Shown: positions 1-64,000 of the stretch, piece by piece
How positions within the stretch are numbered: position 1 is the stretch's first letter
How the letters are laid out: each line of letters opens with the position of its first letter
From: Planctomycetota bacterium
Lineage (GTDB): Bacteria > Planctomycetota > Phycisphaerae > Sedimentisphaerales > Anaerobacaceae
Assembly: GCA_019456255.1 (NCBI GenBank)
Contig: VRUG01000009.1
Location: 20,037 to 84,036 of the forward strand
Direction: 5' to 3'
Length of the DNA stretch: 64,000 bases
Translations under genes and position numbers: made by a program
Notes under the pieces: generated by a model
Database searches by the model: none
What the model saw: only the letters and a program-made list of their open reading frames with translations
What the model was told of the DNA's origin: nothing

Positions 1-281
1 GTTGGAAACAGGTATTAGAAGTTGGGGAACGTATATATACTATTGAACGCGAGTTGTGTTGTACTGAAAAAGATGGTTTCGTTAATGACGACTTACCTAA
101 ACGGTTCTTTGTAGGGGAAGGTTCAGTTGACAAGAAGCATTTCATAAAAATGCTTCTAGACTATTATTGCGAGTGTTCTTATGGGATTTGGGGAACTCCT
201 TCTATGGAACTTCGAAAAAGGCTTAACATAAATTTTGAAGATAAGTTCTTTTCAGAAATTGTAGATTTTTTGAGGGATTAA
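1..281 (+). CDS. aldehyde:ferredoxin oxidoreductase (AOR)-family protein, C-terminal fragment (5' end outside window)
   Basis: The frame is open from the window edge (WKQVLEVGERIYTIEREL...). The tail DDLPKRFF...KMLLDYY...WGTPS..L..L resembles the conserved AOR C-terminal signature (DTLPxRF..ML.EYY..RGW..G.P). Confidence 0.55.
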   Translation, partial: WKQVLEVGERIYTIERELCCTEKDGFVNDDLPKRFFVGEGSVDKKHFIKMLLDYYCECSYGIWGTPSMELRKRLNINFEDKFFSEIVDFLRD

Positions 282-1349
282 ATGACGCACTTTTTTGCTC
301 CGGGTCCAATTAAAATTCCAGATTGTTTACGAGAGGCTCTTAGTACTACTGCTCCATACTTTGCTGGAAAAGAGTTCTCTAAAGTACTTGAACAGATACA
401 ACCAAGGTTGCAAGAGGTCTTTAATACAGACAACCCAGTTATGATTGGTACTGGAAGTGGGTCTCTTGGAATGGAATGTGCTGTTACTAACTTCTTTAGT
501 CATGGCGATGTAGTAATAGTCTTGGTTACTGGTAAGTATGGGAAGAACTGGTCGGAAATGTGCCAGCGACATGGCCTTGTTGTAGCTGAAGTTTCTGCTC
601 CACCTGGTTCTGCTGCTTCGAAAGCGGAATTATCTGAATTAATGTCTCGTTTTTCGAAAGTCAAGGGAGTATTTATTACCCATGTGGATACGACTACTGG
701 GATTCTAAATCCTATTGAGGAATTTAGACATATTATTAGAACGTCGTATCCTAATACTCTCATTGTGGTTGACGCTATTTGTTCTCTTTTAACAGAACAA
801 CTAGTTAGTTCAAACTACGACGTAGTTATAAGTGCGTCCCAGAAGGCGTTATCACTTCCTCCCGGTCTATTTTTTATGACTGCATCTAGGTTGGCTGTGG
901 ATGTTGCAAGCCGTACTGAAGAGAGACCGTTTTACTTTGATGTAGTCAAAGAGTACGATAGGACTTTAACTAACACAACTACTTTTACTCCCGCTTCTAA
1001 CTTGATAATGGCACTCGACGTTGCTCTACGTATTATAGTTGATATTCTTACTCCCACTTTAATTATCGATCGGAGTATGATATTATCTACTTCTTCGAAA
1101 GTTACTCTTTCAAAAGCGGGACTTAGTTTGTTTTCTAAAAGTCCTGCTAACGCTATTACCGTAGTTTACCATTCAAATTCTGATTACATTATAAGTAAGC
1201 TTGAAGAGTCTGGTATTATTATAGGTTCTGGAGTTAGGGAATTAAAAGGTAAGATTTTTAGGATTATGCACTTTGGTTGGGACACTAAATCAAGGGACCT
1301 AGACGAAGTCTTGTCAAGCGTTATTCATTTTGCTGACCCTTATCCATGA
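282..1349 (+). CDS. class V (AGXT/serine-pyruvate/PhnW-like) PLP aminotransferase
   Basis: 355 aa. N-terminal PGP...P, GTGSGSLGME and SASQKALSLPPGL (PLP-lysine region) are typical of class V aminotransferases. Confidence 0.75.
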   Translation: MTHFFAPGPIKIPDCLREALSTTAPYFAGKEFSKVLEQIQPRLQEVFNTDNPVMIGTGSGSLGMECAVTNFFSHGDVVIVLVTGKYGKNWSEMCQRHGLVVAEVSAPPGSAASKAELSELMSRFSKVKGVFITHVDTTTGILNPIEEFRHIIRTSYPNTLIVVDAICSLLTEQLVSSNYDVVISASQKALSLPPGLFFMTASRLAVDVASRTEERPFYFDVVKEYDRTLTNTTTFTPASNLIMALDVALRIIVDILTPTLIIDRSMILSTSSKVTLSKAGLSLFSKSPANAITVVYHSNSDYIISKLEESGIIIGSGVRELKGKIFRIMHFGWDTKSRDLDEVLSSVIHFADPYP

Positions 1350-1358
1350 GGTAATAGT

Positions 1359-1853
1359 ATGAGGATTACGACGACTGGTCATAGGCCGAAGTACTGGGAG
1401 TCAATTAAAGGGGAAAAGAGCGGGTTCTTTCATCAGTTAGATTGGTACATAAATTTTAAAGGGCACGACCATAGCGAGTTGGTGTTTCTTCATGGTTGTG
1501 CTCTTGGGGTAGATACATGGTTTGGGGAATATGCAATGAAGAATAATATTGCATTAGAACTTCATCCACCTTTTCCAGTCGATGTGCAAATAGAAAAGGC
1601 TAAAATGGATAAAAAAGATATCGTTGAGTTTAGAAAGCAACTTGAATACGCAACTGATATCTTTGTAACGAACCAGAACTTTAGTATGTATGGGTACCAA
1701 AAGCGAAACATGGCTTTAGTTGACAATAGTGATGTAGTACTTGGTTGGTACAGGGTTGCGAAAAGTGGTTCTGGTAATTGTATTAATTATGCTAAGTTTA
1801 GGGGAGTACCAAATTATAACTTAAGAACTATGGTATTTAGGAGGGCACAATGA
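1359..1853 (+). CDS. SLOG/DUF1273-DUF2493-like Rossmann-fold protein
   Basis: 164 aa. N-terminal MRITTTGHRP and HGCALGVD motifs resemble the YoqJ/DprA-like SLOG families. Assignment is weak. Confidence 0.4.
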   Translation: MRITTTGHRPKYWESIKGEKSGFFHQLDWYINFKGHDHSELVFLHGCALGVDTWFGEYAMKNNIALELHPPFPVDVQIEKAKMDKKDIVEFRKQLEYATDIFVTNQNFSMYGYQKRNMALVDNSDVVLGWYRVAKSGSGNCINYAKFRGVPNYNLRTMVFRRAQ

Positions 1854-3283
1854 GTTTGAGACAATTCATAGATTCTTGTATGGGTGATGGCGATTGTTCA
1901 GTTATTCTAGACTTCTTAGATGTAGAACACGAAGTTGGGTCGTACATTCGGTCAAGTTGTGATCATGATGGGCCTATGTTGTTAACTAATCCAAACAGAA
2001 GTCACTTTAATGGCTTCACTATTGCTGGTGGGGTCTATGGGTCTAAAAGAAGAATCAAAAGGATTTTTGGGTACGATTCTGGAATATACGGTAGCAAATA
2101 TGTTGACAAGCCAGATTTTGAAGTTGTAAAGAGGTATGCTAAACTTGCTTTTGCTCCAGAAGGTTTTCTTCTTAATCGGGGTCTTGCTTCAGATGCTCCA
2201 TGTCAAGAGGTAGTAATAGATCAGGGCGACGTAGACCTTGGTAACTTTCCAGTTTGTACTCATAATGAATACGATAGTGGTGCTTTCATTACTGCTGGAG
2301 TTAATGTAGTTGAATGGGTCGCAGGTCAAGTTCAGGGACTTGGTATGCATAGGGTTTGTATTGTTAATCGCAATACTATCTCTTGCCTTGCTCCCATTAA
2401 TCGACGCATTGGATTTCCGCATTATAAGAAAGCTCCAATTAAGATGGCAGTCGTAATCGGGGCACCTCCAGAGGTTACCCTTGCATCTCAAGCAAAAGTG
2501 AATCAGAGGACTAATAAGTACCATATCGCTGACCATATCCGTGGTACTACCGTTCCACTTACTAAGTGTGTTACATCTAAATTACTTGTTCCATCAGAGG
2601 CAGAGATAGTTATTGAATGCACGTCTATTCCAGACTCCATTTACGACGACTCTCCTTTTGCTGAATACCCTGGTACTTATTCGTTTCGGAGTAACGCTTG
2701 GACAGCCCATGTAGATTGTATTACTACACGTAAAGATTGGATCTACCAAACACTCTTAACTGGTAAACTCCCACAAGAGGACTCTAACCTATGTGCTATT
2801 CCAATGGCGGCAGAGGTGTACAAAGTAGCAAAGAATCTTGTTGAAGAGGTTACAGATGTGTCTGCTTTTATTGGGAATAATGTTTTCGACACTATTATAT
2901 GTGTGAAAAAGAATTCAAATGAAGAAATTAGTAACTTAATTTGGACAATACTTGGCAACAAGTACATTAAGTCTGTAACTGTAATGGATGAGGATTTGAA
3001 AGCGAATGAGGAAGACTGGAGGTTTGCTTTTAATACTAGGTATCAACCAGATAGGGACACAACTATAACTGGCCTTGGACTGGGTGCTAGTTTAGACCCT
3101 AGTAGTCCTTTGTTTCAAAGCACTAGTAAGATAGCTTTAGACTTTACTATTCCTGTTGGTAAAACAGAATCTGATACTAACATGAATAAGAGAAGGCATT
3201 ACAAGTGTAATGCTAAGTTTAAAGATTCTGAAAGTGCTGTTTGGGATAGAATTGAAAAGTCTATTTTCCGGAAGAAATTGTAG
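1850..3283 (+). CDS. UbiD-family (prenyl-FMN-dependent) decarboxylase
   Basis: 477 aa, colinear with UbiD (GP.LL.N, G.HR..I...., V.IGA.P, SE.EIV.E, FAEYPG.Y, DW.FA..TR..P.RD, LD.T). ATGA overlap with the upstream gene. Confidence 0.7.
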   Translation: MSLRQFIDSCMGDGDCSVILDFLDVEHEVGSYIRSSCDHDGPMLLTNPNRSHFNGFTIAGGVYGSKRRIKRIFGYDSGIYGSKYVDKPDFEVVKRYAKLAFAPEGFLLNRGLASDAPCQEVVIDQGDVDLGNFPVCTHNEYDSGAFITAGVNVVEWVAGQVQGLGMHRVCIVNRNTISCLAPINRRIGFPHYKKAPIKMAVVIGAPPEVTLASQAKVNQRTNKYHIADHIRGTTVPLTKCVTSKLLVPSEAEIVIECTSIPDSIYDDSPFAEYPGTYSFRSNAWTAHVDCITTRKDWIYQTLLTGKLPQEDSNLCAIPMAAEVYKVAKNLVEEVTDVSAFIGNNVFDTIICVKKNSNEEISNLIWTILGNKYIKSVTVMDEDLKANEEDWRFAFNTRYQPDRDTTITGLGLGASLDPSSPLFQSTSKIALDFTIPVGKTESDTNMNKRRHYKCNAKFKDSESAVWDRIEKSIFRKKL

Positions 3284-3303
3284 TCTATTAGGAGGGCAAG
3301 AAG

Positions 3304-3552
3304 ATGGAAAATAAAGTATTTTTAGATTTTTTAGGGGAGGTACTTCCGAACTTAGAGGAGTACAGGGCAAAGCAGGTTAACAAGTACTATAGGGAGAAAG
3401 AGTTGGAGTGGGGTGGCGATAGTACGAAGATGGAAAAGTACAAGAATCGGGTTCGTGTAGTTGATACTTTTCTTGGTCCGTTAAAGTCTATGCTTACTAA
3501 GTATGGTCCCTTCCCAGTCATTACTGATGAAGACCAAAGGGACATAGCATAA
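3304..3552 (+). CDS. hypothetical protein
   Basis: 82-aa ORF preceded by aggaggg. Confidence 0.5.
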   Translation: MENKVFLDFLGEVLPNLEEYRAKQVNKYYREKELEWGGDSTKMEKYKNRVRVVDTFLGPLKSMLTKYGPFPVITDEDQRDIA

Positions 3553-3730
3553 ACGTAAACATTTTAAGAGAGGGCAAAAAAAAATGAGAAAGTACTATTA
3601 TAAAGGGTATGTACCGTTGAAACAGTACTGCCCAGATGTAGTAGGCGAAGATGGAGTAAGAGGAAAAGCCGGTATCAAATAGGCATCTTTACCTCACGAA
3701 CTCGCTGATAGAAATCAGCCGCGTATACTT

Positions 3731-4036
3731 GTGCAGGTACCACTTTCTATTGGTAATGAGTTGGGGTGGAACTTGAAGAAGGATTACTTTTATATATCTC
3801 GTAGAGATGGAAAGGTAACTACTAAAAGAAAACACGAATACGTGATTCATCGAGTTAGTAGATGTGATGGATACCTGTGGACGAGATACGATAGTACAAA
3901 GGATGGTTATGGTAGAATTTATTTTGGGTACTTTGGCGAGAACCTTCCACATTATGGTAAACAAATTGATGTTTATGATTTTACTCTTTCTGCTATCGGG
4001 CTTTGGTTTGACCTTCCAGATCCAAACGAGGTCTAA
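3731..4036 (+). CDS. hypothetical protein
   Basis: 101-aa ORF with no recognisable motif. A 32-aa ORF with an RBS lies just upstream in another frame. Confidence 0.35.
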   Translation: MQVPLSIGNELGWNLKKDYFYISRRDGKVTTKRKHEYVIHRVSRCDGYLWTRYDSTKDGYGRIYFGYFGENLPHYGKQIDVYDFTLSAIGLWFDLPDPNEV

Positions 4037-4041
4037 AATCG

Positions 4042-4923
4042 ATGTCAGAAGTTAAACTAAAAGTTAAGTTGTTAGATGTAACAAAGAACCCTGGGCCTCT
4101 TGTTGAGTCTATTGCAGAGATTTCTTATCAGACTCAAAGGTTCTTTGAAAGGAAACATCCCAAGTTAATCAAGTTTGGTTCCGGGCGTGTGGTGCCCTAC
4201 GAAGAGTTCGGGCTGGAAGTAGACCCCGAAATAGGTGAACCTCTTCCAGGGTACGTGAAGGATGATAACTACGTCTCTGAAATCATACCAGCAAGCTGGG
4301 AGAATGTGGTAAAGTTCATCCTTGCCATCGGGCACCACACGCCTCTTCAATGTTGCCATGCTACGTTTAAACTTCATGTTACCCGTAAATGTGCTTTGCA
4401 TTTACTTCGTTATGAGTTTTGTACTTTCAATATGCAGTCTCAGAAGTATAGAAACCAGGGAAGTTTTGAGTATTTGCTTCCAGATTTAGATGACGTCCCC
4501 TTTGGTGTACGGAAAACCTTAGGTAACTACATGAAAACAGCACAAGCCACATATGAAGAGTTGAGAAAAACTGGGGTTGATCCGGAATGGTCAAGGGCTG
4601 TATACCCCAACAATGTGCTTCAAATCATAACAATGGGCACTAACTTTAGGCAGTGGCGGCATATTTTTGATTGTTTGTGCGATGATGATTACGTTGGGGA
4701 AGATCAAGACGTTATGCTTCTAGTACTAGATGTTCTTCAACAAGAGGCTCCAGTTTTCTTTGATGACTTTGTAATTGCAGAAGATAGAAAGTCTGCTAGG
4801 AGAAAGGCCAGGAAGTATTCTAGGAATAAGAAAGTAAATTGGACCCTTTCACCGCAACAAAAAGAGGAGTTCGGAATTGAAATTCCTAAAGAGCCGGCAG
4901 GTTCTGAAACAGATATTCCGTAA
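4042..4923 (+). CDS. divergent ThyX-like (flavin-dependent thymidylate synthase fold) protein
   Basis: 293 aa with ThyX-like blocks (GHHTPLQ..HATF, FRQWRHIF). The dUMP-binding motif RHRxxSxxxxSxRY is degenerate (RYEFCTFNMQSQKY), and there are an extra N-terminal insert and a basic C-terminal tail. Confidence 0.6.
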   Translation: MSEVKLKVKLLDVTKNPGPLVESIAEISYQTQRFFERKHPKLIKFGSGRVVPYEEFGLEVDPEIGEPLPGYVKDDNYVSEIIPASWENVVKFILAIGHHTPLQCCHATFKLHVTRKCALHLLRYEFCTFNMQSQKYRNQGSFEYLLPDLDDVPFGVRKTLGNYMKTAQATYEELRKTGVDPEWSRAVYPNNVLQIITMGTNFRQWRHIFDCLCDDDYVGEDQDVMLLVLDVLQQEAPVFFDDFVIAEDRKSARRKARKYSRNKKVNWTLSPQQKEEFGIEIPKEPAGSETDIP

Positions 4924-4992
4924 GTTAAAGAAGCTTCTTATAAGATTCTTTAATCTGTACGGGAACATACCACATAGGTAAGGAGGTGTTTC

Positions 4993-7047
4993 TTGGAATT
5001 AAGTGAAAATGCTTTAGAGGTAATAAAGTTTAGATTTCTTGGTCCGGATGAGACCCCAGAACAAATGTTTGAAAGAGTTGCTAGTGCAGTTGCTGCTAGT
5101 GGGAGTCAGAACTATCTATTTTGGTATAATAGGTTTTTGGCAGCTTTTCTTAATCTTGACTTCCTACCAAGTACTCCAGGTCTTGCTAACGCTGGGAGAC
5201 CTATCGGTCAACTTATAGCTTGTTACGTAGTTGGAGTTGAAGATACTGTAGAGTCTATCTTCGATGCAATAAAGTATGCCGCAGTTATTCATAAAAGTGG
5301 GGGAGGAACTGGCTTTTCTTTTTCTAATATAAGGCCGAGTGGTAGTGTTGTACTTGAATCTAACGGGGTTGCTAGTGGTCCACTATCGTTTCTTAGGGTC
5401 TTTAATGCTGCTACTGCTGAAATGAAACAGGGAGGAGTTCGTCGTGGCGCTAACATGGCTATCTTACGGTGTGATCATCCAGATATATTTGAGTTTATTA
5501 ATGCTAAGAACGTTGAGGGATACTTATCAAACTTTAATCTAAGCGTCGATATTACAGATGAGTTTATGGAATGTTTGGCAGCGAAGGATAATTTTGATCT
5601 TAGATGGGATGGCAATGTAGTTCGAACTGTTAGAGCGGAGGACTTGTGGCGTGACATAGTTGCTGGTGCTTGGAAGAATGGAGAACCTGGAATTGTGTTT
5701 ATGGATCGTATAAATGATATGAATGAGTTGAAAATGGTTGAGACTCTTTCTGCTTGTAACCCTTGCGCAGAACAACCTTTGCCTGACTGGGGATCTTGTA
5801 ACTTGGGTTCTATTAACTTGTCTAACTTTACTGTTGGTAGATCTGTAGAATGGGGTAGGTTAAAAGAAGTAGTAGAGACTGCGGTGAGGTTTTTAGATAA
5901 TGTTATAGACGCTACGAGTTATCCGCTCAAAGAAATAGAGAAAGAAGCAAAATCGAAAAGGCGTATTGGACTTGGTATTATGGGTCTTGCGGATATGTTA
6001 ATAAAACTTGAGCTAGATTATGGTGACGTAAAAGGTCGGGCTGTTGCATCAAGTGTAATGAAGTTTATTACTACTGAGGCTGTTAAATATAGTGAGGAAC
6101 TTAGTAAGAAAGAGGGAGTACCGCCTTTACTGGATACTGTTTGTATTCAAAGAAGAAATGGGTTGATTACTACTATAGCTCCGACTGGGTCGATGAGTAT
6201 AATAGCAAATTGTTCTAGTGGGTGTGAACCAGTTTTCGCTTTTAAGTATACGAAGAGGTGTATTGAAAGTACAATCGAAGTAGTCCATCCACTTGCTAAA
6301 GAGTACTTTGATCGTGGAGAGGAACTTCCTTTCTACTTTGTTACTGCAGAAGATGTCCCAATGAAAGACCATATAAAAATGCAGGCTGCTTTACAACAGT
6401 ACGTTCATTCTGGAATTTCGAAGACTATAAATGCACCCGAAAGTACTACTATTGAAGAAGTATCTGATGCTTTTTTAGAGTGTTACAGGGCTGGGTGTAA
6501 ATCTATTGCTTTTTATCGTAAAGGTTCTCGTATACTCGAAAGTCAATACGAACAGGAAAAGGTAGCGAAACCTGTAGATACTGTATACGAAGATAGACCT
6601 AGAATTTTGTTTGGGTTTACGGAAAAGATAGCAACGTCTAAGGGTAACTTATACGTTACAGTTAATGAAAGCGACGATAAAAAGCCAGTCGAGGTTTTCC
6701 TTTCAATTGGAAAGTCTGGTAAAACAGACGCTGCTTATTCTGAAGCCCTTGGTCGTATAATTACCCTTGGTCTTAGATCTGGTCTTAATGTTGAGAAGAT
6801 TGTGAAGCATCTTAAAGGTATTAGTGGTGACGACCAGGTTTGGGATAATGGAGTAGCGATTAAGTCTATACCAGATGCCGTCGGGCAACTACTTGAAAGG
6901 GTTTACGTAGCTAAATCAGACAGTCCAAAGGCAACACAAGTTGAACGCCTTTCAGAATGTTGTCCTTCTTGTGGTGCTGAGGATACTTTAATACCCCAAG
7001 AGGGGTGTGTTGTTTGCACTTCGTGTGGGTGGGACAAATGCCTATAA
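4993..7047 (+). CDS. nrdJ: class II (adenosylcobalamin-dependent) ribonucleotide reductase
   Basis: 684 aa. Motifs: ACNPCAEQPLPDWGSCNLGSINL, TIAPTGS, SKTIN and a C-terminal CPSCG...CxxCGW zinc ribbon. TTG start 6 nt after aaggagg. Confidence 0.9.
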   Translation: MELSENALEVIKFRFLGPDETPEQMFERVASAVAASGSQNYLFWYNRFLAAFLNLDFLPSTPGLANAGRPIGQLIACYVVGVEDTVESIFDAIKYAAVIHKSGGGTGFSFSNIRPSGSVVLESNGVASGPLSFLRVFNAATAEMKQGGVRRGANMAILRCDHPDIFEFINAKNVEGYLSNFNLSVDITDEFMECLAAKDNFDLRWDGNVVRTVRAEDLWRDIVAGAWKNGEPGIVFMDRINDMNELKMVETLSACNPCAEQPLPDWGSCNLGSINLSNFTVGRSVEWGRLKEVVETAVRFLDNVIDATSYPLKEIEKEAKSKRRIGLGIMGLADMLIKLELDYGDVKGRAVASSVMKFITTEAVKYSEELSKKEGVPPLLDTVCIQRRNGLITTIAPTGSMSIIANCSSGCEPVFAFKYTKRCIESTIEVVHPLAKEYFDRGEELPFYFVTAEDVPMKDHIKMQAALQQYVHSGISKTINAPESTTIEEVSDAFLECYRAGCKSIAFYRKGSRILESQYEQEKVAKPVDTVYEDRPRILFGFTEKIATSKGNLYVTVNESDDKKPVEVFLSIGKSGKTDAAYSEALGRIITLGLRSGLNVEKIVKHLKGISGDDQVWDNGVAIKSIPDAVGQLLERVYVAKSDSPKATQVERLSECCPSCGAEDTLIPQEGCVVCTSCGWDKCL

Positions 7048-7544
7048 GTATACGCGACATGACTATAGGCGAGATCCGGTCGGCTTATCGTAAAGACCTA
7101 CAGCTTAACAGGTATCGACTAGAAGTAGCGTCAGAAGAACAGGCTACGAAGTTTGAGAAGTGGTATTCTGTAACAGAAGATGTTGCTGCAGATATCGAAG
7201 ATAAAAAAGCGTATTTAGCAGAAGTTAAAGCAAGGGTGGAAGTTGAGATTCGTAGTCTACCTAAACAAGATTTAGAAAAAAAATACCATGTTACGGATCT
7301 TAAAGAGAGTGTGGTTAAATCTCTTGTTGAATTGAATCCTACCGTACAGAAAGTTTCAAAGGAACTTCGTAAGTTAAAATTACTTCATAATAAGTTAAAG
7401 GGAGCAGTTGAGTCTGGTAGACAAAGAAAGTCTATGATTAGAGTTCTAGCAGATTTATATCAAGCAAACTACTGGGACAAAACTAAGATAAAGCAGACTG
7501 GTATTGATAGTATAAGAAGAGATAAAAAGGGTGGAGGAGTCTGA
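7038..7544 (+). CDS. hypothetical coiled-coil protein
   Basis: ATG at 7038 overlaps the nrdJ stop. K/E-rich heptad-like sequence. Confidence 0.5.
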   Translation: MPISIRDMTIGEIRSAYRKDLQLNRYRLEVASEEQATKFEKWYSVTEDVAADIEDKKAYLAEVKARVEVEIRSLPKQDLEKKYHVTDLKESVVKSLVELNPTVQKVSKELRKLKLLHNKLKGAVESGRQRKSMIRVLADLYQANYWDKTKIKQTGIDSIRRDKKGGGV

Positions 7545-7906
7545 TGAAATTTAAAGACTGTTTTGTTGGAGAGGATGGGAATGTTTGGAGGGCTTCGTCT
7601 TTGATTAAAGCCTCGAAAGACTTTGTAGTTTTTTCATTTGATGTGAGTAGTGTTGACCAAAGTGAAATACTAAGGTGGAAGCTAGTTAACCTACACGATT
7701 ATCTTAATCACTCCAGGAGGGTCTATGATGCTAACTTAACAACTCCTATTATTTTGAGATCAGATGGATATATTATGAATGGGTGGCATAGAGTAATTAA
7801 AGCCTTGTACTTAAAGGTAAAGTATTTACCAGCAAAACAGTTTAAGGTAGATTTAGAACCAGACTTTTCAGTGGAGGACAGTTGCAGTGAAGAGGAAAGC
7901 ATCTAA
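7544..7906 (+). CDS. ParB-like N-terminal (nuclease/CTPase-fold) domain protein
   Basis: 120 aa. PIILRSDGYIMNGWHRVIKA matches the ParB/Srx DGxHR core. Confidence 0.5.
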   Translation: MKFKDCFVGEDGNVWRASSLIKASKDFVVFSFDVSSVDQSEILRWKLVNLHDYLNHSRRVYDANLTTPIILRSDGYIMNGWHRVIKALYLKVKYLPAKQFKVDLEPDFSVEDSCSEEESI

Positions 7907-8966
7907 AAAAGAAGGTATATCAATTCTTAAAAGAACATCTGTTGTTACTGACTACTTAAGTACTGGGTCTACACCCCTTGACTTGTCTGTTAGTTGTAAT
8001 AAGTCTAACTATGGTGGTATTCCATCTGGTAGGATAACTGAGTTCTCTGGGGGTGGAGCGACTGGTAAAACGTATATATGTGGTGAGTTGTGTGGCGACG
8101 CTTTAAGAAAGGGATATGATCTTGTAGTAGTAGATGATATAGAAAGGAGATGGGACTTGAGTCGTATTGATACTTTTGGCTTGTCGTTGTCAGACAAAAG
8201 GTTTGTTTATTTAGATCCTGGTAGTTCTACTATTGAAGGGTGCTTTGAAACTATGTTTCAGAAGTTAGACAAGTTAAAGTCTGGGGAGAAATGCTTGTAT
8301 ATAGTCGATCCCATAGCAGCGTTGTATAGTAGGGTTGAAGTAGAAGCATCTGATAAAATGGGTCAAGCAAAAGCAAAAGCGCTTCAAAAGAATATGAGGT
8401 ATTTAAGGGATAGGGTGTACAGTGGCAGCGGAACGGCAGTTGTGTTTTCAAATCAGTTAATTGACGCTGTTGGTAAGTCGTTTGGCCCGAAGAAAATTGT
8501 ACCTGGTGGTAATGCTATGATTCATTGGCCGTCTGTTAGAGTTAGGTTTTCTGTGCCAAAGCAGGGAAAGATAACTGATACAGATTCTCCTGCTGGGAAG
8601 GAGATAACTAAGGTTGTTGGAATCCGGATACATGGCCGTGTTGAAAAGAATAGTGAAGACGACGCTTTTAGAGAATCAGATTTTTCTATTCAGTATGGTC
8701 ATGGAATAGATGACATTCTTGACTGCGCGTTGTGGTTAAAAACTTATACTACTGGTTTAGATGTTGACGGTAAAGATAGTAAGTGGTTTGGACTTTATGA
8801 TCATAGCCCGGTCTACACGCTGAGGAAGTTTATTGGGTTTGTTGAAAGGAATGATTTGGAAGAAGATTTATTAGACCTAACTTGTAGTCTTTATAGGAAA
8901 GTGTACAAAACGAAGGTTAGGAAAGGCAGGTATAGAAGAGATGAAGCGGAAAGCAATGGCGAGTAA
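7887..8966 (+). CDS. RecA-family recombinase
   Basis: 359 aa. TGSTPLDLSV..GGIPSGRITEFSGGGATGKT (Walker A) is colinear with the RecA N-terminal core. GTG start. Confidence 0.75.
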   Translation: MKRKASKKEGISILKRTSVVTDYLSTGSTPLDLSVSCNKSNYGGIPSGRITEFSGGGATGKTYICGELCGDALRKGYDLVVVDDIERRWDLSRIDTFGLSLSDKRFVYLDPGSSTIEGCFETMFQKLDKLKSGEKCLYIVDPIAALYSRVEVEASDKMGQAKAKALQKNMRYLRDRVYSGSGTAVVFSNQLIDAVGKSFGPKKIVPGGNAMIHWPSVRVRFSVPKQGKITDTDSPAGKEITKVVGIRIHGRVEKNSEDDAFRESDFSIQYGHGIDDILDCALWLKTYTTGLDVDGKDSKWFGLYDHSPVYTLRKFIGFVERNDLEEDLLDLTCSLYRKVYKTKVRKGRYRRDEAESNGE

Positions 8967-9288
8967 GCGTGATCGGCAAGTTAAAGTCGTTAAGCGTAAT
9001 AGAAAGCGTGGGCGGCGTAACGAAAAAGTTACTGCAGAAGCTATGGGGTTCGATCTTAAAGGTTTATATGGTGGTGAGGATGCAAAGAGTGAAAGTTTTA
9101 GTGCAGAGTATAAGGACAGGAAGAAGTTCGTTGGGTTTGGTTGGATGGAACAAGCAATTAGAAATTGCCCAAGTGGCAAGATTCCCTTAGTAGTTATACA
9201 TATAACTCACCAAAGAAGGTCAAAGGATTTAGTCATGATGAGACTTAGTGATTGGGTTGACTGGTATGGTAAGATAGGTGATGCTTAA
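8941..9288 (+). CDS. small PD-(D/E)XK nuclease, possible Holliday-junction resolvase
   Basis: 115 aa with a basic N-terminus, then E...GGED...AEYK (D...ExK-like) spacing. Confidence 0.4.
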   Translation: MKRKAMASKRDRQVKVVKRNRKRGRRNEKVTAEAMGFDLKGLYGGEDAKSESFSAEYKDRKKFVGFGWMEQAIRNCPSGKIPLVVIHITHQRRSKDLVMMRLSDWVDWYGKIGDA

Positions 9289-10348
9289 ACGTTTAAAAAT
9301 AGCGTACTTCCAATCTTGGGAGGAAGGTGAGTTTGTTCTTCATCCGGGACTTAACGTTATAATTGGTGAGAGCGATAAAGGAAAGAGTTCTGTAGGTCGG
9401 GCCTTTACTTGGTTCCTAAAAAATTCACTTCAAGACTTTAGTTTTCGTTCTACTTTTGCTGATAAAAAGGATGTTACTAAGTTCGTTGTTGAAGATGACA
9501 AAGGTAATGTTTTTTCAAGGGAAAGAGTTCCTGGTACAGCAAGTCAGAATAATAGATACAGACTTAATCGTAAAGTCTTCAAAGCAGTTGGAAAGGGCGT
9601 GCCAAAAGAAATTAGCGATGCTGTAAACTTATCTGAATATAACGTCCAACTACAACATGACAGGTACTTTTTGTTACAGGATACTCCAGCGGCTGCTGCT
9701 AAGGTTTTAAATTCTGTTACAGGACTCGAATCGATAGACTTTCTTCTTTCTCATATTAATAGTACCGATAGGACTGCTGATGCTGGGATTAGAACTAGAA
9801 AAAAAGAAATAGTAGAATTAAAAGCAGAGGCAAACAGATACAAGAACGTTGACGAACATGTAAAGGCTGTTGGTCTCTTGGAAACGTATCTTAATCAACG
9901 CGCTGTTTATAGAAGAGAGAGAACGGACATATATCAGTTACGTGACGACTACTTTATCCTTCAGGCTGAGTTGAATAGGTATGCCATGCTTGATGAAGTC
10001 GAAGAAAAGACTGGCGATTTATTTCAACTTGCAGACGATGTAATGAATGACCTTGCTACGCGAAATATGATTATTGAATTAATTGGCAACTTTGAATCTA
10101 TAGGACTTGAGATCGAGAAGTGTAATGAAGGGATTGAAGCAAAGGAAATTCTAGATGAACTAGCTCTAGAGATTCGTAAGCAGAAGAAGGTCAGGGTTAG
10201 TAGAGAGGAGTTTGGTAGGTTAATAAATGAGCATGGCGCTCTTTCTGCTGAGATAACAGGTTTAAATAGAGAGATAGAAGTATTGGAAAAGCAATATAAA
10301 AAGGAAATGGGTTCTGGAATTTGCCCACTATGTCTACGTAGCATATGA
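9281..10348 (+). CDS. SbcC/Rad50-like ATPase, N-terminal half (Walker A + coiled coil ending in a CxxC hook)
   Basis: GLNVIIGESDKGKSS P-loop, a long coiled coil, and the last residues GICPLCLRSI. Confidence 0.7.
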   Translation: MLKRLKIAYFQSWEEGEFVLHPGLNVIIGESDKGKSSVGRAFTWFLKNSLQDFSFRSTFADKKDVTKFVVEDDKGNVFSRERVPGTASQNNRYRLNRKVFKAVGKGVPKEISDAVNLSEYNVQLQHDRYFLLQDTPAAAAKVLNSVTGLESIDFLLSHINSTDRTADAGIRTRKKEIVELKAEANRYKNVDEHVKAVGLLETYLNQRAVYRRERTDIYQLRDDYFILQAELNRYAMLDEVEEKTGDLFQLADDVMNDLATRNMIIELIGNFESIGLEIEKCNEGIEAKEILDELALEIRKQKKVRVSREEFGRLINEHGALSAEITGLNREIEVLEKQYKKEMGSGICPLCLRSI

Positions 10349-10512
10349 AAGCCATAGTGCTCATAGGGTTGTTTGTGTTGTTGCCTGGTTGTAGTATCCT
10401 TCGCGGTAGTCTAATGGATAGTGGGAGTAGTCCATATCTTAATAGGTATAGGAGTTGTTCATGCTATTCGTATCAGTATTATCCCCATCTACATACTAAA
10501 GAATGCAGGTAG
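10345..10512 (+). CDS. small putative lipoprotein
   Basis: 55-aa ORF absent from the supplied track. MKAIVLIGLFVLLPGC is a signal peptide plus lipobox-like LPGC. ATGA-coupled to the upstream gene and ends 4 nt before the sbcD ATG. Confidence 0.4.
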   Translation: MKAIVLIGLFVLLPGCSILRGSLMDSGSSPYLNRYRSCSCYSYQYYPHLHTKECR

Positions 10513-10516
10513 CATT

Positions 10517-11485
10517 ATGAGATTCTTATGTACTGGTGATTGGCAGTTAAGGTTTCAACGGCCAAGAAGTCGTATAGATATCGATTATGCTTTAGCACAA
10601 GAAAAGAAAGTTGAATGGTTGTTGGCTACTGCAGTAGACGAGGGTTGTGCGTATTTACTTCAACCTGGTGACTTCTTTGATAGTTGCCATCCCTCTTTTG
10701 ACACTATGAGAAGGTACATAGAGTTGTTTAAGAGATATGAAGTAAAGATTTTGTGCGTCAGGGGTCAACACGATCTTAGATATCAGTCAACTAATATTGA
10801 CAATATTCCTCTAGCGGTTTTAGAAGCAGCGGGAGTTGTAGAAGTTGCTAGTAGAAATGGTATATGTGTTCGGGGTAGAGATCCTAGTGCTCATGCTCCA
10901 ATCGTTATTTATGGGTGTTCGTGGGGTGACGACGTATTCTATGTCGATGTCGACTCTGCTGATGATACTATTAACGTACTTCTTATCCATAAGATGGTTA
11001 CTGCAGATACTAACCTTCAATGGCCAGGTCAAACTGACTTTGTAACTGCTTCGTCTTTGTTGGAAGAGAATAGCTACGATCTTGTTGTATGTGGAGACAA
11101 TCATAAGTCACTTATTTTTAAAGATTCGTCTAGCCGGTATGTTGTAAATTGTGGTAGCTTGATGAGAGCAAATATTGATCAAGTTGACCATAAACCAGTC
11201 TCGTACATTTACGAATCAGATTCTAGGTCTATTGTAAGAAGAAGGCTTACTAATATAGCTCCAGCTGAGGCGGTATTTGCTATTGACTACGCAGAGCGTG
11301 AGTTGGAAAAGAAAAAAGATCTTGACTTGTTTATACGTTCAATTTCAAAATCGAAAAAAGTCGGGGTAGATTTTTTGAAAAACTTGTATACTAGATTAGA
11401 CCAAATGGAAGTACCAAAAGGTGTAAGGAAGATAATTGATGATGGAGTAAAGAAGTTTGGGGAACTTGAAGGAGACGGTTGGTAA
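10517..11485 (+). CDS. sbcD: SbcD/Mre11-family metallophosphoesterase nuclease
   Basis: The start MRFLCTGDWQL is motif I-like. GDFFD, RGQHD and GDNH are calcineurin-like phosphoesterase motifs. Confidence 0.7.
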   Translation: MRFLCTGDWQLRFQRPRSRIDIDYALAQEKKVEWLLATAVDEGCAYLLQPGDFFDSCHPSFDTMRRYIELFKRYEVKILCVRGQHDLRYQSTNIDNIPLAVLEAAGVVEVASRNGICVRGRDPSAHAPIVIYGCSWGDDVFYVDVDSADDTINVLLIHKMVTADTNLQWPGQTDFVTASSLLEENSYDLVVCGDNHKSLIFKDSSSRYVVNCGSLMRANIDQVDHKPVSYIYESDSRSIVRRRLTNIAPAEAVFAIDYAERELEKKKDLDLFIRSISKSKKVGVDFLKNLYTRLDQMEVPKGVRKIIDDGVKKFGELEGDGW

Positions 11486-11754
11486 TGAGAACTATGGATT
11501 CAGATGAGCTTGAGTTGGAAAGGAAACTTCGCCGGGTTAATAAGCTGAGGGCTACTTTAGAAGAGAGAAGGGAAAAGAAGCTTGTTGCTACTGGGAAGCA
11601 AGAGAATGTTTTAGAGAGACTTAGAAGGGAGTACAAGTGTAAGAGTATCGAGGCTTCTAAAAGTAGGTGTAAAAATATTGACGAGCGGGTTGCCCTAAGA
11701 AACAGAAGAATAGATAAGATATTTAGTGAGTTGGAAGAAGAATATGACCTCTAG
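11485..11754 (+). CDS. coiled-coil protein (possible Rad50 coiled-coil piece)
   Basis: 89 aa, R/E/K-rich. TAATG coupling to sbcD. Confidence 0.45.
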   Translation: MRTMDSDELELERKLRRVNKLRATLEERREKKLVATGKQENVLERLRREYKCKSIEASKSRCKNIDERVALRNRRIDKIFSELEEEYDL

Positions 11755-12406
11755 TAACAAAGTTTATAGTATGAATTCAGACGTTCTTGCTTCTAGTAAT
11801 AAATTCTTAGAAGCTAGGGATGCGGTACTTAAGGCTAAAGTAAAAAGGGAATCTTTGTTAGAAGAGATAGATGCAAAAGAAAGAGAGATAAAGGATTTGG
11901 AAAAGGTAATTAGTGATGCTGGAAAAGCCAGAGTCATCGTACAAAAGGTTGCCAGTGAAACTCAAAGTGTTGTTGAATACCATATATCTGGTGTTGTGGG
12001 TTTAGCAGAATCTGCTATATTTGACGATCCTTATGGGGTTGAGTTAGACTTTGTTGAAAGGCGTAATGTAACTGAGTGCGACTTTTACTTCACGAAGGGT
12101 TTTGATAGGTTTAATCCAATGTCTAGTGCTGGAGGTGGACCTCTTGACGTTGCATCGTTTGGGATTTTTATTGCTATATGGAGTTTTGGTCGTACTCGTC
12201 CTTTTTTGTTATTAGATGAGCCTTTTAAGTATGTTTCATCTAATCTTCAAGGAAGATGTTCTGAAATGATTAAGCAAATAACACTAGACCATAATCTCCA
12301 GATACTAATGATATCTCACTTACCACATATGATAGATAGTGCAGATAAGGTGTTTGAAGTTACGCAAGATAAACATGGTGTTAGTGATGTAAGAGAGGTT
12401 AGGTAA
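11744..12406 (+). CDS. SbcC/Rad50-like ATPase, C-terminal half (signature, Walker B, H-loop)
   Basis: SSAGGGPLD (signature-like), FLLLDEPF (Walker B/D-loop) and MISHLP (H-loop), after an N-terminal coiled coil. Confidence 0.65.
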   Translation: MTSSNKVYSMNSDVLASSNKFLEARDAVLKAKVKRESLLEEIDAKEREIKDLEKVISDAGKARVIVQKVASETQSVVEYHISGVVGLAESAIFDDPYGVELDFVERRNVTECDFYFTKGFDRFNPMSSAGGGPLDVASFGIFIAIWSFGRTRPFLLLDEPFKYVSSNLQGRCSEMIKQITLDHNLQILMISHLPHMIDSADKVFEVTQDKHGVSDVREVR

Positions 12407-12407
12407 C

Positions 12408-12707
12408 ATGCAAACTAAAGTATGTAATATTAAAATGGACAAATATGCTAAGGGTGTCTACATTGGACGTGGTCCACGAAAATACAAGCACTACGGTAAC
12501 CCGTTTAGAATAGGGCGTGATGGTAGTAGAGCTGATGTGATAAAGAAATTTGAGGAGTGGCTAGATGGAAAGCATCCCGAAGTCGCGCCTCAAAGAAGGA
12601 AATGGGTTTTAGAAAACGAGCATCTTCTAAAGAATAGAACTTTACTATGTCACTGTGCTCCAGAACCTTGCCATGGTGACGTTTATGTTAAACGATCGGG
12701 AGTTTAG
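12408..12707 (+). CDS. DUF4326 domain protein
   Basis: 99 aa with GNPF...R......F..WL.....L.G..L.CHC.P..CHGDV, the characteristic DUF4326 pattern. Confidence 0.7.
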   Translation: MQTKVCNIKMDKYAKGVYIGRGPRKYKHYGNPFRIGRDGSRADVIKKFEEWLDGKHPEVAPQRRKWVLENEHLLKNRTLLCHCAPEPCHGDVYVKRSGV

Positions 12708-12720
12708 TTGTGCTGCGAGT

Positions 12721-12864
12721 AGTGGAAGTGGCAAGTCAAGAATATTCTGCTGCTGTTCTTATCCAGGGCGGGGGAATTTATCAAATGAGTGGATTGGCAA
12801 GCTCCAACACATTCACGTAAACTATCGGTTGAGCGGGCGAAAGATACCGACTTGCCTTTCCACT
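12721..12864 (+). ncRNA. candidate structured RNA (unclassified)
   Basis: In a 262-nt gene-free gap, AGTGGAA/GGCAAGTC (12721-12737) pairs with GACTTGCC/TTCCACT (12849-12864). This 7+8 bp helix encloses 111 nt containing internal hairpins (12738-12760, 12761-12794) and a CGAAAG loop, followed by TTTTAATTT. Confidence 0.35.
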
Positions 12865-12969
12865 TTTAATTTAATTAAGGGGTAAACGATGAACTCTAAA
12901 AGAAATCCTTCTGGGTTATATCCAGAATGTATGTCTTTTTAGTCAGATTCCTGTTAATGGAGAGGTATC

Positions 12970-13176
12970 ATGGTTGGTTCTCATAGTGAACATATTCTAA
13001 GTTTTGGGAAGTATGGTCTTGGTAAGTCAGGTGAGCGGTGTTTAGCAGCAGTCCCGAATACTTATTTAAACTGGTTGCTAGATCAAGATTTTTTTGTTGA
13101 CTCTCATCGGGACTTTGAAGCAGTAAATGATGAATGTGAATGGCGTAAAAGCCAAAGTGTTTATGTGGAGGATTAA
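12970..13176 (+). CDS. DUF3820-like protein
   Basis: 68 aa. SFGKYGLGKSGERCLAAVPNTYLNWLL fits the FGKyKG...vp..Yl.Wl pattern. Confidence 0.5.
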   Translation: MVGSHSEHILSFGKYGLGKSGERCLAAVPNTYLNWLLDQDFFVDSHRDFEAVNDECEWRKSQSVYVED

Positions 13177-13177
13177 A

Positions 13178-13561
13178 ATGTCTTCAAATAAAAGGAATAA
13201 GTGGATGAGGGGGTTGAATAAGAAGTTAGTAGCTAGGTTAGTAGAACGTAACGTGGTTGTTGCTTTTGAGATTGATTATGGAGTTTCGGTTACCTGTTAC
13301 CTTAGGAGCAGAGTTGGTGGTAACTACACAATTGCTAGCGGATTTGCTATTTGTAGTACTACTGAAAAATTTGAAGAGTCTGCCGGGAAGAATAAAGCCG
13401 CTGGTCGTGCTTTAAAGGCTCTTATTAACCAAACTCACGGGGAAGTTGTACGAAGTCACTGGGATGACTTTCCTAAGAGTTGGAGTAAGCGTCAAATAGA
13501 TAGAGTTCTTAAATCTGGGACTTTATACAAAAGTTGGTATCGCGCAGGTACTGGTACATGA
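13178..13561 (+). CDS. hypothetical protein
   Basis: ATG 13178 after ggagga. 127 aa with a basic N-terminus. Confidence 0.5.
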   Translation: MSSNKRNKWMRGLNKKLVARLVERNVVVAFEIDYGVSVTCYLRSRVGGNYTIASGFAICSTTEKFEESAGKNKAAGRALKALINQTHGEVVRSHWDDFPKSWSKRQIDRVLKSGTLYKSWYRAGTGT

Positions 13562-14718
13562 TTCCTTTAGCAAAACCTAATATAAATACGCAGCGTGTTC
13601 TGCTTGACTTGATGACTGTCTTGACTTCTGGATGGTGGACTATGGGTGAATACACTAAGAATCTCGAAAAAGAGTTCGCAGAGTACGTTGGGGCTAAATA
13701 TGCTATTGCTACTAATAGTTGTTCTATGTCTTTGTTTTTGAGCCTGATAGTTTTAGATGTTAGAGATCATTATGTCTACACAAGCCCTTTAACGTTTTGT
13801 TCTACTATTAACTCTGCTATCCACGCTGGTGCTAGGGGAGTTTTCCTGGCTGACATCAACTTTGATACTCAATGTATGAACCCGAGTAACATTTTCCCTA
13901 AACCAGGTCCTGACGATGTTTTACTTCCAGTCCACTTTGCTGGCTTTCCTTGTAACATGAATGAGTTTGTTGAGTTAAGTAAAGAGACTGGAGCTAGGAT
14001 AGTAGAAGATTGTGCTCATGCGGTAGAGACTCAGTTTCATAGGCAACATGTCGGGACGTTTGGGGACATGGGATGTTACTCTTTTAATCCTACTAAAAAT
14101 ATTGCTGCTCCAGAGATGGGTATGATAGTTACGAACGATGAAGAGAAAGCAGAAAAGTTGAGGAGGTTACGTATTCATGGGATGGACGCTGATGCTTCAG
14201 AGAGGGTTAACAGTAATGGCACTTATAGTCTTGTTGACTGCGGTTATAAAGCTAATTGCACTGATTTTGAGGCGGTAGTCGCTTTGTCTCAACTAAGGAA
14301 CGTTGAAGCTAACTGGGAGGCTAGAAAGTACATTTGGAATCAATATAATCTTGCCTTTAAGAATTTCTGTAATCGTGAAATTTTTAATGGAATCTATCCT
14401 GGAATTAGACCATCTTTGAATCCTAATGTTGGGTACGTTCATGGATATCATCTGTACACAATCTGCCTTGGTAACCGTGACGACTTTATTGCTAAAATGC
14501 GGGAAAAACAGGTTTATTGTGGCATTCATTATAAGCCAGTTAATTTACATCCTTGTTATCGGAACTTGGGGTGGCACTCCGGAATGTTTAATAATGCAGA
14601 ATGGATTGGAAAACGTACTGTTAGTCTTCCTTTAGGACCAGGTATGACGACTAAAGATGTTAACCATGTCGTATCTGCTACTAAAGAACTTCTAGAGACT
14701 GGAGATTACTTATTATGA
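13558..14718 (+). CDS. DegT/DnrJ/EryC1-family sugar aminotransferase (PseC-like)
   Basis: MIPLAKPNI start, SFNPTKNI (PLP lysine), HYKP.. and LPL.P.MT. ATGA overlap with the upstream gene. Confidence 0.8.
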   Translation: MIPLAKPNINTQRVLLDLMTVLTSGWWTMGEYTKNLEKEFAEYVGAKYAIATNSCSMSLFLSLIVLDVRDHYVYTSPLTFCSTINSAIHAGARGVFLADINFDTQCMNPSNIFPKPGPDDVLLPVHFAGFPCNMNEFVELSKETGARIVEDCAHAVETQFHRQHVGTFGDMGCYSFNPTKNIAAPEMGMIVTNDEEKAEKLRRLRIHGMDADASERVNSNGTYSLVDCGYKANCTDFEAVVALSQLRNVEANWEARKYIWNQYNLAFKNFCNREIFNGIYPGIRPSLNPNVGYVHGYHLYTICLGNRDDFIAKMREKQVYCGIHYKPVNLHPCYRNLGWHSGMFNNAEWIGKRTVSLPLGPGMTTKDVNHVVSATKELLETGDYLL

Positions 14719-15242
14719 CTTTATATGTCGTGCTGAGACCCATTGATGAAGAAGACTTACTAACTCTATTTAAGTGGCGAAATGATCCACTTATTATGTC
14801 GAGGACTAGGCAGTGGAGGGAACTTTCTTGGAAAGAGCATAAGAGTTGGTTTGATAATTTAGATCTTGATAAAAACTTGATGTATGGAATTGTCTCTTCT
14901 AGGTCTGATATTAATGAGCATGCTGAACTGGTTGGGGTCTGCGGTTTGTGTTACATTGATCTTATCAACAGGAGCGCCGAAGTTAGTATTTACATTGGAG
15001 ATTCTTTCAGAAGGAGAACTGGAATTGGGAGTGAGGTATTGAGGTACTTGAAAATAAAAGCCTTTGACGTTTTAGGGCTTCATCGTATATATGCTGAAAT
15101 ATATGCTTTTAATGTGCCAGGTATTCGCTTATTTGAAGGATGTAGCTTTAAATGTGAAGCTACTATTTCAGACACTGTTTATATGGAGGGTGGTTGGTTT
15201 AGTAGTAAATTTTATACATACAAAGAGGATGATTGGCGATGA
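14715..15242 (+). CDS. GNAT N-acetyltransferase (PseH-like)
   Basis: LRPIDEEDLLTLFKWRNDP......EHKSWF matches the PseH-type N-terminus. GNAT core RRRTGIGSEVL. Confidence 0.65.
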   Translation: MTLYVVLRPIDEEDLLTLFKWRNDPLIMSRTRQWRELSWKEHKSWFDNLDLDKNLMYGIVSSRSDINEHAELVGVCGLCYIDLINRSAEVSIYIGDSFRRRTGIGSEVLRYLKIKAFDVLGLHRIYAEIYAFNVPGIRLFEGCSFKCEATISDTVYMEGGWFSSKFYTYKEDDWR

Positions 15243-16369
15243 CAACTAATAATTCGTTAGTCTTTGTTGAGGACTTTAGTGTAGAGGTTGAACCACTTCT
15301 AGCTGGTTTGGATGGGAATCTTCAACTTGTCGCTTTGTCTCCACTGGCTATGTACGAGTTAGATGAACTAGGGCTTACCTACAAGATTCCGGAAGACTAT
15401 TTAGTATGGGAAGAAACAGATAAGTATACTTCTAGTTTTGAGAACTGGCTTAACCTTGTAGAGTCTACTACTGCAAGGTTGTACCCAGAAGTTTCTTCTT
15501 TCTACATCCCAATGTCTACTTACTGTGTTGCTGTACTAAAAGGGATGGTTGACTCTTTTGTTAGAAAAGCAGTACAGTTTGAGCGTATTTTAAAAGAAGA
15601 GAATCCAAGTAAAATTTATTACTTCGCTAATAGAAATAAAAGTGGACAACCAAACGACGAACTCCTGTTTTTTCAGAGATCTATTTTTTATAGAATTGCG
15701 GAGTCTATTGAGGCTACTTTAATTCATGTTCCGGATGTTGGTATTAAGAAGGTTACTAGCTGGAGGGATATAGGATTTATAAGGAATGTTTACGATTGGT
15801 TTAGGTACTGTAGGTTTATCTGGTTCGGGAAGCCTAGTGGTTGGACGTATTTGTTTGCTAGTACAATGGCGACGTTAAGAGATATGAAGTTTCAATTTCG
15901 CAAGTGTAAGGTCGTTCCAATCGTTGATGTAATAGTAAATCGTACTGGTTCCTTTCACTGGGATGTAGATAGCTTATGTAGTAACTTATCTGATTTTTGC
16001 GGCGTTGATTTAGAGTTAGTTCAGGTAGTAGTAGGTCCACAGCTAGACCACTATCTGAAATGTGTTGTTCCAAAGATTGTTGAGCATTCCAAATTTTATT
16101 TTGAATATTTAAAGAAATTTCCACGCTATAAGACTGCTGTTATTTTTACGAGGCGTAATAGGCTTTACCAGTATGGGTTGTTAATCGCTGCCAAACAACT
16201 TGGTATACCTACGTATTACGTAAAGCATGGTTGGGAAGGGTATAACTCTTGGATTACAGATTGGAGAAGGCTAAAAGTTTACGATCACTTTGTTGCGAGC
16301 AGAGAAGGTGAGCGGAAATTTTTTAGAAAACACGCGGCTGAAAATGGATTTAAATGTGAAGTTCTTTAA
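15239..16369 (+). CDS. hypothetical protein in the glycan module
   Basis: 376 aa, ATGA-coupled, no confident motif. A possible GT-B-like or PseG-substitute role is speculation. Confidence 0.5.
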   Translation: MTTNNSLVFVEDFSVEVEPLLAGLDGNLQLVALSPLAMYELDELGLTYKIPEDYLVWEETDKYTSSFENWLNLVESTTARLYPEVSSFYIPMSTYCVAVLKGMVDSFVRKAVQFERILKEENPSKIYYFANRNKSGQPNDELLFFQRSIFYRIAESIEATLIHVPDVGIKKVTSWRDIGFIRNVYDWFRYCRFIWFGKPSGWTYLFASTMATLRDMKFQFRKCKVVPIVDVIVNRTGSFHWDVDSLCSNLSDFCGVDLELVQVVVGPQLDHYLKCVVPKIVEHSKFYFEYLKKFPRYKTAVIFTRRNRLYQYGLLIAAKQLGIPTYYVKHGWEGYNSWITDWRRLKVYDHFVASREGERKFFRKHAAENGFKCEVL

Positions 16370-16380
16370 AGGAGAATTTT

Positions 16381-17259
16381 ATGGCTTTAACTGGAAAGTG
16401 GACTGCTAGTAGTTTTAAGTACATTGATAAGAGTGGTAATAGTATTGTTGAAGATGAAAGTGGTAATGGTAATCATGCTCGTGGATTTAATGTAACTCCA
16501 GTCTATCTACATGATAGTAGGGGCAAGCCTTTAGGTAATAAAGAAAACGAGACTGAGCAGGCAATTGATACGGCTGCGTATTCTGTTGGTACTAGGGAGT
16601 CCTTTGAACAACGTAAATGGGAAGTTGATGATGAAACTATCGGGCTTGGTTTTAATGGCCACTCGTTTATGAAGATTTTGAATGATGATGCTATTAATCT
16701 TAGTAAGTTTACGTTGTGCGTTTCTGTAGGTCTTTACAATCCAAGTAAATCCCAATATATAATTGACAAACGTAATGGTCAATGGTACCGGAATTATTGT
16801 ATGCTTTACGCTTCGCCTAGTTTTCCACATTTAAGAGATGGAATGAATGATTCTAGTTGGTTTTTAGTTGACATTGGTGATGGTAGTTGGATGGACGATG
16901 ATTTTCATAATGGAGTTTTCTTTAGTATCGATAGAGTACCTTCTCTTACTATGTTTGATTTTGTTGCTACGTTTGATGGGAATTTTCTAGTTTTTTGGCT
17001 TGAAGACAAAGTTGTTGGTTTTAGAGAGAAATTAAAAATTGGAGACATTACTGGTAGTGGTGATTTAGTAGTTGGAGATGCTGGTTTTCCACATACTGTT
17101 GGTCAATGGCCTGTTGGGAACTCTCATACTTTATATGGAAAGATAGATAAAATTGAAATTTACGACACTGTCGAAAGGGTTGTAACGCAAGAGAGTTTAA
17201 TGATGGAGGACAGTATAACTATTGAACCTTTTAAGAAACCTAAAGATCGGGAGAATTAA
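16381..17259 (+). CDS. LamG/concanavalin-A-like lectin-fold protein (paralog 1)
   Basis: DESGNGNHARG near the N-terminus and YGKIDKIEIYD near the C-terminus (Laminin_G_3-type). Shares DKRNGQW.RNYC, F.VD.GDGS and G.L.VG blocks with the next gene. Confidence 0.6.
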   Translation: MALTGKWTASSFKYIDKSGNSIVEDESGNGNHARGFNVTPVYLHDSRGKPLGNKENETEQAIDTAAYSVGTRESFEQRKWEVDDETIGLGFNGHSFMKILNDDAINLSKFTLCVSVGLYNPSKSQYIIDKRNGQWYRNYCMLYASPSFPHLRDGMNDSSWFLVDIGDGSWMDDDFHNGVFFSIDRVPSLTMFDFVATFDGNFLVFWLEDKVVGFREKLKIGDITGSGDLVVGDAGFPHTVGQWPVGNSHTLYGKIDKIEIYDTVERVVTQESLMMEDSITIEPFKKPKDREN

Positions 17260-17814
17260 ATGGCAAGGATTATTGGTCGTACGGAATTTACTGGGAAAAA
17301 TTTTGTAATAATACCAAATTCAGATTCTCTAGATTTAGATAAGTGGTCAATTGTAGTAAAGTTTCAGTTGGGTAAGCTAGACAATGGGTGTTTTATTTTT
17401 GATAAACGTAATGGGCAGTGGCATCGCAACTACTGTTTTGGTTATATTACTCCTGAATGGTTTAAACACCACCCTACAGATATGACTGTTGGTTGTTATT
17501 TCTTTGTTGATGTAGGAGATGGTAGTCAAGTACAAGATGAATTTACTAATGGGGTTGGGGTAACTGTGCCATTTGTAAATCCTAGAGTTTCTTACGAGGC
17601 TTGTATGAAGTATGATGGAAAGGTCTTATCTCTTTCCGTCGATTATACTGGAGTAGTTGAGTTTAATAGTAGGGAATTGAATCTTGGGAGTGTAAAAGGT
17701 AATGGGAACTTAGTAATTGGGAGTATGGGAGAGCCCCATCTTGAAGCTTTTCCACAATATGGTTTGGGGAGGTTTACTGGAGTAATTGAGTCGTTAGACA
17801 TTTCAGAACTATAA
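17260..17814 (+). CDS. LamG/concanavalin-A-like lectin-fold protein (paralog 2)
   Basis: 184 aa, paralogous to 16381..17259 (DKRNGQWHRNYC, FFVDVGDGS, GNGNLVIGSMG, FTGVIESLDI). Confidence 0.6.
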   Translation: MARIIGRTEFTGKNFVIIPNSDSLDLDKWSIVVKFQLGKLDNGCFIFDKRNGQWHRNYCFGYITPEWFKHHPTDMTVGCYFFVDVGDGSQVQDEFTNGVGVTVPFVNPRVSYEACMKYDGKVLSLSVDYTGVVEFNSRELNLGSVKGNGNLVIGSMGEPHLEAFPQYGLGRFTGVIESLDISEL

Positions 17815-17825
17815 AGGATGGTTAG

Positions 17826-18059
17826 ATGAAGGGTAAGCCTGGTACATCTTGGGGTCCTGAATACCCAGTGAATTTGATGCGATCGTCTAGGGGTTGGTTA
17901 GCGGTCGACTATAGTAATAGACTACCTGTTATTGTGAAAGTGTTTAAACCAAAGAGTACCCTAGATGTAACTTTTATGATGGACGAGTTAACCTTATTAA
18001 ACTATGGTACTTTAGAGTTAGATCCGGAAGTTAGAGAGGAGATGGACAATGTGTCCTAG
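17826..18059 (+). CDS. hypothetical protein
   Basis: 77-aa ORF inside the operon-like array. Confidence 0.45.
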   Translation: MKGKPGTSWGPEYPVNLMRSSRGWLAVDYSNRLPVIVKVFKPKSTLDVTFMMDELTLLNYGTLELDPEVREEMDNVS

Positions 18060-18705
18060 TAAAATGATAGTAATAGTTGACTATAAAGCCGGCAATATTA
18101 AATCAGTTTTTAATGCTTTTAAAAAGATAGGGCAGGACCCTGTAGTAAGTAACTCTTACCAGGTACTTGAAGAGGCAGACGCTATAGTTATCCCTGGTGT
18201 TGGAGCGTTTGGTGAAGGAATGAAGTCCTTAAAAGAAGCAGGTCTTATTGAGTGTTTGAATGAGCAAGTTATAGGCAAGAAAAAACCGTTCCTTGGAATA
18301 TGTCTTGGTATGCAGTTGTTAGCCGACTGCAGTTTGGAAATGGGAGAACACGAAGGACTTGGCTGGATAGGTGGAACGGTTAAGTTAATAGAGACTGGTA
18401 GTACTGGCTTGAGGGTACCACATATTGGTTGGAATGATGTTGATTTTGAAAAAGGTAATGTTTTGTTTGATGGATTTGTTGAAGATCCAGTTTTCTACTT
18501 TGCTCATAGTTATTACTTTGAGGTAACGAATCGTGATTATGTTTCGTCATGTTGTACTCACGGAATTACATTTAGTAGTAGCGTCCAGAAAGACAACATT
18601 TTCGGAGTTCAATTTCATCCAGAAAAGAGCCAATCTATAGGGTTAAAGGTCTTAGAAAATTTTGTTAAAGAAGCGATTAATAGCAGTGGTACTTGTTCGG
18701 GATAG
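18049..18705 (+). CDS. hisH: glutamine amidotransferase subunit, HisH/WbuY-like
   Basis: IVIVDYKAGNIKSV, GICLGMQLL (catalytic Cys), HSYY, QFHPEKS. Confidence 0.85.
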   Translation: MCPSKMIVIVDYKAGNIKSVFNAFKKIGQDPVVSNSYQVLEEADAIVIPGVGAFGEGMKSLKEAGLIECLNEQVIGKKKPFLGICLGMQLLADCSLEMGEHEGLGWIGGTVKLIETGSTGLRVPHIGWNDVDFEKGNVLFDGFVEDPVFYFAHSYYFEVTNRDYVSSCCTHGITFSSSVQKDNIFGVQFHPEKSQSIGLKVLENFVKEAINSSGTCSG

Positions 18706-19426
18706 GCAAGTAGTTCAAAGTGTAAAGTTTAAGCACACTAACGTTATCCATTGGAATGTTGCTACTGCTGTTACTTTCTTTAATGAGTGGGCGGTTGATG
18801 AAATAATCTTGCTCGATGTTAGTAGAAATCGAGATGAATATGGTTTTTACTTCGTAATTGAGGACTTATCTACTAAGTGTTTTGTACCTTTAACCGTTGG
18901 TGGGTGGATAACAAATATCGAAGAAGCAAAGAGTAGGTTCGATCTAGGAGCAGATAAGATAGTTATTAACAGTGAAGCATTTCGGCGGCCAGAATTTATT
19001 AAAGAGTGTGCTAAGGCTTTTGGTAGCCAATGTGTAGTTGTTTCAATAGACGTTAAACGGTACCCGCATTGGAAGAGTGACGGCTATCTTGTTTGTACAG
19101 ATAGGGGTAGAGAACTTAGAATTTGGCATCCAGTTGACTGGGCTATGGAATGTCAAAAGCTTGGAGCGGGAGAAATATTTTTGAATTGCATTGATAATGA
19201 CGGGAACCGTAAAGGTTACAACTTAGGTTTGTTGGAAAGAGTTTCCAAGGCAGTAACTATTCCAGTAATAGCAATGGGTGGTGTATTGGAATGGAAACAT
19301 CTTGTCGATGGAATAGTAAAAGGTGGTGCTGACGCTGTTGCTGCTGCTAATATATTCCATTATAAAGAGCAAAGTACAAAGAAGGCCAAAAAGTATATGA
19401 GAGAGCATGGTATAGACGTCCGTTAG
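18662..19426 (+). CDS. hisF: imidazole-glycerol-phosphate-synthase cyclase-like subunit, HisF/WbuZ-like (copy 1)
   Basis: MLKKRLI..., GADKIVINS, GAGEI.LN.ID.DG...GY and GGADAVAAANIFHY. TTG start overlapping hisH. Confidence 0.8.
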   Translation: MLKKRLIAVVLVRDRQVVQSVKFKHTNVIHWNVATAVTFFNEWAVDEIILLDVSRNRDEYGFYFVIEDLSTKCFVPLTVGGWITNIEEAKSRFDLGADKIVINSEAFRRPEFIKECAKAFGSQCVVVSIDVKRYPHWKSDGYLVCTDRGRELRIWHPVDWAMECQKLGAGEIFLNCIDNDGNRKGYNLGLLERVSKAVTIPVIAMGGVLEWKHLVDGIVKGGADAVAAANIFHYKEQSTKKAKKYMREHGIDVR

Positions 19427-19438
19427 GTAAGGGAAGTG

Positions 19439-19603
19439 ATGGTCTGTAAAATCTGTTACAAGGAAAAAGCTACTTTACCAGATAGAAATAAACCGTGGTC
19501 AAAAAGAAAAGAGATTTGCTCAAAATGTCATCAAGACAGATTAAAGTCTGACTTAAAGGTTATTATTAAGGACAATATAAAGCGTAGTGTGAAGGAGAGC
19601 TAA
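19439..19603 (+). CDS. small CxxC...CxxC zinc-ribbon protein
   Basis: 54-aa ORF absent from the supplied track (MVCKICYKE...CSKCHQD). Its stop overlaps the next ATG (TAATG). Confidence 0.4.
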   Translation: MVCKICYKEKATLPDRNKPWSKRKEICSKCHQDRLKSDLKVIIKDNIKRSVKES

Positions 19604-20865
19604 TGAACTATTGTAAGAGGTGTTTATATCCAGAAAATGCAAAACCTACTATCATCTTTGATGAGCAGGGAGTATGTAGTGGTTGTCGTTACCACGAGTC
19701 AAGGCAGACCATAGACTGGTCTGAGAGGGAAAAACTACTACGTGAAATCCTTGCTGAATATAAACAGAAAGCAAAAGAAGCTGGTAACCCTTACGATTGT
19801 ATTATTCCAGTCAGCGGTGGAAAGGACAGCCATTATCAAGTTTACTTGATGAAAGTAGTCTACGGGATGAATCCCTTGCTAGTTACATACAACCATACTT
19901 TTAATACAAAGCTAGGTTTAAGGAACCTTAATAATATAGTGGAGAAGTTTGGAGTTGATTTGATTAGATTTACTGCTAATACAGAATCTGTTAGAAAGAT
20001 ATCTAGGTATATGGTGAAGACAGTAGGTGACATTACCTGGCATTATCATGCTGGTATTAGAACTTTTCCTTTTCAAGTGTCAGTCAAGTGGAACATTCCA
20101 CTTGTAATATGGGGGGAACACGGCTTCGCTGAAATTGTTGGGTTGGTTTCCCTTGAAGACATGGTAGAGTTTACTAAGTGGACAAGGCAAGAACATGATA
20201 TGAGGGGATACGAACCAGAAGACTTAATTAATGAGGAGAGTGGAATAACTAGTTTAGACGTAGCTCCCTACGTTTTTCCGACAGAAGAACAAATATCCGA
20301 GACTGGGATGAGAGGAATTTACTTGAGCAACTTTATGTACTGGGACGCTTTGGAACAAGCAAAGGAAATGGTCCACCGCTATGACTTTGGTTTACGAGAA
20401 GTTCCAAATGAAAGGTCTTTCGTTTTGCATGCCAAGAGTGATGACCACGCTAATGACGTTCATGACTACCTGAAGTATTTGAAGTTTGGATATGGAAGAG
20501 CGACTGACGATGCTACTACAGAAATAAGGCATGGGCGTATGACAAGAGAAGAAGGTACACAATTAGTTAGCGAGTACGACTCTGTGAGACCTTCTACTTT
20601 GCAATCGTATTTGGATTTTATGGGAATTACGGAACAGACTTTTCTAGACTGGGTTGAGCCTATGAGAGATTTGAATATATGGGAAAAACATAAGTCTACT
20701 GAGATGTGGGTGGTAAAGGATTCTATTGTACTAGATGATAGAGAAGTCGATGATGCTCGTCTGCTTCTAGTTCGTCCAGAAGACAGGACATTTGGTAGTA
20801 ATAATAAGCGGTTTTTTTGTAGGGATAAGTCTAAACATATAGAATATTCTCCTATTACTTTATAA
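19603..20865 (+). CDS. N-acetyl sugar amidotransferase (PP-loop; WbuX/WbpG/PseA-like), copy 1
   Basis: N-terminal CKRC...GVCSGC zinc knuckle, PVSGGKDSHYQ PP-loop, and FGYGRATDDA...IRHGRMTREEG. Confidence 0.8.
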   Translation: MNYCKRCLYPENAKPTIIFDEQGVCSGCRYHESRQTIDWSEREKLLREILAEYKQKAKEAGNPYDCIIPVSGGKDSHYQVYLMKVVYGMNPLLVTYNHTFNTKLGLRNLNNIVEKFGVDLIRFTANTESVRKISRYMVKTVGDITWHYHAGIRTFPFQVSVKWNIPLVIWGEHGFAEIVGLVSLEDMVEFTKWTRQEHDMRGYEPEDLINEESGITSLDVAPYVFPTEEQISETGMRGIYLSNFMYWDALEQAKEMVHRYDFGLREVPNERSFVLHAKSDDHANDVHDYLKYLKFGYGRATDDATTEIRHGRMTREEGTQLVSEYDSVRPSTLQSYLDFMGITEQTFLDWVEPMRDLNIWEKHKSTEMWVVKDSIVLDDREVDDARLLLVRPEDRTFGSNNKRFFCRDKSKHIEYSPITL

Positions 20866-20875
20866 GGATTGGAAA

Positions 20876-21997
20876 ATGAAATACTGTAAGAAGTGCGTTA
20901 TGCCAGACACTAGACCTCATATAGTCTTTAATGAAGATGGAGTATGTGATGCTTGCGTTTCTGCTGAGGGTAAAAGTAAAGACATAGACTGGTTTACTAG
21001 GTACTCAGAGCTTGAATCCTTGTTGAGGAGGTACCGTTTAAAGAGTTCGACTGAGTATGATTGTATCGTGCCAGTTAGTGGTGGAAAAGATAGCCACTAT
21101 CAAACATGGATTTTGAAGCACGAGTTTAATATGAGCCCGCTAGCTGTTACTTTTGCTCAATGTGCTATGACGCCTTTAGGTCAAAGTAATCTCGATTCAT
21201 TAAGAGAGATAGGTGTTGACCATATATTGTTTACTCCAGACCCTATCATATACAGGAAGTTAGCAAGGGAAGGTTTAAAGAGAGTTGGAGATTCTTGCTG
21301 GCCGTGTCACGTTGGGATCTTTACCGTTCCAGTTCAAGTAGCAGTTAAGTTTAATATTCCGTTGATAGTATGGGGAGAGAATGGGCAACAAGAATATGGT
21401 GGTCCTGCGTGGCATAGAGATGAAAGTGTACTTGACAGGAGGTGGGTAGAGGAGTTTTGTTTGTTAGGAAATAGAGTGGATGCTATGACTACAGTTGAGG
21501 GGATAACTCTCTCAGATCTTAAACCTTATATTTATCCATCCGACAAAGACATAAAGAAAGTTGGAGTTACTGGAATCTACCTTGGTTATTTTATGAAGTG
21601 GGATGCAAGGGAACAAATCCAATTCATAAAAGAGAAGACAAATTTTAATACCAGTCCTTCTCCTACTGTTGGTACTTACACAGACTTTGAGAATCTAGAT
21701 GGGAAGTGGTATGGTTTTCATGATTGGTTAATGTATCTGAAGTATGGTTTTGGTCGTGCTACTAGTCATGCTTGTATAGATATAAGAAATAGAAGGTTAA
21801 CGAGGGAAAGAGCTGTCGTACTAGTAAATAATAACGAGGGAAAGTTCCCGAAAGAGTACTTTAAAGAATTTTTGGACTTTATTTGGATGAGTGAAGATGA
21901 GTTCGACGAAGTCTGCGAGTTGTTTGCTAACAAAAGTATATTCGAGAAAGACAGTAAGGGCCACCTGGTAAAGAGAAAAGAGGCAGTGCTTTGTTGA
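20876..21997 (+). CDS. N-acetyl sugar amidotransferase (PP-loop; WbuX/WbpG/PseA-like), copy 2
   Basis: Paralog of the previous gene (CKKCVMP..GVCDAC, PVSGGKDSHYQ, YGFGRATSHACIDIRNRRLTRE). Confidence 0.8.
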   Translation: MKYCKKCVMPDTRPHIVFNEDGVCDACVSAEGKSKDIDWFTRYSELESLLRRYRLKSSTEYDCIVPVSGGKDSHYQTWILKHEFNMSPLAVTFAQCAMTPLGQSNLDSLREIGVDHILFTPDPIIYRKLAREGLKRVGDSCWPCHVGIFTVPVQVAVKFNIPLIVWGENGQQEYGGPAWHRDESVLDRRWVEEFCLLGNRVDAMTTVEGITLSDLKPYIYPSDKDIKKVGVTGIYLGYFMKWDAREQIQFIKEKTNFNTSPSPTVGTYTDFENLDGKWYGFHDWLMYLKYGFGRATSHACIDIRNRRLTRERAVVLVNNNEGKFPKEYFKEFLDFIWMSEDEFDEVCELFANKSIFEKDSKGHLVKRKEAVLC

Positions 21998-22752
21998 AGG
22001 TTAGACTTATTCCTTTAGTATTGTTTAACGATTGGAAGATGGTGAAGACTATACAGTTTTCAGATATTCGTAACTATGGTAGTCCAGTAGCTGCCGCAAA
22101 AACTTACGATGCTCAAAGGGTTGATGAAATAATGTACCTTGACATAAGAGCAACTGAAGATGGTAGGGAGCCAAACTATCAGGCAGTTTCTGATATAGTA
22201 GGTGAATGCTTTTGCCCAGTAGCTGTAGGCGGTGGAATAAGTACAGCTAGTCATGTTAAGCAACTACTTTCGGCTGGAGCAGATAAAGTCGTAATTAATA
22301 CTGCGGTTGTTGAAAACCCGATGCTGATATCTGAAATATCTAAGGTTTTTGGAAGTCAATGTATAGTTGTATCAATAGATGTATATGAAGGTTGGATGGT
22401 ACATACTTGTTCTGGTACAGTTTGGACTCATCTCGATGCAGTCTCTTGGGCTTCTGCTTGCGAGTGTTTAGGCGCTGGAGAAATTCTTCTTAATTCTGTT
22501 AGTAGAGATGGTACGGAAGATGGGTACGATCTTAAGCTGTTAGAAGCGGTTGTAGCGAAAGTGAACATTCCAGTCATAATTGCTGGTGGTGCGGGGAAGC
22601 CGCAAGATTTAGTTGACGCGGTAAATGCTGGTGCGTCTGCTGTCGCTGCTGGTAGTCTTTTCTTGTATACTGAACATAGTCCTATAAGTGCTAGAAAGTA
22701 TATGGAGATGAGTGGGTTAAATGTTAGAAAGTATAGTGGGGGGATAGGGTGA
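21991..22752 (+). CDS. hisF: HisF/WbuZ-like cyclase subunit (copy 2)
   Basis: MLKVRLIPLV..., GADKVVINT, GAGEILLNSVSRDGT..GY, GASAVAAGSLF. Confidence 0.8.
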   Translation: MLKVRLIPLVLFNDWKMVKTIQFSDIRNYGSPVAAAKTYDAQRVDEIMYLDIRATEDGREPNYQAVSDIVGECFCPVAVGGGISTASHVKQLLSAGADKVVINTAVVENPMLISEISKVFGSQCIVVSIDVYEGWMVHTCSGTVWTHLDAVSWASACECLGAGEILLNSVSRDGTEDGYDLKLLEAVVAKVNIPVIIAGGAGKPQDLVDAVNAGASAVAAGSLFLYTEHSPISARKYMEMSGLNVRKYSGGIG

Positions 22753-23015
22753 TTAAGAAGGCCTCTACGTGGAGGAGAACCTGGTACTTTAAGGTTTGCT
22801 GGGTTAAGGGAAAGTTACATCGTCTTCTCCAAAAGGTTTTTCCATTGTGTGATGGTTTTAAAGGGCCGTGTTTTAAGCTTGGAGAGAGGAGGAGGCAGCG
22901 TACGGCTTATCATGAGGATGACCTTAACTGGGTTTTTCTGTGCGATAAGTGTGCGGAAATAAATCAGGAACATTGGGATGAAATGTGGTCTGAATACTAT
23001 AGCCAAGTTATTTAA
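22749..23015 (+). CDS. hypothetical Cys-containing protein
   Basis: 88 aa, GTGA-coupled. Confidence 0.4.
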   Translation: MIKKASTWRRTWYFKVCWVKGKLHRLLQKVFPLCDGFKGPCFKLGERRRQRTAYHEDDLNWVFLCDKCAEINQEHWDEMWSEYYSQVI

Positions 23016-23030
23016 AAGGGAGTACGTTAA

Positions 23031-24269
23031 ATGAAAATTGATGAGAGAGCATGGAAGACGTGGGGTGAGTTTAATCGAACTATAGACAAGAAGAGAATTA
23101 TTTTCTTTGGTTATTCCTTAGACTGGATTGGGAAAACGTTAAGAAAGAGTAACCTAACTATTTCGTCTATCGTTGATAATAGCCAGAACTTCCAAGGTAC
23201 CGATAGCGTGTATGGGGTTAAGATCTTGGCGACAAAAAACTTATTACATAAACGTGATGATGAGTATATTGTCATAACGTCTTTGTCTTTTGAAAGTATT
23301 TATAGGGAGCTCATCCATACAGGTTTTACACCTGGAAAAGACTTTTGTATAACTCCAGCATTGAATAGTGTGAAAGTTGTTAATGATATAAACTCTAAAG
23401 ACTTTCGTTTACTTGTTAGTAGCCCAGATCATCTTATTTACTTTAAAGATACTAGTAATCTTGGTGGTGGGTTATACGAGTTTTCTGTTACTAGTAAGGC
23501 TGTAGGATGTGAAAAACTCGTAGCCGGCACATTCAGGCAAATAGTTGATATGGAAAATGGAAATATAGCAGTACTTGAAGAAATGAATGGTATACGTATA
23601 TTTGAGAAAGGTAGTGTTATTGGGTTTTGGAAATTTATAGAGTGTGATAAAGGCGATCGTCCACATGGACTTGCTTACGACAAAGTTAATAACATATTCT
23701 ATATGGCTTGTACTGCTAAGGATGAAATTGCTGCTTACGATGCTGATACCGGAAAGCCAATCGATTCTGCAGAGATACTAAGTTGGAAGGCAAGTGTTGA
23801 TGGGAAGAATCATCATTGGATAAACGACCTTGCTATCAAAGATAGATATTTGTACTTGTCTTTGTTTTCTATTTCTGGGTGCCAACAAGAGGGAGTCTAT
23901 GATGGTGGTATTATGCAGATTAATCTTGACCGCCCAGATGAGCGTCAAGTTGTTGCTAGAGATTTATGGATGCCTCATACTGTTAGATTTTTTGGAGAGG
24001 AACTTTGCTATCTCGATTCAATGAATGGTAGGTTTTATAAAGGTAGTGCGTTAGTTGGTGAGTTCAATGGTTTTACTAGGGGGCTTGGTTACGATGGCGT
24101 TTACTATTATGTTGGGCAGAGCGAGAATAGGTACTTTGACCAGTTTAAAGGAAAGCGCAACAACGTTGGTATGAATGCTGGTTTCTTTTTATTTGACGAA
24201 GAAACAAAGGCAAGTAAGTTTTTCGAGGTACCTAGACTCCATCAGGTTCATGATCTTTTAGTCTTATGA
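23031..24269 (+). CDS. hypothetical protein (possible beta-propeller, sugar-cluster associated)
   Basis: 412 aa with repeated PHG/PHT...Y.. blocks and an N-terminal Rossmann-like stretch. No confident family. Confidence 0.5.
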   Translation: MKIDERAWKTWGEFNRTIDKKRIIFFGYSLDWIGKTLRKSNLTISSIVDNSQNFQGTDSVYGVKILATKNLLHKRDDEYIVITSLSFESIYRELIHTGFTPGKDFCITPALNSVKVVNDINSKDFRLLVSSPDHLIYFKDTSNLGGGLYEFSVTSKAVGCEKLVAGTFRQIVDMENGNIAVLEEMNGIRIFEKGSVIGFWKFIECDKGDRPHGLAYDKVNNIFYMACTAKDEIAAYDADTGKPIDSAEILSWKASVDGKNHHWINDLAIKDRYLYLSLFSISGCQQEGVYDGGIMQINLDRPDERQVVARDLWMPHTVRFFGEELCYLDSMNGRFYKGSALVGEFNGFTRGLGYDGVYYYVGQSENRYFDQFKGKRNNVGMNAGFFLFDEETKASKFFEVPRLHQVHDLLVL

Positions 24270-24727
24270 AAACTATCATTTATATACCCTGTATCTACAG
24301 GGCTGGTCGTGGGTTGTGGCCTCCTACAACTCCGAGTTGCTGGTACTACTGGTTACATAAGAATCTATGGAACTACTTTTCTGGTCTTCAATGTAAAGTT
24401 ATATGGAAGGCCGGACCTAGGTCTAGCAACCTCGAGGACCCAGTGGATAGATTCCGTGACGTTAATATGCGTTACAGTACAAAGAAACTTAGTCGAGAAT
24501 TAAAAAAGGCAGACTTAGTAGTTGTTGATTCAGTTTCAACTCCATTTATGGAGGCTACTATGCTTGGTAAGCGTGTCATTTGTGTTGTTCCAAGACAAGA
24601 TAAAAAGTATATATATTCTTCTGACATAAAGGAAAGAGTTTCGTTTGTTGGACTCTGGGACGTCTTTAATACAATTGCAGATCAAGTGGACTACGTTATA
24701 GAGCAGCGTTGGGGGGACTATGTTTGA
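24266..24727 (+). CDS. hypothetical protein (GT-B C-terminal-like stretch)
   Basis: 153 aa. KKADLVVVDSVSTPFMEATMLGKRVICV resembles a nucleotide-sugar-binding C-terminal lobe. Assignment is weak. Confidence 0.4.
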   Translation: MKTIIYIPCIYRAGRGLWPPTTPSCWYYWLHKNLWNYFSGLQCKVIWKAGPRSSNLEDPVDRFRDVNMRYSTKKLSRELKKADLVVVDSVSTPFMEATMLGKRVICVVPRQDKKYIYSSDIKERVSFVGLWDVFNTIADQVDYVIEQRWGDYV

Positions 24728-25709
24728 AAATAAGGTTGTGATGATTACTGGTGGAACTGGGACGTTTGGATCGATACTAGCTAGACGTTTTTATAATTTG
24801 TATCCGAAGTTGAGGAAAATAATTATATATTCAAGAGATGAGTATAAGCAAGATAAATTGTTTGAGAGTTTTGGTAGACCTAAACCAAACAAACAACTCA
24901 GATTCTTTATTGGCGATGTGAGGGATAGGAGTCGCCTTACTATGGCTATGTCTGGGGTTGACTACGTTGTTCATGCTGCGGCCATGAAACAAGTGCCGGC
25001 GTGTGAGTACAACCCATTAGAAGCAAAGAAGACTAATGTTGATGGTGCCGCTAATATTATAGAGGCTGCTATAGAAACTGGGGTTAAGCAGGTAGTGGCT
25101 TTGAGCACAGATAAAGCAGTTAACCCTATTAACTTGTATGGTACTACGAAGTTGCTAGCGGAAAAACTGTTTATTAATGCAAATACTCTTGGTAAGAAAG
25201 TAACGAAGTTTAGTGTTGTTAGGTATGGAAATGTACTTGGTAGTCGGGGTTCTGTTTTGAATACTTTTCGGGAACAAGCAGAAATGGGAGTGTTACTTGT
25301 AACCGACAGGCGTATGACTAGGTTTTGGTGGACAGTTGATCAAGCAGTCGACTTTGTAATGTTGGCACTTCGTGCGATGGAGGGTGGAGAAATATTAGTT
25401 CCAAAACTTAGATCAGCTACTGTCAAAAACGTTGCTATTGCAGTATGTGAAGAATGTAGAATAAGATACACTGGAATACGACCTGGCGAGAAGTTACATG
25501 AGGTTTTAATTTCTCCAGAAGAGGTTTGTAGGACTTACGAAGTACCTGAAATGTATATTGTAGTCCCTGATACTAGTTTTTTCGATTTTAATTTTTCTGT
25601 CGAGATTTGGGATAAAGTACCAAATAACTTTAAGTATTCTTCATTAGACGTTCTTATCGAGGATATTGTTGTTTTAAAGAATTTGATTGAGGGTATAAAT
25701 GAAAAATAG
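24720..25709 (+). CDS. pseB: UDP-N-acetylglucosamine 4,6-dehydratase (PseB/FlaA1/CapD-like SDR)
   Basis: ITGGTGTFGS, YSRDEYKQ, HAAAMKQVP.CEYNP.EA.KTN, STDKAV.P.N.YG.TK, VRYGNV.GSRGSV. Confidence 0.85.
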   Translation: MFENKVVMITGGTGTFGSILARRFYNLYPKLRKIIIYSRDEYKQDKLFESFGRPKPNKQLRFFIGDVRDRSRLTMAMSGVDYVVHAAAMKQVPACEYNPLEAKKTNVDGAANIIEAAIETGVKQVVALSTDKAVNPINLYGTTKLLAEKLFINANTLGKKVTKFSVVRYGNVLGSRGSVLNTFREQAEMGVLLVTDRRMTRFWWTVDQAVDFVMLALRAMEGGEILVPKLRSATVKNVAIAVCEECRIRYTGIRPGEKLHEVLISPEEVCRTYEVPEMYIVVPDTSFFDFNFSVEIWDKVPNNFKYSSLDVLIEDIVVLKNLIEGINEK

Positions 25710-26403
25710 TTCAGTAGCAATTGTAGTTCCGGCAAAGGTAATATCAAAGCGTCTTCCAAGTAAGAACTTACTGTGCCTTGGCGGGAAGTTTGGAAATAAA
25801 ACTTTAGTTGAAATAGCAGTTGACAGGTCGTTAGAAAGTGGTCTTGGAATGGTCGTTGTTAGTAGCGATGGTCATGGTGTTTTACGGCAAGCTCGTATTT
25901 ATAGTACAGCAGAAGTTTATTTTATGAAACGTAGCAATGGACTAAATGAGGGTACATCTAGAGCGTGGGAAGTTTGTTTAGATTCTGTAGATAGGTTGCA
26001 ACTTAAGTGTAATATGAAGGTTACTACTGTTGTTATGACTTTACCAACGTCCCCTTTCTGTAGTGCTGAAGATTTAATTAATGCGGTCGATTTGTTTTAT
26101 AAAAAGGATAGAAGGCCTGTTATGAGTGTTAAGGAACTTAACTTTAATCCTGCAACATGCGCAACTATTTCTAATGATGGTGTAATGTGGAGACGGGATG
26201 GAGGATCCTGGGGCGTCTTAACAGTGAGCGAAAGGGTGTATCTTTCTAACGGGGCTGTTTGGGTTTGTGATGTTGAGATGTTACGTAAACGTAAAGAGCA
26301 GTACATTGCTGGAATGGTAGCATACGTGATGCCAGAAGAAAGAAGTATAGATATCAACACTCAGTTCGACTATTCTGTTGCTAGTCTTTTAGCTCAGAAG
26401 TAA
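25699..26403 (+). CDS. CMP-nonulosonate cytidylyltransferase (NeuA/PseF-like, CTP_transf_3)
   Basis: AIVVPAKVISKRLPSKNL, VVSSD and LPTSPF are typical of acylneuraminate cytidylyltransferases. Confidence 0.65.
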   Translation: MKNSSVAIVVPAKVISKRLPSKNLLCLGGKFGNKTLVEIAVDRSLESGLGMVVVSSDGHGVLRQARIYSTAEVYFMKRSNGLNEGTSRAWEVCLDSVDRLQLKCNMKVTTVVMTLPTSPFCSAEDLINAVDLFYKKDRRPVMSVKELNFNPATCATISNDGVMWRRDGGSWGVLTVSERVYLSNGAVWVCDVEMLRKRKEQYIAGMVAYVMPEERSIDINTQFDYSVASLLAQK

Positions 26404-26417
26404 TAGGGAGAGTGAAT

Positions 26418-26873
26418 ATGAAAAAGAAGAAAAAGAAGCCTAAGTTTAGGATTGGTCAGTGGGTAGAGTTCAAGGCTCATACTACTAAAGATTATTTAGG
26501 GACGAACTCTGTAAATGTAAATAAGAGAAAAATAGTTAAGAGAAACATAGTAATGAGACTTCCATTAGGGACGCCTTTACGTGGGCAAATAATAGGCGCA
26601 AGATATAGAATGGAAGGTACAGTTCATCCCGGTGGTTATGAAGACCAAGAACAGGCTTATTTTATACCAAGTAAGAGTGTATTGGTATGGCTAGTCGCTA
26701 CTGGTTACATAAACAAGCCCTATGAAGTTTTAGAAAAGGATATTGGGTTTACGGTTTCTAGTGATGGTTTTCGACTTCCTTGGAGGAAGACGTGGATGTC
26801 TAAAAGAGAAAGAGAACGGTTAAGTAAGGAATCTCAAGATTGGCCAAGAGACTCTAAAGGGAGGTTTTGTTAA
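26418..26873 (+). CDS. hypothetical protein
   Basis: ATG after gggagag. Lys-rich N-terminus. Confidence 0.45.
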   Translation: MKKKKKKPKFRIGQWVEFKAHTTKDYLGTNSVNVNKRKIVKRNIVMRLPLGTPLRGQIIGARYRMEGTVHPGGYEDQEQAYFIPSKSVLVWLVATGYINKPYEVLEKDIGFTVSSDGFRLPWRKTWMSKRERERLSKESQDWPRDSKGRFC

Positions 26874-28198
26874 TGGAAATACTATTGGTAAATCCAAGGG
26901 TAAGGGAATGGGCACAGCCTAACTGTTTTCCTACTGGTCTTGGCTACATAGCCAGTTACCTCCGACTAAGGGGATACGATGTTGAGGTTTGGGACTTTAA
27001 TGCTATGCGCCAAGAGGATTTGACTTATGAAGGTATAATAAGATCTTATAAGTACGACGTACTAGGTATTACTGGTATAATTACTCAATACAATGACGTT
27101 AAGGAGTTAGCGAAGTTTGCCAGAGATCATAATCCGGACGTCAAGATTGTTTGTGGGGGAACTATTGCAACGTCTATCCCAGAAGTTCTTTTAGAGACTA
27201 CTTGCGTTGACCGTTGTATTTTAGGAGAAGGAGAAATTCAGATGGTCGAGTACTTAAGGTCTCTTAAAAGTGGTAGACTTCCAAGGGTGCCAGGTCTAAT
27301 TGAAGACCTTCAGCATCTTCCAAGACCGGCCTATGACAAGTTTCCTATGGAGGTTTACCTTAACAACCCTATAGCGTACTATAATACTAACAAGTGGATT
27401 GATGGTAGGGTAGGCGAAAGTGATGAGAAAATTGATCCTCCTAAAAGTATAAATATGATAGGTAGTAGAGGTTGCCCTTATAACTGTATCTTTTGTTATC
27501 ACAACTACATGGGAGATAAATATAGAGTTAGAGATCCGCTTGACATATTTTTTGAGATAAGTTATTTGATAAACGAGTACGACGTTGGCTACGTGCACTT
27601 TGTTGATGATGCTTTTGTTTGTAACAAAGCTTTTGTTGAGGAGTTCTGTAGTCTTATTAAACCGATGGGAATTAAGTGGTCTTGTTCTGGTAGGGTGAAC
27701 GTTATGACTGATGAGTTGGCAGAGACTATGGCGTCTGCTGGTTGTTTAGGGGTTTGCTATGGTCTTGAAAGTGCAAGTCAAGTTATGTTAGACCGGATGA
27801 ACAAAAAGGTTAGTGTTGATCAGTACCGTAAAGCTATAGAAATAAACAAGAGACATTTCGTTTACGAAGATTATACATTCGTAATTGGTACGCCAGGCGA
27901 AACTGACGGAACAGTAGCAGAGTCTGTTAACTTTTGTGAGGAGATGGGTATAACTCCAACATCAGTATTCTACATGACTCCCTACCCAGGTACTCCGTTG
28001 TTTTCTGAGTTAGTTAGAACTAATAAAGAATTTCGTTACATGGTTTGTTACCTTTATACTAAGTGGATAAGTGGTTTAGGAGAACAGGGAGAACAAGTTG
28101 CTTGGGATTGTTGTGGAGTTGGTATAAAGAAACTACACGAATGGAAAGAGCTATTTATAGAGGAGACTGGAGCATGGAACAAAAAGAAACATTCGTAA
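26873..28198 (+). CDS. B12-binding-domain radical SAM enzyme (class B, methyltransferase-like), copy 1
   Basis: N-terminal cobalamin-binding-like domain, SRGCPYNCIFC (CxxxCxxC), GLESAS. Confidence 0.8.
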   Translation: MEILLVNPRVREWAQPNCFPTGLGYIASYLRLRGYDVEVWDFNAMRQEDLTYEGIIRSYKYDVLGITGIITQYNDVKELAKFARDHNPDVKIVCGGTIATSIPEVLLETTCVDRCILGEGEIQMVEYLRSLKSGRLPRVPGLIEDLQHLPRPAYDKFPMEVYLNNPIAYYNTNKWIDGRVGESDEKIDPPKSINMIGSRGCPYNCIFCYHNYMGDKYRVRDPLDIFFEISYLINEYDVGYVHFVDDAFVCNKAFVEEFCSLIKPMGIKWSCSGRVNVMTDELAETMASAGCLGVCYGLESASQVMLDRMNKKVSVDQYRKAIEINKRHFVYEDYTFVIGTPGETDGTVAESVNFCEEMGITPTSVFYMTPYPGTPLFSELVRTNKEFRYMVCYLYTKWISGLGEQGEQVAWDCCGVGIKKLHEWKELFIEETGAWNKKKHS

Positions 28199-28203
28199 GG
28201 TTC

Positions 28204-28482
28204 ATGAATGAGTTAGCTAACAACTTAAAACATTTATCTTCAGAAAAGTTTGATGAAACTAAACTTGCAGTAGTTAATAAGCAGTTCTCCTACGTAATCG
28301 AAAAGTTAAAAGAACAGGACGTGGAGTTCATTATGATTCTTACAATTTTTGTGAACTGTTATCGCCTTTTTGACTTAAGTGGTGCAACTAGGGGACTTCA
28401 TAATGTGTTAGATAGTGTATTTAAACAACAAATGTTAAACAAACTGGCACAGTTTGATGAGGAGAAGAAAAAAGATGGGTAA
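28204..28482 (+). CDS. hypothetical protein
   Basis: 92 aa. The internal ATG just after the upstream stop was chosen over the overlapping upstream extension. Confidence 0.45.
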   Translation: MNELANNLKHLSSEKFDETKLAVVNKQFSYVIEKLKEQDVEFIMILTIFVNCYRLFDLSGATRGLHNVLDSVFKQQMLNKLAQFDEEKKKDG

Positions 28483-28987
28483 TGTGCTTATAAAGAAGCA
28501 TGCTATTTTTTCAAGAGATAGAGAGTACCGTTATACTCTTTGGCGGTTGTGGGATAGCAACAAAGGATACGCGATGTTTATCTGTTTAAATCCGTCTACA
28601 GCTGATGAAGAGAGCGATGATAATACTGTTAGAAGGTGTGTCGGTTATGCTAAAAAATGGGGTTATGGTGGGGTGTGTATAGCTAACCTGTTTGCCTTTC
28701 GTGCTACTAAACCTAGAAAAATGAAAGCAGCCAAAGATCCAATCGGGCCTAAAAATGATTCCTGGATTAAATTCCTTGCAATAAGGGCCGGAGTTGTTGT
28801 GGCTGCATGGGGTTGTAACGGAGGCTTCAAGGGGAGAGATACGGAGGTGAGAAATATAATTCCGAGACTTCACTATTTAGTTTTTACTAAAGACGGTCAT
28901 CCTAGTCATCCGCTATTTCTGAAGAAAGGACTTCAACCAAAAGAATGGAGGGTAAAAAATGGAAGAATTAGCAGCAGTTCTAAGTAA
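28475..28987 (+). CDS. DUF1643 domain protein
   Basis: REYRYTLWR.W......AMFICLNPSTAD...DDNTVRRC..YAK.WGYGG....NLFA.R.T.P matches the DUF1643 pattern. Confidence 0.7.
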   Translation: MGNVLIKKHAIFSRDREYRYTLWRLWDSNKGYAMFICLNPSTADEESDDNTVRRCVGYAKKWGYGGVCIANLFAFRATKPRKMKAAKDPIGPKNDSWIKFLAIRAGVVVAAWGCNGGFKGRDTEVRNIIPRLHYLVFTKDGHPSHPLFLKKGLQPKEWRVKNGRISSSSK

Positions 28988-29129
28988 TTTTGGAGTTATG
29001 GGATTGTGGGGAGTCGTATTGTATAAAGTTCTCGATTTCCTTGAGTTTGTCGGTGCTTTCTTTATATTGTATTATGTCGCAAAAAAGTGCGGGCCTAAAG
29101 TCATCAAACTTATACAGGAGATTAGTTGA
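28959..29129 (+). CDS. small membrane protein
   Basis: 56-aa ORF absent from the supplied track, hydrophobic (GVMGLWGVVLYKVLDFLEFVGAFFILYYV). Ends 2 nt before the next ATG. Confidence 0.35.
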   Translation: MEELAAVLSNFGVMGLWGVVLYKVLDFLEFVGAFFILYYVAKKCGPKVIKLIQEIS

Positions 29130-29130
29130 G

Positions 29131-29859
29131 ATGAGTAAACTACTAGTAATAGGTGCACATCCAGCAGACCCTTTTGACTTGGCTGGTGGGACTATCTACC
29201 AATTCAACAACCTTAAGCAATCTACGACTATCTTGTCTATTACAGATGGAACTAGATCACATTTTGATGAAAGTTTTGATGTTGGTGATGTTTCTAAAGC
29301 CGTCATTAAGCGTAGGGAATTCAGTCAGGCTAGTTGTCTTGTTGGAGCTTGCGGTAAGAGTACGGTTTTCAGTTACCCAGATGAACCTCTTAAGGAATCT
29401 TATAGCTCGTGTATTGACCAGTTAGTTAGATATATTCGGAACATAAAACCTAGTATAGTAATAACTCATCATCCAAACGAATACTCACATTGGGATCATG
29501 CTGCATGTGGCCGTAGTGTTTGTAGGGCGTTGAAAGCGGCAAAAAAACTTGAAGGTGAAAAACATTGGGTTCCCATGGTTTACTTTTTTGGAGTTCAATT
29601 CCGTCCAGAAACCGTTAGGATAGGACTAATCCCTCAAGCTCCAGACCTACTAATTAACTTAGAGAAGAAAACGGTTGTGAAGAAGATAGAAACTATGTTA
29701 TGTTTTAAGTCTCAAGGAATGACTAAAGCTAAGTTGATTCAAAGAATGAATAGTTTTGAAGGCGAAACTGGGAGAGCAGACGGGTTGAGGTGGAGTGAAT
29801 CTTTTACTTTCTACTACCCATTAAAGCGTAATACTTTGCTTTACAATAACATGTTCTAG
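29131..29859 (+). CDS. PIG-L/LmbE-family de-N-acetylase
   Basis: The start MSKLLVIGAHPADPFDLAGGT, plus HHPNEYSHWDHAA. RBS caggag. The track's longer 28990 start is rejected. Confidence 0.65.
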   Translation: MSKLLVIGAHPADPFDLAGGTIYQFNNLKQSTTILSITDGTRSHFDESFDVGDVSKAVIKRREFSQASCLVGACGKSTVFSYPDEPLKESYSSCIDQLVRYIRNIKPSIVITHHPNEYSHWDHAACGRSVCRALKAAKKLEGEKHWVPMVYFFGVQFRPETVRIGLIPQAPDLLINLEKKTVVKKIETMLCFKSQGMTKAKLIQRMNSFEGETGRADGLRWSESFTFYYPLKRNTLLYNNMF

Positions 29860-29868
29860 GAGGAAACC

Positions 29869-30102
29869 ATGAATGAAGTAAGAAGGTCTAAACAAGCCAT
29901 AGAAGACGAAGAGCCAGAACAAAAGCCAAGTGTTGAGATTTATGAGAGAGTGATTTACGAAGTTAAAGCTATTAATTTGAAGCTTGCAAGTCAAGGTCTT
30001 AGTACTCTACTACAATCTCAAGACAAGATTGTAAAGATTCATCAAACTAAAGGTACAACATTCGAAGCGACTGTCCTTCTTTTTAGGTTGCGAGACTTTT
30101 AG
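29869..30102 (+). CDS. hypothetical protein
   Basis: 77-aa ORF after aggagga. Confidence 0.45.
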   Translation: MNEVRRSKQAIEDEEPEQKPSVEIYERVIYEVKAINLKLASQGLSTLLQSQDKIVKIHQTKGTTFEATVLLFRLRDF

Positions 30103-30156
30103 TAGAAATCCAAAAAAAATTTGTAGTCTCTCTCATATAATTAGAGAGGTAGTTCT

Positions 30157-30342
30157 ATGGATAAAATGGAAATAGTAAAGGCGGTTGGAAAAATCTTATC
30201 TGATCTTGACGACCGTTATCCTACTTTTTCAGATAGCGAAAAGAGGGTTGCTTTAAAGTCGGCTGCTTCTACACTTGAGCATATTATTGAAGCTAAATCT
30301 CAAGCTATCATGTATGCTAAATACATAAATGATGAATCATGA
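30157..30342 (+). CDS. hypothetical protein
   Basis: 61-aa ORF after agagagg. Confidence 0.4.
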   Translation: MDKMEIVKAVGKILSDLDDRYPTFSDSEKRVALKSAASTLEHIIEAKSQAIMYAKYINDES

Positions 30343-30482
30343 AAAAGAGTTCTTTTATATGGTACGTAGCTCTTGTATCCTTTTCTTTATTCTTAGACTT
30401 AGCAGGTAAAACACAAGAAGCTATTATCGTAGAAAACATTTTAGTGTTTTGTTTGCTGTTGGAGTTAAGGGGACGAAAATGA
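30339..30482 (+). CDS. small membrane/secreted mini-protein
   Basis: 47-aa ORF absent from the supplied track, ATGA-coupled at both ends. N-terminal hydrophobic segment. Confidence 0.3.
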   Translation: MKKSSFIWYVALVSFSLFLDLAGKTQEAIIVENILVFCLLLELRGRK

Positions 30483-30652
30483 AGATAGTAAGTACTCCAA
30501 GTGAACTTATGGACAAAGGTCTTTGGGCAGCTACTTGTGAGTTGTTCGGATTTAATGAATGGTGCGTAAACGAAAGTCTTATGGAGAGCGACAAAGAAAT
30601 TGTTTTTACCGAAGAACAAGCAAAGGAAATCGGTTTATATAAAGGAGATTAA
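30479..30652 (+). CDS. hypothetical protein
   Basis: ATG 30479 (MKIVSTPSEL...). Confidence 0.4.
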   Translation: MKIVSTPSELMDKGLWAATCELFGFNEWCVNESLMESDKEIVFTEEQAKEIGLYKGD

Positions 30653-30655
30653 GAA

Positions 30656-30886
30656 GTGAGTTGTGTAGGTAGAACATTTAGAGTGAAAGAGACTATTAAA
30701 TCGCTTTGTTGCTCACATGATTTAGAAGCTGGTGAGGTCGTTCAAGTTTATAGTCATCCCTCTCCTAATAGATTAGTAGTGTGCCTTGTGGAAGGTGAAT
30801 GGGTAAATACATGCCATAAGGTAAAAAGGTCAACGTTAAACAGATGTAGTGACGAAATAAAAAAGGGAGGTAAAGATGGTAGATGA
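30656..30886 (+). CDS. hypothetical protein
   Basis: 76 aa, GTG start. Confidence 0.4.
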   Translation: MSCVGRTFRVKETIKSLCCSHDLEAGEVVQVYSHPSPNRLVVCLVEGEWVNTCHKVKRSTLNRCSDEIKKGGKDGR

Positions 30887-31112
30887 AATAGATGAGGATA
30901 TAAAACTTCTCATTAGTGAATTAAACAGAGTTGGTTTAACTACTTGCAGTAGTTGCCAAGGGACAGGACACAATAAAGGGAATGAGGCCTTTATAATGCT
31001 TGCTCCAAATAAAATTAAAGATTTAGGGATAATAATTGAAGATAGAATGATACGTGTTTCATGGACTAGAGAATTAAAAAAGGAGGAAAAAGATGAAAAA
31101 GGGATTGAATGA
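30876..31112 (+). CDS. hypothetical protein
   Basis: 78 aa with CSSCQGTGH. Confidence 0.4.
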   Translation: MVDEIDEDIKLLISELNRVGLTTCSSCQGTGHNKGNEAFIMLAPNKIKDLGIIIEDRMIRVSWTRELKKEEKDEKGIE

Positions 31113-31449
31113 GTTAGTAGGTATTATCGACAGATCGGGAAGTATGGACGTTATAGCCTCAGATGCTATTGGTGGGTTGAATACTTTTATTAGAGAACAG
31201 AAAGAGGTACCTGGGGAGGCTAACGTAACTATAGTGCTTTTTGATCACGAATATAAGGTTGACTACAAAGGTGTACCTATTGCAGATGTCAAAGAATACA
31301 ATAGCCAATCTTATATACCGAGAGGTACCACTGCGTTGCTCGATGCTATTGGTAGGACTATTACTACAGTTGGTGAACGGCTTGCAAATACCGACGAGGG
31401 CCAGCGTCCAGAGAAAGTTATCGTATTTATACTTACCGATGGGATGTAA
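31093..31449 (+). CDS. von Willebrand factor A (vWA) domain protein, N-terminal part ending at an in-frame TAA
   Basis: MIDAS DRSGSM, RGTTALLDAIG, VIVFILTDGM then TAA at 31447-31449. Confidence 0.7.
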   Translation: MKKGLNELVGIIDRSGSMDVIASDAIGGLNTFIREQKEVPGEANVTIVLFDHEYKVDYKGVPIADVKEYNSQSYIPRGTTALLDAIGRTITTVGERLANTDEGQRPEKVIVFILTDGM

Positions 31450-31677
31450 AATGCCAGTAGGGAGTATAACAAAAAGAAAGTTAACGAGCTTATTAACCGG
31501 CAGAGAGATGAGTACAAGTGGGAGTTTATATTTTTGTCGGCTAGTCAAGGAGCTATTCAGGAAGGTCTAGATCTAGGAATAAAGCAAAAAGATACTCAGC
31601 TCTTCGCCCATACCGGGAAAGGTGTTTCTGAAGGTTATGCTGGTATGTCTTCTAGGACAACTTCATATAGGTCGTAA
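31450..31677 (+). pseudogene. same-frame continuation of the vWA gene after the TAA (C-terminal part)
   Basis: 75 sense codons in the same frame read NASREYNKKKVNELINRQRDEYKWEFIFLSASQGAIQEGLDLGI..., the expected continuation of the TDG-x-ENAS..Y....WEFIFLGA vWA architecture. No start codon of its own. Confidence 0.6.
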
Positions 31678-31690
31678 AGGGGGAGGAGAA

Positions 31691-31864
31691 ATGAGAGGAA
31701 GTAAAGCAAAGAAAATTAGGAAGTTAGTCTATGGCGACTTCTCGTTTCATGCCCGGCGTAGGTATGTGATAACTAGTAAGGGTACGTTAATGAACCACCC
31801 AGATGGTAGAAGGGCAAAGTACTTACAGTACAAAAGGCTCGCGAACATGGGAGTAAGGGTATGA
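31691..31864 (+). CDS. hypothetical basic protein
   Basis: 57 aa. ATG after gggggaggag. Confidence 0.4.
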   Translation: MRGSKAKKIRKLVYGDFSFHARRRYVITSKGTLMNHPDGRRAKYLQYKRLANMGVRV

Positions 31865-32874
31865 ATATATTAGTTACTGGGGGTTGTGGTTTCATAGGTA
31901 GCCATTTTATTAAAAGACTACTTCGTAAATACCCAGACTACAATATCGTTAACGTGGATAAGCTTACCTACGCTGGCAACATTAAAAATATACCTCCTCC
32001 ACAGGATTACAACAACTTTACGACTTACACTTTTGATATAGGAGATACCTATATTAGGTCAATTTTAAAGGACCATGAGATAGAAGTGGTTGTGAACTTT
32101 GCTGCTGAAACTCACGTTGATCGTAGTATACACAATCCAGTTGACTTTATACAAACTGATATAGTCGGGCTTATTAATCTGGTACAGGCGGCTAGAAAAG
32201 CAAAAGTGAGAAGGTTTGTTCAGATATCAACTGATGAGGTTTATGGTTCCTTACCTGTTGGTTTTGAGGCTGATACTGTTGCTAGACTTAATCCGACGTC
32301 TCCCTATTCTGCTAGTAAAGCGTCTGCAGACATACTTTTACTTTCGTACTTTAAAACGTACAACTTTCCAGTTTTGATTGTTAGACCATGTAACAACTAT
32401 GGGCCTAATCAATACCCAGAGAAGCTTATTCCAATGTGTATAACAAGACTTCTTGAGAATAAAAGAATGATCTTGCATGGAGATGGAGATGAAGTTAGAG
32501 AATACGTCTACGTTGAGGATTGTTGTCGTGCTATAGATATAATTATGCATAAGGGTTTTGATGGAAATACTTTCAATGTAGGTAGCGGTGTAAGACGTAA
32601 CAATAGAGAAATAATGAGTGCTGTACTAAAGGAAGTAGTTTGCAACCAAGCCAGGATTGGTGAGGAGTACGTAAAAAAAGTACCAAATCGTCCTGGCAAC
32701 GACAGTCGCTACGCCTTAAAGTGTAATTCTCTTTGGAAGAGTCAGTTTTTAAGGTCTAACTTTAAGGATAGATTACATCTTACTATAGAGTGGTATAAAA
32801 AGAACTACAAAGACTGGTGGCCTTATGTCGATTTGGATGCGAATATTTACAAGGACGAGGAGTACTTGAGATGA
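31861..32874 (+). CDS. rfbB: dTDP-glucose 4,6-dehydratase
   Basis: MNILVTGGCGFIGSHF, VDKLTYAGN, STDEVYG, YSASKA, RP.NNYGP.Q.PEKLIP. Confidence 0.85.
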   Translation: MNILVTGGCGFIGSHFIKRLLRKYPDYNIVNVDKLTYAGNIKNIPPPQDYNNFTTYTFDIGDTYIRSILKDHEIEVVVNFAAETHVDRSIHNPVDFIQTDIVGLINLVQAARKAKVRRFVQISTDEVYGSLPVGFEADTVARLNPTSPYSASKASADILLLSYFKTYNFPVLIVRPCNNYGPNQYPEKLIPMCITRLLENKRMILHGDGDEVREYVYVEDCCRAIDIIMHKGFDGNTFNVGSGVRRNNREIMSAVLKEVVCNQARIGEEYVKKVPNRPGNDSRYALKCNSLWKSQFLRSNFKDRLHLTIEWYKKNYKDWWPYVDLDANIYKDEEYLR

Positions 32875-33071
32875 AAGAATTTAAAGAAACTCATCAGTAT
32901 GGCCATATCTCAATAGAATCTACGCCAGATGGTCTTCCTTCTATGGATGGTGATTTAGGTGTTCAAGTAGCAAAAGACGGTAGAGTTTGGGTATGTATTG
33001 ATGGCGTAGCGTTTCTAAGATTTAAACCACTTAGAAAGGAAAAGGAGAACGGAATCGTAAGAATCCTATAA
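32871..33071 (+). CDS. hypothetical protein
   Basis: 66 aa, ATGA-coupled to rfbB. Confidence 0.4.
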   Translation: MKEFKETHQYGHISIESTPDGLPSMDGDLGVQVAKDGRVWVCIDGVAFLRFKPLRKEKENGIVRIL

Positions 33072-33160
33072 CGGTAATCAAATGAACGTTGTATTTTGTA
33101 TTGCTGCTATAATGATGGTAGTGTTTATGTGTCAATGGTAATAAAGAAAGGAGAAAGCTA

Positions 33161-33349
33161 ATGCCTTTGTTTTATGTGCAAGACGATGACAGGCCAATGT
33201 ATGTAAACAGTGAGAGTTTTGGGACTGCTTTAGAGTCGTGGAAAAAGTTTATAGCTACGGAGAATGGTTGTAGTCCGGATGGCGTAGAACTTCCATTAGG
33301 AATAAAGTTTATAGCTCCTAGCGACGAGGTAATATGGGATGTTGAGTAA
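33161..33349 (+). CDS. hypothetical protein
   Basis: 62 aa after aaggaga. Confidence 0.4.
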   Translation: MPLFYVQDDDRPMYVNSESFGTALESWKKFIATENGCSPDGVELPLGIKFIAPSDEVIWDVE

Positions 33350-35252
33350 AGTATCTGTTATAATTCCACTCTACAACTACGAGAGGTACATAGGTCAAGC
33401 AATAGACAGTGTATTATCTCAGACTTATACTAACTGGGAGATTATTGTAGTAGACGACTTTTCGTCTGATGGTGGTTTGGTAGTAGTAGGTAGATATGAA
33501 GATAGTTTAAAAGAGAAGTTACGAGTAATAGAGAATTTTGAAAACTTAGGTGTTAGTAAGAGTAGAAACTTGGGTTTTAGAATAAGTACTGGCGACTATA
33601 TAGCCTATCTAGATGCAGACGACTACTGGGAACCCACTAAGCTAGAGAAACAAGTACTGGCGATGGAAGAGCAAGACGCTGGCGTAGTACATACTGGAGT
33701 TAATACTATAATTAGCCAAGAAACTGCGACATGGGTAGGGAAACCTGGTAGAGGAATTTTTGGAACTAGTCCGGCAAAAGGCTACTGGGATTCGTTTTGG
33801 AATGAAAAGTTGTTAGCACAGTTACGTAAGCGTACTCACTTTGGTATCTTGTCTGATGGTGATCCTATTTGTTCATCTTCTATCATGGTTAAAAGAGAGG
33901 TAGTTGAAGCTGTTGGTGGGTTTGATGAAGACTTGTTATATCAGCATGAAGATTGGGTATTCTTACTTAAATGTTCGTACTACTACGTTTTTTATATGTT
34001 GAAGGATCGACTTACTAACTATCGTATTCATAAAGAAGGCTACACTGCTAAAGCACTACTTACTCCTGGTGGTGATTGGAGCGCAGACGTTGCTCTGGGT
34101 CAAGCAAGGGATAGATGTTTTAGTTTTGTGAAGGGAAGGGGGCAATCTTTATCTTATAAAGAATTTAATGCTAATCCTACGTTACGCCAAAAAATAAAGC
34201 GGCATTTACTTCTCCCTGGAAAAGTAAAAGCTCACCTTATAGTAAGAGCAAAGAACTTCTACCACTACTACGAGGACTGGCTACCTTCTAGGAAAAACGA
34301 AAGTAGTGTAGACTTAATGATACTGTTCCTTACTGACAAATGCAATTTGTCATGTAAGGCTTGTTTCTACAAGGGTAAGTTGCATACGTATGGTGATATG
34401 GATATTGTCAACGTAAGATCTATTCATCGTAGTGTTACTCCAAACAACGTACTACTAACGGGTGGCGAACCTTTCCTATATGATAGAATACAAGACGCTA
34501 TTAATATGTTTTCTGAAAAGAGCAATGTTTGGATAAATACTAACGGTATGCGACCTTTAGCAGTAAAGGGCATGATGGCTAAGATTTTAGTCGCTAAGCA
34601 TAAAACTATTACTGTATCTGTATCTTTAGATGGATTCGAGAAAACGCATAATGAAATGAGGGGGAATGACAAGTCATATAGTAGGGCAATGGATACTTTA
34701 AGGGTTTTATTGTCATTTAAACCTACAGATAAAGGTTTAAACGTATGTATCAATACTTTGATAACACCAGGAACTATGGACAAGTTAGTTGACTTCGCTA
34801 AAGAGATGGCGTACGCTTTCCCTAGTCTAGATTATCACAACTTTGAGGTTGAAAGGTCTTTTAGAGGTTTTAAGTACCACGTTTCCCTTGATGGAATGTA
34901 TAAAGGGCTTCTAGAAGTTATAAAGAAGAACTACTTTTCTTATTATTTACTAACTAAGAGAAGATTTAACGTCCAGTATCTTAATTCTACTATAGGTAAA
35001 CCTTGGGACTTTCCTTGTTTGGCTGGTAAAAAGGCATTTACTATTTACCCGGACGGTAAGTTGGTAGCGTGTGAGATGAGAGATACAGTGACTGACTTAG
35101 CGTATTACAACTACGACGTTACTAAAGCTCTAAATGGGTCATCTATGAAGCAAGAGTTAAAGTATATAAAAAGGGACAAATGTTATTGTGCTCATGGTTG
35201 TTGGGTAGTTACTAGTATGTGTGACCATTTTAGCAAAGTGGGGTGGAGATAA
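33339..35252 (+). CDS. fusion protein: N-terminal GT2 glycosyltransferase + C-terminal radical SAM (SPASM-like) domain
   Basis: VSVIIPLYNYERYI..AIDSVLSQTY.NWEIIVVDDFSSDG and LDADDYW (GT-A, DxD), then LTDKCNLSCKACFY (CxxxCxxC at 34341-34364), GGEP, and C-terminal Cys clusters (CLAGK...ACE, CYCAHGCW). Confidence 0.75.
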   Translation: MLSKVSVIIPLYNYERYIGQAIDSVLSQTYTNWEIIVVDDFSSDGGLVVVGRYEDSLKEKLRVIENFENLGVSKSRNLGFRISTGDYIAYLDADDYWEPTKLEKQVLAMEEQDAGVVHTGVNTIISQETATWVGKPGRGIFGTSPAKGYWDSFWNEKLLAQLRKRTHFGILSDGDPICSSSIMVKREVVEAVGGFDEDLLYQHEDWVFLLKCSYYYVFYMLKDRLTNYRIHKEGYTAKALLTPGGDWSADVALGQARDRCFSFVKGRGQSLSYKEFNANPTLRQKIKRHLLLPGKVKAHLIVRAKNFYHYYEDWLPSRKNESSVDLMILFLTDKCNLSCKACFYKGKLHTYGDMDIVNVRSIHRSVTPNNVLLTGGEPFLYDRIQDAINMFSEKSNVWINTNGMRPLAVKGMMAKILVAKHKTITVSVSLDGFEKTHNEMRGNDKSYSRAMDTLRVLLSFKPTDKGLNVCINTLITPGTMDKLVDFAKEMAYAFPSLDYHNFEVERSFRGFKYHVSLDGMYKGLLEVIKKNYFSYYLLTKRRFNVQYLNSTIGKPWDFPCLAGKKAFTIYPDGKLVACEMRDTVTDLAYYNYDVTKALNGSSMKQELKYIKRDKCYCAHGCWVVTSMCDHFSKVGWR

Positions 35253-35452
35253 TGGAACACGAAGGGTTTACAGTTAAAGGTTTTGAGTTTATGGACGAAC
35301 CGGCTACAGATGACCAAAAGGATATAATAGTAGAGTTGTGTAAAAATAGAGGCACTCCTACAAACAGAGATGGTAAATGGCCAAATCCATTTACTAGATG
35401 GGATGCCTCTCAAATGATAGCTGCGTTAAAGGTAGGTGAAGATGAAACTTAA
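35252..35452 (+). CDS. hypothetical protein
   Basis: 66 aa, TAATG-coupled. Confidence 0.4.
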   Translation: MEHEGFTVKGFEFMDEPATDDQKDIIVELCKNRGTPTNRDGKWPNPFTRWDASQMIAALKVGEDET

Positions 35453-35603
35453 ATGTTTGCCATGGTACTTTTACGCGCTTGTTGTTTTCTTTGGCTGGGT
35501 GTTTCTTGCTCAGGTAGTTTTTTCTTGGCGTTACCCAGACCTAAATGATATGCAGTTCTTTAGGCATCTTGATAAATCAATATTCTTTCAGAGGGTAGAA
35601 TGA
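35442..35603 (+). CDS. small membrane protein
   Basis: 53-aa ORF absent from the supplied track (MKLKCLPWYFYALVVFFGWVFLAQVVF...). Its stop overlaps the next ATG. Confidence 0.3.
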   Translation: MKLKCLPWYFYALVVFFGWVFLAQVVFSWRYPDLNDMQFFRHLDKSIFFQRVE

Positions 35604-35818
35604 AAAAGTACTTGTTTATAACTTTAGGAGTACTAGTATTTATAGAATTAACGTTATTTGATCCTTTTTTCTTTCTTTACTTAATCTTTGCCTGTGTTGG
35701 CCTTGCTCTTCTTATGCAGTTATGGATTGAAATAACTGACGCTTGGGCAGGCTACTTACCTGGTGGAAGTAAATATGATAAGAAAGAGTTCGATAAGCTC
35801 TTCGTGGGAAGAAAATGA
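35600..35818 (+). CDS. small two-TM membrane protein
   Basis: 72 aa with two hydrophobic segments. Confidence 0.45.
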   Translation: MKKYLFITLGVLVFIELTLFDPFFFLYLIFACVGLALLMQLWIEITDAWAGYLPGGSKYDKKEFDKLFVGRK

Positions 35819-35991
35819 AAAAGAAAGTAGAACAGTTTAGAGAGTGGCTTAAGTCTGAATTGGTAGCTTATGAGGCTGGAAAGTACGTGATCGCTGAAGA
35901 TAATGTTGGTCAAGTAGTTATAGAGGATGTCATAAAGAAGTTTAATGAGGTTTTCGTTAATGAAAAAGAAACTACATATACACAGCGATAA
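35815..35991 (+). CDS. hypothetical protein
   Basis: 58-aa ORF absent from the supplied track, ATGA-coupled. Confidence 0.3.
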   Translation: MKKKVEQFREWLKSELVAYEAGKYVIAEDNVGQVVIEDVIKKFNEVFVNEKETTYTQR

Positions 35992-37201
35992 TAGTAGTTG
36001 GGCTGGTTGCGAAAACATGCCAGGTATCTTTTTACAGAACAAAGTACTAAACAACGAGTTTGACTTAACGTTTAGTTATCGATATAGTAAAGAGTATGTG
36101 AAGGGTTTTAACGAATGGGTGACAGGTATCTTTTGCAAGTCAGCAAACGAAAGAATAGATAGTAGTAAACGTGACGTTTTTCCACTTCGCCTCCCTATCT
36201 CTTTCTTATACAAAATCAGGCTTTATTTTAGACCAGTTATGGCACTGGGTTATTTCTTTATGCTTTATGAGGGGTTCGTTTTGTGCAAACTGATAGGCCA
36301 ATTGAGGCCCGATGTGTTGCACATAAATAACGGAGGGTATCCTGGTGCTACTAGCTGTAATAGTGCTGCTATTGCTGGTCGCCTTATGGGAGTCCCAAAG
36401 ATAACATACATGATTAACTCTACAACTAAAAATAGATGGTGGGAAAGACCAATGACTTGGTTGGTAAAGAAGTGTGTAACGAAATTTATTACTGCATCTA
36501 AGTATTGTAGAGATCAAAGTAAGTTTTTGTGGGTTTCAATAATCGTTAAAGAAAACGCGTCGAATGGCAAAAACTGGGTAACTATAAACTGGGAGGTCAT
36601 ACCAAATACTGTCCTTTCAAGGGAATGTACTTCTATTTGGCTTTTACGAGGGGGACTAGATAAAGCAATAAAGAAAAGTGACATTATGTTTCTTTGTGTT
36701 GGTAACTTTGAAGAAAGGAAAGGCTTCAAGGACGCGATTGAGGCTTTCGGGAAAATAAAATGTGATAACCCAAGAGTTCTTGTTATTGGTGGGTCTGGCC
36801 CAGAAGGTTCTAATTTAAAAAAGTTAGCAGAAGCGTCTACTAGTCTTGTTCTGGTAGAAGAAAACGATGACTTTGACACTTATAGTTTAATTAAGTCGTG
36901 TGACGTGTTGTTAGTTCCAAGTATTAGAGATGAAGATTTTCCTAATGTGATCTTAATAGGGTTAATGATGGGTAAGCCAATCGTAGCGTCTAATATCTGT
37001 GGAATTCCGGAACTGTTCAAATCAGATTTTACTTATCTCATTAATCCAGGAGACGTTTCAAGGTTAAAGGTTCTTGTTTCTAGGCTACTTCTGGAGGCTG
37101 GTGAACGTAAGCGTCTTGGTGCTGCTAATAAACAACTTTTTCTTGATCAGTACTCTACTGACAAGATTATTGAGAGGTATATCGATCTATGGACCCAATA
37201 G
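35960..37201 (+). CDS. GT4-family (GT-B) glycosyltransferase
   Basis: MKKKLHI start. ERKGF.DAIEAF and EDFPNVILIGLMMGKPIVASNICGIPE fit the E..G....EA...G.PV..s..gG..E motif. Confidence 0.75.
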   Translation: MKKKLHIHSDNSSWAGCENMPGIFLQNKVLNNEFDLTFSYRYSKEYVKGFNEWVTGIFCKSANERIDSSKRDVFPLRLPISFLYKIRLYFRPVMALGYFFMLYEGFVLCKLIGQLRPDVLHINNGGYPGATSCNSAAIAGRLMGVPKITYMINSTTKNRWWERPMTWLVKKCVTKFITASKYCRDQSKFLWVSIIVKENASNGKNWVTINWEVIPNTVLSRECTSIWLLRGGLDKAIKKSDIMFLCVGNFEERKGFKDAIEAFGKIKCDNPRVLVIGGSGPEGSNLKKLAEASTSLVLVEENDDFDTYSLIKSCDVLLVPSIRDEDFPNVILIGLMMGKPIVASNICGIPELFKSDFTYLINPGDVSRLKVLVSRLLLEAGERKRLGAANKQLFLDQYSTDKIIERYIDLWTQ

Positions 37202-38016
37202 TATCTGTTATAATACCAACGTATAATAGGGTAGACGATTTAGTTATAGCAATAGAGTCTGTTCAAATGCAGACTTTTAAGGACTTAGAGATTATTGTTG
37301 TTGATGATGGGTCTACCGATAACACTAAACAAGTTGTAGCGTCGCATACAATCTGTGATGGCAGAATTAGATACATTGATATGGGAAGGAATAGTGGGTG
37401 CCCAGTTCATCCTAGAAATACAGGTTGTGCTAATGCTAAGGGGAAGTATCTTGCATTTTTAGATAGCGACGACTTGTGGGAGCCAGAGAAGTTAAAATTG
37501 CAAGTTTGGTACTTAGAAGTAACTGGAGAAGTCTTTTCTTACCACAATATGCTAGTAAAGTATGTTGACGTTGGTAGGTCTGAGTTGTGGAGTAAGATGT
37601 CAACTTGTTTTTCTGGTGAAGTTTTTGAAGTTTTACTTAGAAAGAACTTCGTCCCAACTTCTTCTGTGTTAATAAGAAGTAGTGTATACAATGAGTTTGG
37701 TCCCATGGACTGGAAGTTTAAAATTAGTCACGACTGGGACTTGTGGTTGAAGGTTGCTTCTAAGTACCAGTTCCATTACATACCAGATAATCTTGGTGGA
37801 ACTTTGTCTATTCATTATGGCTCTGTTATAGGTGATGTTCATAAGCGTAGGGAAGAGTCTAGAAAGATTGTTAGGAAGTGGAAAAGTGAAGTGTCGCGAA
37901 GATGGTATTATAAGATAATGTTATATTACTACTTGATGGAAGTGTTTGATGTGTTACCAAAATTCCTTCAAGGTTGGGTTAGGTCCTGGTGGTATGAGCA
38001 AGAGAGGTACAAATGA
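37189..38016 (+). CDS. GT2-family glycosyltransferase
   Basis: VSVIIPTYNRVDDL..AIESVQMQTFKDLEIIVVDDGSTDNT, LDSDDLW. Confidence 0.8.
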   Translation: MDPIVSVIIPTYNRVDDLVIAIESVQMQTFKDLEIIVVDDGSTDNTKQVVASHTICDGRIRYIDMGRNSGCPVHPRNTGCANAKGKYLAFLDSDDLWEPEKLKLQVWYLEVTGEVFSYHNMLVKYVDVGRSELWSKMSTCFSGEVFEVLLRKNFVPTSSVLIRSSVYNEFGPMDWKFKISHDWDLWLKVASKYQFHYIPDNLGGTLSIHYGSVIGDVHKRREESRKIVRKWKSEVSRRWYYKIMLYYYLMEVFDVLPKFLQGWVRSWWYEQERYK

Positions 38017-38140
38017 GCGACAATACTCTTGTTATAATTGTCTTTCTTAGTATAGTTGTTTTAATTGTTTTGTTTGTTGGAGATCCAGATTTACATGACG
38101 CTTTGCTAGGTTCGTGTAAGTAGAAGAAAGGAGAGCAAAA

Positions 38141-38815
38141 ATGTTTCTAGTAAAACCGAGTTTTGAAATTTTGTCAATTATGGGGTACGATCCTGCACAT
38201 GAGATGTTACCTTGTGATACACCTATTGCTTTAATAGAGCATGCTGGGAGAACTTGTTACAAGTCAGAAGATCAAATAACCGCTACTTCAGCTATTAACT
38301 TTGTTAAGATGATTTTAAAAAGAGGCCATGAATCTGTTCTTGAGCACTCTGCGGTTACAGTCAAGTTTGTTATTGATAGAGGGGTCAGCCATGAGTGGGT
38401 CAGACATAGGCTTTGTGCCTTCAGCCAGGAGAGTACAAGGTACTGTAATTATAAAGGAGGGGTTACTTTTGTTATTCCACCTTGGGTTGATATTGACCCG
38501 GGAGATTATGACACTCCAGACGATCTTGGGGGAGAAGATCAAGCAAACTATGACTGGGCTCAACTTGTTTATAGTACAGAAGAAACTTATATGAATTTAC
38601 TCCATTTAGGTTGGTCCCCACAGCAAGCCAGATCAGTTCTTCCAAACTCCCTTAAGACCGAACTGGTAGTCACGGCCAACTTTCGTGAGTGGCGGCATAT
38701 CTTCAAACTCCGTACAGCCAAAGCAGCCCATCCACAGATGCAGGAGATAATGATACCAACACTTAAAGAATTCCAGAAAAGAGTGCCAGTAATATTTGAT
38801 GGTATAGGAGAGTAA
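38141..38815 (+). CDS. thyX: flavin-dependent thymidylate synthase (canonical ThyX)
   Basis: HESVLEH and RHRLCAFSQESTRY (38402-38443, an intact ThyX motif), plus FREWRHIFKLR....H.Q.QEI. Confidence 0.85.
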   Translation: MFLVKPSFEILSIMGYDPAHEMLPCDTPIALIEHAGRTCYKSEDQITATSAINFVKMILKRGHESVLEHSAVTVKFVIDRGVSHEWVRHRLCAFSQESTRYCNYKGGVTFVIPPWVDIDPGDYDTPDDLGGEDQANYDWAQLVYSTEETYMNLLHLGWSPQQARSVLPNSLKTELVVTANFREWRHIFKLRTAKAAHPQMQEIMIPTLKEFQKRVPVIFDGIGE

Positions 38816-38816
38816 A

Positions 38817-39587
38817 GTGGCAAAGTGTGAGATAATAGCAGAAATTGGCATTAACCATGGTGGGGACCTGGAATTAGCTAGGAATATGATTGATAGTGCG
38901 AAGGGCTGTGGTGCCGATGCAGTAAAGTTTCAAGTTTACGATCCTAAGCTATTGTTAAATCCAGACTCTTTTAGTCTTAGTAATTGGCAGTCTATCTTAA
39001 GATCGGAGTTGAACTTTGGAGATGTTGCAGTATTGTTCGAGCACTGCAGAAAGGCTGGTATAGAATTCTTGGCCTCTGCTTTTGATTTGAAGAGACTTGA
39101 TTGGTTAGAAGAGTTAGGAGTGAAAAGACATAAGATAGCAAGTCGTAGTATTTACGACAAAGAGTTAGTTGAAGCAGTTAAGAAAACTGGGAAGCCATAC
39201 TTAGTAAGTATGGGTATGATTGAGGAGATGCATAAGATGGAGCCCATCTACGGGACGTGGAGCAGGTTAGCCGGTACGGGTGGAAACTGTACGTTTATGT
39301 ACTGTGTATCTGAATATCCTACGTCTTTAAGTAAGATCGACTTTCACAGTTCTATTTTTAAACGAGTAAATCCTCTTAGCGTAGAGAGGTTTGATGGTTT
39401 TTCCGATCATACTGTAGGTACTACTACCGCTAAAACTGCTATTGTTCTTGGAGCAAAAGTGGTAGAGAAACACTTTACTCTTAATAAGCATGCTGATGGT
39501 CCTGACCATTGTTGTTCTGCTGACATAAATGAACTATGGAATATTTGTGATTTTCGTAATGACTTTAATAAACTAGACTGGAGGTAA
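38817..39587 (+). CDS. NeuB-family nonulosonic acid synthase (PseI/NeuB/LegI-like), lacking the C-terminal SAF domain
   Basis: IAEIGINHGGDLELA..MID.AK..GADAVKFQ, FSDHTVG, VVEKHFTLNK...GPDH..S. Only 256 aa. GTG start. Confidence 0.75.
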   Translation: MAKCEIIAEIGINHGGDLELARNMIDSAKGCGADAVKFQVYDPKLLLNPDSFSLSNWQSILRSELNFGDVAVLFEHCRKAGIEFLASAFDLKRLDWLEELGVKRHKIASRSIYDKELVEAVKKTGKPYLVSMGMIEEMHKMEPIYGTWSRLAGTGGNCTFMYCVSEYPTSLSKIDFHSSIFKRVNPLSVERFDGFSDHTVGTTTAKTAIVLGAKVVEKHFTLNKHADGPDHCCSADINELWNICDFRNDFNKLDWR

Positions 39588-39592
39588 ATTGT

Positions 39593-39679
39593 GGGAGTAG
39601 AGCCGGTTTTAGCGCAGAACCGGTGGGTCCACATGGTAGTGGAGTACAACCCGAAGAGTTCGAATCTCTCCTACTCCCA
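39593..39679 (+). tRNA. tRNA-like element (acceptor stem + canonical T-arm; anticodon not assignable by eye)
   Basis: GGGAGTAG (39593-39600) pairs with CTACTCCC (39671-39678). The T-arm is AGAG-TTCGAAT-CTCT (39655-39669). There are two internal hairpins: 39602-39624 (loop TAGCGCA) and 39628-39643 (loop ATGGTA). It lies in a 104-nt intergenic gap. Confidence 0.45.
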
Positions 39680-39691
39680 ACCTTTAAATTT

Positions 39692-41260
39692 ATGTTAGAC
39701 TTTCTATTCATAACAAGTCCGACTAATGCACGTAATCCGCATCCGCCTTATTACTTTCTCTACTTATCTGCTTATTTGAGAGAGAAGGGTCTTAGGGTTA
39801 AGATTGTAGACGTAAAGGGAGGTGATAGGCCTCATGAACTTGAAGTACACTACTCAACGATTAGTCAAGAACTTAGATGTAACCCATCCCGTTTTGTTGG
39901 GTTGGCTGCTTTTCATAGTGATTATCCTGCTATTATGCGTCTTGGGGGTATTGTCAAACTTAATCAACCAGATACAACTTTACTTGTGGGAAACGCGCAT
40001 AGTACGATTAGTCCGCAAGACTTCATTTTTAAAGAGTCGAATTTCGATGTAGCTGTATTAGGAGAAGGAGAAGAGACTTGTTATGATTTATGGTGTTGGT
40101 ACGACAAACCTGTAACTAAACGGTTAGACGAAGTTGCTGGTATTGCTTACATGTCTTACGTACTAAAGGAGCCAGAATATGTTAAAACAAAAAAACGAAG
40201 AGTCATGGATATGGGAGATTTACCAAGTCCTAGCTATGATCTCGTTGATATGGATTATTATCTTTATCCTCAGAAGCTTATTATTCGGCGTATCTACACA
40301 TCTATGGTCTGTATTTTTGCCGGTAGAGGTTGCCCTTTTGATTGCGACTTTTGTGCTGCGAATAACGTGTGGCAGGCAAATGAAGGAAAAGCGTGTAGAT
40401 TGCGACCAGTAGGAAATGTCATAAACGAGATTGTGCAATTGAAGGAATTTTATAGCATAGATTTTTTCTACTTGTTTGACGACATGTTTGGTATGTCAAA
40501 GAAGTGGATGAATGGGTGGTTTGAATGGAAGAGTAAGACTGAAACTTATTCGTCAAGAAAAAGTATAGTTGAAATACCTTACGCAACTCAAACGAGGGCA
40601 GACATATGTTCAGAGGAAATGATCAGGGGACTAAAAGCCACAGGATGCATACAACTAGATATAGGAGTGGAATCGGGGAGCCAACAACTTTTGGATCAAG
40701 TAAACAAAGGAATAACACTAGATCAAATTCGTCACGTATTCTCGTGGTGCAAGAAATACAAGTTGCGGTCTTTCGCTACAATGCTCTTGAATTTGCCTGG
40801 CGAGACATCGAAAGATTTAGAATCTACACACCAATTTTTGAAAGAAATCAAACCATCGGCTGGCGTCATATTCGGCGTCACCACTCCTTATCCAGGAACC
40901 AAAATTTACGAAGATCAGTTCAAGCCAAAGCTTACCACAGACGAATATCACCTTTTAATAGGAAACCGGCTAAATCCATTGGAGAGATTCAGATTAAGCG
41001 ACCATAAGTTAGATTTGGAGGTAATATGGGACAGATGGAACAGGGAGTTCAAAGCTACACCAATGTTCGAAAGGATGTGGGCTGCAAAACCTTATCAATC
41101 ACAATATTGGCAGGCTGTATTACGGTCAGAGAGATGTTCTCAATATGTGAAGTGTTGGGGAAAAGACTTGGTGAAGACTTTCTTACTGTGGTGGATCCAC
41201 AAACTGGGAATGTATCGCTTATTGAAACGAATTCAATATAGGAGACGAAAAAATGAATGA
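39692..41260 (+). CDS. B12-binding-domain radical SAM enzyme (class B), copy 2
   Basis: MLDFLFITSP... start, an N-terminal B12-binding-like domain, GRGCPFDCDFC (CxxxCxxC), GVESGS. The track's 39623 start reads through the tRNA-like element and is rejected. Confidence 0.8.
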   Translation: MLDFLFITSPTNARNPHPPYYFLYLSAYLREKGLRVKIVDVKGGDRPHELEVHYSTISQELRCNPSRFVGLAAFHSDYPAIMRLGGIVKLNQPDTTLLVGNAHSTISPQDFIFKESNFDVAVLGEGEETCYDLWCWYDKPVTKRLDEVAGIAYMSYVLKEPEYVKTKKRRVMDMGDLPSPSYDLVDMDYYLYPQKLIIRRIYTSMVCIFAGRGCPFDCDFCAANNVWQANEGKACRLRPVGNVINEIVQLKEFYSIDFFYLFDDMFGMSKKWMNGWFEWKSKTETYSSRKSIVEIPYATQTRADICSEEMIRGLKATGCIQLDIGVESGSQQLLDQVNKGITLDQIRHVFSWCKKYKLRSFATMLLNLPGETSKDLESTHQFLKEIKPSAGVIFGVTTPYPGTKIYEDQFKPKLTTDEYHLLIGNRLNPLERFRLSDHKLDLEVIWDRWNREFKATPMFERMWAAKPYQSQYWQAVLRSERCSQYVKCWGKDLVKTFLLWWIHKLGMYRLLKRIQYRRRKNE

Positions 41261-41438
41261 ACTAAGAGATCCATTACCATACGAACTTACAACGCCGGAT
41301 TTTAATGCAGTATGGGATTGTATTAAAAATTGGGATATAGGACTACCTACTGATATAGTAGACGGCGATCACCAACTTTACAGCAAAGCGACAGCAAATC
41401 ATGTAGTAGCGATATTAGATGCGTTAAAAAGGGAATAG
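41253..41438 (+). CDS. hypothetical protein
   Basis: 61-aa ORF. Confidence 0.4.
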   Translation: MNELRDPLPYELTTPDFNAVWDCIKNWDIGLPTDIVDGDHQLYSKATANHVVAILDALKRE

Positions 41439-41494
41439 CGAAATCCTGGCTTGAGTTTTAAGGTCCCTGAAGAAAACTGGGTATAGGAGAAAGA

Positions 41495-41941
41495 ATGTTT
41501 CTGTACGGTAAAAAATCTATAGAGCAACTAGAAACTTGCGATCCACTACTTCAAGACTTGTTTCATCAAGTCATCAAGATAGTTGATGTTACTATTTTAG
41601 TAGGACATCGGGGGCAACTCGAGCAAAACAGCTTTTACTTAATGGGAAGTTCGAAACTCGACTGGCCCGATAGTAAACACAACAAGATTCCGTCAGAAGC
41701 GTTAGATGCTGCGCCGTTTCCTATTGATTGGGAAGACCATAAGCGTTTTTACTTCTTAGGTGGTATTGTTACGAGTCTTGCTTCTACAATGGGTATTCTA
41801 ATCAGGTGGGGTGGTGCCTGGAGCGGGGAAATAAATCCAAAAGGTGCTTTTAATGACCTAGTACATTTTGAGTTAACATCCAATCCATTTAAACAAAAAC
41901 ATGCTTTTGATCTTAATGCAGGATTTGGTGCAATAAAATGA
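41495..41941 (+). CDS. peptidase M15-family endolysin (L-alanyl-D-glutamate/D-Ala-D-Ala peptidase, T5 Lys-like)
   Basis: GKKS.EQL..C.P.LQ, GHRGQ.EQ, SKH....SEALDAAPFP, WGGAW, DLVHFEL. Zn ligands fit the H..D...H pattern. Confidence 0.75.
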   Translation: MFLYGKKSIEQLETCDPLLQDLFHQVIKIVDVTILVGHRGQLEQNSFYLMGSSKLDWPDSKHNKIPSEALDAAPFPIDWEDHKRFYFLGGIVTSLASTMGILIRWGGAWSGEINPKGAFNDLVHFELTSNPFKQKHAFDLNAGFGAIK

Positions 41942-42243
41942 AAGTTTACTTAACTAAGGAAGAGTTTGATGACTTACTAGAATATTCTATGTCTGTACCT
42001 ACTGGGACTACTATAGGTAAAAAGTGGAAACGTCATGTTTACAGTTTCGAAGCTCATGGGCAGAAATTTAGTGCTTATTATGTACCTAAGAACTGTACGT
42101 TAATATCAGATACTTGGCTTTTAGGAACATACGCAAAGAGTAAGAAGCCAGGATACGTTGATATAACTTGGAAAGACATAGAAGTAGTTGGTGAGTTAGA
42201 AATAGACAAAGTTATTAGAAGATTTGAAGATCGGGGGAAGTAA
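41938..42243 (+). CDS. hypothetical protein
   Basis: 101 aa, ATGA-coupled. Confidence 0.45.
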   Translation: MKVYLTKEEFDDLLEYSMSVPTGTTIGKKWKRHVYSFEAHGQKFSAYYVPKNCTLISDTWLLGTYAKSKKPGYVDITWKDIEVVGELEIDKVIRRFEDRGK

Positions 42244-42247
42244 TTAA

Positions 42248-42634
42248 ATGGAAACTGTCAGTTTAATAGACCGTATTAAATGGTGGTGTGGTAGGAAGTT
42301 GGGTTTTTACATCGAGGCTTCTATAAAACTCAGACCAGAAGAAGTTGCTCCTTTATTAGAAAACAACTACCAACTTCAAACCCTATCAATGGCAATGAAT
42401 GCCTGTACAACTTTAGAAATGAAAGAAGAATACAGGGAGAAACTTCATTACGCTTACGTTAGAAATCATGGGTTACTAGACGAGTTGTACATTAGACATG
42501 GTGGACCTCAGTTAACTCGCCATTTAAACAGACCAAAAGCGCCATCAGTTACATTTTATACTGACACGTTGTTAATTCCGTTAGTTGAAGATTTAGTTGA
42601 TGGAACGAGAACAAAAAAGGGAAAGGAAAAGTAA
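42248..42634 (+). CDS. hypothetical protein
   Basis: 128 aa. Confidence 0.45.
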   Translation: METVSLIDRIKWWCGRKLGFYIEASIKLRPEEVAPLLENNYQLQTLSMAMNACTTLEMKEEYREKLHYAYVRNHGLLDELYIRHGGPQLTRHLNRPKAPSVTFYTDTLLIPLVEDLVDGTRTKKGKEK

Positions 42635-42864
42635 TGTCTGTTATAGTAGCAGGGAAGTCGTGTAGTAAGTGTAAGAAGAAGTACTGGGTATCATTTGGCC
42701 ATCCTAAATGGTATTCTACCTGGATCAAGAATAAACGCGAGGAAAACCCACCAGAGTTTAAAGCCTGGAAAGAACTAGGTAGTTTAGGTAAATGTCCTCT
42801 ATGTGCTGATTCTGATTGGAAAAGGTTAGGAAGAGTTTTATTGAGAGGATGGGATATTATATGA
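42634..42864 (+). CDS. zinc-ribbon protein
   Basis: 76 aa with CSKC...CPLC. Confidence 0.4.
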   Translation: MSVIVAGKSCSKCKKKYWVSFGHPKWYSTWIKNKREENPPEFKAWKELGSLGKCPLCADSDWKRLGRVLLRGWDII

Positions 42865-43010
42865 ATGAAAAAATAGTACACTTGCATGAGGGAAAGTGGT
42901 ATTTTTGGAATGACTTAAAAGACAGAGTTGGCCCTTATGATAATGAAGGAGACTGTTGGATTGCACTAGGAAAGTATACTGATGAGATTGTTGGTAAAAA
43001 GTCAACCTAA
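42861..43010 (+). CDS. hypothetical protein
   Basis: 49 aa from the ATGA-coupled ATG at 42861. Confidence 0.3.
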   Translation: MNEKIVHLHEGKWYFWNDLKDRVGPYDNEGDCWIALGKYTDEIVGKKST

Positions 43011-43371
43011 GAGAACCCGTATTAGCGACTATTATGTTAAGCCAGAAGGCGTAGTCAGTCTTTACGAAACAATGTTGCTTAACACAATTAACGACTACTT
43101 CTTTTACTCTAGAGGTTCCGTTGAACACAACGCTGCTAAATACTGGTTGTTTTACGAAGACAGCATAAGCGATGTAATGAGTCTTAATATGGTATGTATA
43201 GTTCTTAGTATTGATAAGGACAAGCTACGAGTCGCGTTACATGTAAAGAGAGACACTGGGAAGATGCGACGGTTATTAAAGACTGAATTTGGAATTCTTT
43301 TATCTACTTGTGAAAATTTAGTGTTAAGGGAATCAAACTTTCAAATACAATGGGATGGAGATGGTTATTAG
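42982..43371 (+). CDS. hypothetical protein
   Basis: 129 aa. Confidence 0.4.
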   Translation: MRLLVKSQPKRTRISDYYVKPEGVVSLYETMLLNTINDYFFYSRGSVEHNAAKYWLFYEDSISDVMSLNMVCIVLSIDKDKLRVALHVKRDTGKMRRLLKTEFGILLSTCENLVLRESNFQIQWDGDGY

Positions 43372-43855
43372 AACGAAAAAGTTGAAGCGAAGTTCGGTTA
43401 CTTTTACTGGTGAAATGGAAGAAGTAGCCCAAAGAATACGTTCTGGTTTTTCCCCAGAAGAAGTAGCGATTTCACTTGACATTCCTGCCGATAGGGTTCT
43501 AGCTTATTTAGAAGATAGGTTAGTGCAGGAAAGAATCAGACATCTACTTGGGGACAAGTTTGAGCGATGGTCAAAATTAAGAGACAGACTTTATGAAGAG
43601 TGTCTTAGTACGAGTATAAGGCTTGTTAGAGACGGGAAGATATCATGGCCGTATATGGAAAAAATGCTTGATAGACTAGAAGCAAGTTATGGTATTTTTA
43701 AAAAGGTGTCCGAGAAAAGACAGATTTCTAAAGAAACAACTCCTTTAATACCAGATGGAAGCGGTGGAATCTTCAAAACTAAAGAAGTTCATACTCATGA
43801 AGTAACTGACGTCCATACTGGTGACATTCGTACTGAGAAGAAGCAGGAGGATTAA
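43355..43855 (+). CDS. hypothetical protein with HTH-like segment
   Basis: 166 aa. EEVAQRIRSGFSPEEVAISLDIPADRV resembles a helix-turn-helix. Confidence 0.4.
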   Translation: MEMVIRTKKLKRSSVTFTGEMEEVAQRIRSGFSPEEVAISLDIPADRVLAYLEDRLVQERIRHLLGDKFERWSKLRDRLYEECLSTSIRLVRDGKISWPYMEKMLDRLEASYGIFKKVSEKRQISKETTPLIPDGSGGIFKTKEVHTHEVTDVHTGDIRTEKKQED

Positions 43856-43856
43856 T

Positions 43857-44237
43857 ATGCCTATTGAAGCACCATTACCAAAAGATCATCTAATGTTAGT
43901 CGCATGGAATAATTACAAAGGTACGAGGGAGTATAGAAAGCATCGAGAATGGGCAGAATACGACGATTGGTTAGATGGCTCGTTATGGGCTTTTTTTGTG
44001 GCTGGTTGGGAGTCTAGTGCGAGAGCAATAACCGAAAATCATCAGTGGAGTAAGACAATGAAAAAGGAAAAGTGTTTTTGTGGTTGTGAGTCTTTCTATA
44101 TTAGTAAGGAAGAACACTACTGGCTTATTACTTGCCAGTCTTGTAAGTGTGAGCGACGTATAACAACTCCAGGTGTGGGAGTTGACAACTATTCTGTTAG
44201 TATTCCATTTGTTGAGCAGAAAGTGGAGGATAAATGA
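43857..44237 (+). CDS. hypothetical protein with C-terminal Cys4 cluster
   Basis: 126 aa with CFCGC...CQSCKC. Confidence 0.4.
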   Translation: MPIEAPLPKDHLMLVAWNNYKGTREYRKHREWAEYDDWLDGSLWAFFVAGWESSARAITENHQWSKTMKKEKCFCGCESFYISKEEHYWLITCQSCKCERRITTPGVGVDNYSVSIPFVEQKVEDK

Positions 44238-44419
44238 TCTGTTCATTTTGTAAGAAGCATCAGAATGAGGTAGCGGTGTTAGTCGTAGGTCCAGATGTTA
44301 GTATTTGCGATGAATGCCTTTTCATTTGCTTTGATGTAGTTAAGGAGCACTTCTATTCAACTGAAAAAGTAGTAAAAGCTCATGAAAACACGATCAAACT
44401 AATGGAGATAGGTGGATGA
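44234..44419 (+). CDS. stand-alone ClpX-type C4 zinc-binding domain (ZBD) protein
   Basis: MICSFCKKHQNEVAVLVVGPDVSICDECLFICFDVV aligns with the ClpX N-terminus CSFCGKSQHEV.KLIAGP.V.ICDECV.LC.DI. Confidence 0.75.
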   Translation: MICSFCKKHQNEVAVLVVGPDVSICDECLFICFDVVKEHFYSTEKVVKAHENTIKLMEIGG

Positions 44420-44592
44420 GAGTAGACCTTATAATAAAGACTAGTAAACTTGGTAAGAAAACGGAAAAGCGTTTTACGGTCTTTGAAAAGAATGAAGTCG
44501 AAGAGTTACTTTTAGATACTGGAATACTTGGAAAGATTTTGCGTGACGAAGAGGTTACGATTAAGCCTTACTTCCAGGAGAAAAGAAAATGA
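44416..44592 (+). CDS. hypothetical protein
   Basis: 58-aa ORF absent from the supplied track, ATGA-coupled at both ends. Confidence 0.3.
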   Translation: MRVDLIIKTSKLGKKTEKRFTVFEKNEVEELLLDTGILGKILRDEEVTIKPYFQEKRK

Positions 44593-44747
44593 TTTATGTA
44601 ATAGGTGGTCTTTTAGTATTAGGAGTAGTCTCAATGGGTTCGCTTTATATAGTTTTTCTTTTAGACTGTTTTGAATAAGGTAAACTTGATTCAGATAACG
44701 TCTAGGTACTTTTGTGCTGGTATTTCTATTGAAGGGAAACAAAGACG

Positions 44748-44969
44748 ATGTGCACCAATCATAAAATACATGCGAAATTGGACTTTAGCAGAAGTCAGAA
44801 TATACTGCAAGAAGAAGGGTTGGAAGATCTTGGTAGTAAACTAGCCTGGATTTTACTAGCGTGTTATGTAGTGTATATACTGATTTTACCAGTATTCGTG
44901 GTAGTGGTTAAAACAACGAGAATGAAATATGGAGATAGTCAAGGATGGAGTGATTTATGGATAGCATAG
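44748..44969 (+). CDS. small membrane protein
   Basis: 73 aa with a central TM (LAWILLACYVVYILILPVFVVVV). Confidence 0.4.
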   Translation: MCTNHKIHAKLDFSRSQNILQEEGLEDLGSKLAWILLACYVVYILILPVFVVVVKTTRMKYGDSQGWSDLWIA

Positions 44970-45136
44970 GATTTTTTACTTCGTTTGCTATTGTAGCAGG
45001 TTCAATCTTTGGAATCTACCTAATTGCTTTTACTCTCATGATTCCGTTTTATATACGTCGCATAAGAAGTGAAGTGATTAAAGGTAATCAACTACTAATC
45101 GAAATAAGAGACCAGAAGTACTTGAAGGGTAAGTAG
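44957..45136 (+). CDS. small membrane protein
   Basis: 59-aa ORF absent from the supplied track, with two hydrophobic segments and a charged tail. Confidence 0.35.
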   Translation: MDSIGFFTSFAIVAGSIFGIYLIAFTLMIPFYIRRIRSEVIKGNQLLIEIRDQKYLKGK

Positions 45137-45145
45137 GAGAGCAAA

Positions 45146-45484
45146 ATGACGAAACGAAAAAAGTTTAACAAGGCAAGGACAATCGAGTTGCATGACGATT
45201 TATGGGACTGGTGTTCTCGTAACCCAACGAAAGAGAAGTCTGACTGGCCTGAATGGAAAAAGAACGGTGGGAAGATCCCAGAAGTAGAATGTGAATGTTT
45301 CTTATGTGAATGGGTAAGAGACAGTTATAAAGAGAGTTGTGTAGAGAAATGTCCCCTTAAGTGGTCATCAAAAAATGGACGTTGCAATTCGTTAGATGGA
45401 GAGTTCCATATGTGGGAAAATGCAAAGACTTTAAAACTAAAGAGGAAGTACGCTAGACTTATTAGAGACTTACCAGAAAGGTAG
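45146..45484 (+). CDS. Cys-rich hypothetical protein (tandem paralog A)
   Basis: 112 aa. Shares W.W....PTK.K.DWP.WK.NGG.IP......CFLCEWV...C..KCP..WSS..G.CN...GEF.MWE.AKT..LK.KYA.LIRDLPER with the next gene. Confidence 0.55.
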   Translation: MTKRKKFNKARTIELHDDLWDWCSRNPTKEKSDWPEWKKNGGKIPEVECECFLCEWVRDSYKESCVEKCPLKWSSKNGRCNSLDGEFHMWENAKTLKLKRKYARLIRDLPER

Positions 45485-45498
45485 TATAGGAGGGCGAA

Positions 45499-45894
45499 AT
45501 GAGAAGGCGAAGAAGTAAAGGGTTAGCGATAGCGTTGTTTAGAGAGCAGTGGGATTGGCACTTTCATCATCCTACGAAATTTAAAACAGATTGGCCTAGA
45601 TGGAAGTCAAATGGAGGAGACATTCCAGACGCAGAGAACGATTGTTTCTTATGCGAGTGGGTGTCGTCAACTAAGCCAAATGATGACTTGTGTCAAGTGA
45701 AATGTCCGGTTATCTGGTCTTCATCTAGTGGGCATTGTAATGCTGTAGGACGTGGTATGCCAGAAGGAGAGTTCTGTATGTGGGAGCGTGCAAAGACTCC
45801 AAGGCTAAAGAAGAAGTATGCTAAGCTAATAAGAGACTTACCAGAGAGGCCTCCTATAAGCAAGAGTAAGTCGAGTAGAGGTGTAAGGGCTTAG
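45499..45894 (+). CDS. Cys-rich hypothetical protein (tandem paralog B)
   Basis: 131 aa, paralog of 45146..45484. The RBS region gtataggag.gcgaa is also duplicated. Confidence 0.55.
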   Translation: MRRRRSKGLAIALFREQWDWHFHHPTKFKTDWPRWKSNGGDIPDAENDCFLCEWVSSTKPNDDLCQVKCPVIWSSSSGHCNAVGRGMPEGEFCMWERAKTPRLKKKYAKLIRDLPERPPISKSKSSRGVRA

Positions 45895-46099
45895 TATAGG
45901 AGCGCGAAGAAGGCCTCATGAGATAGAGTACATGTAAGTAGAACAGACAGTCCTAGAGAGTCTCCTTGGATAGTATAGTAGTAGAGAGAGATGGAGAGAG
46001 TATGATGTTATATGTATGTTTGGGAGATGTAGGAGTGGAGAGGGAAATTAGAGAATTGAGACGACTCTATAACCGTACTCTCCTGTTTCACTCGCACAC

Positions 46100-46350
46100 G
46101 TCACGTGTCGACGTCGAGTCGTGTGTAACGACGTTAGCCAGTCGACTGCTAGTAGCGACGTTGTCTTATCGACTAATACTAGTGTCAACAGTGGTTCTAA
46201 CTGATCGACTAGTCGACGCTACACGAGTACTACTAGCAGTCGATTATTACTATCAGTCGTACCGACTAGTAGTAGCGACGTTGACGTGTGCGACTAGTCG
46301 ACTACTAGCAGTCGTATCGACTAGTAGTAGCGACGTAGAGCAGTCGACGA
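46100..46350. repeat. dense array of direct and inverted short repeats (iteron-like; candidate origin, pac or operator region)
   Basis: The 21-mer cgact(a/g)(g/c)tagtagcgacgt(t/a)g occurs at 46143, 46263 and 46318. Its half-site in inverted orientation (actactagcagtcg) occurs at 46229 and 46301. The perfect palindrome cgactagtcg occurs at 46206 and 46291. There are five GTCGAC sites. G-rich then A/T-rich tracts follow (46360-46490). Confidence 0.75.
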
Positions 46351-46495
46351 CTCAACGAGCCGATGGGGGCGGCCCTGTCCGTTATAAGCGAAATCGTTTT
46401 TCATTTGGGCGTGGGAGGGGGGATGCGATTTACAATACCAAAAAAAAATCTAAAAATTTCCCAAAAAAGATTATATAAAAATTCGAGGTTCTACT

Positions 46496-46774
46496 ATGAA
46501 GTACATACACTACATGCGAGAAGGTACAGAGTACAGGAATGGTATAAACTACAACTTCAAGTCAAGTCCGCTTATTGTCAGAGTAGCACTTTTTGTTAGG
46601 TATAAGCGTACTGCTATTAAACTTAGGTTGTGGTTCGACCGTAGTTTTCGAAAACCCCACGTTTCTATCTACGCCGGGTCTTACAAAAACACGTGGTCGT
46701 ACAGTAGGGAACGTTACTTACGCCTCAGTAATGGTTTCTGTTGGTATACTCGTAAATGGAGTTATAAATTCTAA
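46496..46774 (+). CDS. hypothetical very basic/aromatic protein
   Basis: 92-aa ORF, R/K/Y/W-rich, with a weak RBS (gagg). Coding status is uncertain. Confidence 0.3.
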   Translation: MKYIHYMREGTEYRNGINYNFKSSPLIVRVALFVRYKRTAIKLRLWFDRSFRKPHVSIYAGSYKNTWSYSRERYLRLSNGFCWYTRKWSYKF

Positions 46775-46791
46775 AAAAATGAGGTAAAACT

Positions 46792-46983
46792 ATGTGTGAT
46801 CAATGCAAAAAAGTATGCGATGATGATTGTAGGAACTGTAAAATCGAATGTTCACGTAGAAGCAGTATATGTCCTCATTGTGGAGTAACGATACTGCATA
46901 ACGTCTTCGCGCGTGGTTGCCCCACGAAACAGGAAAAAAACGTTGGTAGACATATGGGTTTCACATTCGAGACGAAAAGGTAA
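46792..46983 (+). CDS. Cys-rich zinc-finger mini-protein
   Basis: 63 aa with CDQC..C...C.NC..EC...CPHC. Confidence 0.4.
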   Translation: MCDQCKKVCDDDCRNCKIECSRRSSICPHCGVTILHNVFARGCPTKQEKNVGRHMGFTFETKR

Positions 46984-47114
46984 CTAACATGGAAATACAA
47001 CTAGTTAAGGAAATAGTATTCGTACCTCCGTACAGTTACATAATTGCGGGAGTACTGTTGTTCGTTTTAGGAATACTGACAATTAAACTGCTAAAGAAAT
47101 AAGGAGGGTAAGTT

Positions 47115-47480
47115 ATGAATTCAGTAGAAGTAGGGAAATCGAAGTTGTTGGAGACGTTGAAAGAGAACAGGGATAAGCACCAAGAACGTTTTAAGAAGGC
47201 TCTAGAAGACTGGAAACTAGTAGTTACTCATGAACTTCAAAAGTCTGTACAAATGGCGCTAGAGGGAAAGGAATTCAGAACGCATCTTGAACTCCCGAAA
47301 CCTAGTAACCACACTCCAGAATATGACAGTATTATCGACCAAGTAGACTGGCACGAAGATTCGTTAATTGATCTGTCTGTTTCGGAGTTCGAAAACTTCG
47401 TGAGAGATGACTGGAGTTGGAAACAGTCGTTTCTTAGTGGTTGTAGTACTTACGCTTTCGCAAGTATGCCACTAAAATAA
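47115..47480 (+). CDS. hypothetical protein
   Basis: 121 aa after aaggaggg. Confidence 0.5.
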   Translation: MNSVEVGKSKLLETLKENRDKHQERFKKALEDWKLVVTHELQKSVQMALEGKEFRTHLELPKPSNHTPEYDSIIDQVDWHEDSLIDLSVSEFENFVRDDWSWKQSFLSGCSTYAFASMPLK

Positions 47481-47637
47481 CATTTCGTACTACTAAGTAG
47501 GAAAGGAGGTGCATGATGAAATGACTCTAAAATAGGAGGTTCATCATGGAAATATTCCCGAAGAGGAATCGCAAAGGTGGCCGAAAGAACAGAAAGCACG
47601 GCCGTATGTCTAGGAAAACCGTCCCACAAGAGGTACA

Positions 47638-48261
47638 ATGCAGAAGAAAGCTGGAAGAAAAACAAGGAACGTCGCATTGAAAGGGAAAGAAGACGTCAAA
47701 CTAAACTCCATAACTAAAGTCTGTAAAGTCTGTGAAAAGGAAAAAGACGCCTTGTCTGAATTCCATAAGCAGAAAGGCGGGAAGTATGGAGTTCGGAGCC
47801 TATGTAAAGTGTGCGCGTGTAATAGTAGACGCGCACACTACGACGCTAATTCGGACTTGTATAAAACCGAGCCATACAGGGTAAAGCAGAGGAAAATATA
47901 CAAGAATTATTACCAGCGTCATAGGGAAAGACTAGTAGAGAGAAGTCATACTGAACATAGACGTAAAATAAACTTAAAAGCAACTAGAAAGTACGCAGTA
48001 GAACATTCTGAAAGGATACGTAAAAGTAGCCGCGAACGTGGTGGAGGGTATCGTAAAGATCTGGCAAATAACTACGTTAGATTGCTAATTCGTGTCTCTA
48101 CTGGTGTAGAAAACTCTAGGATTACCCCAGAAATGGTAAAACTAAAGCGAGATCAGGTAACAATACGTCGGGAAGTTACAAAAGCCAGGAGGGTTCTATA
48201 TGGCGTTAATCAAACAGGAAATAGACGAGTTAAGAGATCTGCTAAAAAAGTACAACAATAA
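47638..48261 (+). CDS. basic zinc-finger protein
   Basis: 207 aa with CKVCEKEK..L.EF......G....CKVC and an R/K-rich tail. A 44-aa basic ORF with a strong RBS (47546-47680) overlaps its start. Confidence 0.45.
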   Translation: MQKKAGRKTRNVALKGKEDVKLNSITKVCKVCEKEKDALSEFHKQKGGKYGVRSLCKVCACNSRRAHYDANSDLYKTEPYRVKQRKIYKNYYQRHRERLVERSHTEHRRKINLKATRKYAVEHSERIRKSSRERGGGYRKDLANNYVRLLIRVSTGVENSRITPEMVKLKRDQVTIRREVTKARRVLYGVNQTGNRRVKRSAKKVQQ

Positions 48262-48589
48262 GGAAGTTAGTTCAGACGAAGTTCATGTTAATATTGAAAT
48301 ATACTCCCAGATCGAAAAACGTATGAGATTAGCAATTCAAGGTGCCGTTATAGGAGTTAAACATGGCAAGTTCGCTGAGGATTTGTTAGTTGAAACTAAC
48401 TTAATTGGTTCATCAGTGGACGTGATAGATACTGTTGATGCATTTGAAAAGGAGAAGTTGAAGAATCCTTGCCTAGATTGCGAAATGCGAGACAAGGATA
48501 AGAATAATTCGAAGTGTAAAGACTGTGAGGATAGGATTAGTTACGTAAATGCTATTACACATGACGAACATGAAACTCTAGGAACGTAA
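48200..48589 (+). CDS. hypothetical protein with C-terminal CxxC pairs
   Basis: 129 aa with CLDC...CKDC. Confidence 0.45.
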   Translation: MALIKQEIDELRDLLKKYNNKEVSSDEVHVNIEIYSQIEKRMRLAIQGAVIGVKHGKFAEDLLVETNLIGSSVDVIDTVDAFEKEKLKNPCLDCEMRDKDKNNSKCKDCEDRISYVNAITHDEHETLGT

Positions 48590-48599
48590 AGGGGGAATT

Positions 48600-48800
48600 A
48601 TGTCACACGCAGAAATATGTCAAGTTTGTGGCGGTTCGGGAACTTATGGAAGCGATAAAAAACCCTGCCATGGATGTGGTGGATTTGGCTGGGTTACTGT
48701 TGGTCTTGAATATTCAACTCCATCACCTTCTACAGGTTGGTGTACTTGCCATTTAAAAGGAAAGACAACGGCTGAGATGCCTTGTCCTACACATGGCTAA
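48600..48800 (+). CDS. DnaJ-type CxxCxGxG zinc-finger mini-protein
   Basis: CQVCGGSG...CHGCGGFG. Confidence 0.5.
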   Translation: MSHAEICQVCGGSGTYGSDKKPCHGCGGFGWVTVGLEYSTPSPSTGWCTCHLKGKTTAEMPCPTHG

Positions 48801-49045
48801 TGAAAAATAACATACGGAAAAAACTAATACACTGCCTTCGAAATCCAAGTAGAATACACGTTATATCTGCAAGAAGTAAGTGGTCGGTAAGGCGAGAAAC
48901 TAGTAAGAGAGCTATCAAAATAGTTTCTTCTAGAGAAAGTGCCGTTCAAGTTGCTTTACTAGCTAAAGACTGGACTACGATCGTTGTTCACGACGTAAAC
49001 GGCGAAACCGATTTTCGAACAGTAAAGGAGTACGTTCTGAGATGA
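48800..49045 (+). CDS. DUF2188-like protein
   Basis: [34 protein letters not shown]...IVVHDVNGE fits the DUF2188 pattern. TAATG-coupled. Confidence 0.4.
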
Positions 49046-50895
49046 AGAAAGTTACTCCAGTACCAAGAAGAAAAAAAATCCCACAAAAGAAAGTCATACC
49101 TAGTCAAAAGTTCTTAGATCAGACTAGTCATTTACCTCCAGATGACGTGTGTGTTGAGGCGCTATGTTATTACATCAAAAATAGACGGTATCCAAGTGAT
49201 TGGTTCGAGTTACCTATAGAATCTGATACTGGGTTTACGTACTTCGGAGAAATATTCGCCGAAAGTTTTGATAGAAGGTATAGAGTTAAGAATTGCCACG
49301 AAGAGTTGTTTCAATGCTTAATAGAAAACGGCATCGAAGATAGAGCGGTTTTATATTGGTATATCACTGAATTCCTTAACTTAAATATTCCAAGGCAAAG
49401 AACATGTGAGTTGTTTAATCCGGATAAACACGAGGCAGACTATCCTCATTGTTCTCCCTTCGATTTAGTAGCGGACATGTTCTTTGAGGAGGTAAGGAAC
49501 GTTATAGTTTTCGCGAATAGAACTGGCGGGAAAACGACTAATGTAGCAGTGTTAAATCACTTAGATATGGCATTTAAAGGCGGTTGTGAGGTTGCCAGTG
49601 CTGGAGCTATTAAAGAGCAAGCAAATAAGGTTTACAAGTACTTTTTGGGGTTTCATAAGAACTCGACTCTAAGTAGTTTGTATGAGAGGATTCCTACGAA
49701 ATCTAAGACGATCTACACCAATCACTCAGAACAGGAAGTTATTACTGGAACCGTGACTGGTTTGAATTCTCCTCATCCCCAGAAAGTGCGGTTAGATGAG
49801 GTTGAGTTGATTGAATGGGACGTAATCCAAGAAGCACATAGTATGAGTATGAGTAAAGAGGGAATTACTGGTCAAAACCTGTTTCTTAGTACTAGAAAGT
49901 ACGACTCCGGAACCTTTCAGAGACTACTTGAAGAAGCCGACGATACTGGAATGGTCGTTTATTCTTGGTGTATATGGGAAATCTTAGAGAAGTGCACTTT
50001 CGATTGTAAGGAAAAGACTGAAGACGAGTGCCCAGTTTGGGGTAAACCAGTAGTCTGTAGAGGGATGGCGCATAGCTGTACTGGGTACTACAAGATAGAA
50101 GACTTTATCGACAAAGTCAGAATGTTAAATAAGGACGTTCTAGACGCTCAATGGTTCAACAAGAAGCCTAGTACTGAGTTTTTAGTCTATGGAAAAAATT
50201 GGAATAAAGGAGTTCATTACGTTCCCGACGTTCAGTCAATAGATTTTAGTGAACATACAATAACAATGAGCTCTGTTGACTTTGGAAGTAGTCCTGGTCA
50301 TCCCTTTGTGTACCAGAAGGCCATAGTTGATTTTGCTGACGTTGTTAGGGCGATAGAAGAGGTCGATGAAACTGTTGAGGAGTTAAAATTCAAGTTGAAG
50401 TTTGCTATCTACTACGAATATAGGTCTGCTAGTAGTACTATGGCGAATCATTCCCAGATGATAAAGAACAGTCCAGATTATAAGAAGGGAGAAATAATAT
50501 TTGCTGATCCCTCTGCTAAACAGGCAAGAATAGACCTTGACATGATCTATAATATAGAGACGTATTCTGCAGTAAATGCGTTAGAAGATGGAATTGATGT
50601 TGTCAGAGCTCATTTAGATACGTACTTTGATTATGGAGATGGCGCGAAAGAGAAGAGTTATTACTATATAATAGACAGGTATCTCGATTCAGACTTACCT
50701 GGTACCGAAATCGAATTTGAAAAGTACAAGTATCCGCGTGGTATTGACGGAAAACCTATTAGAAGAAAACCTATCCCTATGGATGACCACGGGCTTGATT
50801 GTTCGCGGTACATTATCCAGTCTGCTTATCATATTATTTTAGAAATAGCTTATCCTGAACAAGAAAATGTAGAAGAGTCTGGTTACTGGTTTTAA
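49042..50895 (+). CDS. terL: terminase large subunit
   Basis: 617 aa. ANRTGGKTT (Walker A), [10 protein letters not shown] (Walker B), FADPSA and [10 protein letters not shown] nuclease-domain acidic motifs. Lies immediately upstream of the portal gene. Confidence 0.8.
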
Positions 50896-50928
50896 GAAGT
50901 TGCTCAAACTGACTACTATTATGGATAA

Positions 50929-50953
50929 TAACAATAATTATTAATTATTGTTA
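50929..50953. promoter_or_regulatory. perfect 12-bp-arm AT-rich palindrome between terminase and portal genes
   Basis: taacaataatta-t-taattattgtta (50929-50953) is fully self-complementary around t50941. Confidence 0.4.
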
Positions 50954-50978
50954 AAGTTCCTTATTAGGGAGGAATTCA

Positions 50979-52523
50979 ATGTTTGACATATGGAGGCTTA
51001 AACGTAAGTTAGTTAGAGAGAACCTTGAGTTTGAAACTAATCAATTAGCAGTCGCTAATTCAACTCTTGAAAACGCTCTTGAGGCTAGTAGAAGAGTCCA
51101 AGAGGAACCTGACCATAATATGTGGTTCCAACATGGACAAGGAAGTGATATTGGAACTGGGACGAGTTTGTTGAGCTCCGGTTTTAGTAAATACGACCAT
51201 TACCAGATGCTTGACGAGTCTTGGAGGCAGTACCATACAAACTTGTTTGCTAGGGCCGTTGTCAGAAATCTTGGTAAGTTTATTTTGGGAAGGGGTCCAA
51301 CAATTAAACCAGTTTCTAAGAATGTAAAGGTAATGGAGAAGTGGAATGAGTTCGTGATGGACAACGCTTGGTCTCTTAGGGAGAAGGAATTAGTAAATCG
51401 AGTTTTCCGAGACGGAGAAGTATTCCTCAGATTTTTTGTAGACGAAAATAATGGCAAGATCAAAACTAGGTTTATTAGAGCCCAGACCGTCAGGAACCCG
51501 CCTAGTAGTTCTGAATGGAATAAGGGGGAAGTCGTTTCTTTTGGTGTCGGAACTAATCCCGACGACGTAGAAGAGCCATTAACTTACTATATATGTAATC
51601 CTATGGATGGTAGTTTAAAAGAAAAGATTGATGCCAAAGACGTTTTGCATATTAAGATACTTACGGATTCCGATATGAAGAGGGGAATTAGTTTTCTCTT
51701 AATTGCACTTCCAATGTTAGGTAAGTACTCTAGTTGGCTTGATGATAGGGTTATACTTAACAAAACTAGGTCTGCTATTGCTCTTATAAAGACGATAGAA
51801 GGGAATAGTGGAGTCGTTACTAATATCCGAGATAATCAGCGAGCAGAGACCCAGGATTTTGACAAGAACAAGTTGAAGGCCTTTCGCCCTGGAACCGTCT
51901 TGACTGCTACTAAGGGGATAACTTACGACATGTTGTCCCCGAAGATAAATGCAGCAGACGTGAAAGACGATGGGCGGTCAATGTTGCTAGCAGTAGCAGC
52001 GGGGTGTGGACTGCCTGAGATGATGCTAACGGCCGACTACAGTAATGCGAATTACTCGAGTAGTATGATAGCTCAGAATCCTTTTGTTAGAGAAGTAGAA
52101 GATTGGCAAGACTTCTTTGCGTATCCCTATAAACTTACTTTTGCTCGAGTTATTCAAGCTAATATCGACTTTGGTGAATTGCCAGAGAACGAAGAAACTG
52201 GGTGTGAGGTTGAGTTCCCTCCTCTTATTACTGCAGATACCCTTAAGAACAATAAAGCAAGAGAAATACAACATAAGAATAAAATTATTTCTAAAAAAAC
52301 TTGGCAAATGAAAGAGGGATTAGATCCAGAGACAGAAGAAGATAATATGGGTGACGAACAAGATAAAGACATTTACAAGACCCCATTTAACATGCCTACC
52401 GAGCCAGTCAACCAGTTTGGTGCTGAGGATGATGAGGTAGACGAGGAGCTTGAGGATGATGAAGAGTATGATGAATTAGAGGATGAAGAAGTAGATCCTG
52501 ATGAAGAAGACGAGCCTGAATAA
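50979..52523 (+). CDS. portal protein
   Basis: 514 aa, positioned between terL and the MuF-like gene. Strongly acidic C-terminal tail. Confidence 0.7.
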   Translation: MFDIWRLKRKLVRENLEFETNQLAVANSTLENALEASRRVQEEPDHNMWFQHGQGSDIGTGTSLLSSGFSKYDHYQMLDESWRQYHTNLFARAVVRNLGKFILGRGPTIKPVSKNVKVMEKWNEFVMDNAWSLREKELVNRVFRDGEVFLRFFVDENNGKIKTRFIRAQTVRNPPSSSEWNKGEVVSFGVGTNPDDVEEPLTYYICNPMDGSLKEKIDAKDVLHIKILTDSDMKRGISFLLIALPMLGKYSSWLDDRVILNKTRSAIALIKTIEGNSGVVTNIRDNQRAETQDFDKNKLKAFRPGTVLTATKGITYDMLSPKINAADVKDDGRSMLLAVAAGCGLPEMMLTADYSNANYSSSMIAQNPFVREVEDWQDFFAYPYKLTFARVIQANIDFGELPENEETGCEVEFPPLITADTLKNNKAREIQHKNKIISKKTWQMKEGLDPETEEDNMGDEQDKDIYKTPFNMPTEPVNQFGAEDDEVDEELEDDEEYDELEDEEVDPDEEDEPE

Positions 52524-55500
52524 TGGCTGCTGTAAATTCTGAGCTTCGCGATTTAATATTAAAGAGACAACACTACATTCAGTCTTTTGAGAATGGTAGT
52601 ATACGTGACATTGCTGCCCACTACGATGCTGCTAAACCTGCCCTTGTTACACAACTTGCCCGCCTGCAATCCTTTGAAGAAAGATCTGGCCTTGTACAAC
52701 CTACCTTGCAATTCAGAATGAATCGTCTTAATGCTCAAATTAACGAGATAGACGTTGTTGTAAAATCTGCTAATAGGGGTGCGATAAATTCCCTTACTAG
52801 CGACTTAGAAGGATTTGCTAGATTAGAGAAGGGACATTACGAAGGTCTCTTAGGTGCCCAGTTTGGAGCAATAGGAGTGAACATTGTTAGGATTCCTTTT
52901 GAACACGTAGACCGGATGGTTAGGACTCCACTTGGTGGACTTGTCTACAATGAACGAATGTTCAACACTTATAGAAGCGCCATGACGGAAATGAAGAGTG
53001 AACTAACTCAGTCTTTGATCTTAGGCGAAGATATGGCAAAGGCGTCGAGGCGATTAGTAGGAGTTGGTGATAGATTTGGTGGGACGGTTGGGAGGAAGTT
53101 AAAAGAGAGGGCGGAGGTAATAGCAAGGACTGAAATAATTAGAGTTAGCAATGAAGTTAGTTCTGGTATTTACGACGCTAATACAGATGTCCTTAAAGGT
53201 ATGCAATACATAGCAACCTTGGATAATCGTACATGTTTAGTATGTGCTAGAAGTGATGGGAAAGTTTTCTACTTTAACAAGAACCCAATAAGTCAAGGGG
53301 AGAAGCCAACAAGACATCCAAGGTGTAGATGTTCGCTTATGCCTGTTTCTAAGACGTGGAAAGAGTTAGGCGCAGATATGCAAGAACCTCTAGAGGGTGG
53401 TAGACCTTTTGTTTACAAAGGAAAACCTCCACCTGGGTTAAGTAAAAGGATGTTACAGTTCCGTGGAAACCCTACACGTTGGTCTGGCCAAGTTCCAGCG
53501 TCGCTTAAATACCCAGATTGGTTAAAAGCAATGGATATTGACGACCCAGAGTTTGTTCGTGATATCCTTGGTAATAAGAAGTACGGGTTGTGGCGGAGTG
53601 GAAAAGTCCAACTTAAAGAGATGGCTAAGAACAATAAGGTTCTTACGCTAAAACAACTTGACGACTTAGTTGGCGGCCAGTACGTTTATGGTCCTCCTTT
53701 AGCAAAGGCTCCAATAGGTGCTACCAGACAAGTAGAGTGGGAAATAGCAAAGAAGAACCTTGACGATTACATGGACTACATGAGGGGTTTAAAGACTACT
53801 AGAATAGATCCAGCAGATATTACTGGTGCCCAGATTGACGAACTAATAAGTACTGTTAAGGGTGGCCCTAAACTTACTACTCATAGGTTTTTAAAAGGAT
53901 TAAGAGAAAAAGAAAGAGGTGCTGCTAAAAAACTTGGAAAGAAAGTTCCCGAACCTAAAGTAGTAGTACCTAAAGCTACAAAAGTTACTCCACCATCCTT
54001 CGTAGAGAAAGAATTAAAGAAAGAAGCGGCAAAGAAGTCTAAAGCGTTAGAAAAAGTTGAAGAGGAAATTGGTGTTGAAAATGAGGTAACTAGTTACTTG
54101 ACTGGGGAAATCGAATTTATGGAGAGAAGGTTAAAGGCAAGTGATGTGGATCTTGACATAAAAGTAAATATTGAAAAAGAGCTTGCTGGCTACAAAAAGG
54201 TAATTAAAAGCAGAGACGACTACGACATTGCTTACAACAACTATGTAGCGGTACTTAGTGAAGATGCTTATAAAAAAGAACGAAGGAATCTATTTAAGTC
54301 AATTGTTGATGTTGAAGACATTGAAGATGAAGTAGAGGCACGTAGGTTACTTAATCTAATAGTTGATGAGACTAGTTATATTCCAGCTGACTTGTTAGCT
54401 GACATGAAAACTCACTCAAAACTTAGATTTGAGATTTTAGACGAGACTGGTCGTGCTAATTTCGATCCGACTGGGGGAGAACCACTTAAAATTTCTTTGT
54501 TTACTAAAAGGGATGTAACTGGAAAGTGGGACTTGGAAGCTCCGTCGCATGAACTTGCCCATGCTATAGACAATCATTTTAGTGGTACTAACGGAAGTGT
54601 TGGGATGGAATGGCAGACTGGTAAATTTGTTGCTTCCAAAGAAGGAGATGATATACGTAAATGGTTTGACGGTCATAAAACTGGTAAAATTGGAGAGTAT
54701 GAAAATGGAGATGGTGAATTTTGGAGAGATAATTGGATAGATGATTACGAAGGTAGATACTACGATGACGTTGATGGAGATGGAGTAGAATGGTGGTCTG
54801 TAAACGTGCACCGGTACCAGGGGTACTTATCTGAAAAAAGGTCACTTACGAAAAAACTTTTAGATGAAGTTGATCCTTCTGATAAAAGTTTTCTTGCGTT
54901 AGTTAAAAAAGTAGACGACGAAGCCCTTAAGTCTACGGAGTGGGGAAAAGCTAAAAACTTTTATCCAAATCTTACAAAACATATTGAGAAAAAGTTTGAT
55001 CCTGAAAAAAGGTTCATGTCCTTTATACCAGGGAAGGTTACAAAGAAGGTAGTACCACCAGTAGTGAAGCCACCTCTTAAGGTCGTAAAAAAGAAGGTAG
55101 TACCGAAAAAAGTAGTAGTGCCTACTCCTACGCCTACGGGAATAGTTGCACCTCCTCAACAAGTTTTTGATTCTTTAGACTTTGTGCGCGATTTAATATT
55201 ATCTGGTGGAAAACCAAATAAGAAAGTTTTTGATCTGGTTACTAGTGCTGGTGTTGACTGGTTGGATCAAACTGTGACTAAAGGTACGTATAGGTTGTAT
55301 CGTGGGATTGGTCTAATTGAGGATAGGTTAACTGCTTCTCAGATTAGAATTGTTAACTCTTTAAAAGATGGCGACGAACTTCCAAGTTTTTTATTTAAAC
55401 AACACGTTAATGTCGCTTCTTATACTAAAAAGAAATCTCTAGCGAAGTCTTATTCGGAAGGTAAGATGCAAATTGTAGTAGAAGTTGACGCCCCTAGTGG

Positions 55501-58051
55501 AAAAGTTTTAGTCGACTTAGAAAATTTACCAGATCTTCTTAAGAAGTCGAAGCTTAAGAAAAGTCTGTTTGAACCAACAACTCCCTTTGATTCAGATGAT
55601 TTTGGATACCTGAAAGCTGACAAAGAGGTTTTCCTTCTTGAACCTGTAAAAGCTAGGATTATATCTATAAAGGGTAAGTTAAACCCTAAACACGTAGATG
55701 TTGGCGTTCTCGTTCCAAAAGTGGATAAACTCGTTCTTACAAAGAAGGTTGTAGCTAAACCGTTAGCCGTACCCCAGAAAATTCAAGCACCTTCTCCTAA
55801 AAAGTTAAAGAAAGCGATTAAGGGTAGCCCTGAAGCTGTTGCTATAAAAGCAGGTAAAGACCTTAGAGCCTATAAGAGAAGGATGAAAACGTCTATTAAT
55901 GTTGATATTAATAAGATGAAAGACGGGCAAATTAGAGCGTTAATACGTAGTACTAAGGGTGGCCCTAAACTTAATATGCTTAAAAAGTTCATTAAGTTAA
56001 GAAAGGTAGAGAGAGATGCTTTGGCGAAAGTTGGAAAGAAAGCTTTAGTGACGAAAAAGCTAGTACCTACTAAGAAGGTTGTTAAGAAAGTAAAAAAGGT
56101 TGCTGTTAAACCTGTAGTAGGGACAGAACCAGTACAGCTACAAAAAGAACTTAAAGGTATTATGAGTAGGATTAAAGAGATAGGAAAAACTATATCAGAC
56201 CAAGGTGGAGTTATTGACGCAAAATCTATAAAAGCTTTTATTAAAGAAGATCGTTTATTTCAACAACAATATCAAAGTTCCATGAAGGGGTATTTAGATC
56301 AGATAAAGAACAAAAAATTGTGGATGGAATGGAAGAAGATTCAAGATAGAAGATTAATAATTGTAAAGAAACTGAAACCTGCGATTACTCCTGAAAAGTT
56401 TGTTAAAGCAGTAAAGTTAAATTTTGTGAAAGAGATAAAACCAGTACGTAAAAAAGGTATACCTAATAAGAGAACTCTTCCTAGCTCTACTTCTAGTATT
56501 AAAGCTAAACAGATTCGGTCAAACAGTAAAAAGGCGGAAGCTAAGTTCCTAAGGGACTTAGATGTAAAATACGATAAACTTATAGAAGATGCTAAGCAGT
56601 TTACTGAAACGAGAAGGGACGCGCCAACTGATCAACTTAGAGATTATGTAAACAAGTTTACTGGAAATTCGTACTCAAAACCTGAAATTGAAAGGTTAAA
56701 GAAAACGTACCTTGCTTACCGAGACGATGTACTTAAAGCTCGGAAAACTAACTTTTATGTACAAGAAGACATGGTATTTAAAGGTCCTTGGGTATTCCCA
56801 AACGGGACGACTGGGTTTATTCAAATAGACGATGCTGAACTGTACAGGTTATTTAGCCAAGGCAGACACAAAGAGGTTAAGATAATTTCAGACGCAGACG
56901 CTGCGTTTGGAGATATTGGTGAGACCTTAAAGATTTCTAAAAAGACTGGTTGGTATAAATACCAACAAGACGTTCGTGTATCTGAAGCATTTGAGAATTT
57001 TTATCGTCCAGAAAGAGAAAAGCTAATCGAAAAGACAACTGAAATTGTTAATAGAAGATTAGAGAAGAAAAACGCGTTCTATACTTCTAAACGACAAGTT
57101 GCTCTCGAATTCAATACTGGCAATAACGCTAAAGACGCTAGTAATTATATAACTAGCCTTGACATGGATGTACAAGACTCTATTAGAAGATATACTAATG
57201 GGTCAGACGTAGACGTAAATGGTAATCTGAGATTTGGAAAGAAGATTACTGGTGGAGAAAGCGGAGATAAGTTAATAAATGAGAGAGTTTTTACTGATTT
57301 AGATGAAATTTTTGCTAGAGCTCCACATTATGAGGGAAAATCTTACCGGGGAGCTGTTTATAGCCAAAGTGAAGTTGATGAGTTGGAGCGACTGGCAAAA
57401 TCTAATGGAGTGATGACAGACAATGGGTTTATGTCTACGTCTGCCGGTAGAGAAGAAGCGGCAGCATTTGCAATTGATGTTGAAAAGGTAGTTAAAGGAA
57501 GAGACATTCCTGTTTTATTTGAAATAGAAGGAAAAAGTGGTTTTTACCTTGAATCGATGACTGACTTTGCTGGAGAGAGGGAAGTTTTATTTAACCGATC
57601 TACTTCGTTTAAAGTTAAAGGTTTCAGGTCTGGAAAAATTGCTATGGAAGATGGACCTAGGGTAGCGGCTAAGATAGTTAAACTTGAAGAGGTAACTAAG
57701 AAAGTCAAAATTGAAGCTCCGCCAGTAAAGATTAGTATACCATCGAAAGTGGTTAAGAAGGTTGTACCTAAAAAGGCAATACCTAAAAGACTGTCTAGCG
57801 ATGCAAAGTGGTTGGAAGACAAAGGGCAAAAAGAGTGGGGAAGTATTAAACGTATGGTGGTCAAGAAACTTAAAGGTTTGGGAGAGCCATCAGACGAGAT
57901 TGAGGAAGAGGAAGAGTTAGATAACGTTTCTCTAACTCAACTTAACTACATCAAAAAGTTTGTAGGTAAAAAGACTCCAGAGGCTAGGGCACTTTCGAAG
58001 ATTATTAAAATAAGAAGAGCTTTAAGAAAGTTAAGTAAGTTAAGGAGGTAA
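52523..58051 (+). CDS. MuF/SPP1-gp7-family head morphogenesis domain fused to a giant polyvalent protein (HExxH motif, degenerate and canonical ADP-ribosyltransferase domains)
   Basis: 1842 aa. The MuF core is ARTEI.R......L...ATLD.RTC..C...DGKV......P..HP.CRC (to about 53350). HELAH lies at 54548-54562. An ART-like YRG/ASYT/DKE region spans about 55298-55627. A C-terminal ART has YRG (57344), STS (57434) and ERE (57575-57583). K/V/P-rich linkers and about 70-aa internal repeats (STVKGGPKL / STKGGPKL) are present. Confidence 0.75.
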   Translation: MAAVNSELRDLILKRQHYIQSFENGSIRDIAAHYDAAKPALVTQLARLQSFEERSGLVQPTLQFRMNRLNAQINEIDVVVKSANRGAINSLTSDLEGFARLEKGHYEGLLGAQFGAIGVNIVRIPFEHVDRMVRTPLGGLVYNERMFNTYRSAMTEMKSELTQSLILGEDMAKASRRLVGVGDRFGGTVGRKLKERAEVIARTEIIRVSNEVSSGIYDANTDVLKGMQYIATLDNRTCLVCARSDGKVFYFNKNPISQGEKPTRHPRCRCSLMPVSKTWKELGADMQEPLEGGRPFVYKGKPPPGLSKRMLQFRGNPTRWSGQVPASLKYPDWLKAMDIDDPEFVRDILGNKKYGLWRSGKVQLKEMAKNNKVLTLKQLDDLVGGQYVYGPPLAKAPIGATRQVEWEIAKKNLDDYMDYMRGLKTTRIDPADITGAQIDELISTVKGGPKLTTHRFLKGLREKERGAAKKLGKKVPEPKVVVPKATKVTPPSFVEKELKKEAAKKSKALEKVEEEIGVENEVTSYLTGEIEFMERRLKASDVDLDIKVNIEKELAGYKKVIKSRDDYDIAYNNYVAVLSEDAYKKERRNLFKSIVDVEDIEDEVEARRLLNLIVDETSYIPADLLADMKTHSKLRFEILDETGRANFDPTGGEPLKISLFTKRDVTGKWDLEAPSHELAHAIDNHFSGTNGSVGMEWQTGKFVASKEGDDIRKWFDGHKTGKIGEYENGDGEFWRDNWIDDYEGRYYDDVDGDGVEWWSVNVHRYQGYLSEKRSLTKKLLDEVDPSDKSFLALVKKVDDEALKSTEWGKAKNFYPNLTKHIEKKFDPEKRFMSFIPGKVTKKVVPPVVKPPLKVVKKKVVPKKVVVPTPTPTGIVAPPQQVFDSLDFVRDLILSGGKPNKKVFDLVTSAGVDWLDQTVTKGTYRLYRGIGLIEDRLTASQIRIVNSLKDGDELPSFLFKQHVNVASYTKKKSLAKSYSEGKMQIVVEVDAPSGKVLVDLENLPDLLKKSKLKKSLFEPTTPFDSDDFGYLKADKEVFLLEPVKARIISIKGKLNPKHVDVGVLVPKVDKLVLTKKVVAKPLAVPQKIQAPSPKKLKKAIKGSPEAVAIKAGKDLRAYKRRMKTSINVDINKMKDGQIRALIRSTKGGPKLNMLKKFIKLRKVERDALAKVGKKALVTKKLVPTKKVVKKVKKVAVKPVVGTEPVQLQKELKGIMSRIKEIGKTISDQGGVIDAKSIKAFIKEDRLFQQQYQSSMKGYLDQIKNKKLWMEWKKIQDRRLIIVKKLKPAITPEKFVKAVKLNFVKEIKPVRKKGIPNKRTLPSSTSSIKAKQIRSNSKKAEAKFLRDLDVKYDKLIEDAKQFTETRRDAPTDQLRDYVNKFTGNSYSKPEIERLKKTYLAYRDDVLKARKTNFYVQEDMVFKGPWVFPNGTTGFIQIDDAELYRLFSQGRHKEVKIISDADAAFGDIGETLKISKKTGWYKYQQDVRVSEAFENFYRPEREKLIEKTTEIVNRRLEKKNAFYTSKRQVALEFNTGNNAKDASNYITSLDMDVQDSIRRYTNGSDVDVNGNLRFGKKITGGESGDKLINERVFTDLDEIFARAPHYEGKSYRGAVYSQSEVDELERLAKSNGVMTDNGFMSTSAGREEAAAFAIDVEKVVKGRDIPVLFEIEGKSGFYLESMTDFAGEREVLFNRSTSFKVKGFRSGKIAMEDGPRVAAKIVKLEEVTKKVKIEAPPVKISIPSKVVKKVVPKKAIPKRLSSDAKWLEDKGQKEWGSIKRMVVKKLKGLGEPSDEIEEEEELDNVSLTQLNYIKKFVGKKTPEARALSKIIKIRRALRKLSKLRR

Positions 58052-58053
58052 TT

Positions 58054-58272
58054 GTGGCTAAACTAGATCCAAGAGCACACCATTTTGTTTCAGATGGAGA
58101 TACGTTTCACCATCCAATTTGTAATGACTGCGTTTGGTATTTAACAGATGCAACCTGTCAAGCGTTTCCAGACGGGATCTTAGACATAGTACTTACTGGG
58201 GAAAATAACCATTCACAAAAACTGCCTGGTCAAATTGGAGATTTTGTGTTTAAGAAGAAGGAGGGAGCATGA
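58054..58272 (+). CDS. hypothetical protein
   Basis: 72 aa, GTG 5 nt after aaggagg. Confidence 0.45.
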   Translation: MAKLDPRAHHFVSDGDTFHHPICNDCVWYLTDATCQAFPDGILDIVLTGENNHSQKLPGQIGDFVFKKKEGA

Positions 58273-58550
58273 AAGTCAATGTTAGTAAGGACAATATAAA
58301 AGGTAGTGTTGAGTACCTTGAAAAAATAAAGGACTTCATCGTTTCAATAGACGATTCGGTTATTAGTGAGGCTATACAAAGGTATTTAACAACTGAACGG
58401 GAGTTCAAGATTCCAGAAAGTCAGAAGATTGATGATTACAGAATTGATAGTGCTAAACCTGCGGAAAACAGAACGTATTTTGAGCTTTCTTTAAATACTC
58501 TCTACGCTAACACTGGTGTTTTTGTACACTGGGATACTTTAGTTGAATAA
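58269..58550 (+). CDS. hypothetical protein
   Basis: 93 aa, ATGA-coupled. Confidence 0.45.
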   Translation: MKVNVSKDNIKGSVEYLEKIKDFIVSIDDSVISEAIQRYLTTEREFKIPESQKIDDYRIDSAKPAENRTYFELSLNTLYANTGVFVHWDTLVE

Positions 58551-58595
58551 GTTGTCAAAACTATATCCCTTTAGATATACTTATAGTTATATAAT
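58551..58595 (+). promoter_or_regulatory. candidate sigma70-like promoter ahead of the head-assembly genes
   Basis: TTGTCA (58551-58556), TATACT (58576-58581; 19-nt spacer) and a perfect TATAAT (58590-58595) in a 62-nt gap. Confidence 0.2.
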
Positions 58596-58612
58596 ATACG
58601 AGCAGGCAGGAA

Positions 58613-58792
58613 ATGCCAAAGCAATTAGAAGATTGTATTAAGAAGGTTATGGCGCAGGGCAAAACTAGGGACGAAGCTGTCCCTATTTGCGTTGCTTCGA
58701 CTGGTCTTAAAATGAAGGAAGACGAAGTCGAGAAGCCTAAACATACATTTATTGAAAACTGTGTTGGTCCTGGATACTGGAAATTTAGTTAA
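58613..58792 (+). CDS. hypothetical small protein
   Basis: 59-aa ORF absent from the supplied track (MPKQLEDCIKKVMAQGKTRDEAVPICVAS...). Confidence 0.35.
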   Translation: MPKQLEDCIKKVMAQGKTRDEAVPICVASTGLKMKEDEVEKPKHTFIENCVGPGYWKFS

Positions 58793-58816
58793 CTTGTTTA
58801 CAGGAGACATACCACA

Positions 58817-60223
58817 ATGGCTATTAAAGTTAAGTTAATCCATCAAATCCGCGACGTTACAGACTCGTGGGATGGGAACATGTTTAAGGACGTTGTCGAG
58901 GCTGGGATAGACGAGCCTAGTCATACTATACAAAATGTTTGCGTATTTGGTTCACGCCATAGTAAAAATGGTTACACCTATCAAGACACTGCAATAGACA
59001 GCCTTACTAACTTCACAAGTGGCGCCAAATTCTTTATAAACCACCCTTCAAAAAGTGAATCTAAAGACAGAGATGGTGTTAGGAATATGAAAGATTGGGC
59101 AGGTGTGTTTACTAACGCACATCGTGAAGGAGAAAAGGTTTTTGCTGACTTAGGTGTTCGACCGGTTTTTTGGGAGTTAGTAAAAGACGTTGCTACTATG
59201 AGACCTCAGGGGGTAGGGAACTCTATTAATTCACGAGTTAAGGTTTTTAAAGATGAAAACGGAAAAGAGCACGTAGTAGATATAGAAGCTCTAAAAAGTA
59301 TTGATTTAGTTGCTTCTGCCGCAACGACTCAGAATTTGTTTGAGAGTGCAATAGAAAATGCTAATAGTGAAAGGGACGACTTTGTCGAGTCTCTTTCAGA
59401 GGGAGAAGAGAAGGCTTTTATTTTTCACAACCTATCAGTTCTTAGTGAGGGACTCCTTGCTGAGAAGATTAAAGAAAAAGAAGTGATGAGGGCGATTAGC
59501 AATCTCAATTGGATGGCAGCTGATGTTATAGAAGAGATTTTGAAGGATAAGAAGAAGAATTTTAAAGACAAGAAGTCTGATATAAGTAGTATTTTAGACG
59601 ACTTGGAGTCTCAAATCGGAAAGATCATGTCTGGAAAGAAAAAATCTTCTAACGATTCTAACTCTCCAGAACTTTTATTTCACAAAACCGAACAGGAGGA
59701 TGACATGGATTTCACAAAACTGACTTTGGAAGACATTTTAAAGCAAAGGCCGGACATACTTGACGCAGCTAAAGCGAAGTACGAAGACGCTGCTAGAATC
59801 GCTGGGATTGAGGAGTCTAATGATAAGCTGACTAAAGCTAACGAAGGCCTGGTTAGTAACAATACAGATTTGACCAAGAAAGTTGAAGAGCTAACTAAAA
59901 AGGTCGAAAGTCTTTCGAAAGATCTCGACGCTTTCCAGACGAAAGATAAGGCTAATAAGAAAGAAGCTTTTATTTCTGAAAAAATAAAAGAGTCGAAGCT
60001 TCCTGACGAAGCTATTTCTGACGTTTTTAAAGCGGACTTGATGTTGAAGGCAGAGGCCGAGATTGAAGTCGCTCTTGCTGATAGAAAGGGACTTTGGACT
60101 GCTTCGTCTGGAAAGGTTGTGAATTCTGGAGAGGAGTTTGTTCCTGAAGGTGGCGAGCCCAAGACGGTTACTAAAGAGAAGAAAGAATCCGCGGTGGAAA
60201 AGTTCAAGTCGACTTTAAAGTAA
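58817..60223 (+). CDS. scaffolding protein, possibly with N-terminal prohead-protease-like domain
   Basis: 468 aa with a globular N-terminal half and a long K/E-rich coiled-coil C-terminal half. Lies between the portal/MuF genes and the capsid genes. Confidence 0.55.
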   Translation: MAIKVKLIHQIRDVTDSWDGNMFKDVVEAGIDEPSHTIQNVCVFGSRHSKNGYTYQDTAIDSLTNFTSGAKFFINHPSKSESKDRDGVRNMKDWAGVFTNAHREGEKVFADLGVRPVFWELVKDVATMRPQGVGNSINSRVKVFKDENGKEHVVDIEALKSIDLVASAATTQNLFESAIENANSERDDFVESLSEGEEKAFIFHNLSVLSEGLLAEKIKEKEVMRAISNLNWMAADVIEEILKDKKKNFKDKKSDISSILDDLESQIGKIMSGKKKSSNDSNSPELLFHKTEQEDDMDFTKLTLEDILKQRPDILDAAKAKYEDAARIAGIEESNDKLTKANEGLVSNNTDLTKKVEELTKKVESLSKDLDAFQTKDKANKKEAFISEKIKESKLPDEAISDVFKADLMLKAEAEIEVALADRKGLWTASSGKVVNSGEEFVPEGGEPKTVTKEKKESAVEKFKSTLK

Positions 60224-60271
60224 GTTGTTTTCAGTAAAAACTTTTGACCTTTATTTTAGGAGGTTTCACAA

Positions 60272-60799
60272 ATGGCACAAAGACAAAGACATTTACGTGG
60301 TGAAACTAACGAAGTCACAGTAGATGTTCACGGGCACACCGTGATAGAAAAAGGTGATTTCGTTTGTGTGAACAATACGGCAGCGCTTTTTAAGACTGCT
60401 CAAGCCCCAGAAACTAGTGTGGACTTCTACGCGTATCCGGTTAATTACCTTGGTGGAGTTACTAATGGTTACTATGATAACACTTTCTTAGGAATAGCAA
60501 TGAAGGGAAGTGTCAGTGGTACTACTGAAAAGATACCAGTAGCAACTTCGGGTGTTTTCAGAATGCCATTGAAGACTCAAGCCGGAGTTACCGTCACTCG
60601 TATCGTTTCTGGCGCGACATCTGCCGCAAAAGCAGCGTACCCACAAAAGGTCATAACCAAGACTCTTGCAGAACTTACGTCGTCTTACTTTTGTGTGGTT
60701 GGATTGTGCGTCAAGACCGCGTCCGGAGCAACCGCGTGCGATTTTGAGTTGATTACTCGCTACGCTGGGGTTACGAATGCAGATTGGAATGCGCTGTAA
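60272..60799 (+). CDS. head decoration-like protein (DUF2190-like), paralog 1
   Basis: 175 aa with EKGDFVCV...FLGIAMKGSVSG...IPVATSGVF. Position is analogous to lambda gpD, between scaffold and MCP. Confidence 0.5.
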   Translation: MAQRQRHLRGETNEVTVDVHGHTVIEKGDFVCVNNTAALFKTAQAPETSVDFYAYPVNYLGGVTNGYYDNTFLGIAMKGSVSGTTEKIPVATSGVFRMPLKTQAGVTVTRIVSGATSAAKAAYPQKVITKTLAELTSSYFCVVGLCVKTASGATACDFELITRYAGVTNADWNAL

Positions 60800-60841
60800 T
60801 TTTCTCTAACGCATTGATAATAGACTAAGGAGGTTCCACAA

Positions 60842-61375
60842 ATGGCACAAAAACAAAGGCACCTTCGTGGGAATCCTAATGAGATTACCATAGATGTGCA
60901 TGGTCATACCGTAATAGAAAAAGGAGACTTTGTTTGCGTAAACAATACTGCGGCACTCTTTAAGACCGCTAAAGCTCCGGAAACTAGTGCGGATTTTTAC
61001 TGTTTTCCAATTGATTACCTTGGTGGTACTACTAACGGTTACATGGACGAAACTTTTCTCGGAATAGCAATGAAGGGAAGTGTCAGTGGTACTACTGAAA
61101 AGATACCAGTAGCAACTTCGGGTGTTTTTAGGATGCCTCTAGTTACCCAAACTGGGGTAACAATTACTCAACTAGTTTCTGGTGCGACGTCTGCTACTGC
61201 AACTTTCTACGCTCAAAAGGCGGTAAGTAAGACTCTTGCAGAGCTTACAACTGCGTCAAGTTACTTTAACATCGTTGGGCTTTGTGTAAAAACAGAATCT
61301 GGTGCTACTAACGTTGACTTCAAACTCGTTACGAGGTACTCTGGAGTTACTTCTGCAGATTTCTGGGCACTTTAA
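60842..61375 (+). CDS. head decoration-like protein, paralog 2
   Basis: 177 aa, clearly a close paralog of paralog 1. Includes a 68-nt block identical at DNA level. Confidence 0.5.
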   Translation: MAQKQRHLRGNPNEITIDVHGHTVIEKGDFVCVNNTAALFKTAKAPETSADFYCFPIDYLGGTTNGYMDETFLGIAMKGSVSGTTEKIPVATSGVFRMPLVTQTGVTITQLVSGATSATATFYAQKAVSKTLAELTTASSYFNIVGLCVKTESGATNVDFKLVTRYSGVTSADFWAL

Positions 61376-61396
61376 TCACGGGGGTCATGAAATGCT

Positions 61397-61918
61397 GTGG
61401 TTGATTATGATCGTAAACTATACAGGGAATCTTGGGGTAGGAACAGGCAGTGTATTATAGACATTCACGGCAACATCGAAGTTTCGAAAGGGGATTTGTT
61501 ATTTGTCGACAAATCGAACGGGTTGCGCTCGCAGGGAGCGTCTACTGCAGACTGGTATGGGTATCCGTTCAGCAAACTGTCTGGTTCGACGGTAACATTA
61601 GCAAGCAACAGGAATCTTGCGGCTACTAATTTCTTAGGAGTTGCAGCGTGGCACTCAGATAGTGGTGTCACAGAAAAGTTAGCAGTTCACGTTGGTGGTT
61701 TATTCTTGTTTGGTTTAAAGAATGTTAGGACTTTGAAAGTTGGACAACAAGTCATCCCTGCCGGATCAGGAGTTACATTGTATAATCAGAAAGTTACAAC
61801 TTCAGTTTCCGGATCTTCAGACCATGTTGGGTTAGTTGCTAGGGGTGGATCTTTCCAGAGTGTAGTTGAGTTCAGTCTACTTACACTTTTTAGTGGTAAT
61901 ACCAATTTAATTACGTAA
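61397..61918 (+). CDS. head decoration-like protein, divergent paralog 3
   Basis: 173 aa with the same pattern (SKGDLLFV...FLGVAAWHSDSGVTEKLAVHVGGLF). GTG start. Confidence 0.45.
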   Translation: MVDYDRKLYRESWGRNRQCIIDIHGNIEVSKGDLLFVDKSNGLRSQGASTADWYGYPFSKLSGSTVTLASNRNLAATNFLGVAAWHSDSGVTEKLAVHVGGLFLFGLKNVRTLKVGQQVIPAGSGVTLYNQKVTTSVSGSSDHVGLVARGGSFQSVVEFSLLTLFSGNTNLIT

Positions 61919-61936
61919 GAAGGAGGACTATAAAAA

Positions 61937-63028
61937 ATGATAAGAAACAGATTAGGTGTAGCTCTCAGGGATATGCATGAGTCTTCAGGCAACGCCGGGA
62001 CCGTAGAGGCCATTGAGGGTATGCTTGAAAAGGGTGAATTGAATCCTAACGATTTTTCTCTTAAGGAATGTTGGGAGGCTTTTGAGCGAGATCCTCAAAC
62101 GGGCCTTGTTAGAGACATATCAGAAGCAGTTTCTACAGACATGTTCCCCAAAATTACTGGGGTACTTATCAGTGCGACTCTTATTAAAGCTTACAACTCA
62201 GTCAAGACTATTGGTAAATTGCTTACTCATACCGTTAAGTCGAATATGGAAATTGAGACTTACGCGGGTTTTAATGCGGTTGAAATGCCGGAAGAAGTCC
62301 AGCAGGGAGCTCCGTATAATGACAGTGGGATTGGTGAGAAATTCGTAACTGTACCTCACCAGAAATATGGTCGGATTATCTCAATTACGGAAGAAATGAT
62401 CTACTTTGATAAGACTAATCAGATCATTGCTCGTGCTAAAGGAATTGGGAAAAAGGCCGCGCAGTACAAAGAGAGACTGATTGTTAATGGTGTACAAGAT
62501 ATAAATACGAATGTGTACAGGCCAAGTGGTGTAGCGGCCGCGTTCTACAGGACTACTGCTGTTGGAGATAGGGAACAAAACTCCAGAGCAACTACTCCCT
62601 TTGGTGAGGTTGGATTGAGAGAAGCTTTTAAGCTCATGCACATTCAGCAAGATGAGAACGATGATTACATTACTATTGATCCGGCTAATGTTTACGCGAT
62701 CTTTCCTTTCGACCTGTGGGTTGAAGCTGTTCAGATGCAAAAAAGTACTCTCGTACCTGAGGGAACTGAGAATGCTGTAAATATTTGGAAGGGTGCTTTT
62801 ACTCCAATTACCAGCCCTTATGTTACAGTTCAAAGTGCGACTACTTGGTTTCTGGGAGATTTTGCAGAAGACTTCATTTGGTCTGAGGTATGGCCGTTGC
62901 AGACTTTCTCTTCAAAACCGGGTCATGAAGACGAGTTCAATAAAGACATCAAGGCAAAGCATAAAGTCCGTTTTTACGGTCAGGTTGCTGCACTTGACGA
63001 CAAACACGCGTATAAGTTCACTGCCTAA
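61937..63028 (+). CDS. major capsid protein (HK97-fold by position and size)
   Basis: 363 aa. Last gene of the head module, with a strong RBS (aaggagga), followed by a strong intrinsic terminator. Confidence 0.7.
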   Translation: MIRNRLGVALRDMHESSGNAGTVEAIEGMLEKGELNPNDFSLKECWEAFERDPQTGLVRDISEAVSTDMFPKITGVLISATLIKAYNSVKTIGKLLTHTVKSNMEIETYAGFNAVEMPEEVQQGAPYNDSGIGEKFVTVPHQKYGRIISITEEMIYFDKTNQIIARAKGIGKKAAQYKERLIVNGVQDINTNVYRPSGVAAAFYRTTAVGDREQNSRATTPFGEVGLREAFKLMHIQQDENDDYITIDPANVYAIFPFDLWVEAVQMQKSTLVPEGTENAVNIWKGAFTPITSPYVTVQSATTWFLGDFAEDFIWSEVWPLQTFSSKPGHEDEFNKDIKAKHKVRFYGQVAALDDKHAYKFTA

Positions 63029-63055
63029 TAGGCGTAGTATCTAAGTTGTACTTTC

Positions 63056-63110
63056 AAAGGCGGGGTGGACCGAGATTGCTTCCTGTTTTCTCTCCGCACC
63101 CCGCCTTTTT
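63056..63110 (+). terminator. Rho-independent terminator after the capsid gene
   Basis: GGCGGGGTG (63059-63067) pairs with CACCCCGCC (63097-63105), followed by TTTTT (63106-63110). Confidence 0.8.
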
Positions 63111-63130
63111 AATTAAAAGGAGGAAACAAC

Positions 63131-63550
63131 ATGGCAAGACCAATAAGAAACGATTATGCTCGACCTAGTAGAAACTGGGGAAAGGTCTCCGCAGTTACTA
63201 TTGTAACTCACCCTTCTGCTGTCACTATCACAAGTGCTGTAAGTGGATCTGTGCAGAATGACAGTGGGTACGCTATGTGGCATCCTACTGATAACCAAAT
63301 GATCACTTCTGGTATCCTCAGCTACGCTGGTTCTTCTATAACTGCCGCAGCTCTTGGCTTGACGACTATTAAGTCTGTCGTAGTATCTGGTGTTTCTGGA
63401 AGAGGTGGTTCTACTATAGTAATCCCCATCGTAACCGCAGAAACAGACTGGACGTCTGGTGTTACTTCGATTAGCCTGAACGTCTACGACATCAAGGGTA
63501 CTCTCTACGGGAGTCCAGCCTCCGTCGCTTACGTAGCGGTGGGGACGTAA
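63131..63550 (+). CDS. hypothetical S/T/G/V-rich (beta-rich) virion-module protein
   Basis: 139 aa after aaaggagga. Confidence 0.5.
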   Translation: MARPIRNDYARPSRNWGKVSAVTIVTHPSAVTITSAVSGSVQNDSGYAMWHPTDNQMITSGILSYAGSSITAAALGLTTIKSVVVSGVSGRGGSTIVIPIVTAETDWTSGVTSISLNVYDIKGTLYGSPASVAYVAVGT

Positions 63551-63576
63551 TAATCTTATTCTAAGGGGGTGAGGTT

Positions 63577-63984
63577 ATGAAAGTTCTTTCGTTCGGAACT
63601 CTGTCCGATGTAACTGGTGGTGCTTTAGTTAGTGGTGTAAGTACTTCTCCTATCAACATCTCTAATAGACAAACTCCCAATCTAGGTATCTGGGTTTCTG
63701 TTGAGGGTGATACCGGCAGAACTGGTGGTTCCGTCGCTGTGTTTACCCGTTATCACTATCAGAAATCTGGTTCTTCTTATGCTCTTTCTGCTACTCCTGC
63801 TTTCATTGTTAAGAGTGGGACTAGTATTTCGGGAGACGTTAGTACTGGTATGTACTACAGGGAAGTAATTTCAAGCGCGCCTTGGATGAAGGTTGCTGCA
63901 GTTTCTTCAAAAAGCGGAAGTACGCAACACGGGAGCGGGGTTAGTACTACTTTAGCAGTTAAGTGGGCAGTTCTAGCAGTATGA
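63577..63984 (+). CDS. hypothetical S/T/G/V-rich virion-module protein
   Basis: 135 aa after aagggggtgagg. Confidence 0.5.
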   Translation: MKVLSFGTLSDVTGGALVSGVSTSPINISNRQTPNLGIWVSVEGDTGRTGGSVAVFTRYHYQKSGSSYALSATPAFIVKSGTSISGDVSTGMYYREVISSAPWMKVAAVSSKSGSTQHGSGVSTTLAVKWAVLAV

Positions 63985-64000
63985 TTTAGGAGTTTCGCAT

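What the first reader, a model, noticed from the sequence alone, without database searches (positions are those of the whole stretch)
1..3283. AOR-family / class-V aminotransferase / SLOG / UbiD-decarboxylase cluster at the window edge
An aminotransferase, a UbiD-type (prenyl-FMN) (de)carboxylase and an aldehyde:ferredoxin oxidoreductase-like protein together resemble a route from amino acid to 2-oxo acid to aldehyde to acid. Alternatively they could form an aromatic or heteroaromatic (de)carboxylation route. I am not aware of AOR-family (tungsto/molybdopterin) or UbiD enzymes being commonly reported in phage genomes. The AOR gene is truncated by the window, so cofactor genes and UbiX may lie upstream.
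Basis: partly seen in the sequence, partly recalled or inferred. Interest (0 to 1): 0.6.

Follow-up and report, generated by a model that had tools for sequence, protein, structure and literature searches.

The report
Phage AOR–transaminase–UbiD nucleobase-tailoring operon
A family of uncultivated large phages that swap guanine in their DNA for a modified base lacks the usual genes for making that base. Instead it carries a conserved operon of a tungsten/molybdenum-type aldehyde oxidoreductase, a transaminase, a nucleotide-binding protein and an unusual UbiD decarboxylase, which is probably a new way to supply or tailor the base.

Summary
Window 1-3283 holds the last 92 codons of a complete 686-aa AOR, an AGXT-type class-V aminotransferase, a YpsA-type SLOG protein and a UbiD homologue. 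The genes abut or overlap, and the contig is a ~111-kb tailed phage.

- **Conservation:** The block recurs in the same order, at 36-60% identity, in more than 10 metagenomic relatives. An AOR-ferredoxin-UbiD core recurs in a second phage lineage at ~30% identity.
- **Cofactor sites:** AOR keeps its Fe-S and pterin motifs, and the transaminase keeps its PLP lysine. UbiD keeps the catalytic D-R-E triad, but all three Mn2+ ligands (N/H/E) are replaced by G/R/K. Three relatives carry UbiX.
- **Context:** 3-8 kb upstream lie two DNA-guanine transglycosylases, one DpdA-like and one DpdA3-type. The phage has no FolE, QueD, QueE or QueC, whereas 36 of 48 other DpdA3-type phage records have QueD and none of those has AOR or UbiD.

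My best reading (about 40%) is that the operon remodels the C7 side chain of host-made 7-deazaguanines (aminomethyl, formyl, carboxyl, H) to feed the transglycosylases. A UbiD enzyme is already proposed for this decarboxylation in tubercidin biosynthesis. The substrate and reaction direction are inferred, not shown.

The parts
1..281 (+). 3' end (last 92 codons) of the AOR-family gene. The full 686-aa gene starts 1,780 nt upstream of the window (contig C340:18257-20317 = L003:8257-10317).
   Evidence: The full protein matches AFOR_N 5.7e-50 and AFOR_C 9.3e-57. C300, C303, C307, C566, E314-Y315, D347, D561 and RGADH462 are invariant across 26 viral and ~50 cellular homologues. It is the only AOR in the whole MAG.
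282..1349 (+). Class-V (AGXT/SGAT/PhnW/pyridoxamine-pyruvate type) PLP aminotransferase, 355 aa. Its start codon directly follows the AOR stop codon.
   Evidence: Pfam and NCBIfam matches are. The nearest PDB relatives are serine/alanine-glyoxylate aminotransferases, and 2Z9U scores 1e-22. Asp164 and the SQK Lys188 are invariant in 11 lineage members.
1359..1853 (+). YpsA-type SLOG-domain protein, 164 aa.
   Evidence: A profile search finds YpsA and DprA at 4e-4. The AF2 model (pLDDT 93) matches YpsA 2NX2 at TM 0.71 by Foldseek. The TGHR, HGCAxGVD and SGSG motifs are invariant. The LOG motif PGGxGTxxE is absent.
1850..3283 (+). UbiD-family (de)carboxylase, 477 aa, of a divergent viral 'G/R/K' subfamily. 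Its start overlaps the SLOG stop by 4 nt.
   Evidence: Pfam and NCBIfam matches are. The best PDB match is HmfF (6H6V) at 8.6e-30. The catalytic residues D267, R168 and E272 are kept. The Mn ligands N/H/E are replaced by G163 (38/40), R186 (40/40) and K223 (40/40). The same pattern is seen in G018 and L025.
3304..3552 (+). Conserved 82-aa ORF of unknown function directly after UbiD. It may belong to the operon.
   Evidence: It has homologues at 44-57% identity in 10 related loci at the same position. It has no Pfam or PHROG match.
4042..4923 (+). Divergent ThyX paralogue, 293 aa, always one or two small ORFs downstream of UbiD. It may be functionally linked to the operon.
   Evidence: It matches Thy1 at 4.6e-23. 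It lies next to UbiD in all related loci that reach that far, and also in G018 and L025. The ThyX motif RHRxxSxxxxSxR reads RY(E/Q/R)F…SQK, and the protein has a ~40-aa insert and a basic C-terminal tail. The phage also carries two canonical ThyX genes.

Best explanation
AOR, the aminotransferase, the SLOG protein and UbiD form one co-translated operon. Together they act as the small-molecule arm of this phage's DNA guanine-replacement system.

The phage encodes two DNA-guanine transglycosylases just upstream, a bacterial-type DpdA and a DpdA3. These enzymes exchange guanine in DNA for a free 7-deazaguanine-type base. The phage has none of the FolE, QueD, QueE or QueC genes that make such a base.

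I propose that the operon takes 7-deazaguanine intermediates made by the host queuosine pathway and remodels their C7 substituent in three steps:
1. The PLP transaminase interconverts the aminomethyl group of preQ1 and a 7-formyl group.
2. AOR interconverts 7-formyl and 7-carboxy (CDG), using ferredoxin.
3. The UbiD enzyme removes the carboxyl group to give 7-deazaguanine.

The most likely net flow is downhill: preQ1 to aldehyde to CDG to 7-deazaguanine. DpdA3 and DpdA would then insert the product into phage DNA as protection against restriction. The SLOG protein probably binds a nucleotide form of the base or releases the base from it.

**Shown:** gene identities, intact active sites, operon structure, deep conservation, the transglycosylase context, the absence of Que genes, and the co-occurrence pattern.

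**Inferred:** the substrate, the direction of flow and the role of SLOG.
For: 1. **Operon structure.** The gaps are 0 nt between AOR and the aminotransferase and 9 nt before SLOG, and SLOG and UbiD overlap by 4 nt. No terminator lies inside the block.
2. **Purifying selection.** The order AOR-AT-SLOG-UbiD-s82-ThyXdiv is kept in 10 or more metagenomic loci at only 36-63% identity.
3. **Second lineage.** A phage lineage at ~30% identity (IMG/VR G018) keeps DpdA3-DCD-PolA…AOR-polyferredoxin-x-UbiD-x-ThyXdiv. It also carries a radical-SAM protein with a weak match to the tungsten-enzyme maturase TIGR04317. In a cellular contig (L014), the closest cellular AOR found on a long contig (34% identity) sits directly after a UbiD gene and before a ferredoxin gene. 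AOR and UbiD are therefore linked in three independent settings.
4. **Active sites are intact.** Details are.
5. **DpdA identity.** The 464-aa upstream protein matches NCBIfam DpdA at 4.7e-50 and PDB 7UI4 at 3.5e-23. It keeps D95, F99, D130, G206-G207, D256 and the CxCxxC…H zinc site (residue roles from PMC10164549).
6. **DpdA3 identity.** The 268-aa neighbour folds as a TGT (pLDDT 86.5; Foldseek hits TGT at 2.6e-10 and DpdA 7UI4 at 2.3e-9). [quoted passage not shown]
7. **No Que genes on the phage.** The contig has no FolE, QueD, QueC or QueE-sized radical-SAM gene, whereas the binned host genome has all of them.
8. **Complementary distribution.** Of 48 IMG/VR records with a DpdA3-like gene, 36 have QueD and none of those has AOR or UbiD. 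The single record with AOR and UbiD lacks QueD. Counting this contig as a second AOR/UbiD genome, Fisher p = 0.059.
9. **Chemical precedent.**
   - A UbiD-family enzyme (TubF) is the proposed decarboxylase of 7-carboxy-7-deazaguanine ribotide in tubercidin biosynthesis (PMC6112128).
   - AnInD decarboxylates indole-3-carboxylate, and it couples to an acid reductase to give the aldehyde (PMC8988006).
   - The AGXT family contains pyridoxamine-pyruvate transaminase, which interconverts an aryl-CH2NH2 and an aryl-CHO group.
   - dDG, dCDG and dPreQ1 all occur in phage DNA, and the decarboxylase that makes DG (candidate DpdL) remains unproven (PMC10516641).
Against: - No result here touches the substrate directly.
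- The G018 lineage has AOR and UbiD but no transaminase or SLOG, so the three-step chain is not universal.
- Relative L007 has lost AOR but keeps AT-SLOG-UbiD.
- Complete genome replacement by DpdA3 would need far more 7-deazaguanine than a host queuosine pathway normally makes.
- All three canonical Mn2+ ligands of UbiD are replaced. This phage has no UbiX, so prFMN use is inferred from relatives only.
- YpsA-type SLOG proteins have no known enzymatic role.
- The adjacent divergent ThyX, the DCD-like gene and the kinase would fit pyrimidine chemistry equally well.
- The host assignment rests on metagenomic binning.
- The co-occurrence statistic rests on two independent lineages.
Confidence: 0.4

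Rival explanations
1. The same enzymes run in the biosynthetic, CO2-fixing direction on a nucleobase: UbiD carboxylates a ring C-H, AOR reduces the acid to the aldehyde using reduced ferredoxin, and the transaminase produces an aminomethyl group. This would be a natural counterpart of the engineered UbiD-CAR-transaminase cascades. The inserted base would be a 7-formyl or 7-aminomethyl deazaguanine, or another C1-decorated guanine analogue.
For: The AOR+UbiD core is conserved, and in G018 and L026 it comes with its own polyferredoxin, which suits reductive operation. UbiD carboxylation pulled by acid reduction has been demonstrated in vitro for indole (PMC8988006). The phage lacks QueC and QueF, so this would be an alternative way to reach a preQ1-type side chain.
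Against: It requires two consecutive uphill steps. No source of the unsubstituted ring (7-deazaguanine) is evident without Que genes. G018 lacks the transaminase.
Confidence: 0.15
2. The module works on pyrimidine nucleotides at C5, interconverting 5-carboxy, 5-formyl and 5-aminomethyl forms of dUMP or dCMP. It would act together with the divergent ThyX, the dCTP-deaminase-like protein and the dNMP-kinase-like protein to give a hypermodified thymidine or cytidine.
For: The divergent ThyX lies next to UbiD in three lineages. DCD-like and AAA_28 kinase genes are conserved nearby. 5-Carboxyuracil is an acrylic-type acid, which is chemically suitable for a UbiD enzyme (inference). The phage has two additional canonical ThyX genes, which suggests the divergent one does something else.
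Against: This reading does not explain why two guanine transglycosylases are kept without Que genes. All known thymidine hypermodifications proceed via 5-hydroxymethyl-dU and a kinase, not via formyl or carboxy intermediates (my own knowledge). DCD and kinase genes also accompany DpdA3 in Que-positive phages.
Confidence: 0.12
3. The block is an auxiliary metabolic module that reprogrammes host fermentation or aromatic catabolism (amino acid or amine to aldehyde to acid, with ferredoxin reduction, plus aromatic acid decarboxylation). It would be unrelated to DNA. This is essentially the first reader's first idea.
For: An aminotransferase plus AOR is the classical peptide-fermentation pair in anaerobes (my own knowledge). 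The nearest AOR and UbiD relatives are cellular catabolic-type enzymes.
Against: The block sits inside the replication and nucleotide module between SSB and ThyX/RNR in every relative. No 2-oxo-acid decarboxylase is present. The distribution among DpdA3 phages is complementary to QueD. A nucleotide-binding SLOG gene is embedded in the block.
Confidence: 0.1
4. The module, perhaps with ThyXdiv and the small ORFs, builds a guanine-replacing base de novo by a route unrelated to the FolE/QueD/QueE pathway.
For: The distribution is complementary to QueD. DpdA3 phages characterised so far replace 100% of G, which a host queuosine pathway could hardly supply (PMC10516641).
Against: No ring-forming enzyme has been identified. 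The idea is purely inferential. At least one complete DpdA3-type phage (G028) has neither QueD nor AOR/UbiD, so relying on the host is possible.
Confidence: 0.08

Closest known systems
[quoted passage not shown]
   Same: A DpdA3-type transglycosylase lies a few genes upstream of a family-A DNA polymerase, with kinase and dUTPase-like neighbours and side-chain tailoring genes nearby. The function is presumed to be the same: replacing G to evade restriction.
   Different: Those phages encode FolE, QueD and QueE (with or without QueC and QueF). Their tailoring enzymes are DpdL, DpdM and DpdN. This lineage has none of these genes. Instead it has AOR, an AGXT-type transaminase, SLOG and UbiD, plus a second, bacterial-type DpdA.
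Tubercidin biosynthesis: TubE (CDG phosphoribosyltransferase) followed by TubF (UbiD-family decarboxylase), Streptomyces tubercidicus (PMC6112128)
   Same: A UbiD-family enzyme is proposed to remove the 7-carboxyl group of a 7-carboxy-7-deazaguanine compound. The pathway also lacks QueC.
   Different: It is an actinomycete secondary-metabolite cluster that acts on the ribotide. It has no AOR, transaminase or DNA transglycosylase. I could not obtain the TubF sequence, so homology at subfamily level is untested.
DpdL, the QueD-paralogue candidate for CDG decarboxylase in phiST (PMC10516641)
   Same: It is proposed for the same reaction, CDG to 7-deazaguanine, feeding DpdA3.
   Different: It has an unrelated fold (T-fold, metal-dependent), and no activity was detected on expression in E. 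coli. No PTPS/QueD-family gene, the family DpdL belongs to, was found on this contig (PF01242 search).
Engineered UbiD-carboxylic acid reductase(-transaminase) cascades, for example AnInD + CAR converting indole to indole-3-carboxaldehyde (PMC8988006)
   Same: The same three functional-group interconversions are used on a heteroaromatic ring: C-H, COOH, CHO and CH2NH2.
   Different: These are synthetic in-vitro systems that use ATP/NADPH-dependent CAR. Here a ferredoxin-dependent pterin enzyme (AOR) is genetically linked to UbiD in nature.
Canonical prFMN-dependent UbiD enzymes (Fdc1, HmfF, AroY, HudA, AnInD)
   Same: They share the three-domain architecture and the E(D)-R-E catalytic network. 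UbiX is encoded beside the module in three relatives.
   Different: The Mn2+ ligands N168, H191 and E233 (Fdc1 numbering, PMC4947166) are G(V)/R/K in every viral member, with an extra invariant K216. This suggests the prFMN phosphate is bound without a metal.

Membership tests
Aldehyde:ferredoxin oxidoreductase (AOR) family | AFOR_N plus AFOR_C domains over the full length | tested here: met
   AFOR_N scores 5.7e-50 and AFOR_C 9.3e-57 on the 686-aa protein.
Aldehyde:ferredoxin oxidoreductase (AOR) family | Four Cys ligands of the [4Fe-4S] cluster (CxxCxxxC plus a distal C), two DxxGL(C/D) pterin motifs, and the catalytic Glu and His | tested here: met
   C300, C303, C307, C566, D347 (NDPGLD), D561…C566 (DALGIC), E314 and H462 (RGADH) are invariant in 26 viral and ~50 cellular homologues. 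The assignment of roles to these residues follows P. furiosus AOR and comes from my own knowledge.
Aldehyde:ferredoxin oxidoreductase (AOR) family | Tungsten or molybdenum bis-pyranopterin cofactor, and a ferredoxin partner | not testable with these tools
   The binned host has MoaC with an adjacent MoaA-like radical-SAM gene but no AOR of its own. This lineage has no ferredoxin gene in the block, whereas G018 and L026 have one.
UbiD family of prFMN-dependent (de)carboxylases | UbiD_N, UbiD and UbiD_C domains, and the E(D)-R-E catalytic network | tested here: met
   All three Pfam domains match. D267, R168 and E272 are invariant in 40 clade members.
UbiD family of prFMN-dependent (de)carboxylases | Mn2+ ligands Asn, His and Glu that anchor the prFMN phosphate (Fdc1 N168, H191, E233) | tested here: not met
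   The viral clade has G163 (38/40), R186 (40/40) and K223 (40/40), whereas 13 of 14 bacterial homologues have N/H/E. G018 has V/R/K. Ligand identities are from PMC4947166.
UbiD family of prFMN-dependent (de)carboxylases | A UbiX flavin prenyltransferase partner | tested here: inconclusive
   This phage contig has none. The MAG has one Flavoprotein-family gene, on C110. UbiX-like genes lie beside PolA in relatives L006, L007 and L022.
Class-V (fold-type I, AGXT-like) PLP aminotransferases | Aminotran_5 domain, the Schiff-base Lys (SxQK) and the pyridine-N Asp | tested here: met
   PF00266 scores 6.6e-15. K188 and D164 are invariant in 11 members. No NCBIfam equivalog reaches its cut-off, so substrate specificity is unassigned.
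SLOG superfamily, YpsA family | Rossmann-like SLOG fold with a Gly-rich nucleotide-binding loop | tested here: met
   The AF2 model has pLDDT 93. Foldseek finds YpsA 2NX2 at E=1.5e-8 and TM 0.71, followed by DprA, ShosA and the ThsA SLOG domain. A profile search finds YpsA and DprA at 4e-4.
LOG phosphoribohydrolases (the enzymatic SLOG branch) | PGGxGTxxE catalytic motif | tested here: not met
   The motif is absent. LOG structures rank only weakly in the fold search. A base-releasing activity is therefore conjecture.
DpdA DNA-guanine transglycosylase (bacterial type) | TGT TIM barrel with catalytic Asp95, Asp130 and Asp256, the Gly-Gly loop and the CxCxxC…H zinc site | tested here: met
   In the alignment to 7UI4, D (ADPGTF), D (SVDW), GG (IGGL), D (SFDNT) and CDCSSC…FHN are conserved. 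H181 is Gln, as in tRNA TGTs (residue roles). NCBIfam DpdA scores 170.6 bits against a cut-off of 200, so this is a family relative rather than an equivalog.
DpdA3 subfamily (phage, complete G replacement) | A short TGT-fold protein homologous to the phiST, CP220 and immuto DpdA3 proteins | tested here: met
   tblastn gives 3e-16 to the annotated DpdA of vB_FspM_immuto_2-6A and about 1e-5 to CP220-group phages. The TGT fold is confirmed. IMG/VR holds 85 relatives, and in 64 of 81 loci the gene lies within a few kb of PolA, usually just upstream.
Phage 7-deazaguanine biosynthesis (FolE-QueD-QueE with or without QueC) | The phage itself encodes the pathway genes | tested here: not met
   Contig C340 has no hit to PF01242, PF06508 or PF01227 and no QueE-sized radical-SAM gene. 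All hits lie on other contigs of the MAG.
TubF-type 7-carboxy-7-deazapurine decarboxylase | Subfamily-level homology to TubF and activity on CDG or its ribotide | not tested
   No TubF sequence was obtainable with these tools. Only the literature precedent is available.

The most novel reading that the evidence does not exclude
This is a Que-gene-independent supply line for a guanine-replacing base, in which a natural UbiD-AOR(-transaminase) cascade installs or strips a one-carbon side chain on a nucleobase. Three things would follow:
- It would be a first case, to my knowledge, of a phage-encoded pterin (W/Mo) enzyme acting in DNA modification.
- The UbiD subfamily would bind prFMN without metal.
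- The end product might be a base not yet seen in DNA, such as 7-formyl-7-deazaguanine, or 7-methyl-7-deazaguanine made by the adjacent ThyX-like enzyme from the decarboxylated ring.
Probability: 0.15. Interest if true: 0.9.

Novelty: new variant of a known kind. Interest (0 to 1): 0.75.

Why it matters
- **An open enzymatic question.** How phages make 7-deazaguanine (dDG) is unresolved, because the proposed decarboxylase DpdL showed no activity. A UbiD-type enzyme linked to DpdA3 is a concrete, testable alternative, and it has a precedent in tubercidin biosynthesis.
- **New enzyme classes in phage DNA modification.** The module would add two oxygen-sensitive, cofactor-heavy enzyme classes, pterin-dependent AOR and prFMN-dependent UbiD, to the phage DNA-modification toolkit.
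- **A natural version of a designed cascade.** The linked UbiD, acid-reductase and transaminase steps match a cascade that biocatalysis groups built by design.
- **A new UbiD binding mode.** The subfamily with charge-reversed metal ligands is a distinct structural target.
- **A database blind spot.** Automated provirus trimming cut this module out of the one IMG/VR record of the lineage that I could trace. Similar host-like phage pathways may be systematically under-reported.

Tried and rejected
**Searches that found nothing or little**
- tblastn of AOR against GenBank phages found nothing. tblastn of UbiD found only low-identity (24-29%) hits, mostly in bacterial contigs or fragmentary/unannotated records.
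- Pattern scans of IMG/VR with single proteins and with the UbiD alignment found nothing. The same scan of GTDB genomes also found nothing. The UbiD of G018 (32% identity) was missed by these pattern scans and turned up only through the DpdA3 neighbour.
- A literature search for AOR as a phage auxiliary gene found no paper.
- Earlier scan notes held nothing on this module.
I therefore could not look for systematic G miscalls in nanopore reads or for expression of the operon.

**Leads that went nowhere**
- DpdL is not a match for UbiD. It is a QueD paralogue and is absent here.
- The 293-aa ORF that stands where AOR would be in L007 has no Pfam hit and no homologue in the other loci or in the MAG.
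- The phosphoribosyltransferase in L007 has no counterpart in this phage and, from its sequence, looks more like an orotate phosphoribosyltransferase to me than like TubE.
- The bacterial UbiD P0058, which shares Q/R/K at the ligand positions, sits in an acyl-CoA catabolic cluster and says nothing about the phage substrate.

**Ideas considered and rejected**
- Host contamination or mis-assembly: rejected, because phage genes flank the block on both sides in every relative.
- The small ORF after UbiD as a VdcD-like subunit: rejected, because it has no Cys residues.

Full report
**What is there**

The window is positions 20037-84036 of a 111,222-bp contig (C340) binned into a 4.07-Mb MAG. The contig has 39.4% G+C against 43.7% for the MAG. 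Almost all long ORFs (40 of the 42 ORFs of 150 aa or more listed) lie on one strand. The genes include:
- a portal, a head protease/major head protein, a UvsX-type recombinase and endonuclease VII;
- a primase-helicase, a family-A polymerase with an N-terminal UDG-like domain, a gp32-like SSB, RNR and ThyX.

This is a tailed phage genome.

- **AOR.** The gene truncated by the window edge is complete on the contig: 686 aa with both AOR domains.
- **Aminotransferase.** The second gene is an AGXT/SGAT/PhnW/pyridoxamine-pyruvate-type class-V enzyme.
- **SLOG.** The third gene is a YpsA-type SLOG protein. Sequence profiles support this weakly, and the predicted fold supports it clearly (pLDDT 93; YpsA 2NX2 at TM 0.71).
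- **UbiD.** The fourth gene has all three UbiD domains.

The AOR stop codon abuts the aminotransferase start. The next gap is 9 nt, and SLOG and UbiD overlap by 4 nt. No terminator-like site above chance lies inside the block. The G+C content of the block equals the phage average.

**Are the enzymes intact?**

- **AOR.** An alignment of 26 viral, 3 intermediate and ~50 cellular AORs shows all the key residues to be invariant: four cluster cysteines, both pterin motifs, and the Glu and His next to the metal.
- **Aminotransferase.** The PLP Lys (SQK) and Asp are invariant in 11 relatives.
- **UbiD.** The catalytic R168 and E272 are kept, and the first acidic residue is D267.
  - The three residues that ligate Mn2+ and hold the prFMN phosphate in Fdc1 are N168, H191 and E233 (PMC4947166).
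  - In the viral clade these positions are G163 (38/40), R186 (40/40) and K223 (40/40). In 13 of 14 bacterial homologues they are N/H/E.
  - An extra lysine, K216, is invariant as well.
  - The same swap is present in a UbiD from a second phage lineage that is only 32% identical.
  - A coordinated change of this kind, with two ligands becoming cationic, looks like a different way of holding the phosphate rather than decay.
  - UbiX genes sit beside the module in three relatives.
  - This phage has no UbiX. The MAG has one candidate gene.

**Conservation**

UbiD has about 47 metagenomic homologues at 41-61% identity, after which identity drops to 32% or less in cellular proteins. AOR shows the same pattern, with about 25 homologues at 42-55%.

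Every context I could fetch has the same order: DpdA-like, 268-aa protein, DCD-like, PolA, (UbiX), SSB, AOR, AT, SLOG, UbiD, small ORF, divergent ThyX, RNR, RecA. Protein identities in the block are only 36-63%, so it has been kept intact over long divergence.
- One relative (L007) has lost AOR but keeps AT-SLOG-UbiD and UbiX.
- The one IMG/VR record of this lineage is labelled a provirus. It ends at the stop codon of SSB, 230 nt before the AOR gene of the same JGI contig. This is consistent with automated trimming having removed the module as host DNA, which would explain why IMG/VR scans found no relatives.

**The decisive context**

- **The 464-aa upstream protein is a DpdA-type DNA-guanine transglycosylase.**
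  - It matches NCBIfam DpdA at 4.7e-50 and PDB 7UI4 at 3.5e-23.
  - All three catalytic aspartates, the Gly-Gly loop and the zinc motif are conserved (residue roles from PMC10164549).
- **The 268-aa protein next to it is a DpdA3.**
  - It has no Pfam hit, but its model folds as a TGT (pLDDT 86.5; Foldseek TGT 2.6e-10 and DpdA 2.3e-9).
  - It aligns to the DpdA profile with the nucleophile motif in register.
  - These are the DpdA3 subfamily, which completely replaces G with a 7-deazaguanine derivative (PMC10516641).
- **The characterised DpdA3 phages discussed in that paper encode FolE, QueD and QueE**.
- **This contig has none of them.** It has no FolE, QueD, QueC or QueE-sized radical-SAM gene, while the binned host has them all.

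I then looked at 48 IMG/VR records of 17 kb or more that carry a DpdA3-like gene.
- 36 have QueD, including 9 of the 10 records that are at least 90% complete.
- Exactly one, G018, has an AOR and a UbiD, and it lacks QueD.
- G018 is a distant relative (about 30% identity) with this order: kinase, DpdA3, DCD, PolA, SSB, FEN, radical SAM, AOR, polyferredoxin, x, UbiD, x, divergent ThyX. Its radical-SAM protein weakly matches the tungsten-enzyme maturase family.
- The closest cellular AOR found on a long contig (34% identity) also lies directly after a UbiD gene and before a ferredoxin gene.

AOR and UbiD therefore travel together in three independent settings. Among DpdA3 phages they occur only where Que genes are missing. 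The Fisher test gives p = 0.059, but it rests on only two lineages.

**Mechanism proposed**

The three enzyme families catalyse three interconversions: aryl-CH2NH2 with aryl-CHO (as pyridoxamine-pyruvate transaminase does within the AGXT family), aryl-CHO with aryl-COOH (AOR), and aryl-COOH with aryl-H (UbiD). These link four side-chain states of 7-deazaguanine: preQ1, 7-formyl, CDG and 7-deazaguanine. preQ1, CDG and 7-deazaguanine are known in phage DNA as dPreQ1, dCDG and dDG.

Precedents exist for two of the steps.
- A UbiD-family enzyme is the proposed decarboxylase of the CDG ribotide in tubercidin biosynthesis (PMC6112128).
- A UbiD enzyme decarboxylates the analogous indole-3-carboxylate, and it can be coupled to acid reduction (PMC8988006).

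I therefore propose that the operon converts 7-deazaguanine intermediates made by the host into the base that DpdA3 and DpdA insert. The most likely flow is in the thermodynamically favourable order: preQ1, then aldehyde, then CDG, then 7-deazaguanine. Draining preQ1 could also keep the host pathway derepressed; this last point is inference only.

SLOG may bind a nucleotide form of the base or release the base from it. It lacks the LOG catalytic motif, so this is conjecture.

The substrate, the direction and the SLOG role are all inferred. I put this model at about 0.4.

**Rivals**

- The same chemistry runs in the CO2-fixing, biosynthetic direction (0.15).
- The module performs C5 chemistry on pyrimidine nucleotides together with the divergent ThyX, the DCD-like protein and the kinase (0.12).
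- It is a de novo route to a new base that does not use the Que pathway (0.08).

Several observations cut against the main model.
- G018 lacks the transaminase and SLOG.
- L007 lacks AOR.
- Host queuosine flux looks too small for complete genome replacement.
- The ThyX paralogue is tightly linked to UbiD in three lineages, and its dUMP motif is altered (RHR to RYx). It also has a basic C-terminal tail. This phage carries two further canonical ThyX genes, which points to a separate and unknown role.

**Verdict**

- **Observation:** confirmed.
partly supported.
- **What it is:** a conserved phage operon of cofactor-heavy enzymes not previously described in phages, as far as I could find. It is embedded in a DpdA/DpdA3 guanine-replacement system that lacks the usual biosynthetic genes.
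- **Novelty class:** a new variant of a known kind of system.
- **Testability:** the proposal can be tested directly by nucleoside mass spectrometry and by four enzyme assays.

Noticed in passing
IMG/VR record IMGVR_UViG_3300041402_001383 (L029/L109) versus JGI contig Ga0402100_0000015 (L015): The IMG/VR 'provirus' record stops at 37,161, which is the end of the SSB gene. The AOR gene of the same contig starts 230 nt later. This is consistent with automated host/virus boundary calling having removed the AOR-UbiD module and about 22 kb of further phage genes.
   Followed up: partly
L014 (ENA ERZ25039477 contig_64861), locus 1063-13219: This cellular contig carries a Bmp-family (nucleoside-binding type) ABC transporter, a cyclase, a canonical UbiD, the closest cellular AOR found on a long contig (34% identity), a polyferredoxin and a B12-binding protein next to MtmB. 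It may be a cellular UbiD-AOR pathway for an N-heterocycle.
   Followed up: partly
L111:14568-18080 (IMG/VR G018): A second phage lineage encodes a radical-SAM protein with a weak match to the tungsten-cofactor oxidoreductase maturase family (TIGR04317, 2.4e-8), and a 206-aa polyferredoxin. These two genes flank its AOR.
   Followed up: partly
L003:2454-3212, window 4042-4923 and window 38141-38815: One phage carries three ThyX paralogues. Two have a canonical or near-canonical ThyX motif and lack the insert and tail (window 38141-38815 reads RHR; L003:2454-3212 reads RYR). The third is divergent, with RHR changed to RYE, a 40-aa insert and a basic 50-aa C-terminal tail.
   Followed up: partly
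L029-L108 (IMG/VR loci): DpdA3-like genes are widespread in IMG/VR (85 relatives found). In 64 of 81 loci a family-A DNA polymerase gene lies within a few kb, in most cases just downstream of the DpdA3-like gene. One complete DTR genome (G028, 52 kb) has a DpdA3-like gene but no QueD, AOR or UbiD.
   Followed up: partly
L007:1570-2073 and L007:11538-11945: Two paralogous Cys-rich ORFs lie in the relative that has lost AOR, one in the DpdA3-DCD interval and one in the UbiD-ThyX interval. From their sequence they look like homing-endonuclease-associated proteins. They may mark mobile insertions in this module.
   Followed up: no
L003:4716-7232: The family-A DNA polymerase has an N-terminal UDG-superfamily domain (PF03167, 9.6e-15). 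This fusion is conserved in all relatives.
   Followed up: no
window 1-64000: GC skew is strongly positive (+0.11 to +0.33) in every 2-kb bin of the window, so G greatly exceeds C on the coding strand throughout.
   Followed up: no
L026 (Logan SRR32473240 contig), 166-3632: Another short contig carries an AOR (36% identity), a polyferredoxin and a 5'-3' exonuclease. It looks like a third phage-like context for this AOR subfamily.
   Followed up: no

Follow-up and report, generated by a model that had tools for sequence, protein, structure and literature searches.

A glycan gene island of the pseudaminic acid type in an uncultivated large tailed phage

The genome of this phage includes about 19 genes for making and attaching an amidine-decorated nonulosonic sugar, one of the rare nine-carbon, sialic-acid-like sugars of bacteria, a gene set which is matched by no sequenced isolated phage. 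From the genes of this island, the phage very probably makes a CMP-activated, amidino-decorated sugar of the pseudaminic type, the product structure being predicted from sequence. The glycan may then be lipid-linked and ligated onto a molecule of the host envelope, although this acceptor part is put forward tentatively. As a whole, a cytoplasmic nonulosonic-sugar pathway with glycan building and envelope ligation is the best explanation of the island, if a little short of an even chance.

The island and its phage setting

Profile searches of the window (the whole 64,000-nucleotide stretch analysed) identified ribonucleotide reductase, UvsX, terminase, portal, a head morphogenesis protein and an HK97-type major capsid protein, with replication genes flanking the island on one side and packaging and head genes on the other. 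No integrase was seen in the phage sequence. As originally predicted, the island ORFs (13.5-41.3 kb) are present and all on the forward strand; 29 of the 45 gene junctions overlap and 11 have a gap of 0-15 nt. The entire window is as co-directional as the island, so this property is not specific to it. It is highly improbable that the island is a cellular polysaccharide locus on a misclassified or chimeric contig, although the contig belongs to a deposited Planctomycetes MAG and unusual cellular-type genes (an aldehyde:ferredoxin oxidoreductase, a class-V aminotransferase and a UbiD-like protein) lie upstream. Against such an origin, genes are tightly packed and run in one direction throughout the window, with phage genes on either side of the island, GC skew and base composition run without a break across it, and the gene order is repeated in independent assemblies of other samples and in IMG/VR contigs.

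A second phage (contigs L035 and L002) is syntenic and keeps the core set and its order. Missing from this relative are thyX, DUF1643, DUF4915, the GT2-radical SAM gene and the HisH/HisF genes; SLT and RNA ligase genes are interspersed instead, and GT2 and NeuB abut with no thyX between them. The thyX and DUF1643 genes, missing there, are insertions. Relatives bear different sugar modules at one shared genome position, and the more distant L003 has a different CMP-transferase and short-NeuB module at the same place, about 10 kb upstream of terminase. The region is a mosaic and not one 28-kb pathway. The original prediction of a single block of about 28 kb thus holds for the presence of a glycan island and fails for its unity, given the genes missing from the relative. 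Its figure of more than 40% of the window for one pathway was too high, as the 19 sugar-related ORFs sum to 19.2 kb (30%).

Table 1. Features of the island, with NCBIfam scores and identity to the syntenic relative
Coordinates	Strand	Product	Evidence	NCBIfam bits (cut-off)	Identity
13534..14718	+	PseC-like PLP aminotransferase, DegT family	Pfam DegT 2.4e-85	Top match PseC, 240 (423.5)	55% (L035)
14715..15242	+	PseH-like GNAT N-acetyltransferase	Acetyltransf_3 2.8e-18	Top match PseH, 77 (93)	
15233..16369	+	N-terminal part of split GT-B enzyme	Profile search, structural model of homolog		
16381..17259	+	Conserved protein, paralog of 17260 ORF	Homolog in L035		
17260..17814	+	Paralog of 16381 ORF	Homolog in L035		43% (L035)
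18049..18705	+	HisH-type glutamine amidotransferase, ammonia donor, WbuY role	TIGR01855	236 (105)	
18662..19426	+	WbuZ/HisF-like cyclase-fold subunit, copy 1	TIGR03572	Top match WbuZ, 250 (299.7)	
19603..20865	+	WbuX N-acetyl sugar amidotransferase (PP-loop), copy 1	TIGR03573	343 (203)	
20876..21997	+	WbuX N-acetyl sugar amidotransferase, copy 2	TIGR03573	388 (203)	
21991..22752	+	WbuZ/HisF-like subunit, copy 2	TIGR03572	269	
23031..24269	+	DUF4915/TIGR03032-like protein	Pfam DUF4915, 35.5 bits (cut-off 35)		No homolog in L035
24266..24727	+	C-terminal part of split GT-B enzyme	blastp to ~620-aa family		56% (L035)
24720..25709	+	PseB, inverting UDP-GlcNAc 4,6-dehydratase, pathway entry	TIGR03589, Polysacc_synt_2 3.2e-92	PseB, 406.5 (407.75); runner-up FnlA, 252	
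25699..26403	+	CMP-nonulosonate synthetase, PseF-like	CTP_transf_3 4.4e-10	Top match PseF, 73 (206)	
26867..28198	+	B12-binding radical SAM enzyme 1	Pfam B12-binding + Radical_SAM		55%
28063..28482	+	Small conserved protein	Homologs in L035/L002		45% (L035/L002)
28990..29859	+	PIG-L family de-N-acetylase	Pfam PIG-L 2.2e-20		59%
31861..32874	+	RfbB-type dTDP-glucose 4,6-dehydratase, 6-deoxyhexose entry point	TIGR01181	348 (365)	
33339..35252	+	GT2 fused to radical SAM/SPASM domain	Glycos_transf_2 1.7e-36 + Radical_SAM	SPASM-type matches	
35945..37201	+	GT4 (GT-B) glycosyltransferase	Glycos_transf_1 5.6e-25		50% (L002)
37189..38016	+	GT2 glycosyltransferase	Glycos_transf_2 5.2e-32		63% (L002)
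38141..38815	+	Canonical ThyX	Passes ThyX equivalog cut-off		
38817..39587	+	Short NeuB-family nonulosonate synthase	Pfam NeuB 1.6e-49	NeuB, 183; PseI, 158; neither reaches cut-off	52% (L002)
39623..41260	+	B12-binding radical SAM enzyme 2	Pfam B12-binding + Radical_SAM		64% (L002)

Core pathway, amidotransferases and tailoring

Families were assigned by profile searches against Pfam and NCBIfam, with the NCBIfam equivalog cut-offs. The core ORFs fell in the families first named for them (PseB, PseC-like, PseH-like, PseF-like and NeuB), and the searches likewise recovered the predicted HisH, PIG-L, RfbB, GT2-radical SAM, GT4, GT2 and two B12-radical SAM enzymes. Together with the syntenic relative (41-64% identity), these matches bear out the core reading of a phage glycan island with a pseudaminic-type pathway and acetamidino chemistry; the original interpretation overall is partly supported. 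PseC, PseH, PseF and PseI stayed under their equivalog cut-offs, which leaves room for substrate details other than those of canonical Pse5Ac7Ac. The short NeuB (256 aa) stops at the end of the NeuB barrel. Its matches end at model position ~249, and the NeuB/PseI models of 327-329 positions extend about 80 aa further; the absent part is presumably the SAF domain. Its top PDB match is 6ncs, a 290-aa NeuB.

The amidotransferase set is doubled, with two WbuX (37% identity to each other), two HisF-like WbuZ (42%) and one HisH. Catalytic motifs are kept throughout: both WbuX have SGGxDS, the three radical SAM enzymes each have CxxxCxxC, and HisH retains its Cys and His-Glu.

On these family assignments, UDP-GlcNAc would be converted by PseB to a 4-keto-6-deoxy intermediate, aminated by the PseC-like aminotransferase and acetylated by the PseH-like enzyme; once UDP is lost, the short NeuB would join the hexose to PEP and the PseF-like enzyme would form the CMP-sugar. 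The two WbuX/WbuZ pairs, both fed by the one HisH, would convert N-acetyl to acetamidino groups. Beyond these steps we infer UDP removal, tailoring, assembly and transfer. Profile searches found no canonical PseG, in agreement with the original prediction, and its role may be taken by a host enzyme or a phage GT-B protein. PIG-L and the two B12-radical SAM enzymes may tailor the sugar (free amine or re-acylation, C-methylation); the first of the latter, which has homologs in bacterial NulO-type clusters, probably acts in C-methylation. RfbB would supply a 6-deoxyhexose, and GT4, GT2 and the GT2-radical SAM protein would put the oligosaccharide together.

Three conserved ORFs remain outside known families. 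Two paralogs (16381 and 17260; 37% identity), earlier called LamG proteins, resemble LamG in motif pattern on visual inspection alone, with no Pfam match to E=5 and no PDB profile match. The small conserved protein at 28063 had no family match in profile searches.

About 73 kb of phage sequence yielded no PseG, no flippase and no initiating phosphoglycosyl transferase, which implies dependence on host functions. The phage CMP-sugar and tailoring enzymes could then simply feed, and so boost or rewire, the host's own nonulosonic-acid glycosylation of, for example, S-layer, flagellin or LPS by host transferases, with no phage-specific glycoconjugate. S-layer glycans of some Planctomycetes contain nonulosonic acids (bioRxiv 10.1101/2020.12.03.409086), the deposition of the contig within a Planctomycetes MAG fits this, and in Acinetobacter, prophages are known to carry enzymes that alter the pseudaminic acid of the host capsule (PMC12053666). 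Such support of host metabolism is nevertheless quite improbable here: four glycosyltransferase-type proteins and a phage-borne ligase exceed the needs of supply, and the nearest cellular homologs of PseB, at only 50-58% identity and from scattered phyla, do not point to a recent acquisition from a host pathway.

A split GT-B enzyme and a ligase

The ORFs at 15233 and 24266 are two halves of one split GT-B enzyme. A profile of the former and five homologs recovers proteins of ~620 aa and covers their first ~400 aa, the latter matches residues ~440-560 in 48 members of that family by blastp, and in L126 both matches are co-linear within a single ORF. A modelled family member has a GT-B fold (pLDDT 86), for which Foldseek returned BshA, UDP-GlcNAc 2-epimerases/NeuC, MurG and a polysialyltransferase. 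Family members show weak matches to Pfam PF27859 (LIC12162), are located in CMP-sugar clusters adjoining CTP_transf_3, DegT and four B12-radical SAM genes, and in one case are fused to a CMP-sugar synthetase domain. In Herbaspirillum and Tannerella, NulO transfer is the proposed or demonstrated role of LIC12162-family and TagB-like GT-B proteins (PMC6679464, PMC5420450). The split enzyme is therefore a candidate nonulosonate transferase, adding that sugar to the glycan, or a stand-in for PseG. The original prediction had overlooked this lead on transfer and acceptor.

It had also overlooked a second one. About 400 bp past the window end lies a gene of the same phage for a multi-pass WaaL/PglL-like ligase of 675 aa, with a Wzy_C match, about 10-12 hydrophobic segments and, in the loop following residue 335, an H-N-x9-G-x-x-G motif that we take to be the WaaL ligase signature. 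The ligase is kept in every related contig examined; in L041, L132 and L135 it shows 40-59% identity and is positioned between head and tail genes.

Destination of the glycan

The island encodes no multi-pass membrane protein and thus lacks Wzx, Wzy and an initiating transferase; all its glycosyltransferases and pathway enzymes are soluble. From these soluble enzymes and the conserved phage-encoded ligase we infer a lipid-carrier glycan and periplasmic ligation. A lipid carrier of the host would bear the growing glycan, host machinery would flip it, and the ligase would join it in the periplasm to a host envelope acceptor, either the LPS core or a protein of the surface or periplasm. The infected cell surface would be remodelled as a result, for example excluding superinfecting phages or stopping re-adsorption of progeny. 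Three observations run against this envelope reading: the sugar genes and the ligase are linked by their shared genome only, the ligase sits inside the structural module, an odd site for a host-remodelling gene, and remodelling a doomed cell is a less evident gain for an apparently lytic phage.

Attachment of the sugars to modified bases of the phage DNA is very unlikely. Diverse glycans on phage DNA are known (bioRxiv 10.1101/2023.12.21.572611). The window contains two genes of the ThyX family: a divergent one (4042-4923) that has lost the RHR motif, and the one within the island, rightly described as canonical and the sole basis on which DNA had been proposed as an acceptor. The latter passes the ThyX equivalog cut-off, which marks it as an ordinary dTMP synthase, and its absence from the syntenic relative makes it a lineage-variable insertion. 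Among the roughly 40 of 100 window ORFs that were profile-scanned, mostly the larger ones, no hydroxymethylase, 5mC methyltransferase/TET enzyme or base kinase was found, and we know of no report of a CMP-sugar as a DNA-modification donor.

The main rival to envelope ligation, though itself rather unlikely, is that soluble phage glycosyltransferases put a nonulosonate-containing glycan directly on structural proteins in the cytoplasm, where virions assemble, giving the particle a bacterial-like sugar coat. The solubility of the transferases and pathway enzymes agrees with this. Candidate acceptors are the duplicated 175-aa head-module proteins, from a three-gene paralog family ahead of the capsid gene (60272 and 60842, 77% identical, each 32% identical to 61397), and the proteins with 26-27% Ser+Thr directly after that gene, although phage heads often have S/T-rich beta-type proteins without glycosylation. 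For a large, apparently lytic phage, decorated particles would also be a more durable benefit than a decorated cell. Virion glycosylation, however, leaves without explanation the conserved multi-pass ligase, of a type acting on lipid-linked glycans outside the cytoplasm. In giant viruses and others with complete nucleotide-sugar pathways, these pathways serve particle glycans. Sugar-coated particles of the kind considered here occur in mycobacteriophages and giant viruses, but the mycobacteriophage arrangement differs from that of this phage, whose glycosyltransferase and structural genes are separated by more than 20 kb, a distance that itself speaks against virion glycosylation.

Phage context and enzymes of the sugar island

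The 64-kb window has a G+C content of about 39%, a positive GC skew throughout and coding ORFs on the + strand only. The sugar block is preceded by genes for a ribonucleotide reductase, UvsX-like recombinase and SbcCD-like nuclease pair and followed by those for a terminase-like protein, a portal, a head-morphogenesis fusion protein of 1842 aa and a capsid protein of the HK97 type. PHROG matches were obtained for the portal (3.7e-33), head morphogenesis (5.4e-52) and capsid/protease families (6.7e-16), and the capsid homologue in the related phage contig L132 carries the Pfam domain Phage_capsid_4. Judging by its terminase, portal, HK97-type capsid and head-maturation genes, this DNA is that of a tailed phage (Caudoviricetes). 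Megablast searches of GenBank phages with the block and with the structural half gave zero matches at the DNA level, indicating that it is not a known phage, and its portal shares at most ~23-25% identity with any deposited phage portal. No integrase was seen within the window.

Both the phage and its host are uncultivated. Identical proteins have been deposited as hypothetical proteins under a 'Planctomycetes bacterium' MAG (contig of 111 kb), a label that is the outcome of binning and does not prove the host; the same sequence is present in assemblies of run SRR8799001. As to host clues, tRNA genes were not found, the capsid protein has no relatives in species-representative bacterial and archaeal genomes, and the nearest cellular homologues of the phage PseB (50-58% identity) are scattered taxonomically.

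All of the enzyme families named in the original prediction were recovered by Pfam and NCBIfam profile HMMs. PseB (24720) scored 406.5 bits against TIGR03589, 1.25 bits below the curated equivalog cut-off of 407.75, with a match spanning nearly the whole model and the next family, FnlA, at 252; it can effectively be regarded as PseB, the predicted inverting UDP-GlcNAc 4,6-dehydratase. The aminotransferase (13534) belongs firmly to the DegT superfamily and has PseC as its best NCBIfam match (240 bits against a cut-off of 423.5); the N-acetyltransferase (14715), equally firm as a GNAT superfamily member, best matches PseH (77 bits against 93.1). The cytidylyltransferase (25699) matched CTP_transf_3 (40 bits against 22.6) and, best among the NCBIfam models, PseF (73 against 206). 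For the synthase (38817), scores of 169 bits to the NeuB Pfam domain, 158 against 340 to the PseI equivalog and 183.5 against 399.65 to NeuB_NnaB were recorded. Its matches end at model position ~249 of 327-329, so that this 256-aa protein is ~80 aa short of full-length NeuB/PseI, and its closest solved relative is a 290-aa NeuB. It is assigned by these profiles to the NeuB family, but not to PseI, in which a C-terminal domain follows the NeuB barrel.

The HisH/HisF/PP-loop amidotransferase set is also present, and is larger than first described, with WbuX and WbuZ each doubled. Both WbuX proteins, which scored 343 and 388 bits (family cut-off 203), have the SGGxDS motif, HisH scored 236 bits against 105, and the two HisF-like proteins, at 250 and 269 bits against 299.7, still have WbuZ as their best match. 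A single HisH stands beside two diverged WbuX (37% identical) and two WbuZ (42% identical). Further enzymes of the block, with intact catalytic motifs, are a PIG-L, an RfbB, two B12-binding radical SAM proteins, a GT2-radical-SAM/SPASM fusion, a GT4 and a GT2. All island enzymes fall within known families; new are the viral setting, the combination and a split putative transferase.

The island is less extensive than the more than 40% of the window once attributed to a single pathway. The sugar genes number 19 ORFs and occupy 19.2 kb (30% of the window), and the remainder of the 28-kb span consists of small ORFs and unrelated genes. Two ORFs previously read as LamG proteins (16381 and 17260) are true paralogues in which a LamG-like motif pattern is seen by eye only; neither had a Pfam match to E=5 or a PDB match by sequence or profile. 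The thyX gene within the block does encode a canonical thymidylate synthase (124.7 bits, with the ThyX cut-off at 87.9), which is not part of the sugar module.

A second phage was rebuilt from contigs L035 and L002, the overlap of which is 100% identical, and its gene order follows that of the window from UvsX on. Its sugar genes are, in order, PseC, PseH, a 15233 homologue, a 16381/17260 homologue, one WbuX-like gene, a 24266 homologue, PseB, PseF, a B12-radical-SAM gene, PIG-L, RfbB, GT4, GT2, NeuB and a second B12-radical-SAM gene. The proteins are mostly 41-64% identical to those of the window (29% for the WbuX-like gene and the 16381 match). HisH, both HisF-like genes, DUF4915, DUF1643, the GT2-radical-SAM fusion and thyX are missing from this block, and genes for an SLT lytic transglycosylase (lysozyme-like) and an RNA ligase lie between PseF and the first B12-radical-SAM gene, indicating that the island tolerates unrelated insertions. 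There is thus a conserved core, around which accessory genes come and go. In a more distant relative (L003), the terminase segment of which is 55% identical, a different module occupies the same place ~10 kb upstream of the terminase: carbamoyltransferase, CMP-transferase, DegT aminotransferase, GT2, class-III aminotransferase, oxidoreductase, Asn-synthase-type amidotransferase, short NeuB and methyltransferase. With an alternative module at the same position, the lineage thus has a variable 'decorated nonulosonate' island.

Coordinates and properties of features in the window, in DNA beyond its left (L040) and right (L039) ends, and in related sequences
Sequence	Position	Feature	Observations
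Window; L040	282-1349, 1850-3283; 315-2375 (upstream of window)	686-aa aldehyde:ferredoxin oxidoreductase, class-V aminotransferase, UbiD-family decarboxylase	Cellular-type genes at left end of phage region; PHROG match for none
Window	4042-4923	Divergent ThyX-family protein, 293 aa	Second ThyX, adjoining ribonucleotide reductase; 52.7 bits against cut-off of 87.9; 30% identical to canonical ThyX (38141); RHR motif replaced (..LLRYEFCTFNMQSQKYR..); may have altered substrate or function
Window	15233-16369	N-terminal part of split GT-B enzyme	
Window	24266-24727	C-terminal part of split GT-B enzyme	
Window	28063-28482	ORF without family match	45% identical in relative phage; true start probably further downstream, because of 136-nt overlap with B12-radical-SAM gene end as listed
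Window	28454-28987	DUF1643 protein (4.5e-45; phrog_3230)	Inside sugar block; probably an unrelated insertion
Window	52523-58051	1842-aa protein	First ~380 residues a Mu-F/SPP1-gp7-type head-morphogenesis domain; L132 homologue additionally has an ADP-ribosyl exotoxin domain; possibly a head protein, ejected or internal, with effector domain
Window	60272-61918	Three tandem ~175-aa paralogues	Between 468-aa head protein and capsid gene; first two 77% identical, 32% to third; two copies in related contigs L041 and L132; no family match
L039	2406-4433	675-aa Wzy_C protein	~370-2400 bp past window end
L039	5064-5393	109-aa protein	Downstream of ligase-like gene; clear signal peptide
L039	6261-7061	266-aa Laminin_G_3 protein	Followed by a >630-aa protein that may be a tail fibre
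L035	15995-17368	SLT lytic-transglycosylase and RNA ligase genes	
L003	8833-9816	NUMOD3 homing-endonuclease-type gene	Directly upstream of short NeuB; possible driver of module exchange at the locus
L126	1-16455	Metagenomic cluster	CMP-transferase, oxidoreductase, DegT, LIC12162-like GT-B, ABC exporter, four B12-binding radical SAM genes

The split GT-B enzyme and the PseG step

ORF 15233 lies directly after PseH in both phages, and only six close homologues were found amongst 5.8 billion proteins. A profile of these homologues led to a large family of ~620-aa proteins, of which the first ~400 residues align. The 153-aa ORF 24266, just upstream of PseB, aligns to residues ~440-560 of the same proteins. 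Since the two ORFs align to successive parts of one protein, the phage carries a split version of the ~620-aa family, its genes ~8 kb apart; both halves are co-linear inside a single ORF of the metagenomic cluster L126.

No match was obtained for 15233 or 24266 in the Pfam copy scanned, and the profile of the ~620-aa family gave only noise against PDB sequences. The full-length relative P0032 was modelled, as 15233 alone had yielded a pLDDT of 78 and only weak Foldseek matches to two-Rossmann proteins (E of at least 0.007). The P0032 model (pLDDT 86) is nearest to BshA (4.8e-7), UDP-GlcNAc 2-epimerases including the hydrolysing NeuC (1.5e-5), MurG and a polysialyltransferase (4e-4). The predicted fold of the family, as seen through this relative, is GT-B with two Rossmann domains.

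Family members have weak matches to GT4-type, DUF6716 and TagF-like Pfam models, and weak precomputed matches to PF27859 (LIC12162) were found on the profile-linked relatives P0048 and P0049. Another member (P0080) carries a fused CMP-sugar synthetase domain (CTP_transf_3), and that in L126 is flanked by a CMP-transferase, a DegT gene and four B12-radical-SAM genes. From this genomic association, 15233 and 24266 together are most likely a nonulosonate transferase, acting from CMP-nonulosonate to an acceptor. A LIC12162-family 'transferase' (Hsc_4298) comes after neuABC in Herbaspirillum (PMC6679464), and TagB-like GT-B proteins (Tanf_01245) are genetically demonstrated Pse/Leg transferases in Tannerella forsythia (PMC5420450). 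The phage protein resembles these enzymes in being GT-B, soluble and genomically linked to CMP-nonulosonate genes, but it is encoded by two genes and is related to them only through a profile and weak Pfam matches on intermediates.

Alternatively, 15233 and 24266 could be a UDP-releasing hydrolase that supplies the missing PseG-type step. The statement that no obvious PseG is present stands: HMM, blastp and profile-profile comparisons were all negative. No block ORF had an NCBIfam or Pfam match to PseG (Pfam to E=5), blastp of every window ORF against a bona fide PseG (L123) gave nothing, and PDB sequence and profile searches for PseG among the ORFs of unknown function were negative. When the 15233 family was itself compared with PseG by hhalign, the probability was below 1%. 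The nonulosonate transferase is the reading preferred here.

Candidate acceptors of the glycan

None of the block proteins has more than one hydrophobic segment, and the block therefore has no flippase, polymerase or initiating transferase. The 675-aa protein encoded beyond the right end of the window, in the same assembly, has a precomputed PF04932 (Wzy_C) match and ~10-12 hydrophobic segments in residues 1-445; HNDYLEHLVEFGVVG is located within a hydrophilic loop and a 230-aa soluble tail follows. The stretch HNDYLEHLVEFGVVG fits the periplasmic-loop motif H[NSQ]x9GxxG of WaaL-type ligases, which we take to be ligase-defining. Having Wzy_C, many transmembrane segments and this motif, the protein is a predicted member of the WaaL/PglL O-antigen-ligase family. 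About 19 homologues of similar length (40-59% identity) were found, and the gene has the same position in all of the related contigs inspected (L041, L132 and L135), where it is preceded by the capsid gene and the genes of two small S/T-rich proteins and followed by the tail genes.

Ligases of the WaaL/PglL type move lipid-linked glycans to lipid A-core or to proteins outside the cytoplasm. The putative ligase is the sole concrete lead to an acceptor, and it favours a remodelled molecule of the host envelope. Its link to the sugar block is that of a shared genome and nothing further. When further long contigs were sought in which the ligase accompanies a NeuB module, a 112-kb relative contig was absent among the matches listed for a NeuB alignment in metagenomes, and a terminase scan gave three short loci only. 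The true LamG and secreted proteins of this phage are encoded outside the island, in L039.

Glycosylation of the virion, with the glycan carried by the phage particle, is a serious rival to the host envelope, to which the ligase points. In its favour are the solubility of the enzymes, the duplicated protein family of the head module and the S/T-rich proteins that adjoin the capsid gene. In its fullest form, which we put forward as a doubtful proposal, phages of this lineage would coat themselves with a glycan produced almost wholly by their own enzymes. The glycan would end in a pseudaminic-type sugar with two amidino modifications and radical-SAM tailoring, and the split GT-B protein, as a previously unrecognised nonulosonate transferase, would add that sugar. 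If true, no earlier tailed phage would have been shown to bear a self-made 'bacterial sialic acid' on its virion.

Phage DNA was also considered as an acceptor and rejected as the leading idea. The thyX of the block is a canonical one that the relative does without, and no base-handle enzyme was recognized: neither a hydroxymethylase, a methyltransferase/TET enzyme nor a kinase was matched among the ORFs scanned, which were about 40 of the 100 in the window and mostly the larger ones. DNA modification is thus unlikely.

Rarity and relation to known systems

Amongst 50,697 GenBank phage records searched by tblastn, NeuB homologues were found in three (none an isolated phage), PseB-like proteins in six and WbuX in none; a nonulosonic-acid pathway of this kind is absent from these records. 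In IMG/VR, NeuB relatives were found on at least 33 viral contigs, some of which also have PseB or a CMP-transferase, so that viral genes for nonulosonates do occur in metagenomes. No account of such genes, of a pseudaminic or nonulosonic pathway encoded by a phage, or of a virion carrying such a sugar was found in the literature searched, which does not prove its absence.

Nonulosonic acids such as pseudaminic acid are signatures of bacterial surfaces, with roles in motility, immune evasion and phage resistance, and they serve as phage receptors. If this phage makes and tailors its own nonulosonate, destined for the infected cell or the virus particle, viruses would be direct players in the surface-glycan arms race. 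The island also unites enzymes with putative roles in sugar chemistry, namely the two B12-radical-SAM proteins, the GT2-radical-SAM/SPASM fusion, the duplicated amidotransferase module and the split GT-B enzyme. Together they therefore form a compact set of co-evolving candidates, both for novel modifications of nonulosonates and for a new nonulosonate transferase family.

Virus-encoded glycosyltransferases are known from mycobacteriophages and giant viruses, the latter also having complete rare-sugar pathways; the phage resembles these cases of virion glycosylation in its predicted glycosyltransferases. Viral genes that alter the cell-surface glycan are also found in seroconverting temperate phages, in cyanophage LPS gene sets and in an Acinetobacter prophage, where EpaA/EpaB act on capsule pseudaminic acid (PMC12053666). 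Common to such systems and this phage is that the phage encodes a membrane enzyme belonging to the O-antigen machinery, which is here the putative WaaL/PglL-like ligase. They contribute one or two tailoring steps on a host-made glycan, whereas this phage encodes a near-whole nucleotide-sugar pathway and four transferase-type proteins.

Compared with the CMP-Pse pathway of Campylobacter and Helicobacter (PseB/C/H/G/I/F), the phage has the same predicted entry enzyme, with PseB at the equivalog threshold, and the same predicted order of chemistry, from aminotransferase to N-acetyltransferase, PEP-condensing synthase and cytidylyltransferase. Acetamidino formation of the PseA type is likewise represented by WbuX/PseA-family amidotransferases with HisH/HisF-like partners. 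In contrast, the phage pathway is virus-encoded, lacks PseG, has a NeuB of 256 aa and includes divergent PseC, PseH and PseF proteins under their cut-offs, together with a doubled amidotransferase module, PIG-L and two B12-radical-SAM proteins. The WbuXYZ systems of O-antigen clusters (E. coli O145 type; archaeal AglXYZ) are matched by WbuX over its cut-off, HisF-like WbuZ and HisH, but the phage has two diverged WbuX/WbuZ pairs on one HisH, and its relative keeps one WbuX-like gene without HisH or HisF in the block.

The plasmid pDCAR1 of Solidesulfovibrio carbinolicus encodes pseB, pseC, pseF, a short NeuB-family protein and several radical SAM proteins related to the two B12-type enzymes of the window; no pseG is annotated in the two stretches inspected. 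The L126 cluster shares a CMP-transferase, DegT, an unsplit homologue of 15233 and 24266 and four B12-radical-SAM genes, which suggests an undescribed radical-SAM-rich pathway for a nonulosonate or related sugar in cells. Both differ from the phage in being cellular or plasmid-borne and in having methyltransferases, transketolase-like genes and an ABC exporter, and their proteins share only 23-52% identity with those of the phage. The nearest cellular analogues of the island are uncharacterised PseB/PseC/PseF/short-NeuB/B12-radical-SAM clusters such as that of pDCAR1.

Follow-up and report, generated by a model that had tools for sequence, protein, structure and literature searches.

A strand-symmetric repeat field inside an open reading frame at the head of the packaging genes of an uncultivated marine-sediment phage

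Described packaging sites and origins, and the setting of the locus

The pac region of SPP1/SF6 (pacL-pacC-pacR, with boxA, boxB and boxC repeats) extends over several hundred base pairs of bent DNA and is bound by the small terminase (TerS) G1P (PMC4737164). It resembles the repeat field described here in its sets of short repeats, in bent DNA (predicted for our field), in its overlap with the promoter that heads the packaging operon (putative here) and in lying partly inside an open frame, and SPP1 shares a MuF/gp7-type head protein with the present phage. The two differ in that the boxes of SPP1 are directly repeated and its pac overlaps terS, whereas our field consists mostly of palindromic pairs, the open reading frame (ORF) around it has neither TerS features nor homologs, and the candidate TerS and the large terminase (TerL) lie 2.2 kb upstream and 2.7 kb downstream, respectively. 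The pac site of P22 is also located within a gene (PMC9611059).

Like the field, the pac site of P1 concentrates many short palindromic motifs at a single locus, which lies within an open frame and upstream of the packaging genes. In P1, clusters of palindromic hexamers flank the cleavage site inside pacA, and the site acts via Dam methylation of the GATC-containing hexamers. Unlike P1, the contig studied here has no N6/N4 methyltransferase gene, and a methylation switch was rejected on that ground; TCGA, CTAG and GTCGAC, the motifs of our field, are not known to act as methylation switches. The lambda cosB and HK97-type cos regions resemble the field in their recognition repeats in both orientations and in a bend, predicted here, near the packaging genes, and differ from it in having three to four repeats rather than 16 half-sites and another gene order; no cohesive-end site is identifiable here. 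HK97-type phages carry an HNH endonuclease gene beside the terminase genes, and an HNH/endonuclease VII-like gene, weakly assigned, lies between our field and TerL. Kala and colleagues reportedly found in 2014 that HNH proteins take part in cos cleavage.

Among replication origins the closest design is that of lambda, in which four dyad-symmetric iterons and an AT-rich tract lie inside gene O. The field likewise has internally dyad-symmetric repeats followed by an AT-rich tract within an ORF. The lambda iterons are regular (18-19 bp) and lie in the initiator's own gene, beside the helicase loader gene P, whereas the spacing in our field is irregular, the replication genes are distant, a skew signal is missing, and the small ORF leaves no room for a DNA-binding domain in addition to the repeats.

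The field was studied in a window of 64,000 nucleotides, the whole stretch of DNA analysed, from the 111-kb contig (C340) of an uncultivated marine-sediment phage; positions are those of the window unless given for the contig. Genes are closely spaced in the phage genome, whose 111 kb include just 13 gaps of at least 120 nt, and all genes are on the + strand. An earlier description of the locus, made by reading the letters alone (the sequence-only reading), took the 601-nt gap that holds the field to be the only sizeable non-coding region. It is the largest gap in the window, but the phage has a bigger one of 758 nt elsewhere (contig 107171-107928). The field marks the border between metabolic and lysis genes on one side and packaging and structural genes on the other, at the start of a late block in which small genes are followed by TerL, the portal and the MuF protein (Table 1). 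Nine small genes separate the field from TerL, which the sequence-only reading had placed about 3 kb downstream. Translations read by eye identified a T7-gp4-like primase-helicase and a family A DNA polymerase (PolA), both encoded in the first ~22 kb of the contig and at least 25 kb upstream of the field. None of the proteins flanking the field matched a replication family, and no initiator-like gene lies beside it.

Table 1. Positions of the compartments and repeat elements of the gap and of neighbouring genes
Feature	Position	Strand	Remarks
166-aa protein, candidate TerS or late regulator	43355..43855	+	N-terminal helix-turn-helix (HTH), then long helical hairpin (predicted, structure model)
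Gap start	45895..45965	+	third, truncated leader copy (TAGTATAGGAGCGCGAA), after those of the two Cys-rich paralog genes upstream (45146-45894)
ORF, 170 codons from first TTG	45966..46478	+	spans the field, ends 17 nt before the next gene
C-free tract, 96 nt	45966..46061	+	purine-rich, many GGA/GGAG motifs
Repeat field	46080..46360	.	each base ~25%, 32 CpG, 16 CGACT/AGTCG cores (8 + 8)
Direct 21-mer copy 1 (CGACTGCTAGTAGCGACGTTG)	46143..46163	+	
Perfect 12-bp palindrome TCGACTAGTCGA	46205..46216	.	extends CGACTAGTCG
Composite unit	46229..46283	.	inverted 14-mer (46229), degenerate 14-mer (46246), 3-nt spacer, 21-mer copy 2 (46263-46283)
Second 12-bp palindrome GCGACTAGTCGA, 11/12	46290..46301	.	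extends CGACTAGTCG; overlaps AGTCGACT at 46296-46303
Composite unit	46301..46338	.	inverted 14-mer, TAT spacer, direct 21-mer copy 3; 30-bp imperfect inverted repeat
G-rich segment, 42% G	46361..46425	+	contains GGGGGCGG and GGGCGTGGGAGGGGGG
A-tract segment	46426..46495	+	50% A, 77% AT
207-aa Cys-rich protein	47638..48261	+	weak-to-moderate matches to phage endonuclease / endonuclease VII families
TerL (large terminase)	49042..50895	+	
Portal gene	50979-52523		downstream of TerL
MuF-fusion protein gene	52523-58051		after the portal

Anatomy, statistics and uniqueness of the repeat field

The gap is divided into four compartments, namely a C-free tract, a strand-symmetric field, G-runs and phased A-tracts. 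They are preceded by the truncated leader copy, after which the sequence reads ATG AGA TAG. The C-free tract is the longest run without C in the contig, the runner-up being 70 nt. The sequence-only reading had counted seven copies of a core element in the field. The elements that it listed are all present where it placed them, but the core unit proved to be a pentamer, CGACT/AGTCG, which occurs 16 times, eight per orientation, mostly in palindromic pairs of three types, the cores being arranged as AGTCGACT, CGACTAGTCG and AGTCG-N3-CGACT pairs. The direct 21-mers at 46143, 46263 and 46318 are 86-100% identical to each other, and their start-to-start spacing of 120 and 55 bp is irregular and without helical phasing. 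The first 13 nt of copy 1 are perfectly complementary to the copies at 46230 and 46302, within the inverted 14-mers ACTACTAGCAGTCG at 46229 and 46301; a degenerate third 14-mer starts at 46246. CGACTAGTCG was found at 46206 and 46291, and five of the contig's 16 GTCGAC sites lie in the field (46107, 46141, 46212, 46297 and 46343).

The G-runs at 46407-46422 and the A/T tract at 46437-46480 were also borne out. The G-rich block lies between the field and the AT-rich segment, which is ~100 bp from the last repeat, contains a 40-mer that ranks second in AT content in the whole contig, and belongs to the top 0.16% for duplex instability. Its A-runs recur every ~10-11 bp from 46440 to 46483, a spacing that suggests A-tract bending. 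A weak sigma-70-like match, TTTACA-17-AAAAAT, occupies 46429-46457 (9/12), although the number of such promoter-like matches equals the shuffle expectation, and a GAGG precedes the ATG of the next gene at 46496. A pair of MITE-like terminal inverted repeats (45928-45944 and 46488-46504, 76% complementary) was dismissed as being at chance level for a region of this size, and no CRISPR, tandem array or tRNA was found.

The repeat field is real and far beyond chance. It contains 58 direct and 45 inverted repeated 9-mers, compared with means of 2.9 and 6.1 and maxima of 22 and 32 in 2000 dinucleotide shuffles. For repeat density and for CpG alike, the highest-ranking window of the contig falls in the field, and the 13-mer and the 21-mer are restricted to this single locus. 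The field is also richer in GC than the contig as a whole (49.8% versus 39.4%), the sequence-only reading having judged it by eye to be more GC-rich than its flanks, and its base composition is strand-symmetric in a genome whose GC skew is +0.22. The raw cumulative skew is monotonic. After detrending, it has a plateau from 30 to 60 kb and a maximum at 46060, which is a local bump produced by the C-free run and vanishes at third codon positions; the inflection that the sequence-only reading had proposed to look for was thus not seen.

A protein search for TerL identified three syntenic relatives (L023, L025 and L027) with TerL proteins 52-56% identical to that of our phage. A similar field is absent in all three, although L025 carries a small, unrelated array of 27-nt direct repeats at a comparable distance, 2.4 kb upstream of TerL. 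The absence of the repeats from relatives and the absence of a skew shift were two of the four observations that the sequence-only reading had named as refuting its own proposal; the other two concern coverage and protein binding. Searches with TerL of viral, metagenome and genome contig collections returned no loci other than short or non-syntenic ones. Scans of viral contigs for the motif, in exact and degenerate form, gave no matches, and the same scan of 400 genomes of the host's order gave chance single matches only, fewer than the reversed control. BLAST of the field found nothing among phages or plasmids and, in its own genome, only the field itself. The field sequence is identical in two samples of one study.

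Contig breaks near the field were examined as possible termini and rejected. In SRR8799001, one Logan contig ends at 46285 and another starts at 46258, an overlap of 28 nt; low coverage explains these breaks, since a gap of 145 nt lies between a neighbouring pair of contigs from that run. The ends of C340 coincide with Logan contig ends as well, but its start lies inside an ORF, indicating an assembly break rather than a genome terminus. Two further types of site were set aside for want of the cognate gene: an attP (the genome has 43 matches to PF00589, none of them on C340) and a parS-type centromere (no match to ParB_N, PF02195, on C340, in a search confined to ParB).

Such a lineage-specific field, missing from the relatives and from every database searched, might be a functionless neutral or selfish by-product, a young self-complementary expansion of the 8-nt unit TCGACTAG through slippage or hairpin-mediated duplication. 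The near-identity of the copies is as expected for a recent origin, and the truncated duplicate of an upstream gene leader that precedes the field marks the locus as one with a history of duplication. We nevertheless consider this explanation unlikely; the genome is otherwise tight, neutral expansion accounts neither for the open frame nor for the ordered compartments, and the identical sequence in the two samples, though weak evidence, points the same way.

The long-range complementarity within the field is perfect over 10-14 bp and includes no G-T pairs. Together with the strand symmetry, this is better explained by identical sites placed in both orientations on a DNA duplex than by folding of an RNA. 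Since all genes are on the + strand the region is almost certainly transcribed, and a structured RNA in the polycistronic transcript, which might serve in RNase III processing, in antitermination or as an insulator, has to be weighed. The minimum free energy of 46060-46430 is -147 kcal/mol (z = -4.0), with two hairpins whose stems of 11-13 bp close 3-nt loops, and helices of 12-14 bp could form over longer distances, but the opposite strand folds just as well (z = -4.1), the helices contain no G-U pairs, and the mismatches show no bias toward the + strand. No Rfam family matched at the gathering threshold, and a search with E values up to 10 returned only a spurious hit to mir-21. The field has no homologs that could be compared for covariation, and an open frame accessible to ribosomes crosses the region. 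A role as RNA therefore appears quite improbable, slightly more so than a neutral expansion.

The open reading frame across the field

The sequence-only reading regarded the 170-aa ORF across the field as a translation artefact of the repeats. Stop-codon statistics contradict this, and the open frame is not a chance product of the repeats. The open run comprises 173 codons, while none of 5000 shuffles reached 170 codons (maximum 131). Frame 0 has no stops, the other two + strand frames have 21 and 10, and this off-frame stop density is typical of real genes. From the ATG at 46002, which has a GGAG 5 nt upstream, the ORF encodes 158 amino acids, and it has been annotated by a gene caller.

These data would be compatible with a plain protein-coding ORFan, a product with repetitive L/V/A/T/S/R segments and a basic C-terminal tail, whose DNA repeats are by-products of internal duplication; the stop only 17 nt from the next gene would also suit a gene. 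Several results oppose this. The codon-usage score is -0.04 compared with a median of 0.26, the second lowest among all + strand ORFs, and rare codons dominate, with CGA, CTA, TCG, ACG and GCG being 3-8 times commoner than in the other genes of the phage. Neither Pfam nor PHROG gave a match, and a search of 5.8 billion clustered proteins and a full HMMER scan of 1.84 billion representatives recovered only the ORF itself. Coding duplications do not yield inverted repeats or perfect palindromes, and copies of one repeat are read here in different frames (RLVVAT and STSSSD). The AlphaFold models of the product disagree with one another, their mean pLDDT ranging from 66 down to 30. An ordinary ORFan is thus an unlikely explanation of the locus.

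A variant of this idea is that field and ORF together form a self-contained, dual-coded cassette, in which a helical, basic-tailed product would bind its own DNA or transcript. The ORFan would then be written almost wholly in a self-complementary 8-nt grammar (TCGACTAG and derivatives), and the whole might be a portable, lineage-specific recognition module that serves packaging or replication and is acquired or lost as phages of otherwise shared synteny diverge. We regard this as very unlikely, the least probable of the explanations considered.

A packaging-recognition site as the leading explanation

The field is most likely a docking site for protein on DNA, at which packaging starts, replication begins or late genes are switched. 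The sequence-only reading had proposed a cis-acting site, as an origin or as a packaging or operator site, and this is still the best class; the classic iteron origin layout on which it had leaned is unsupported.

In an origin, an initiator would bind the symmetric repeats, or transcription through the purine-rich tract and the G-runs would leave an R-loop primer, and the A-tract would unwind. The dyad-symmetric repeats beside an AT-rich tract follow the lambda design, and few sites in the genome are as AT-rich as the A-tract. The C-free tract together with GGGCGTGGGAGGGGGG, lying on the non-template strand, would be expected to form stable RNA:DNA hybrids, and a replisome of primase-helicase and PolA is able to start from transcripts. 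Against an origin stand the distance of these replication genes and the want of an initiator-like gene at the field, the irregular and helically unphased 21-mers, the lack of a skew inflection and the relatives that do without the field; in addition, the replication module holds a cluster of equally AT-rich sites. We therefore consider an origin possible but doubtful.

An operator array that switches the late genes deserves the same standing. Here a dimeric regulator would coat the palindromic pairs and activate or repress an A-tract promoter of the late operon; candidates for such a regulator are the adjacent Cys-rich paralogs and the 166-aa HTH protein. The 12-bp palindromes and the 30-bp inverted repeats with their constant 3-bp spacer resemble classical dimer sites, the field lies exactly on the module boundary, the promoter-like match with upstream A-runs follows directly downstream, and the HTH of the 166-aa protein is LuxR-like. 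With 16 half-sites in 280 bp, however, the field has far more than known late activators use, and operators are not normally held inside an open frame. The promoter match is also weak and no more frequent than in shuffled sequence, and it belongs to no phage-wide promoter motif; a search for such a motif that includes the A-tract found none. A link of the field to the upstream Cys-rich paralogs was considered and dropped, as their homologs in other phages lack adjoining repeat fields; those homologs are located at the start of replication modules.

Our preferred explanation, to which we give a probability of roughly 0.3, is a site specific to this lineage that lies within an open frame and combines packaging recognition with a late promoter. 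The field would act in cis as duplex DNA, with at least 16 CGACT half-sites arrayed in palindromic pairs; a DNA-binding protein that is symmetric or ring-shaped may assemble there in several copies, next to bendable, easily melted A-tracts. Its job would be recognition by the terminase to begin DNA packaging, as in a pac-type region, possibly merged with the promoter of the late operon as in SPP1. The frame might be kept open by being translated, like pac sites inside genes, or because stops are selected against, which would spare a long one-directional transcript premature termination.

Recognition by the terminase seems the most likely function because the field heads the late block and lies 2.2 kb from the sole conserved protein modelled as an HTH followed by a helical hairpin. 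This 166-aa protein is the only small protein of the region kept in all three syntenic relatives. As a TerS it is a weakly identified candidate; its model has a mean pLDDT of 67, and Foldseek gave weak matches to LuxR-type HTH domains and to PDB 2AO9, with E values of ~0.1. A packaging site is also favored by repeats beyond chance built on a motif with one locus in 111 kb, by the strand-symmetric composition and perfect complementarity, which suit sites on duplex DNA, by fold z-scores that are alike on the two strands, and by an A-tract that is among the least stable spots of the genome. Further points in its favor are the position on the module boundary upstream of TerL, a frame that is open against the odds, and the endonuclease-like gene between field and TerL, which was assigned from PHROG E values of only 1e-7 to 1e-6 and has no Pfam match.

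Several observations argue against a packaging site. The three syntenic relatives have no such field, nine small genes intervene before TerL, and the candidate TerS is not adjacent. Ring-shaped small terminases would be expected to prefer repeats in the same orientation, while palindromic pairs suit classical dimers. TerL itself matches no Pfam or PHROG family and no PDB sequence, and an attempt to derive the packaging strategy from its class was abandoned for this reason.

Phages often carry repeat fields of this general kind, and since the present one is also not conserved, a new principle is unlikely to emerge from it. The 281-bp field and the three small candidate proteins can be synthesized for binding tests without culture of the phage. 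If the field is a packaging site or an origin, it would provide a handle on the biology of a large, uncultivated phage lineage of subseafloor sediment, whose terminase and most nearby proteins match no described family, and would be a further example of a DNA site that acts in cis from within a frame which selection keeps open.

Repeat field and phage contig

The contig under study, C340, is a member of a 4.07-Mb metagenome-assembled genome, and the window covers its bases 20037-84036. It is 111,222 bp long with 39.4% GC, versus 43.8% in the rest of the bin, and the + strand carries nearly all of its genes, which include a ribonucleotide reductase. C340 is a large tailed phage that was binned together with a bacterial genome: among its genes are those for a portal, a MuF-fusion head protein and the large terminase (TerL), and translations read by eye add a primase-helicase resembling T7 gp4 and a DNA polymerase of family A (PolA). 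Identical sequence is present in assemblies of two samples, and papers citing those samples concern marine subsurface sediments. Comparison of the C340 ends found no terminal overlap, and the phage genome on it is not closed. C340 begins within one ORF and stops 7 nt into another; both ends match exactly those of Logan contigs assembled independently from SRR8799001, and the gene where all assemblers break could be hypervariable or difficult to assemble.

Features of the phage contig C340 (its pieces are L021 and L022) and of two relative contigs, L023 and L025; positions without a prefix are window coordinates
Feature	Position	Length	Character
Candidate small terminase or late regulator	43355-43855	166 aa
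Gap	between stop at 45894 and ATG at 46496	601 nt	ordered compartments
Gap compartment 1			leader remnant, from two upstream Cys-rich paralog genes
Gap compartment 2		96 nt	no C; longest C-free run of the contig
Gap compartment 3, repeat field	46080-46360	281 nt	about 25% of each base
Gap compartment 4		65 nt	42% G
Gap compartment 5		last 70 nt	50% A; A-runs about one helical turn apart
Open frame across the field	45966-46478	170 codons
First gene downstream of the field	46496-46983 (both genes)	92 aa	very basic and aromatic
Second gene downstream of the field		63 aa	Cys-rich
Cys-rich protein before TerL	47638-48261	207 aa
TerL	49042-50895
Largest non-coding gap of the phage	C340 107171-107928 (L021:7171-7928), outside the window	758 nt
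C340 ends	L022:1-153; L021:11216-11222
L025 repeat	L025:7505-7562		in a 128-nt gap
L023 tRNA-like stretch	L023:7318-7420		gap at equivalent position
L023 normal tRNA-Gly	L023:4651-4726

The sequence-only reading had described an iteron-like field as a candidate origin or packaging/operator site, and every repeat element that it listed was found where it had been placed; the repeat observation itself is solid. The underlying unit is the pentamer CGACT/AGTCG, with 16 copies in the field, eight per orientation. Thirteen of these cores lie in palindromic pairs, making seven pairings with the AGTCG at 46296 common to two, and the pairs are of three types: AGTCGACT, CGACTAGTCG and AGTCG-N3-CGACT with a constant 3-bp spacer. 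Extended versions of the repeat occur as three direct 21-mers and two to three inverted 14-mers, and there are two 12-bp palindromes (one perfect, the other 11/12). The counts of repeated 9-mers are 58 (direct) and 45 (inverted), versus dinucleotide-shuffle means of 2.9 and 6.1, counts matched by none of 2000 such shuffles. The top windows of the whole contig for repeat density and for CpG are both in the field, whose equal base composition stands in contrast with a genome mean GC skew of +0.22. No further copies of its 13-mer or 21-mer were found elsewhere in C340. We regard neutral expansion as an improbable source of this pattern.

The region folds well, to the same degree on either strand (z-scores of -4.0 and -4.1), and the long-range complementary pairs in the field are perfect over 10-14 bp with no wobble pairs, which is the appearance of identical duplex sites in two orientations. 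Because of this equal folding, the wobble-free pairs and the lack of a family match in an Rfam search of the region (E up to 10), we favour a duplex-DNA function over an RNA role. A tRNA search of the region found none, and an RNA element is very improbable. The field is probably a cis-acting site on DNA at which protein assembles, a class to which we assign a probability of roughly 0.6 to 0.7; that it is specifically an operator array appears unlikely.

An open frame through the repeats

The 170-codon ORF across the field had been taken for an artefact of the repeats, a view contradicted by stop-codon and shuffle statistics. It has no stop triplets in its own frame versus 21 and 10 in the other + frames, with an off-frame stop density like that of ordinary genes, and no frame this long arose when the gap was dinucleotide-shuffled 5000 times (mean 55, maximum 131). 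The longest frame on the minus strand of the gap is only 56 codons, and across the field by itself stops number 7, 3 and 13 in the three minus-strand frames, versus 0 in the ORF frame. Counting clustered stops as single events, we roughly estimate the chance of such a frame at 1e-4 to 1e-3. A GGAG lies 5 nt ahead of the ATG at 46002, and 17 nt separate the end of the ORF from the next gene.

Its coding character is poor. The codon score is the second lowest among all + ORFs, codons that are otherwise rare in the phage are prominent (CGA accounts for 50% of Arg codons against 6% elsewhere, and CTA for 50% of Leu codons against 11%), and two copies of one repeat fall in different reading frames. 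No homologs of the product were found in 5.8 billion clustered proteins or when 1.84 billion representatives were scanned in full with HMMER, and single-sequence AlphaFold models were mutually inconsistent; a plain ORFan is hardly to be expected here. Our reading is that selection keeps the frame open, while it is the nucleotide pattern and not the encoded protein that shapes the sequence. Translation of the frame is one possibility, as with pac sites and lambda ori inside genes; the other is selection against stops, which would spare a long one-directional transcript from early termination.

The two genes right after the field score very low for codon usage too, at 0.05 and -0.02. The relative contig L027 encodes, at another position, a weak homolog of the 92-aa protein (36% identity over 53 aa).

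Packaging, origin and termini

The field lies at the junction where metabolic/lysis genes give way to small genes, TerL, portal and MuF, and this position together with its neighbours speaks for a role in packaging or in late-gene expression. In its model, the 166-aa protein begins with a three-helix HTH, continues into a long helical hairpin made of a 38-residue helix and one further helix, and finishes in a disordered tail; pLDDT averages 67 overall and is about 90 within the HTH. Foldseek gave weak matches (E about 0.1) to LuxR/GerE-type HTH domains and to PDB 2AO9, which we take to be a nonameric putative small terminase. An HTH with a helical hairpin is typical of small terminases and also fits a late regulator, and the model makes the protein a candidate for either. 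The Cys-rich protein between the field and TerL matched phage endonuclease and endonuclease VII PHROGs (E 1e-7 to 1e-6), with no match in Pfam, and is possibly an HNH-type nuclease partnering terminase. TerL had no match among Pfam, PHROG or PDB sequences and has >140 metagenomic homologs, some with inteins; it represents a divergent terminase lineage. In phage P22 the pac site is located within a gene (PMC9611059). Packaging recognition combined with a late promoter is a possible, still tentative, identity for the field.

A replication origin would suit the A-rich block that closes the gap, which holds the contig's second most AT-rich 40-mer; other equally AT-rich spots cluster near the replication genes, at least 25 kb upstream. 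The cumulative GC-skew inflection proposed as a check did not appear, the raw curve being monotonic. The detrended maximum at 46060 is a bump from the C-free tract on a 30 to 60 kb plateau, and it vanishes with third codon positions only. We consider an origin here unlikely.

Of the SRR8799001 Logan contigs, one ends at 46285 and the next begins at 46258, and another pair has a 145-nt gap; the breaks therefore reflect low coverage and were set aside as evidence of termini. Several other readings were rejected. The contig has no tyrosine integrase gene (attP), no ParB gene (centromere) and no N6/N4 methyltransferase gene (methylation switch). A link to the Cys-rich paralogs is not supported, as their homologs in other phages begin replication modules with no repeat fields adjoining.

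The phage's largest non-coding gap has a minus-strand gene (FEN/5'-3' exonuclease-like by eye) on one side and + strand early genes on the other, and contains several short direct repeats (GGGGAAAAACC twice, AAAG.GT..ATATGGGGTC twice). A divergent control region for the early genes is likely here, or else a further candidate origin.

Relatives and motif distribution

TerL-based scans of three contig collections gave just short or non-syntenic loci, and three long syntenic relatives (L023, L025 and L027) were obtained by protein search followed by contig look-ups. All share the order NeuB, radical SAM, small genes, TerL, portal and MuF, with TerL identities of 52-56%. The radical-SAM-to-TerL stretch is highly variable among them, and the only protein that C340 shares with all three beyond TerL and portal is the 166-aa protein (26-41% identity). 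Conservation of the field in related genomes was absent, with no nucleotide similarity in any of the three.

L025 carries two copies of TGGGATTGAATGGAATCAACAAGGGAT, a 27-nt direct repeat whose 12-mer core is present three times. These lie 2.4 kb upstream of TerL, and a G-rich, C-poor stretch comes after them. Similar to the field in position but unrelated in sequence, they hint at most at an analogous site. The tRNA-like stretch in L023 (GCGGGG...GGTTCAATTCC...CCCCGCAACC) was not called by ARAGORN or Rfam.

The field motif was absent from viral contigs, phage and plasmid records and the rest of its own genome, and 400 genomes of the host's order gave chance single matches only. Because it is missing from the relatives and from every collection searched, the field is specific to the present phage lineage. 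It is a non-conserved element of a familiar phage type, whose sole unusual trait is the frame kept open through it.
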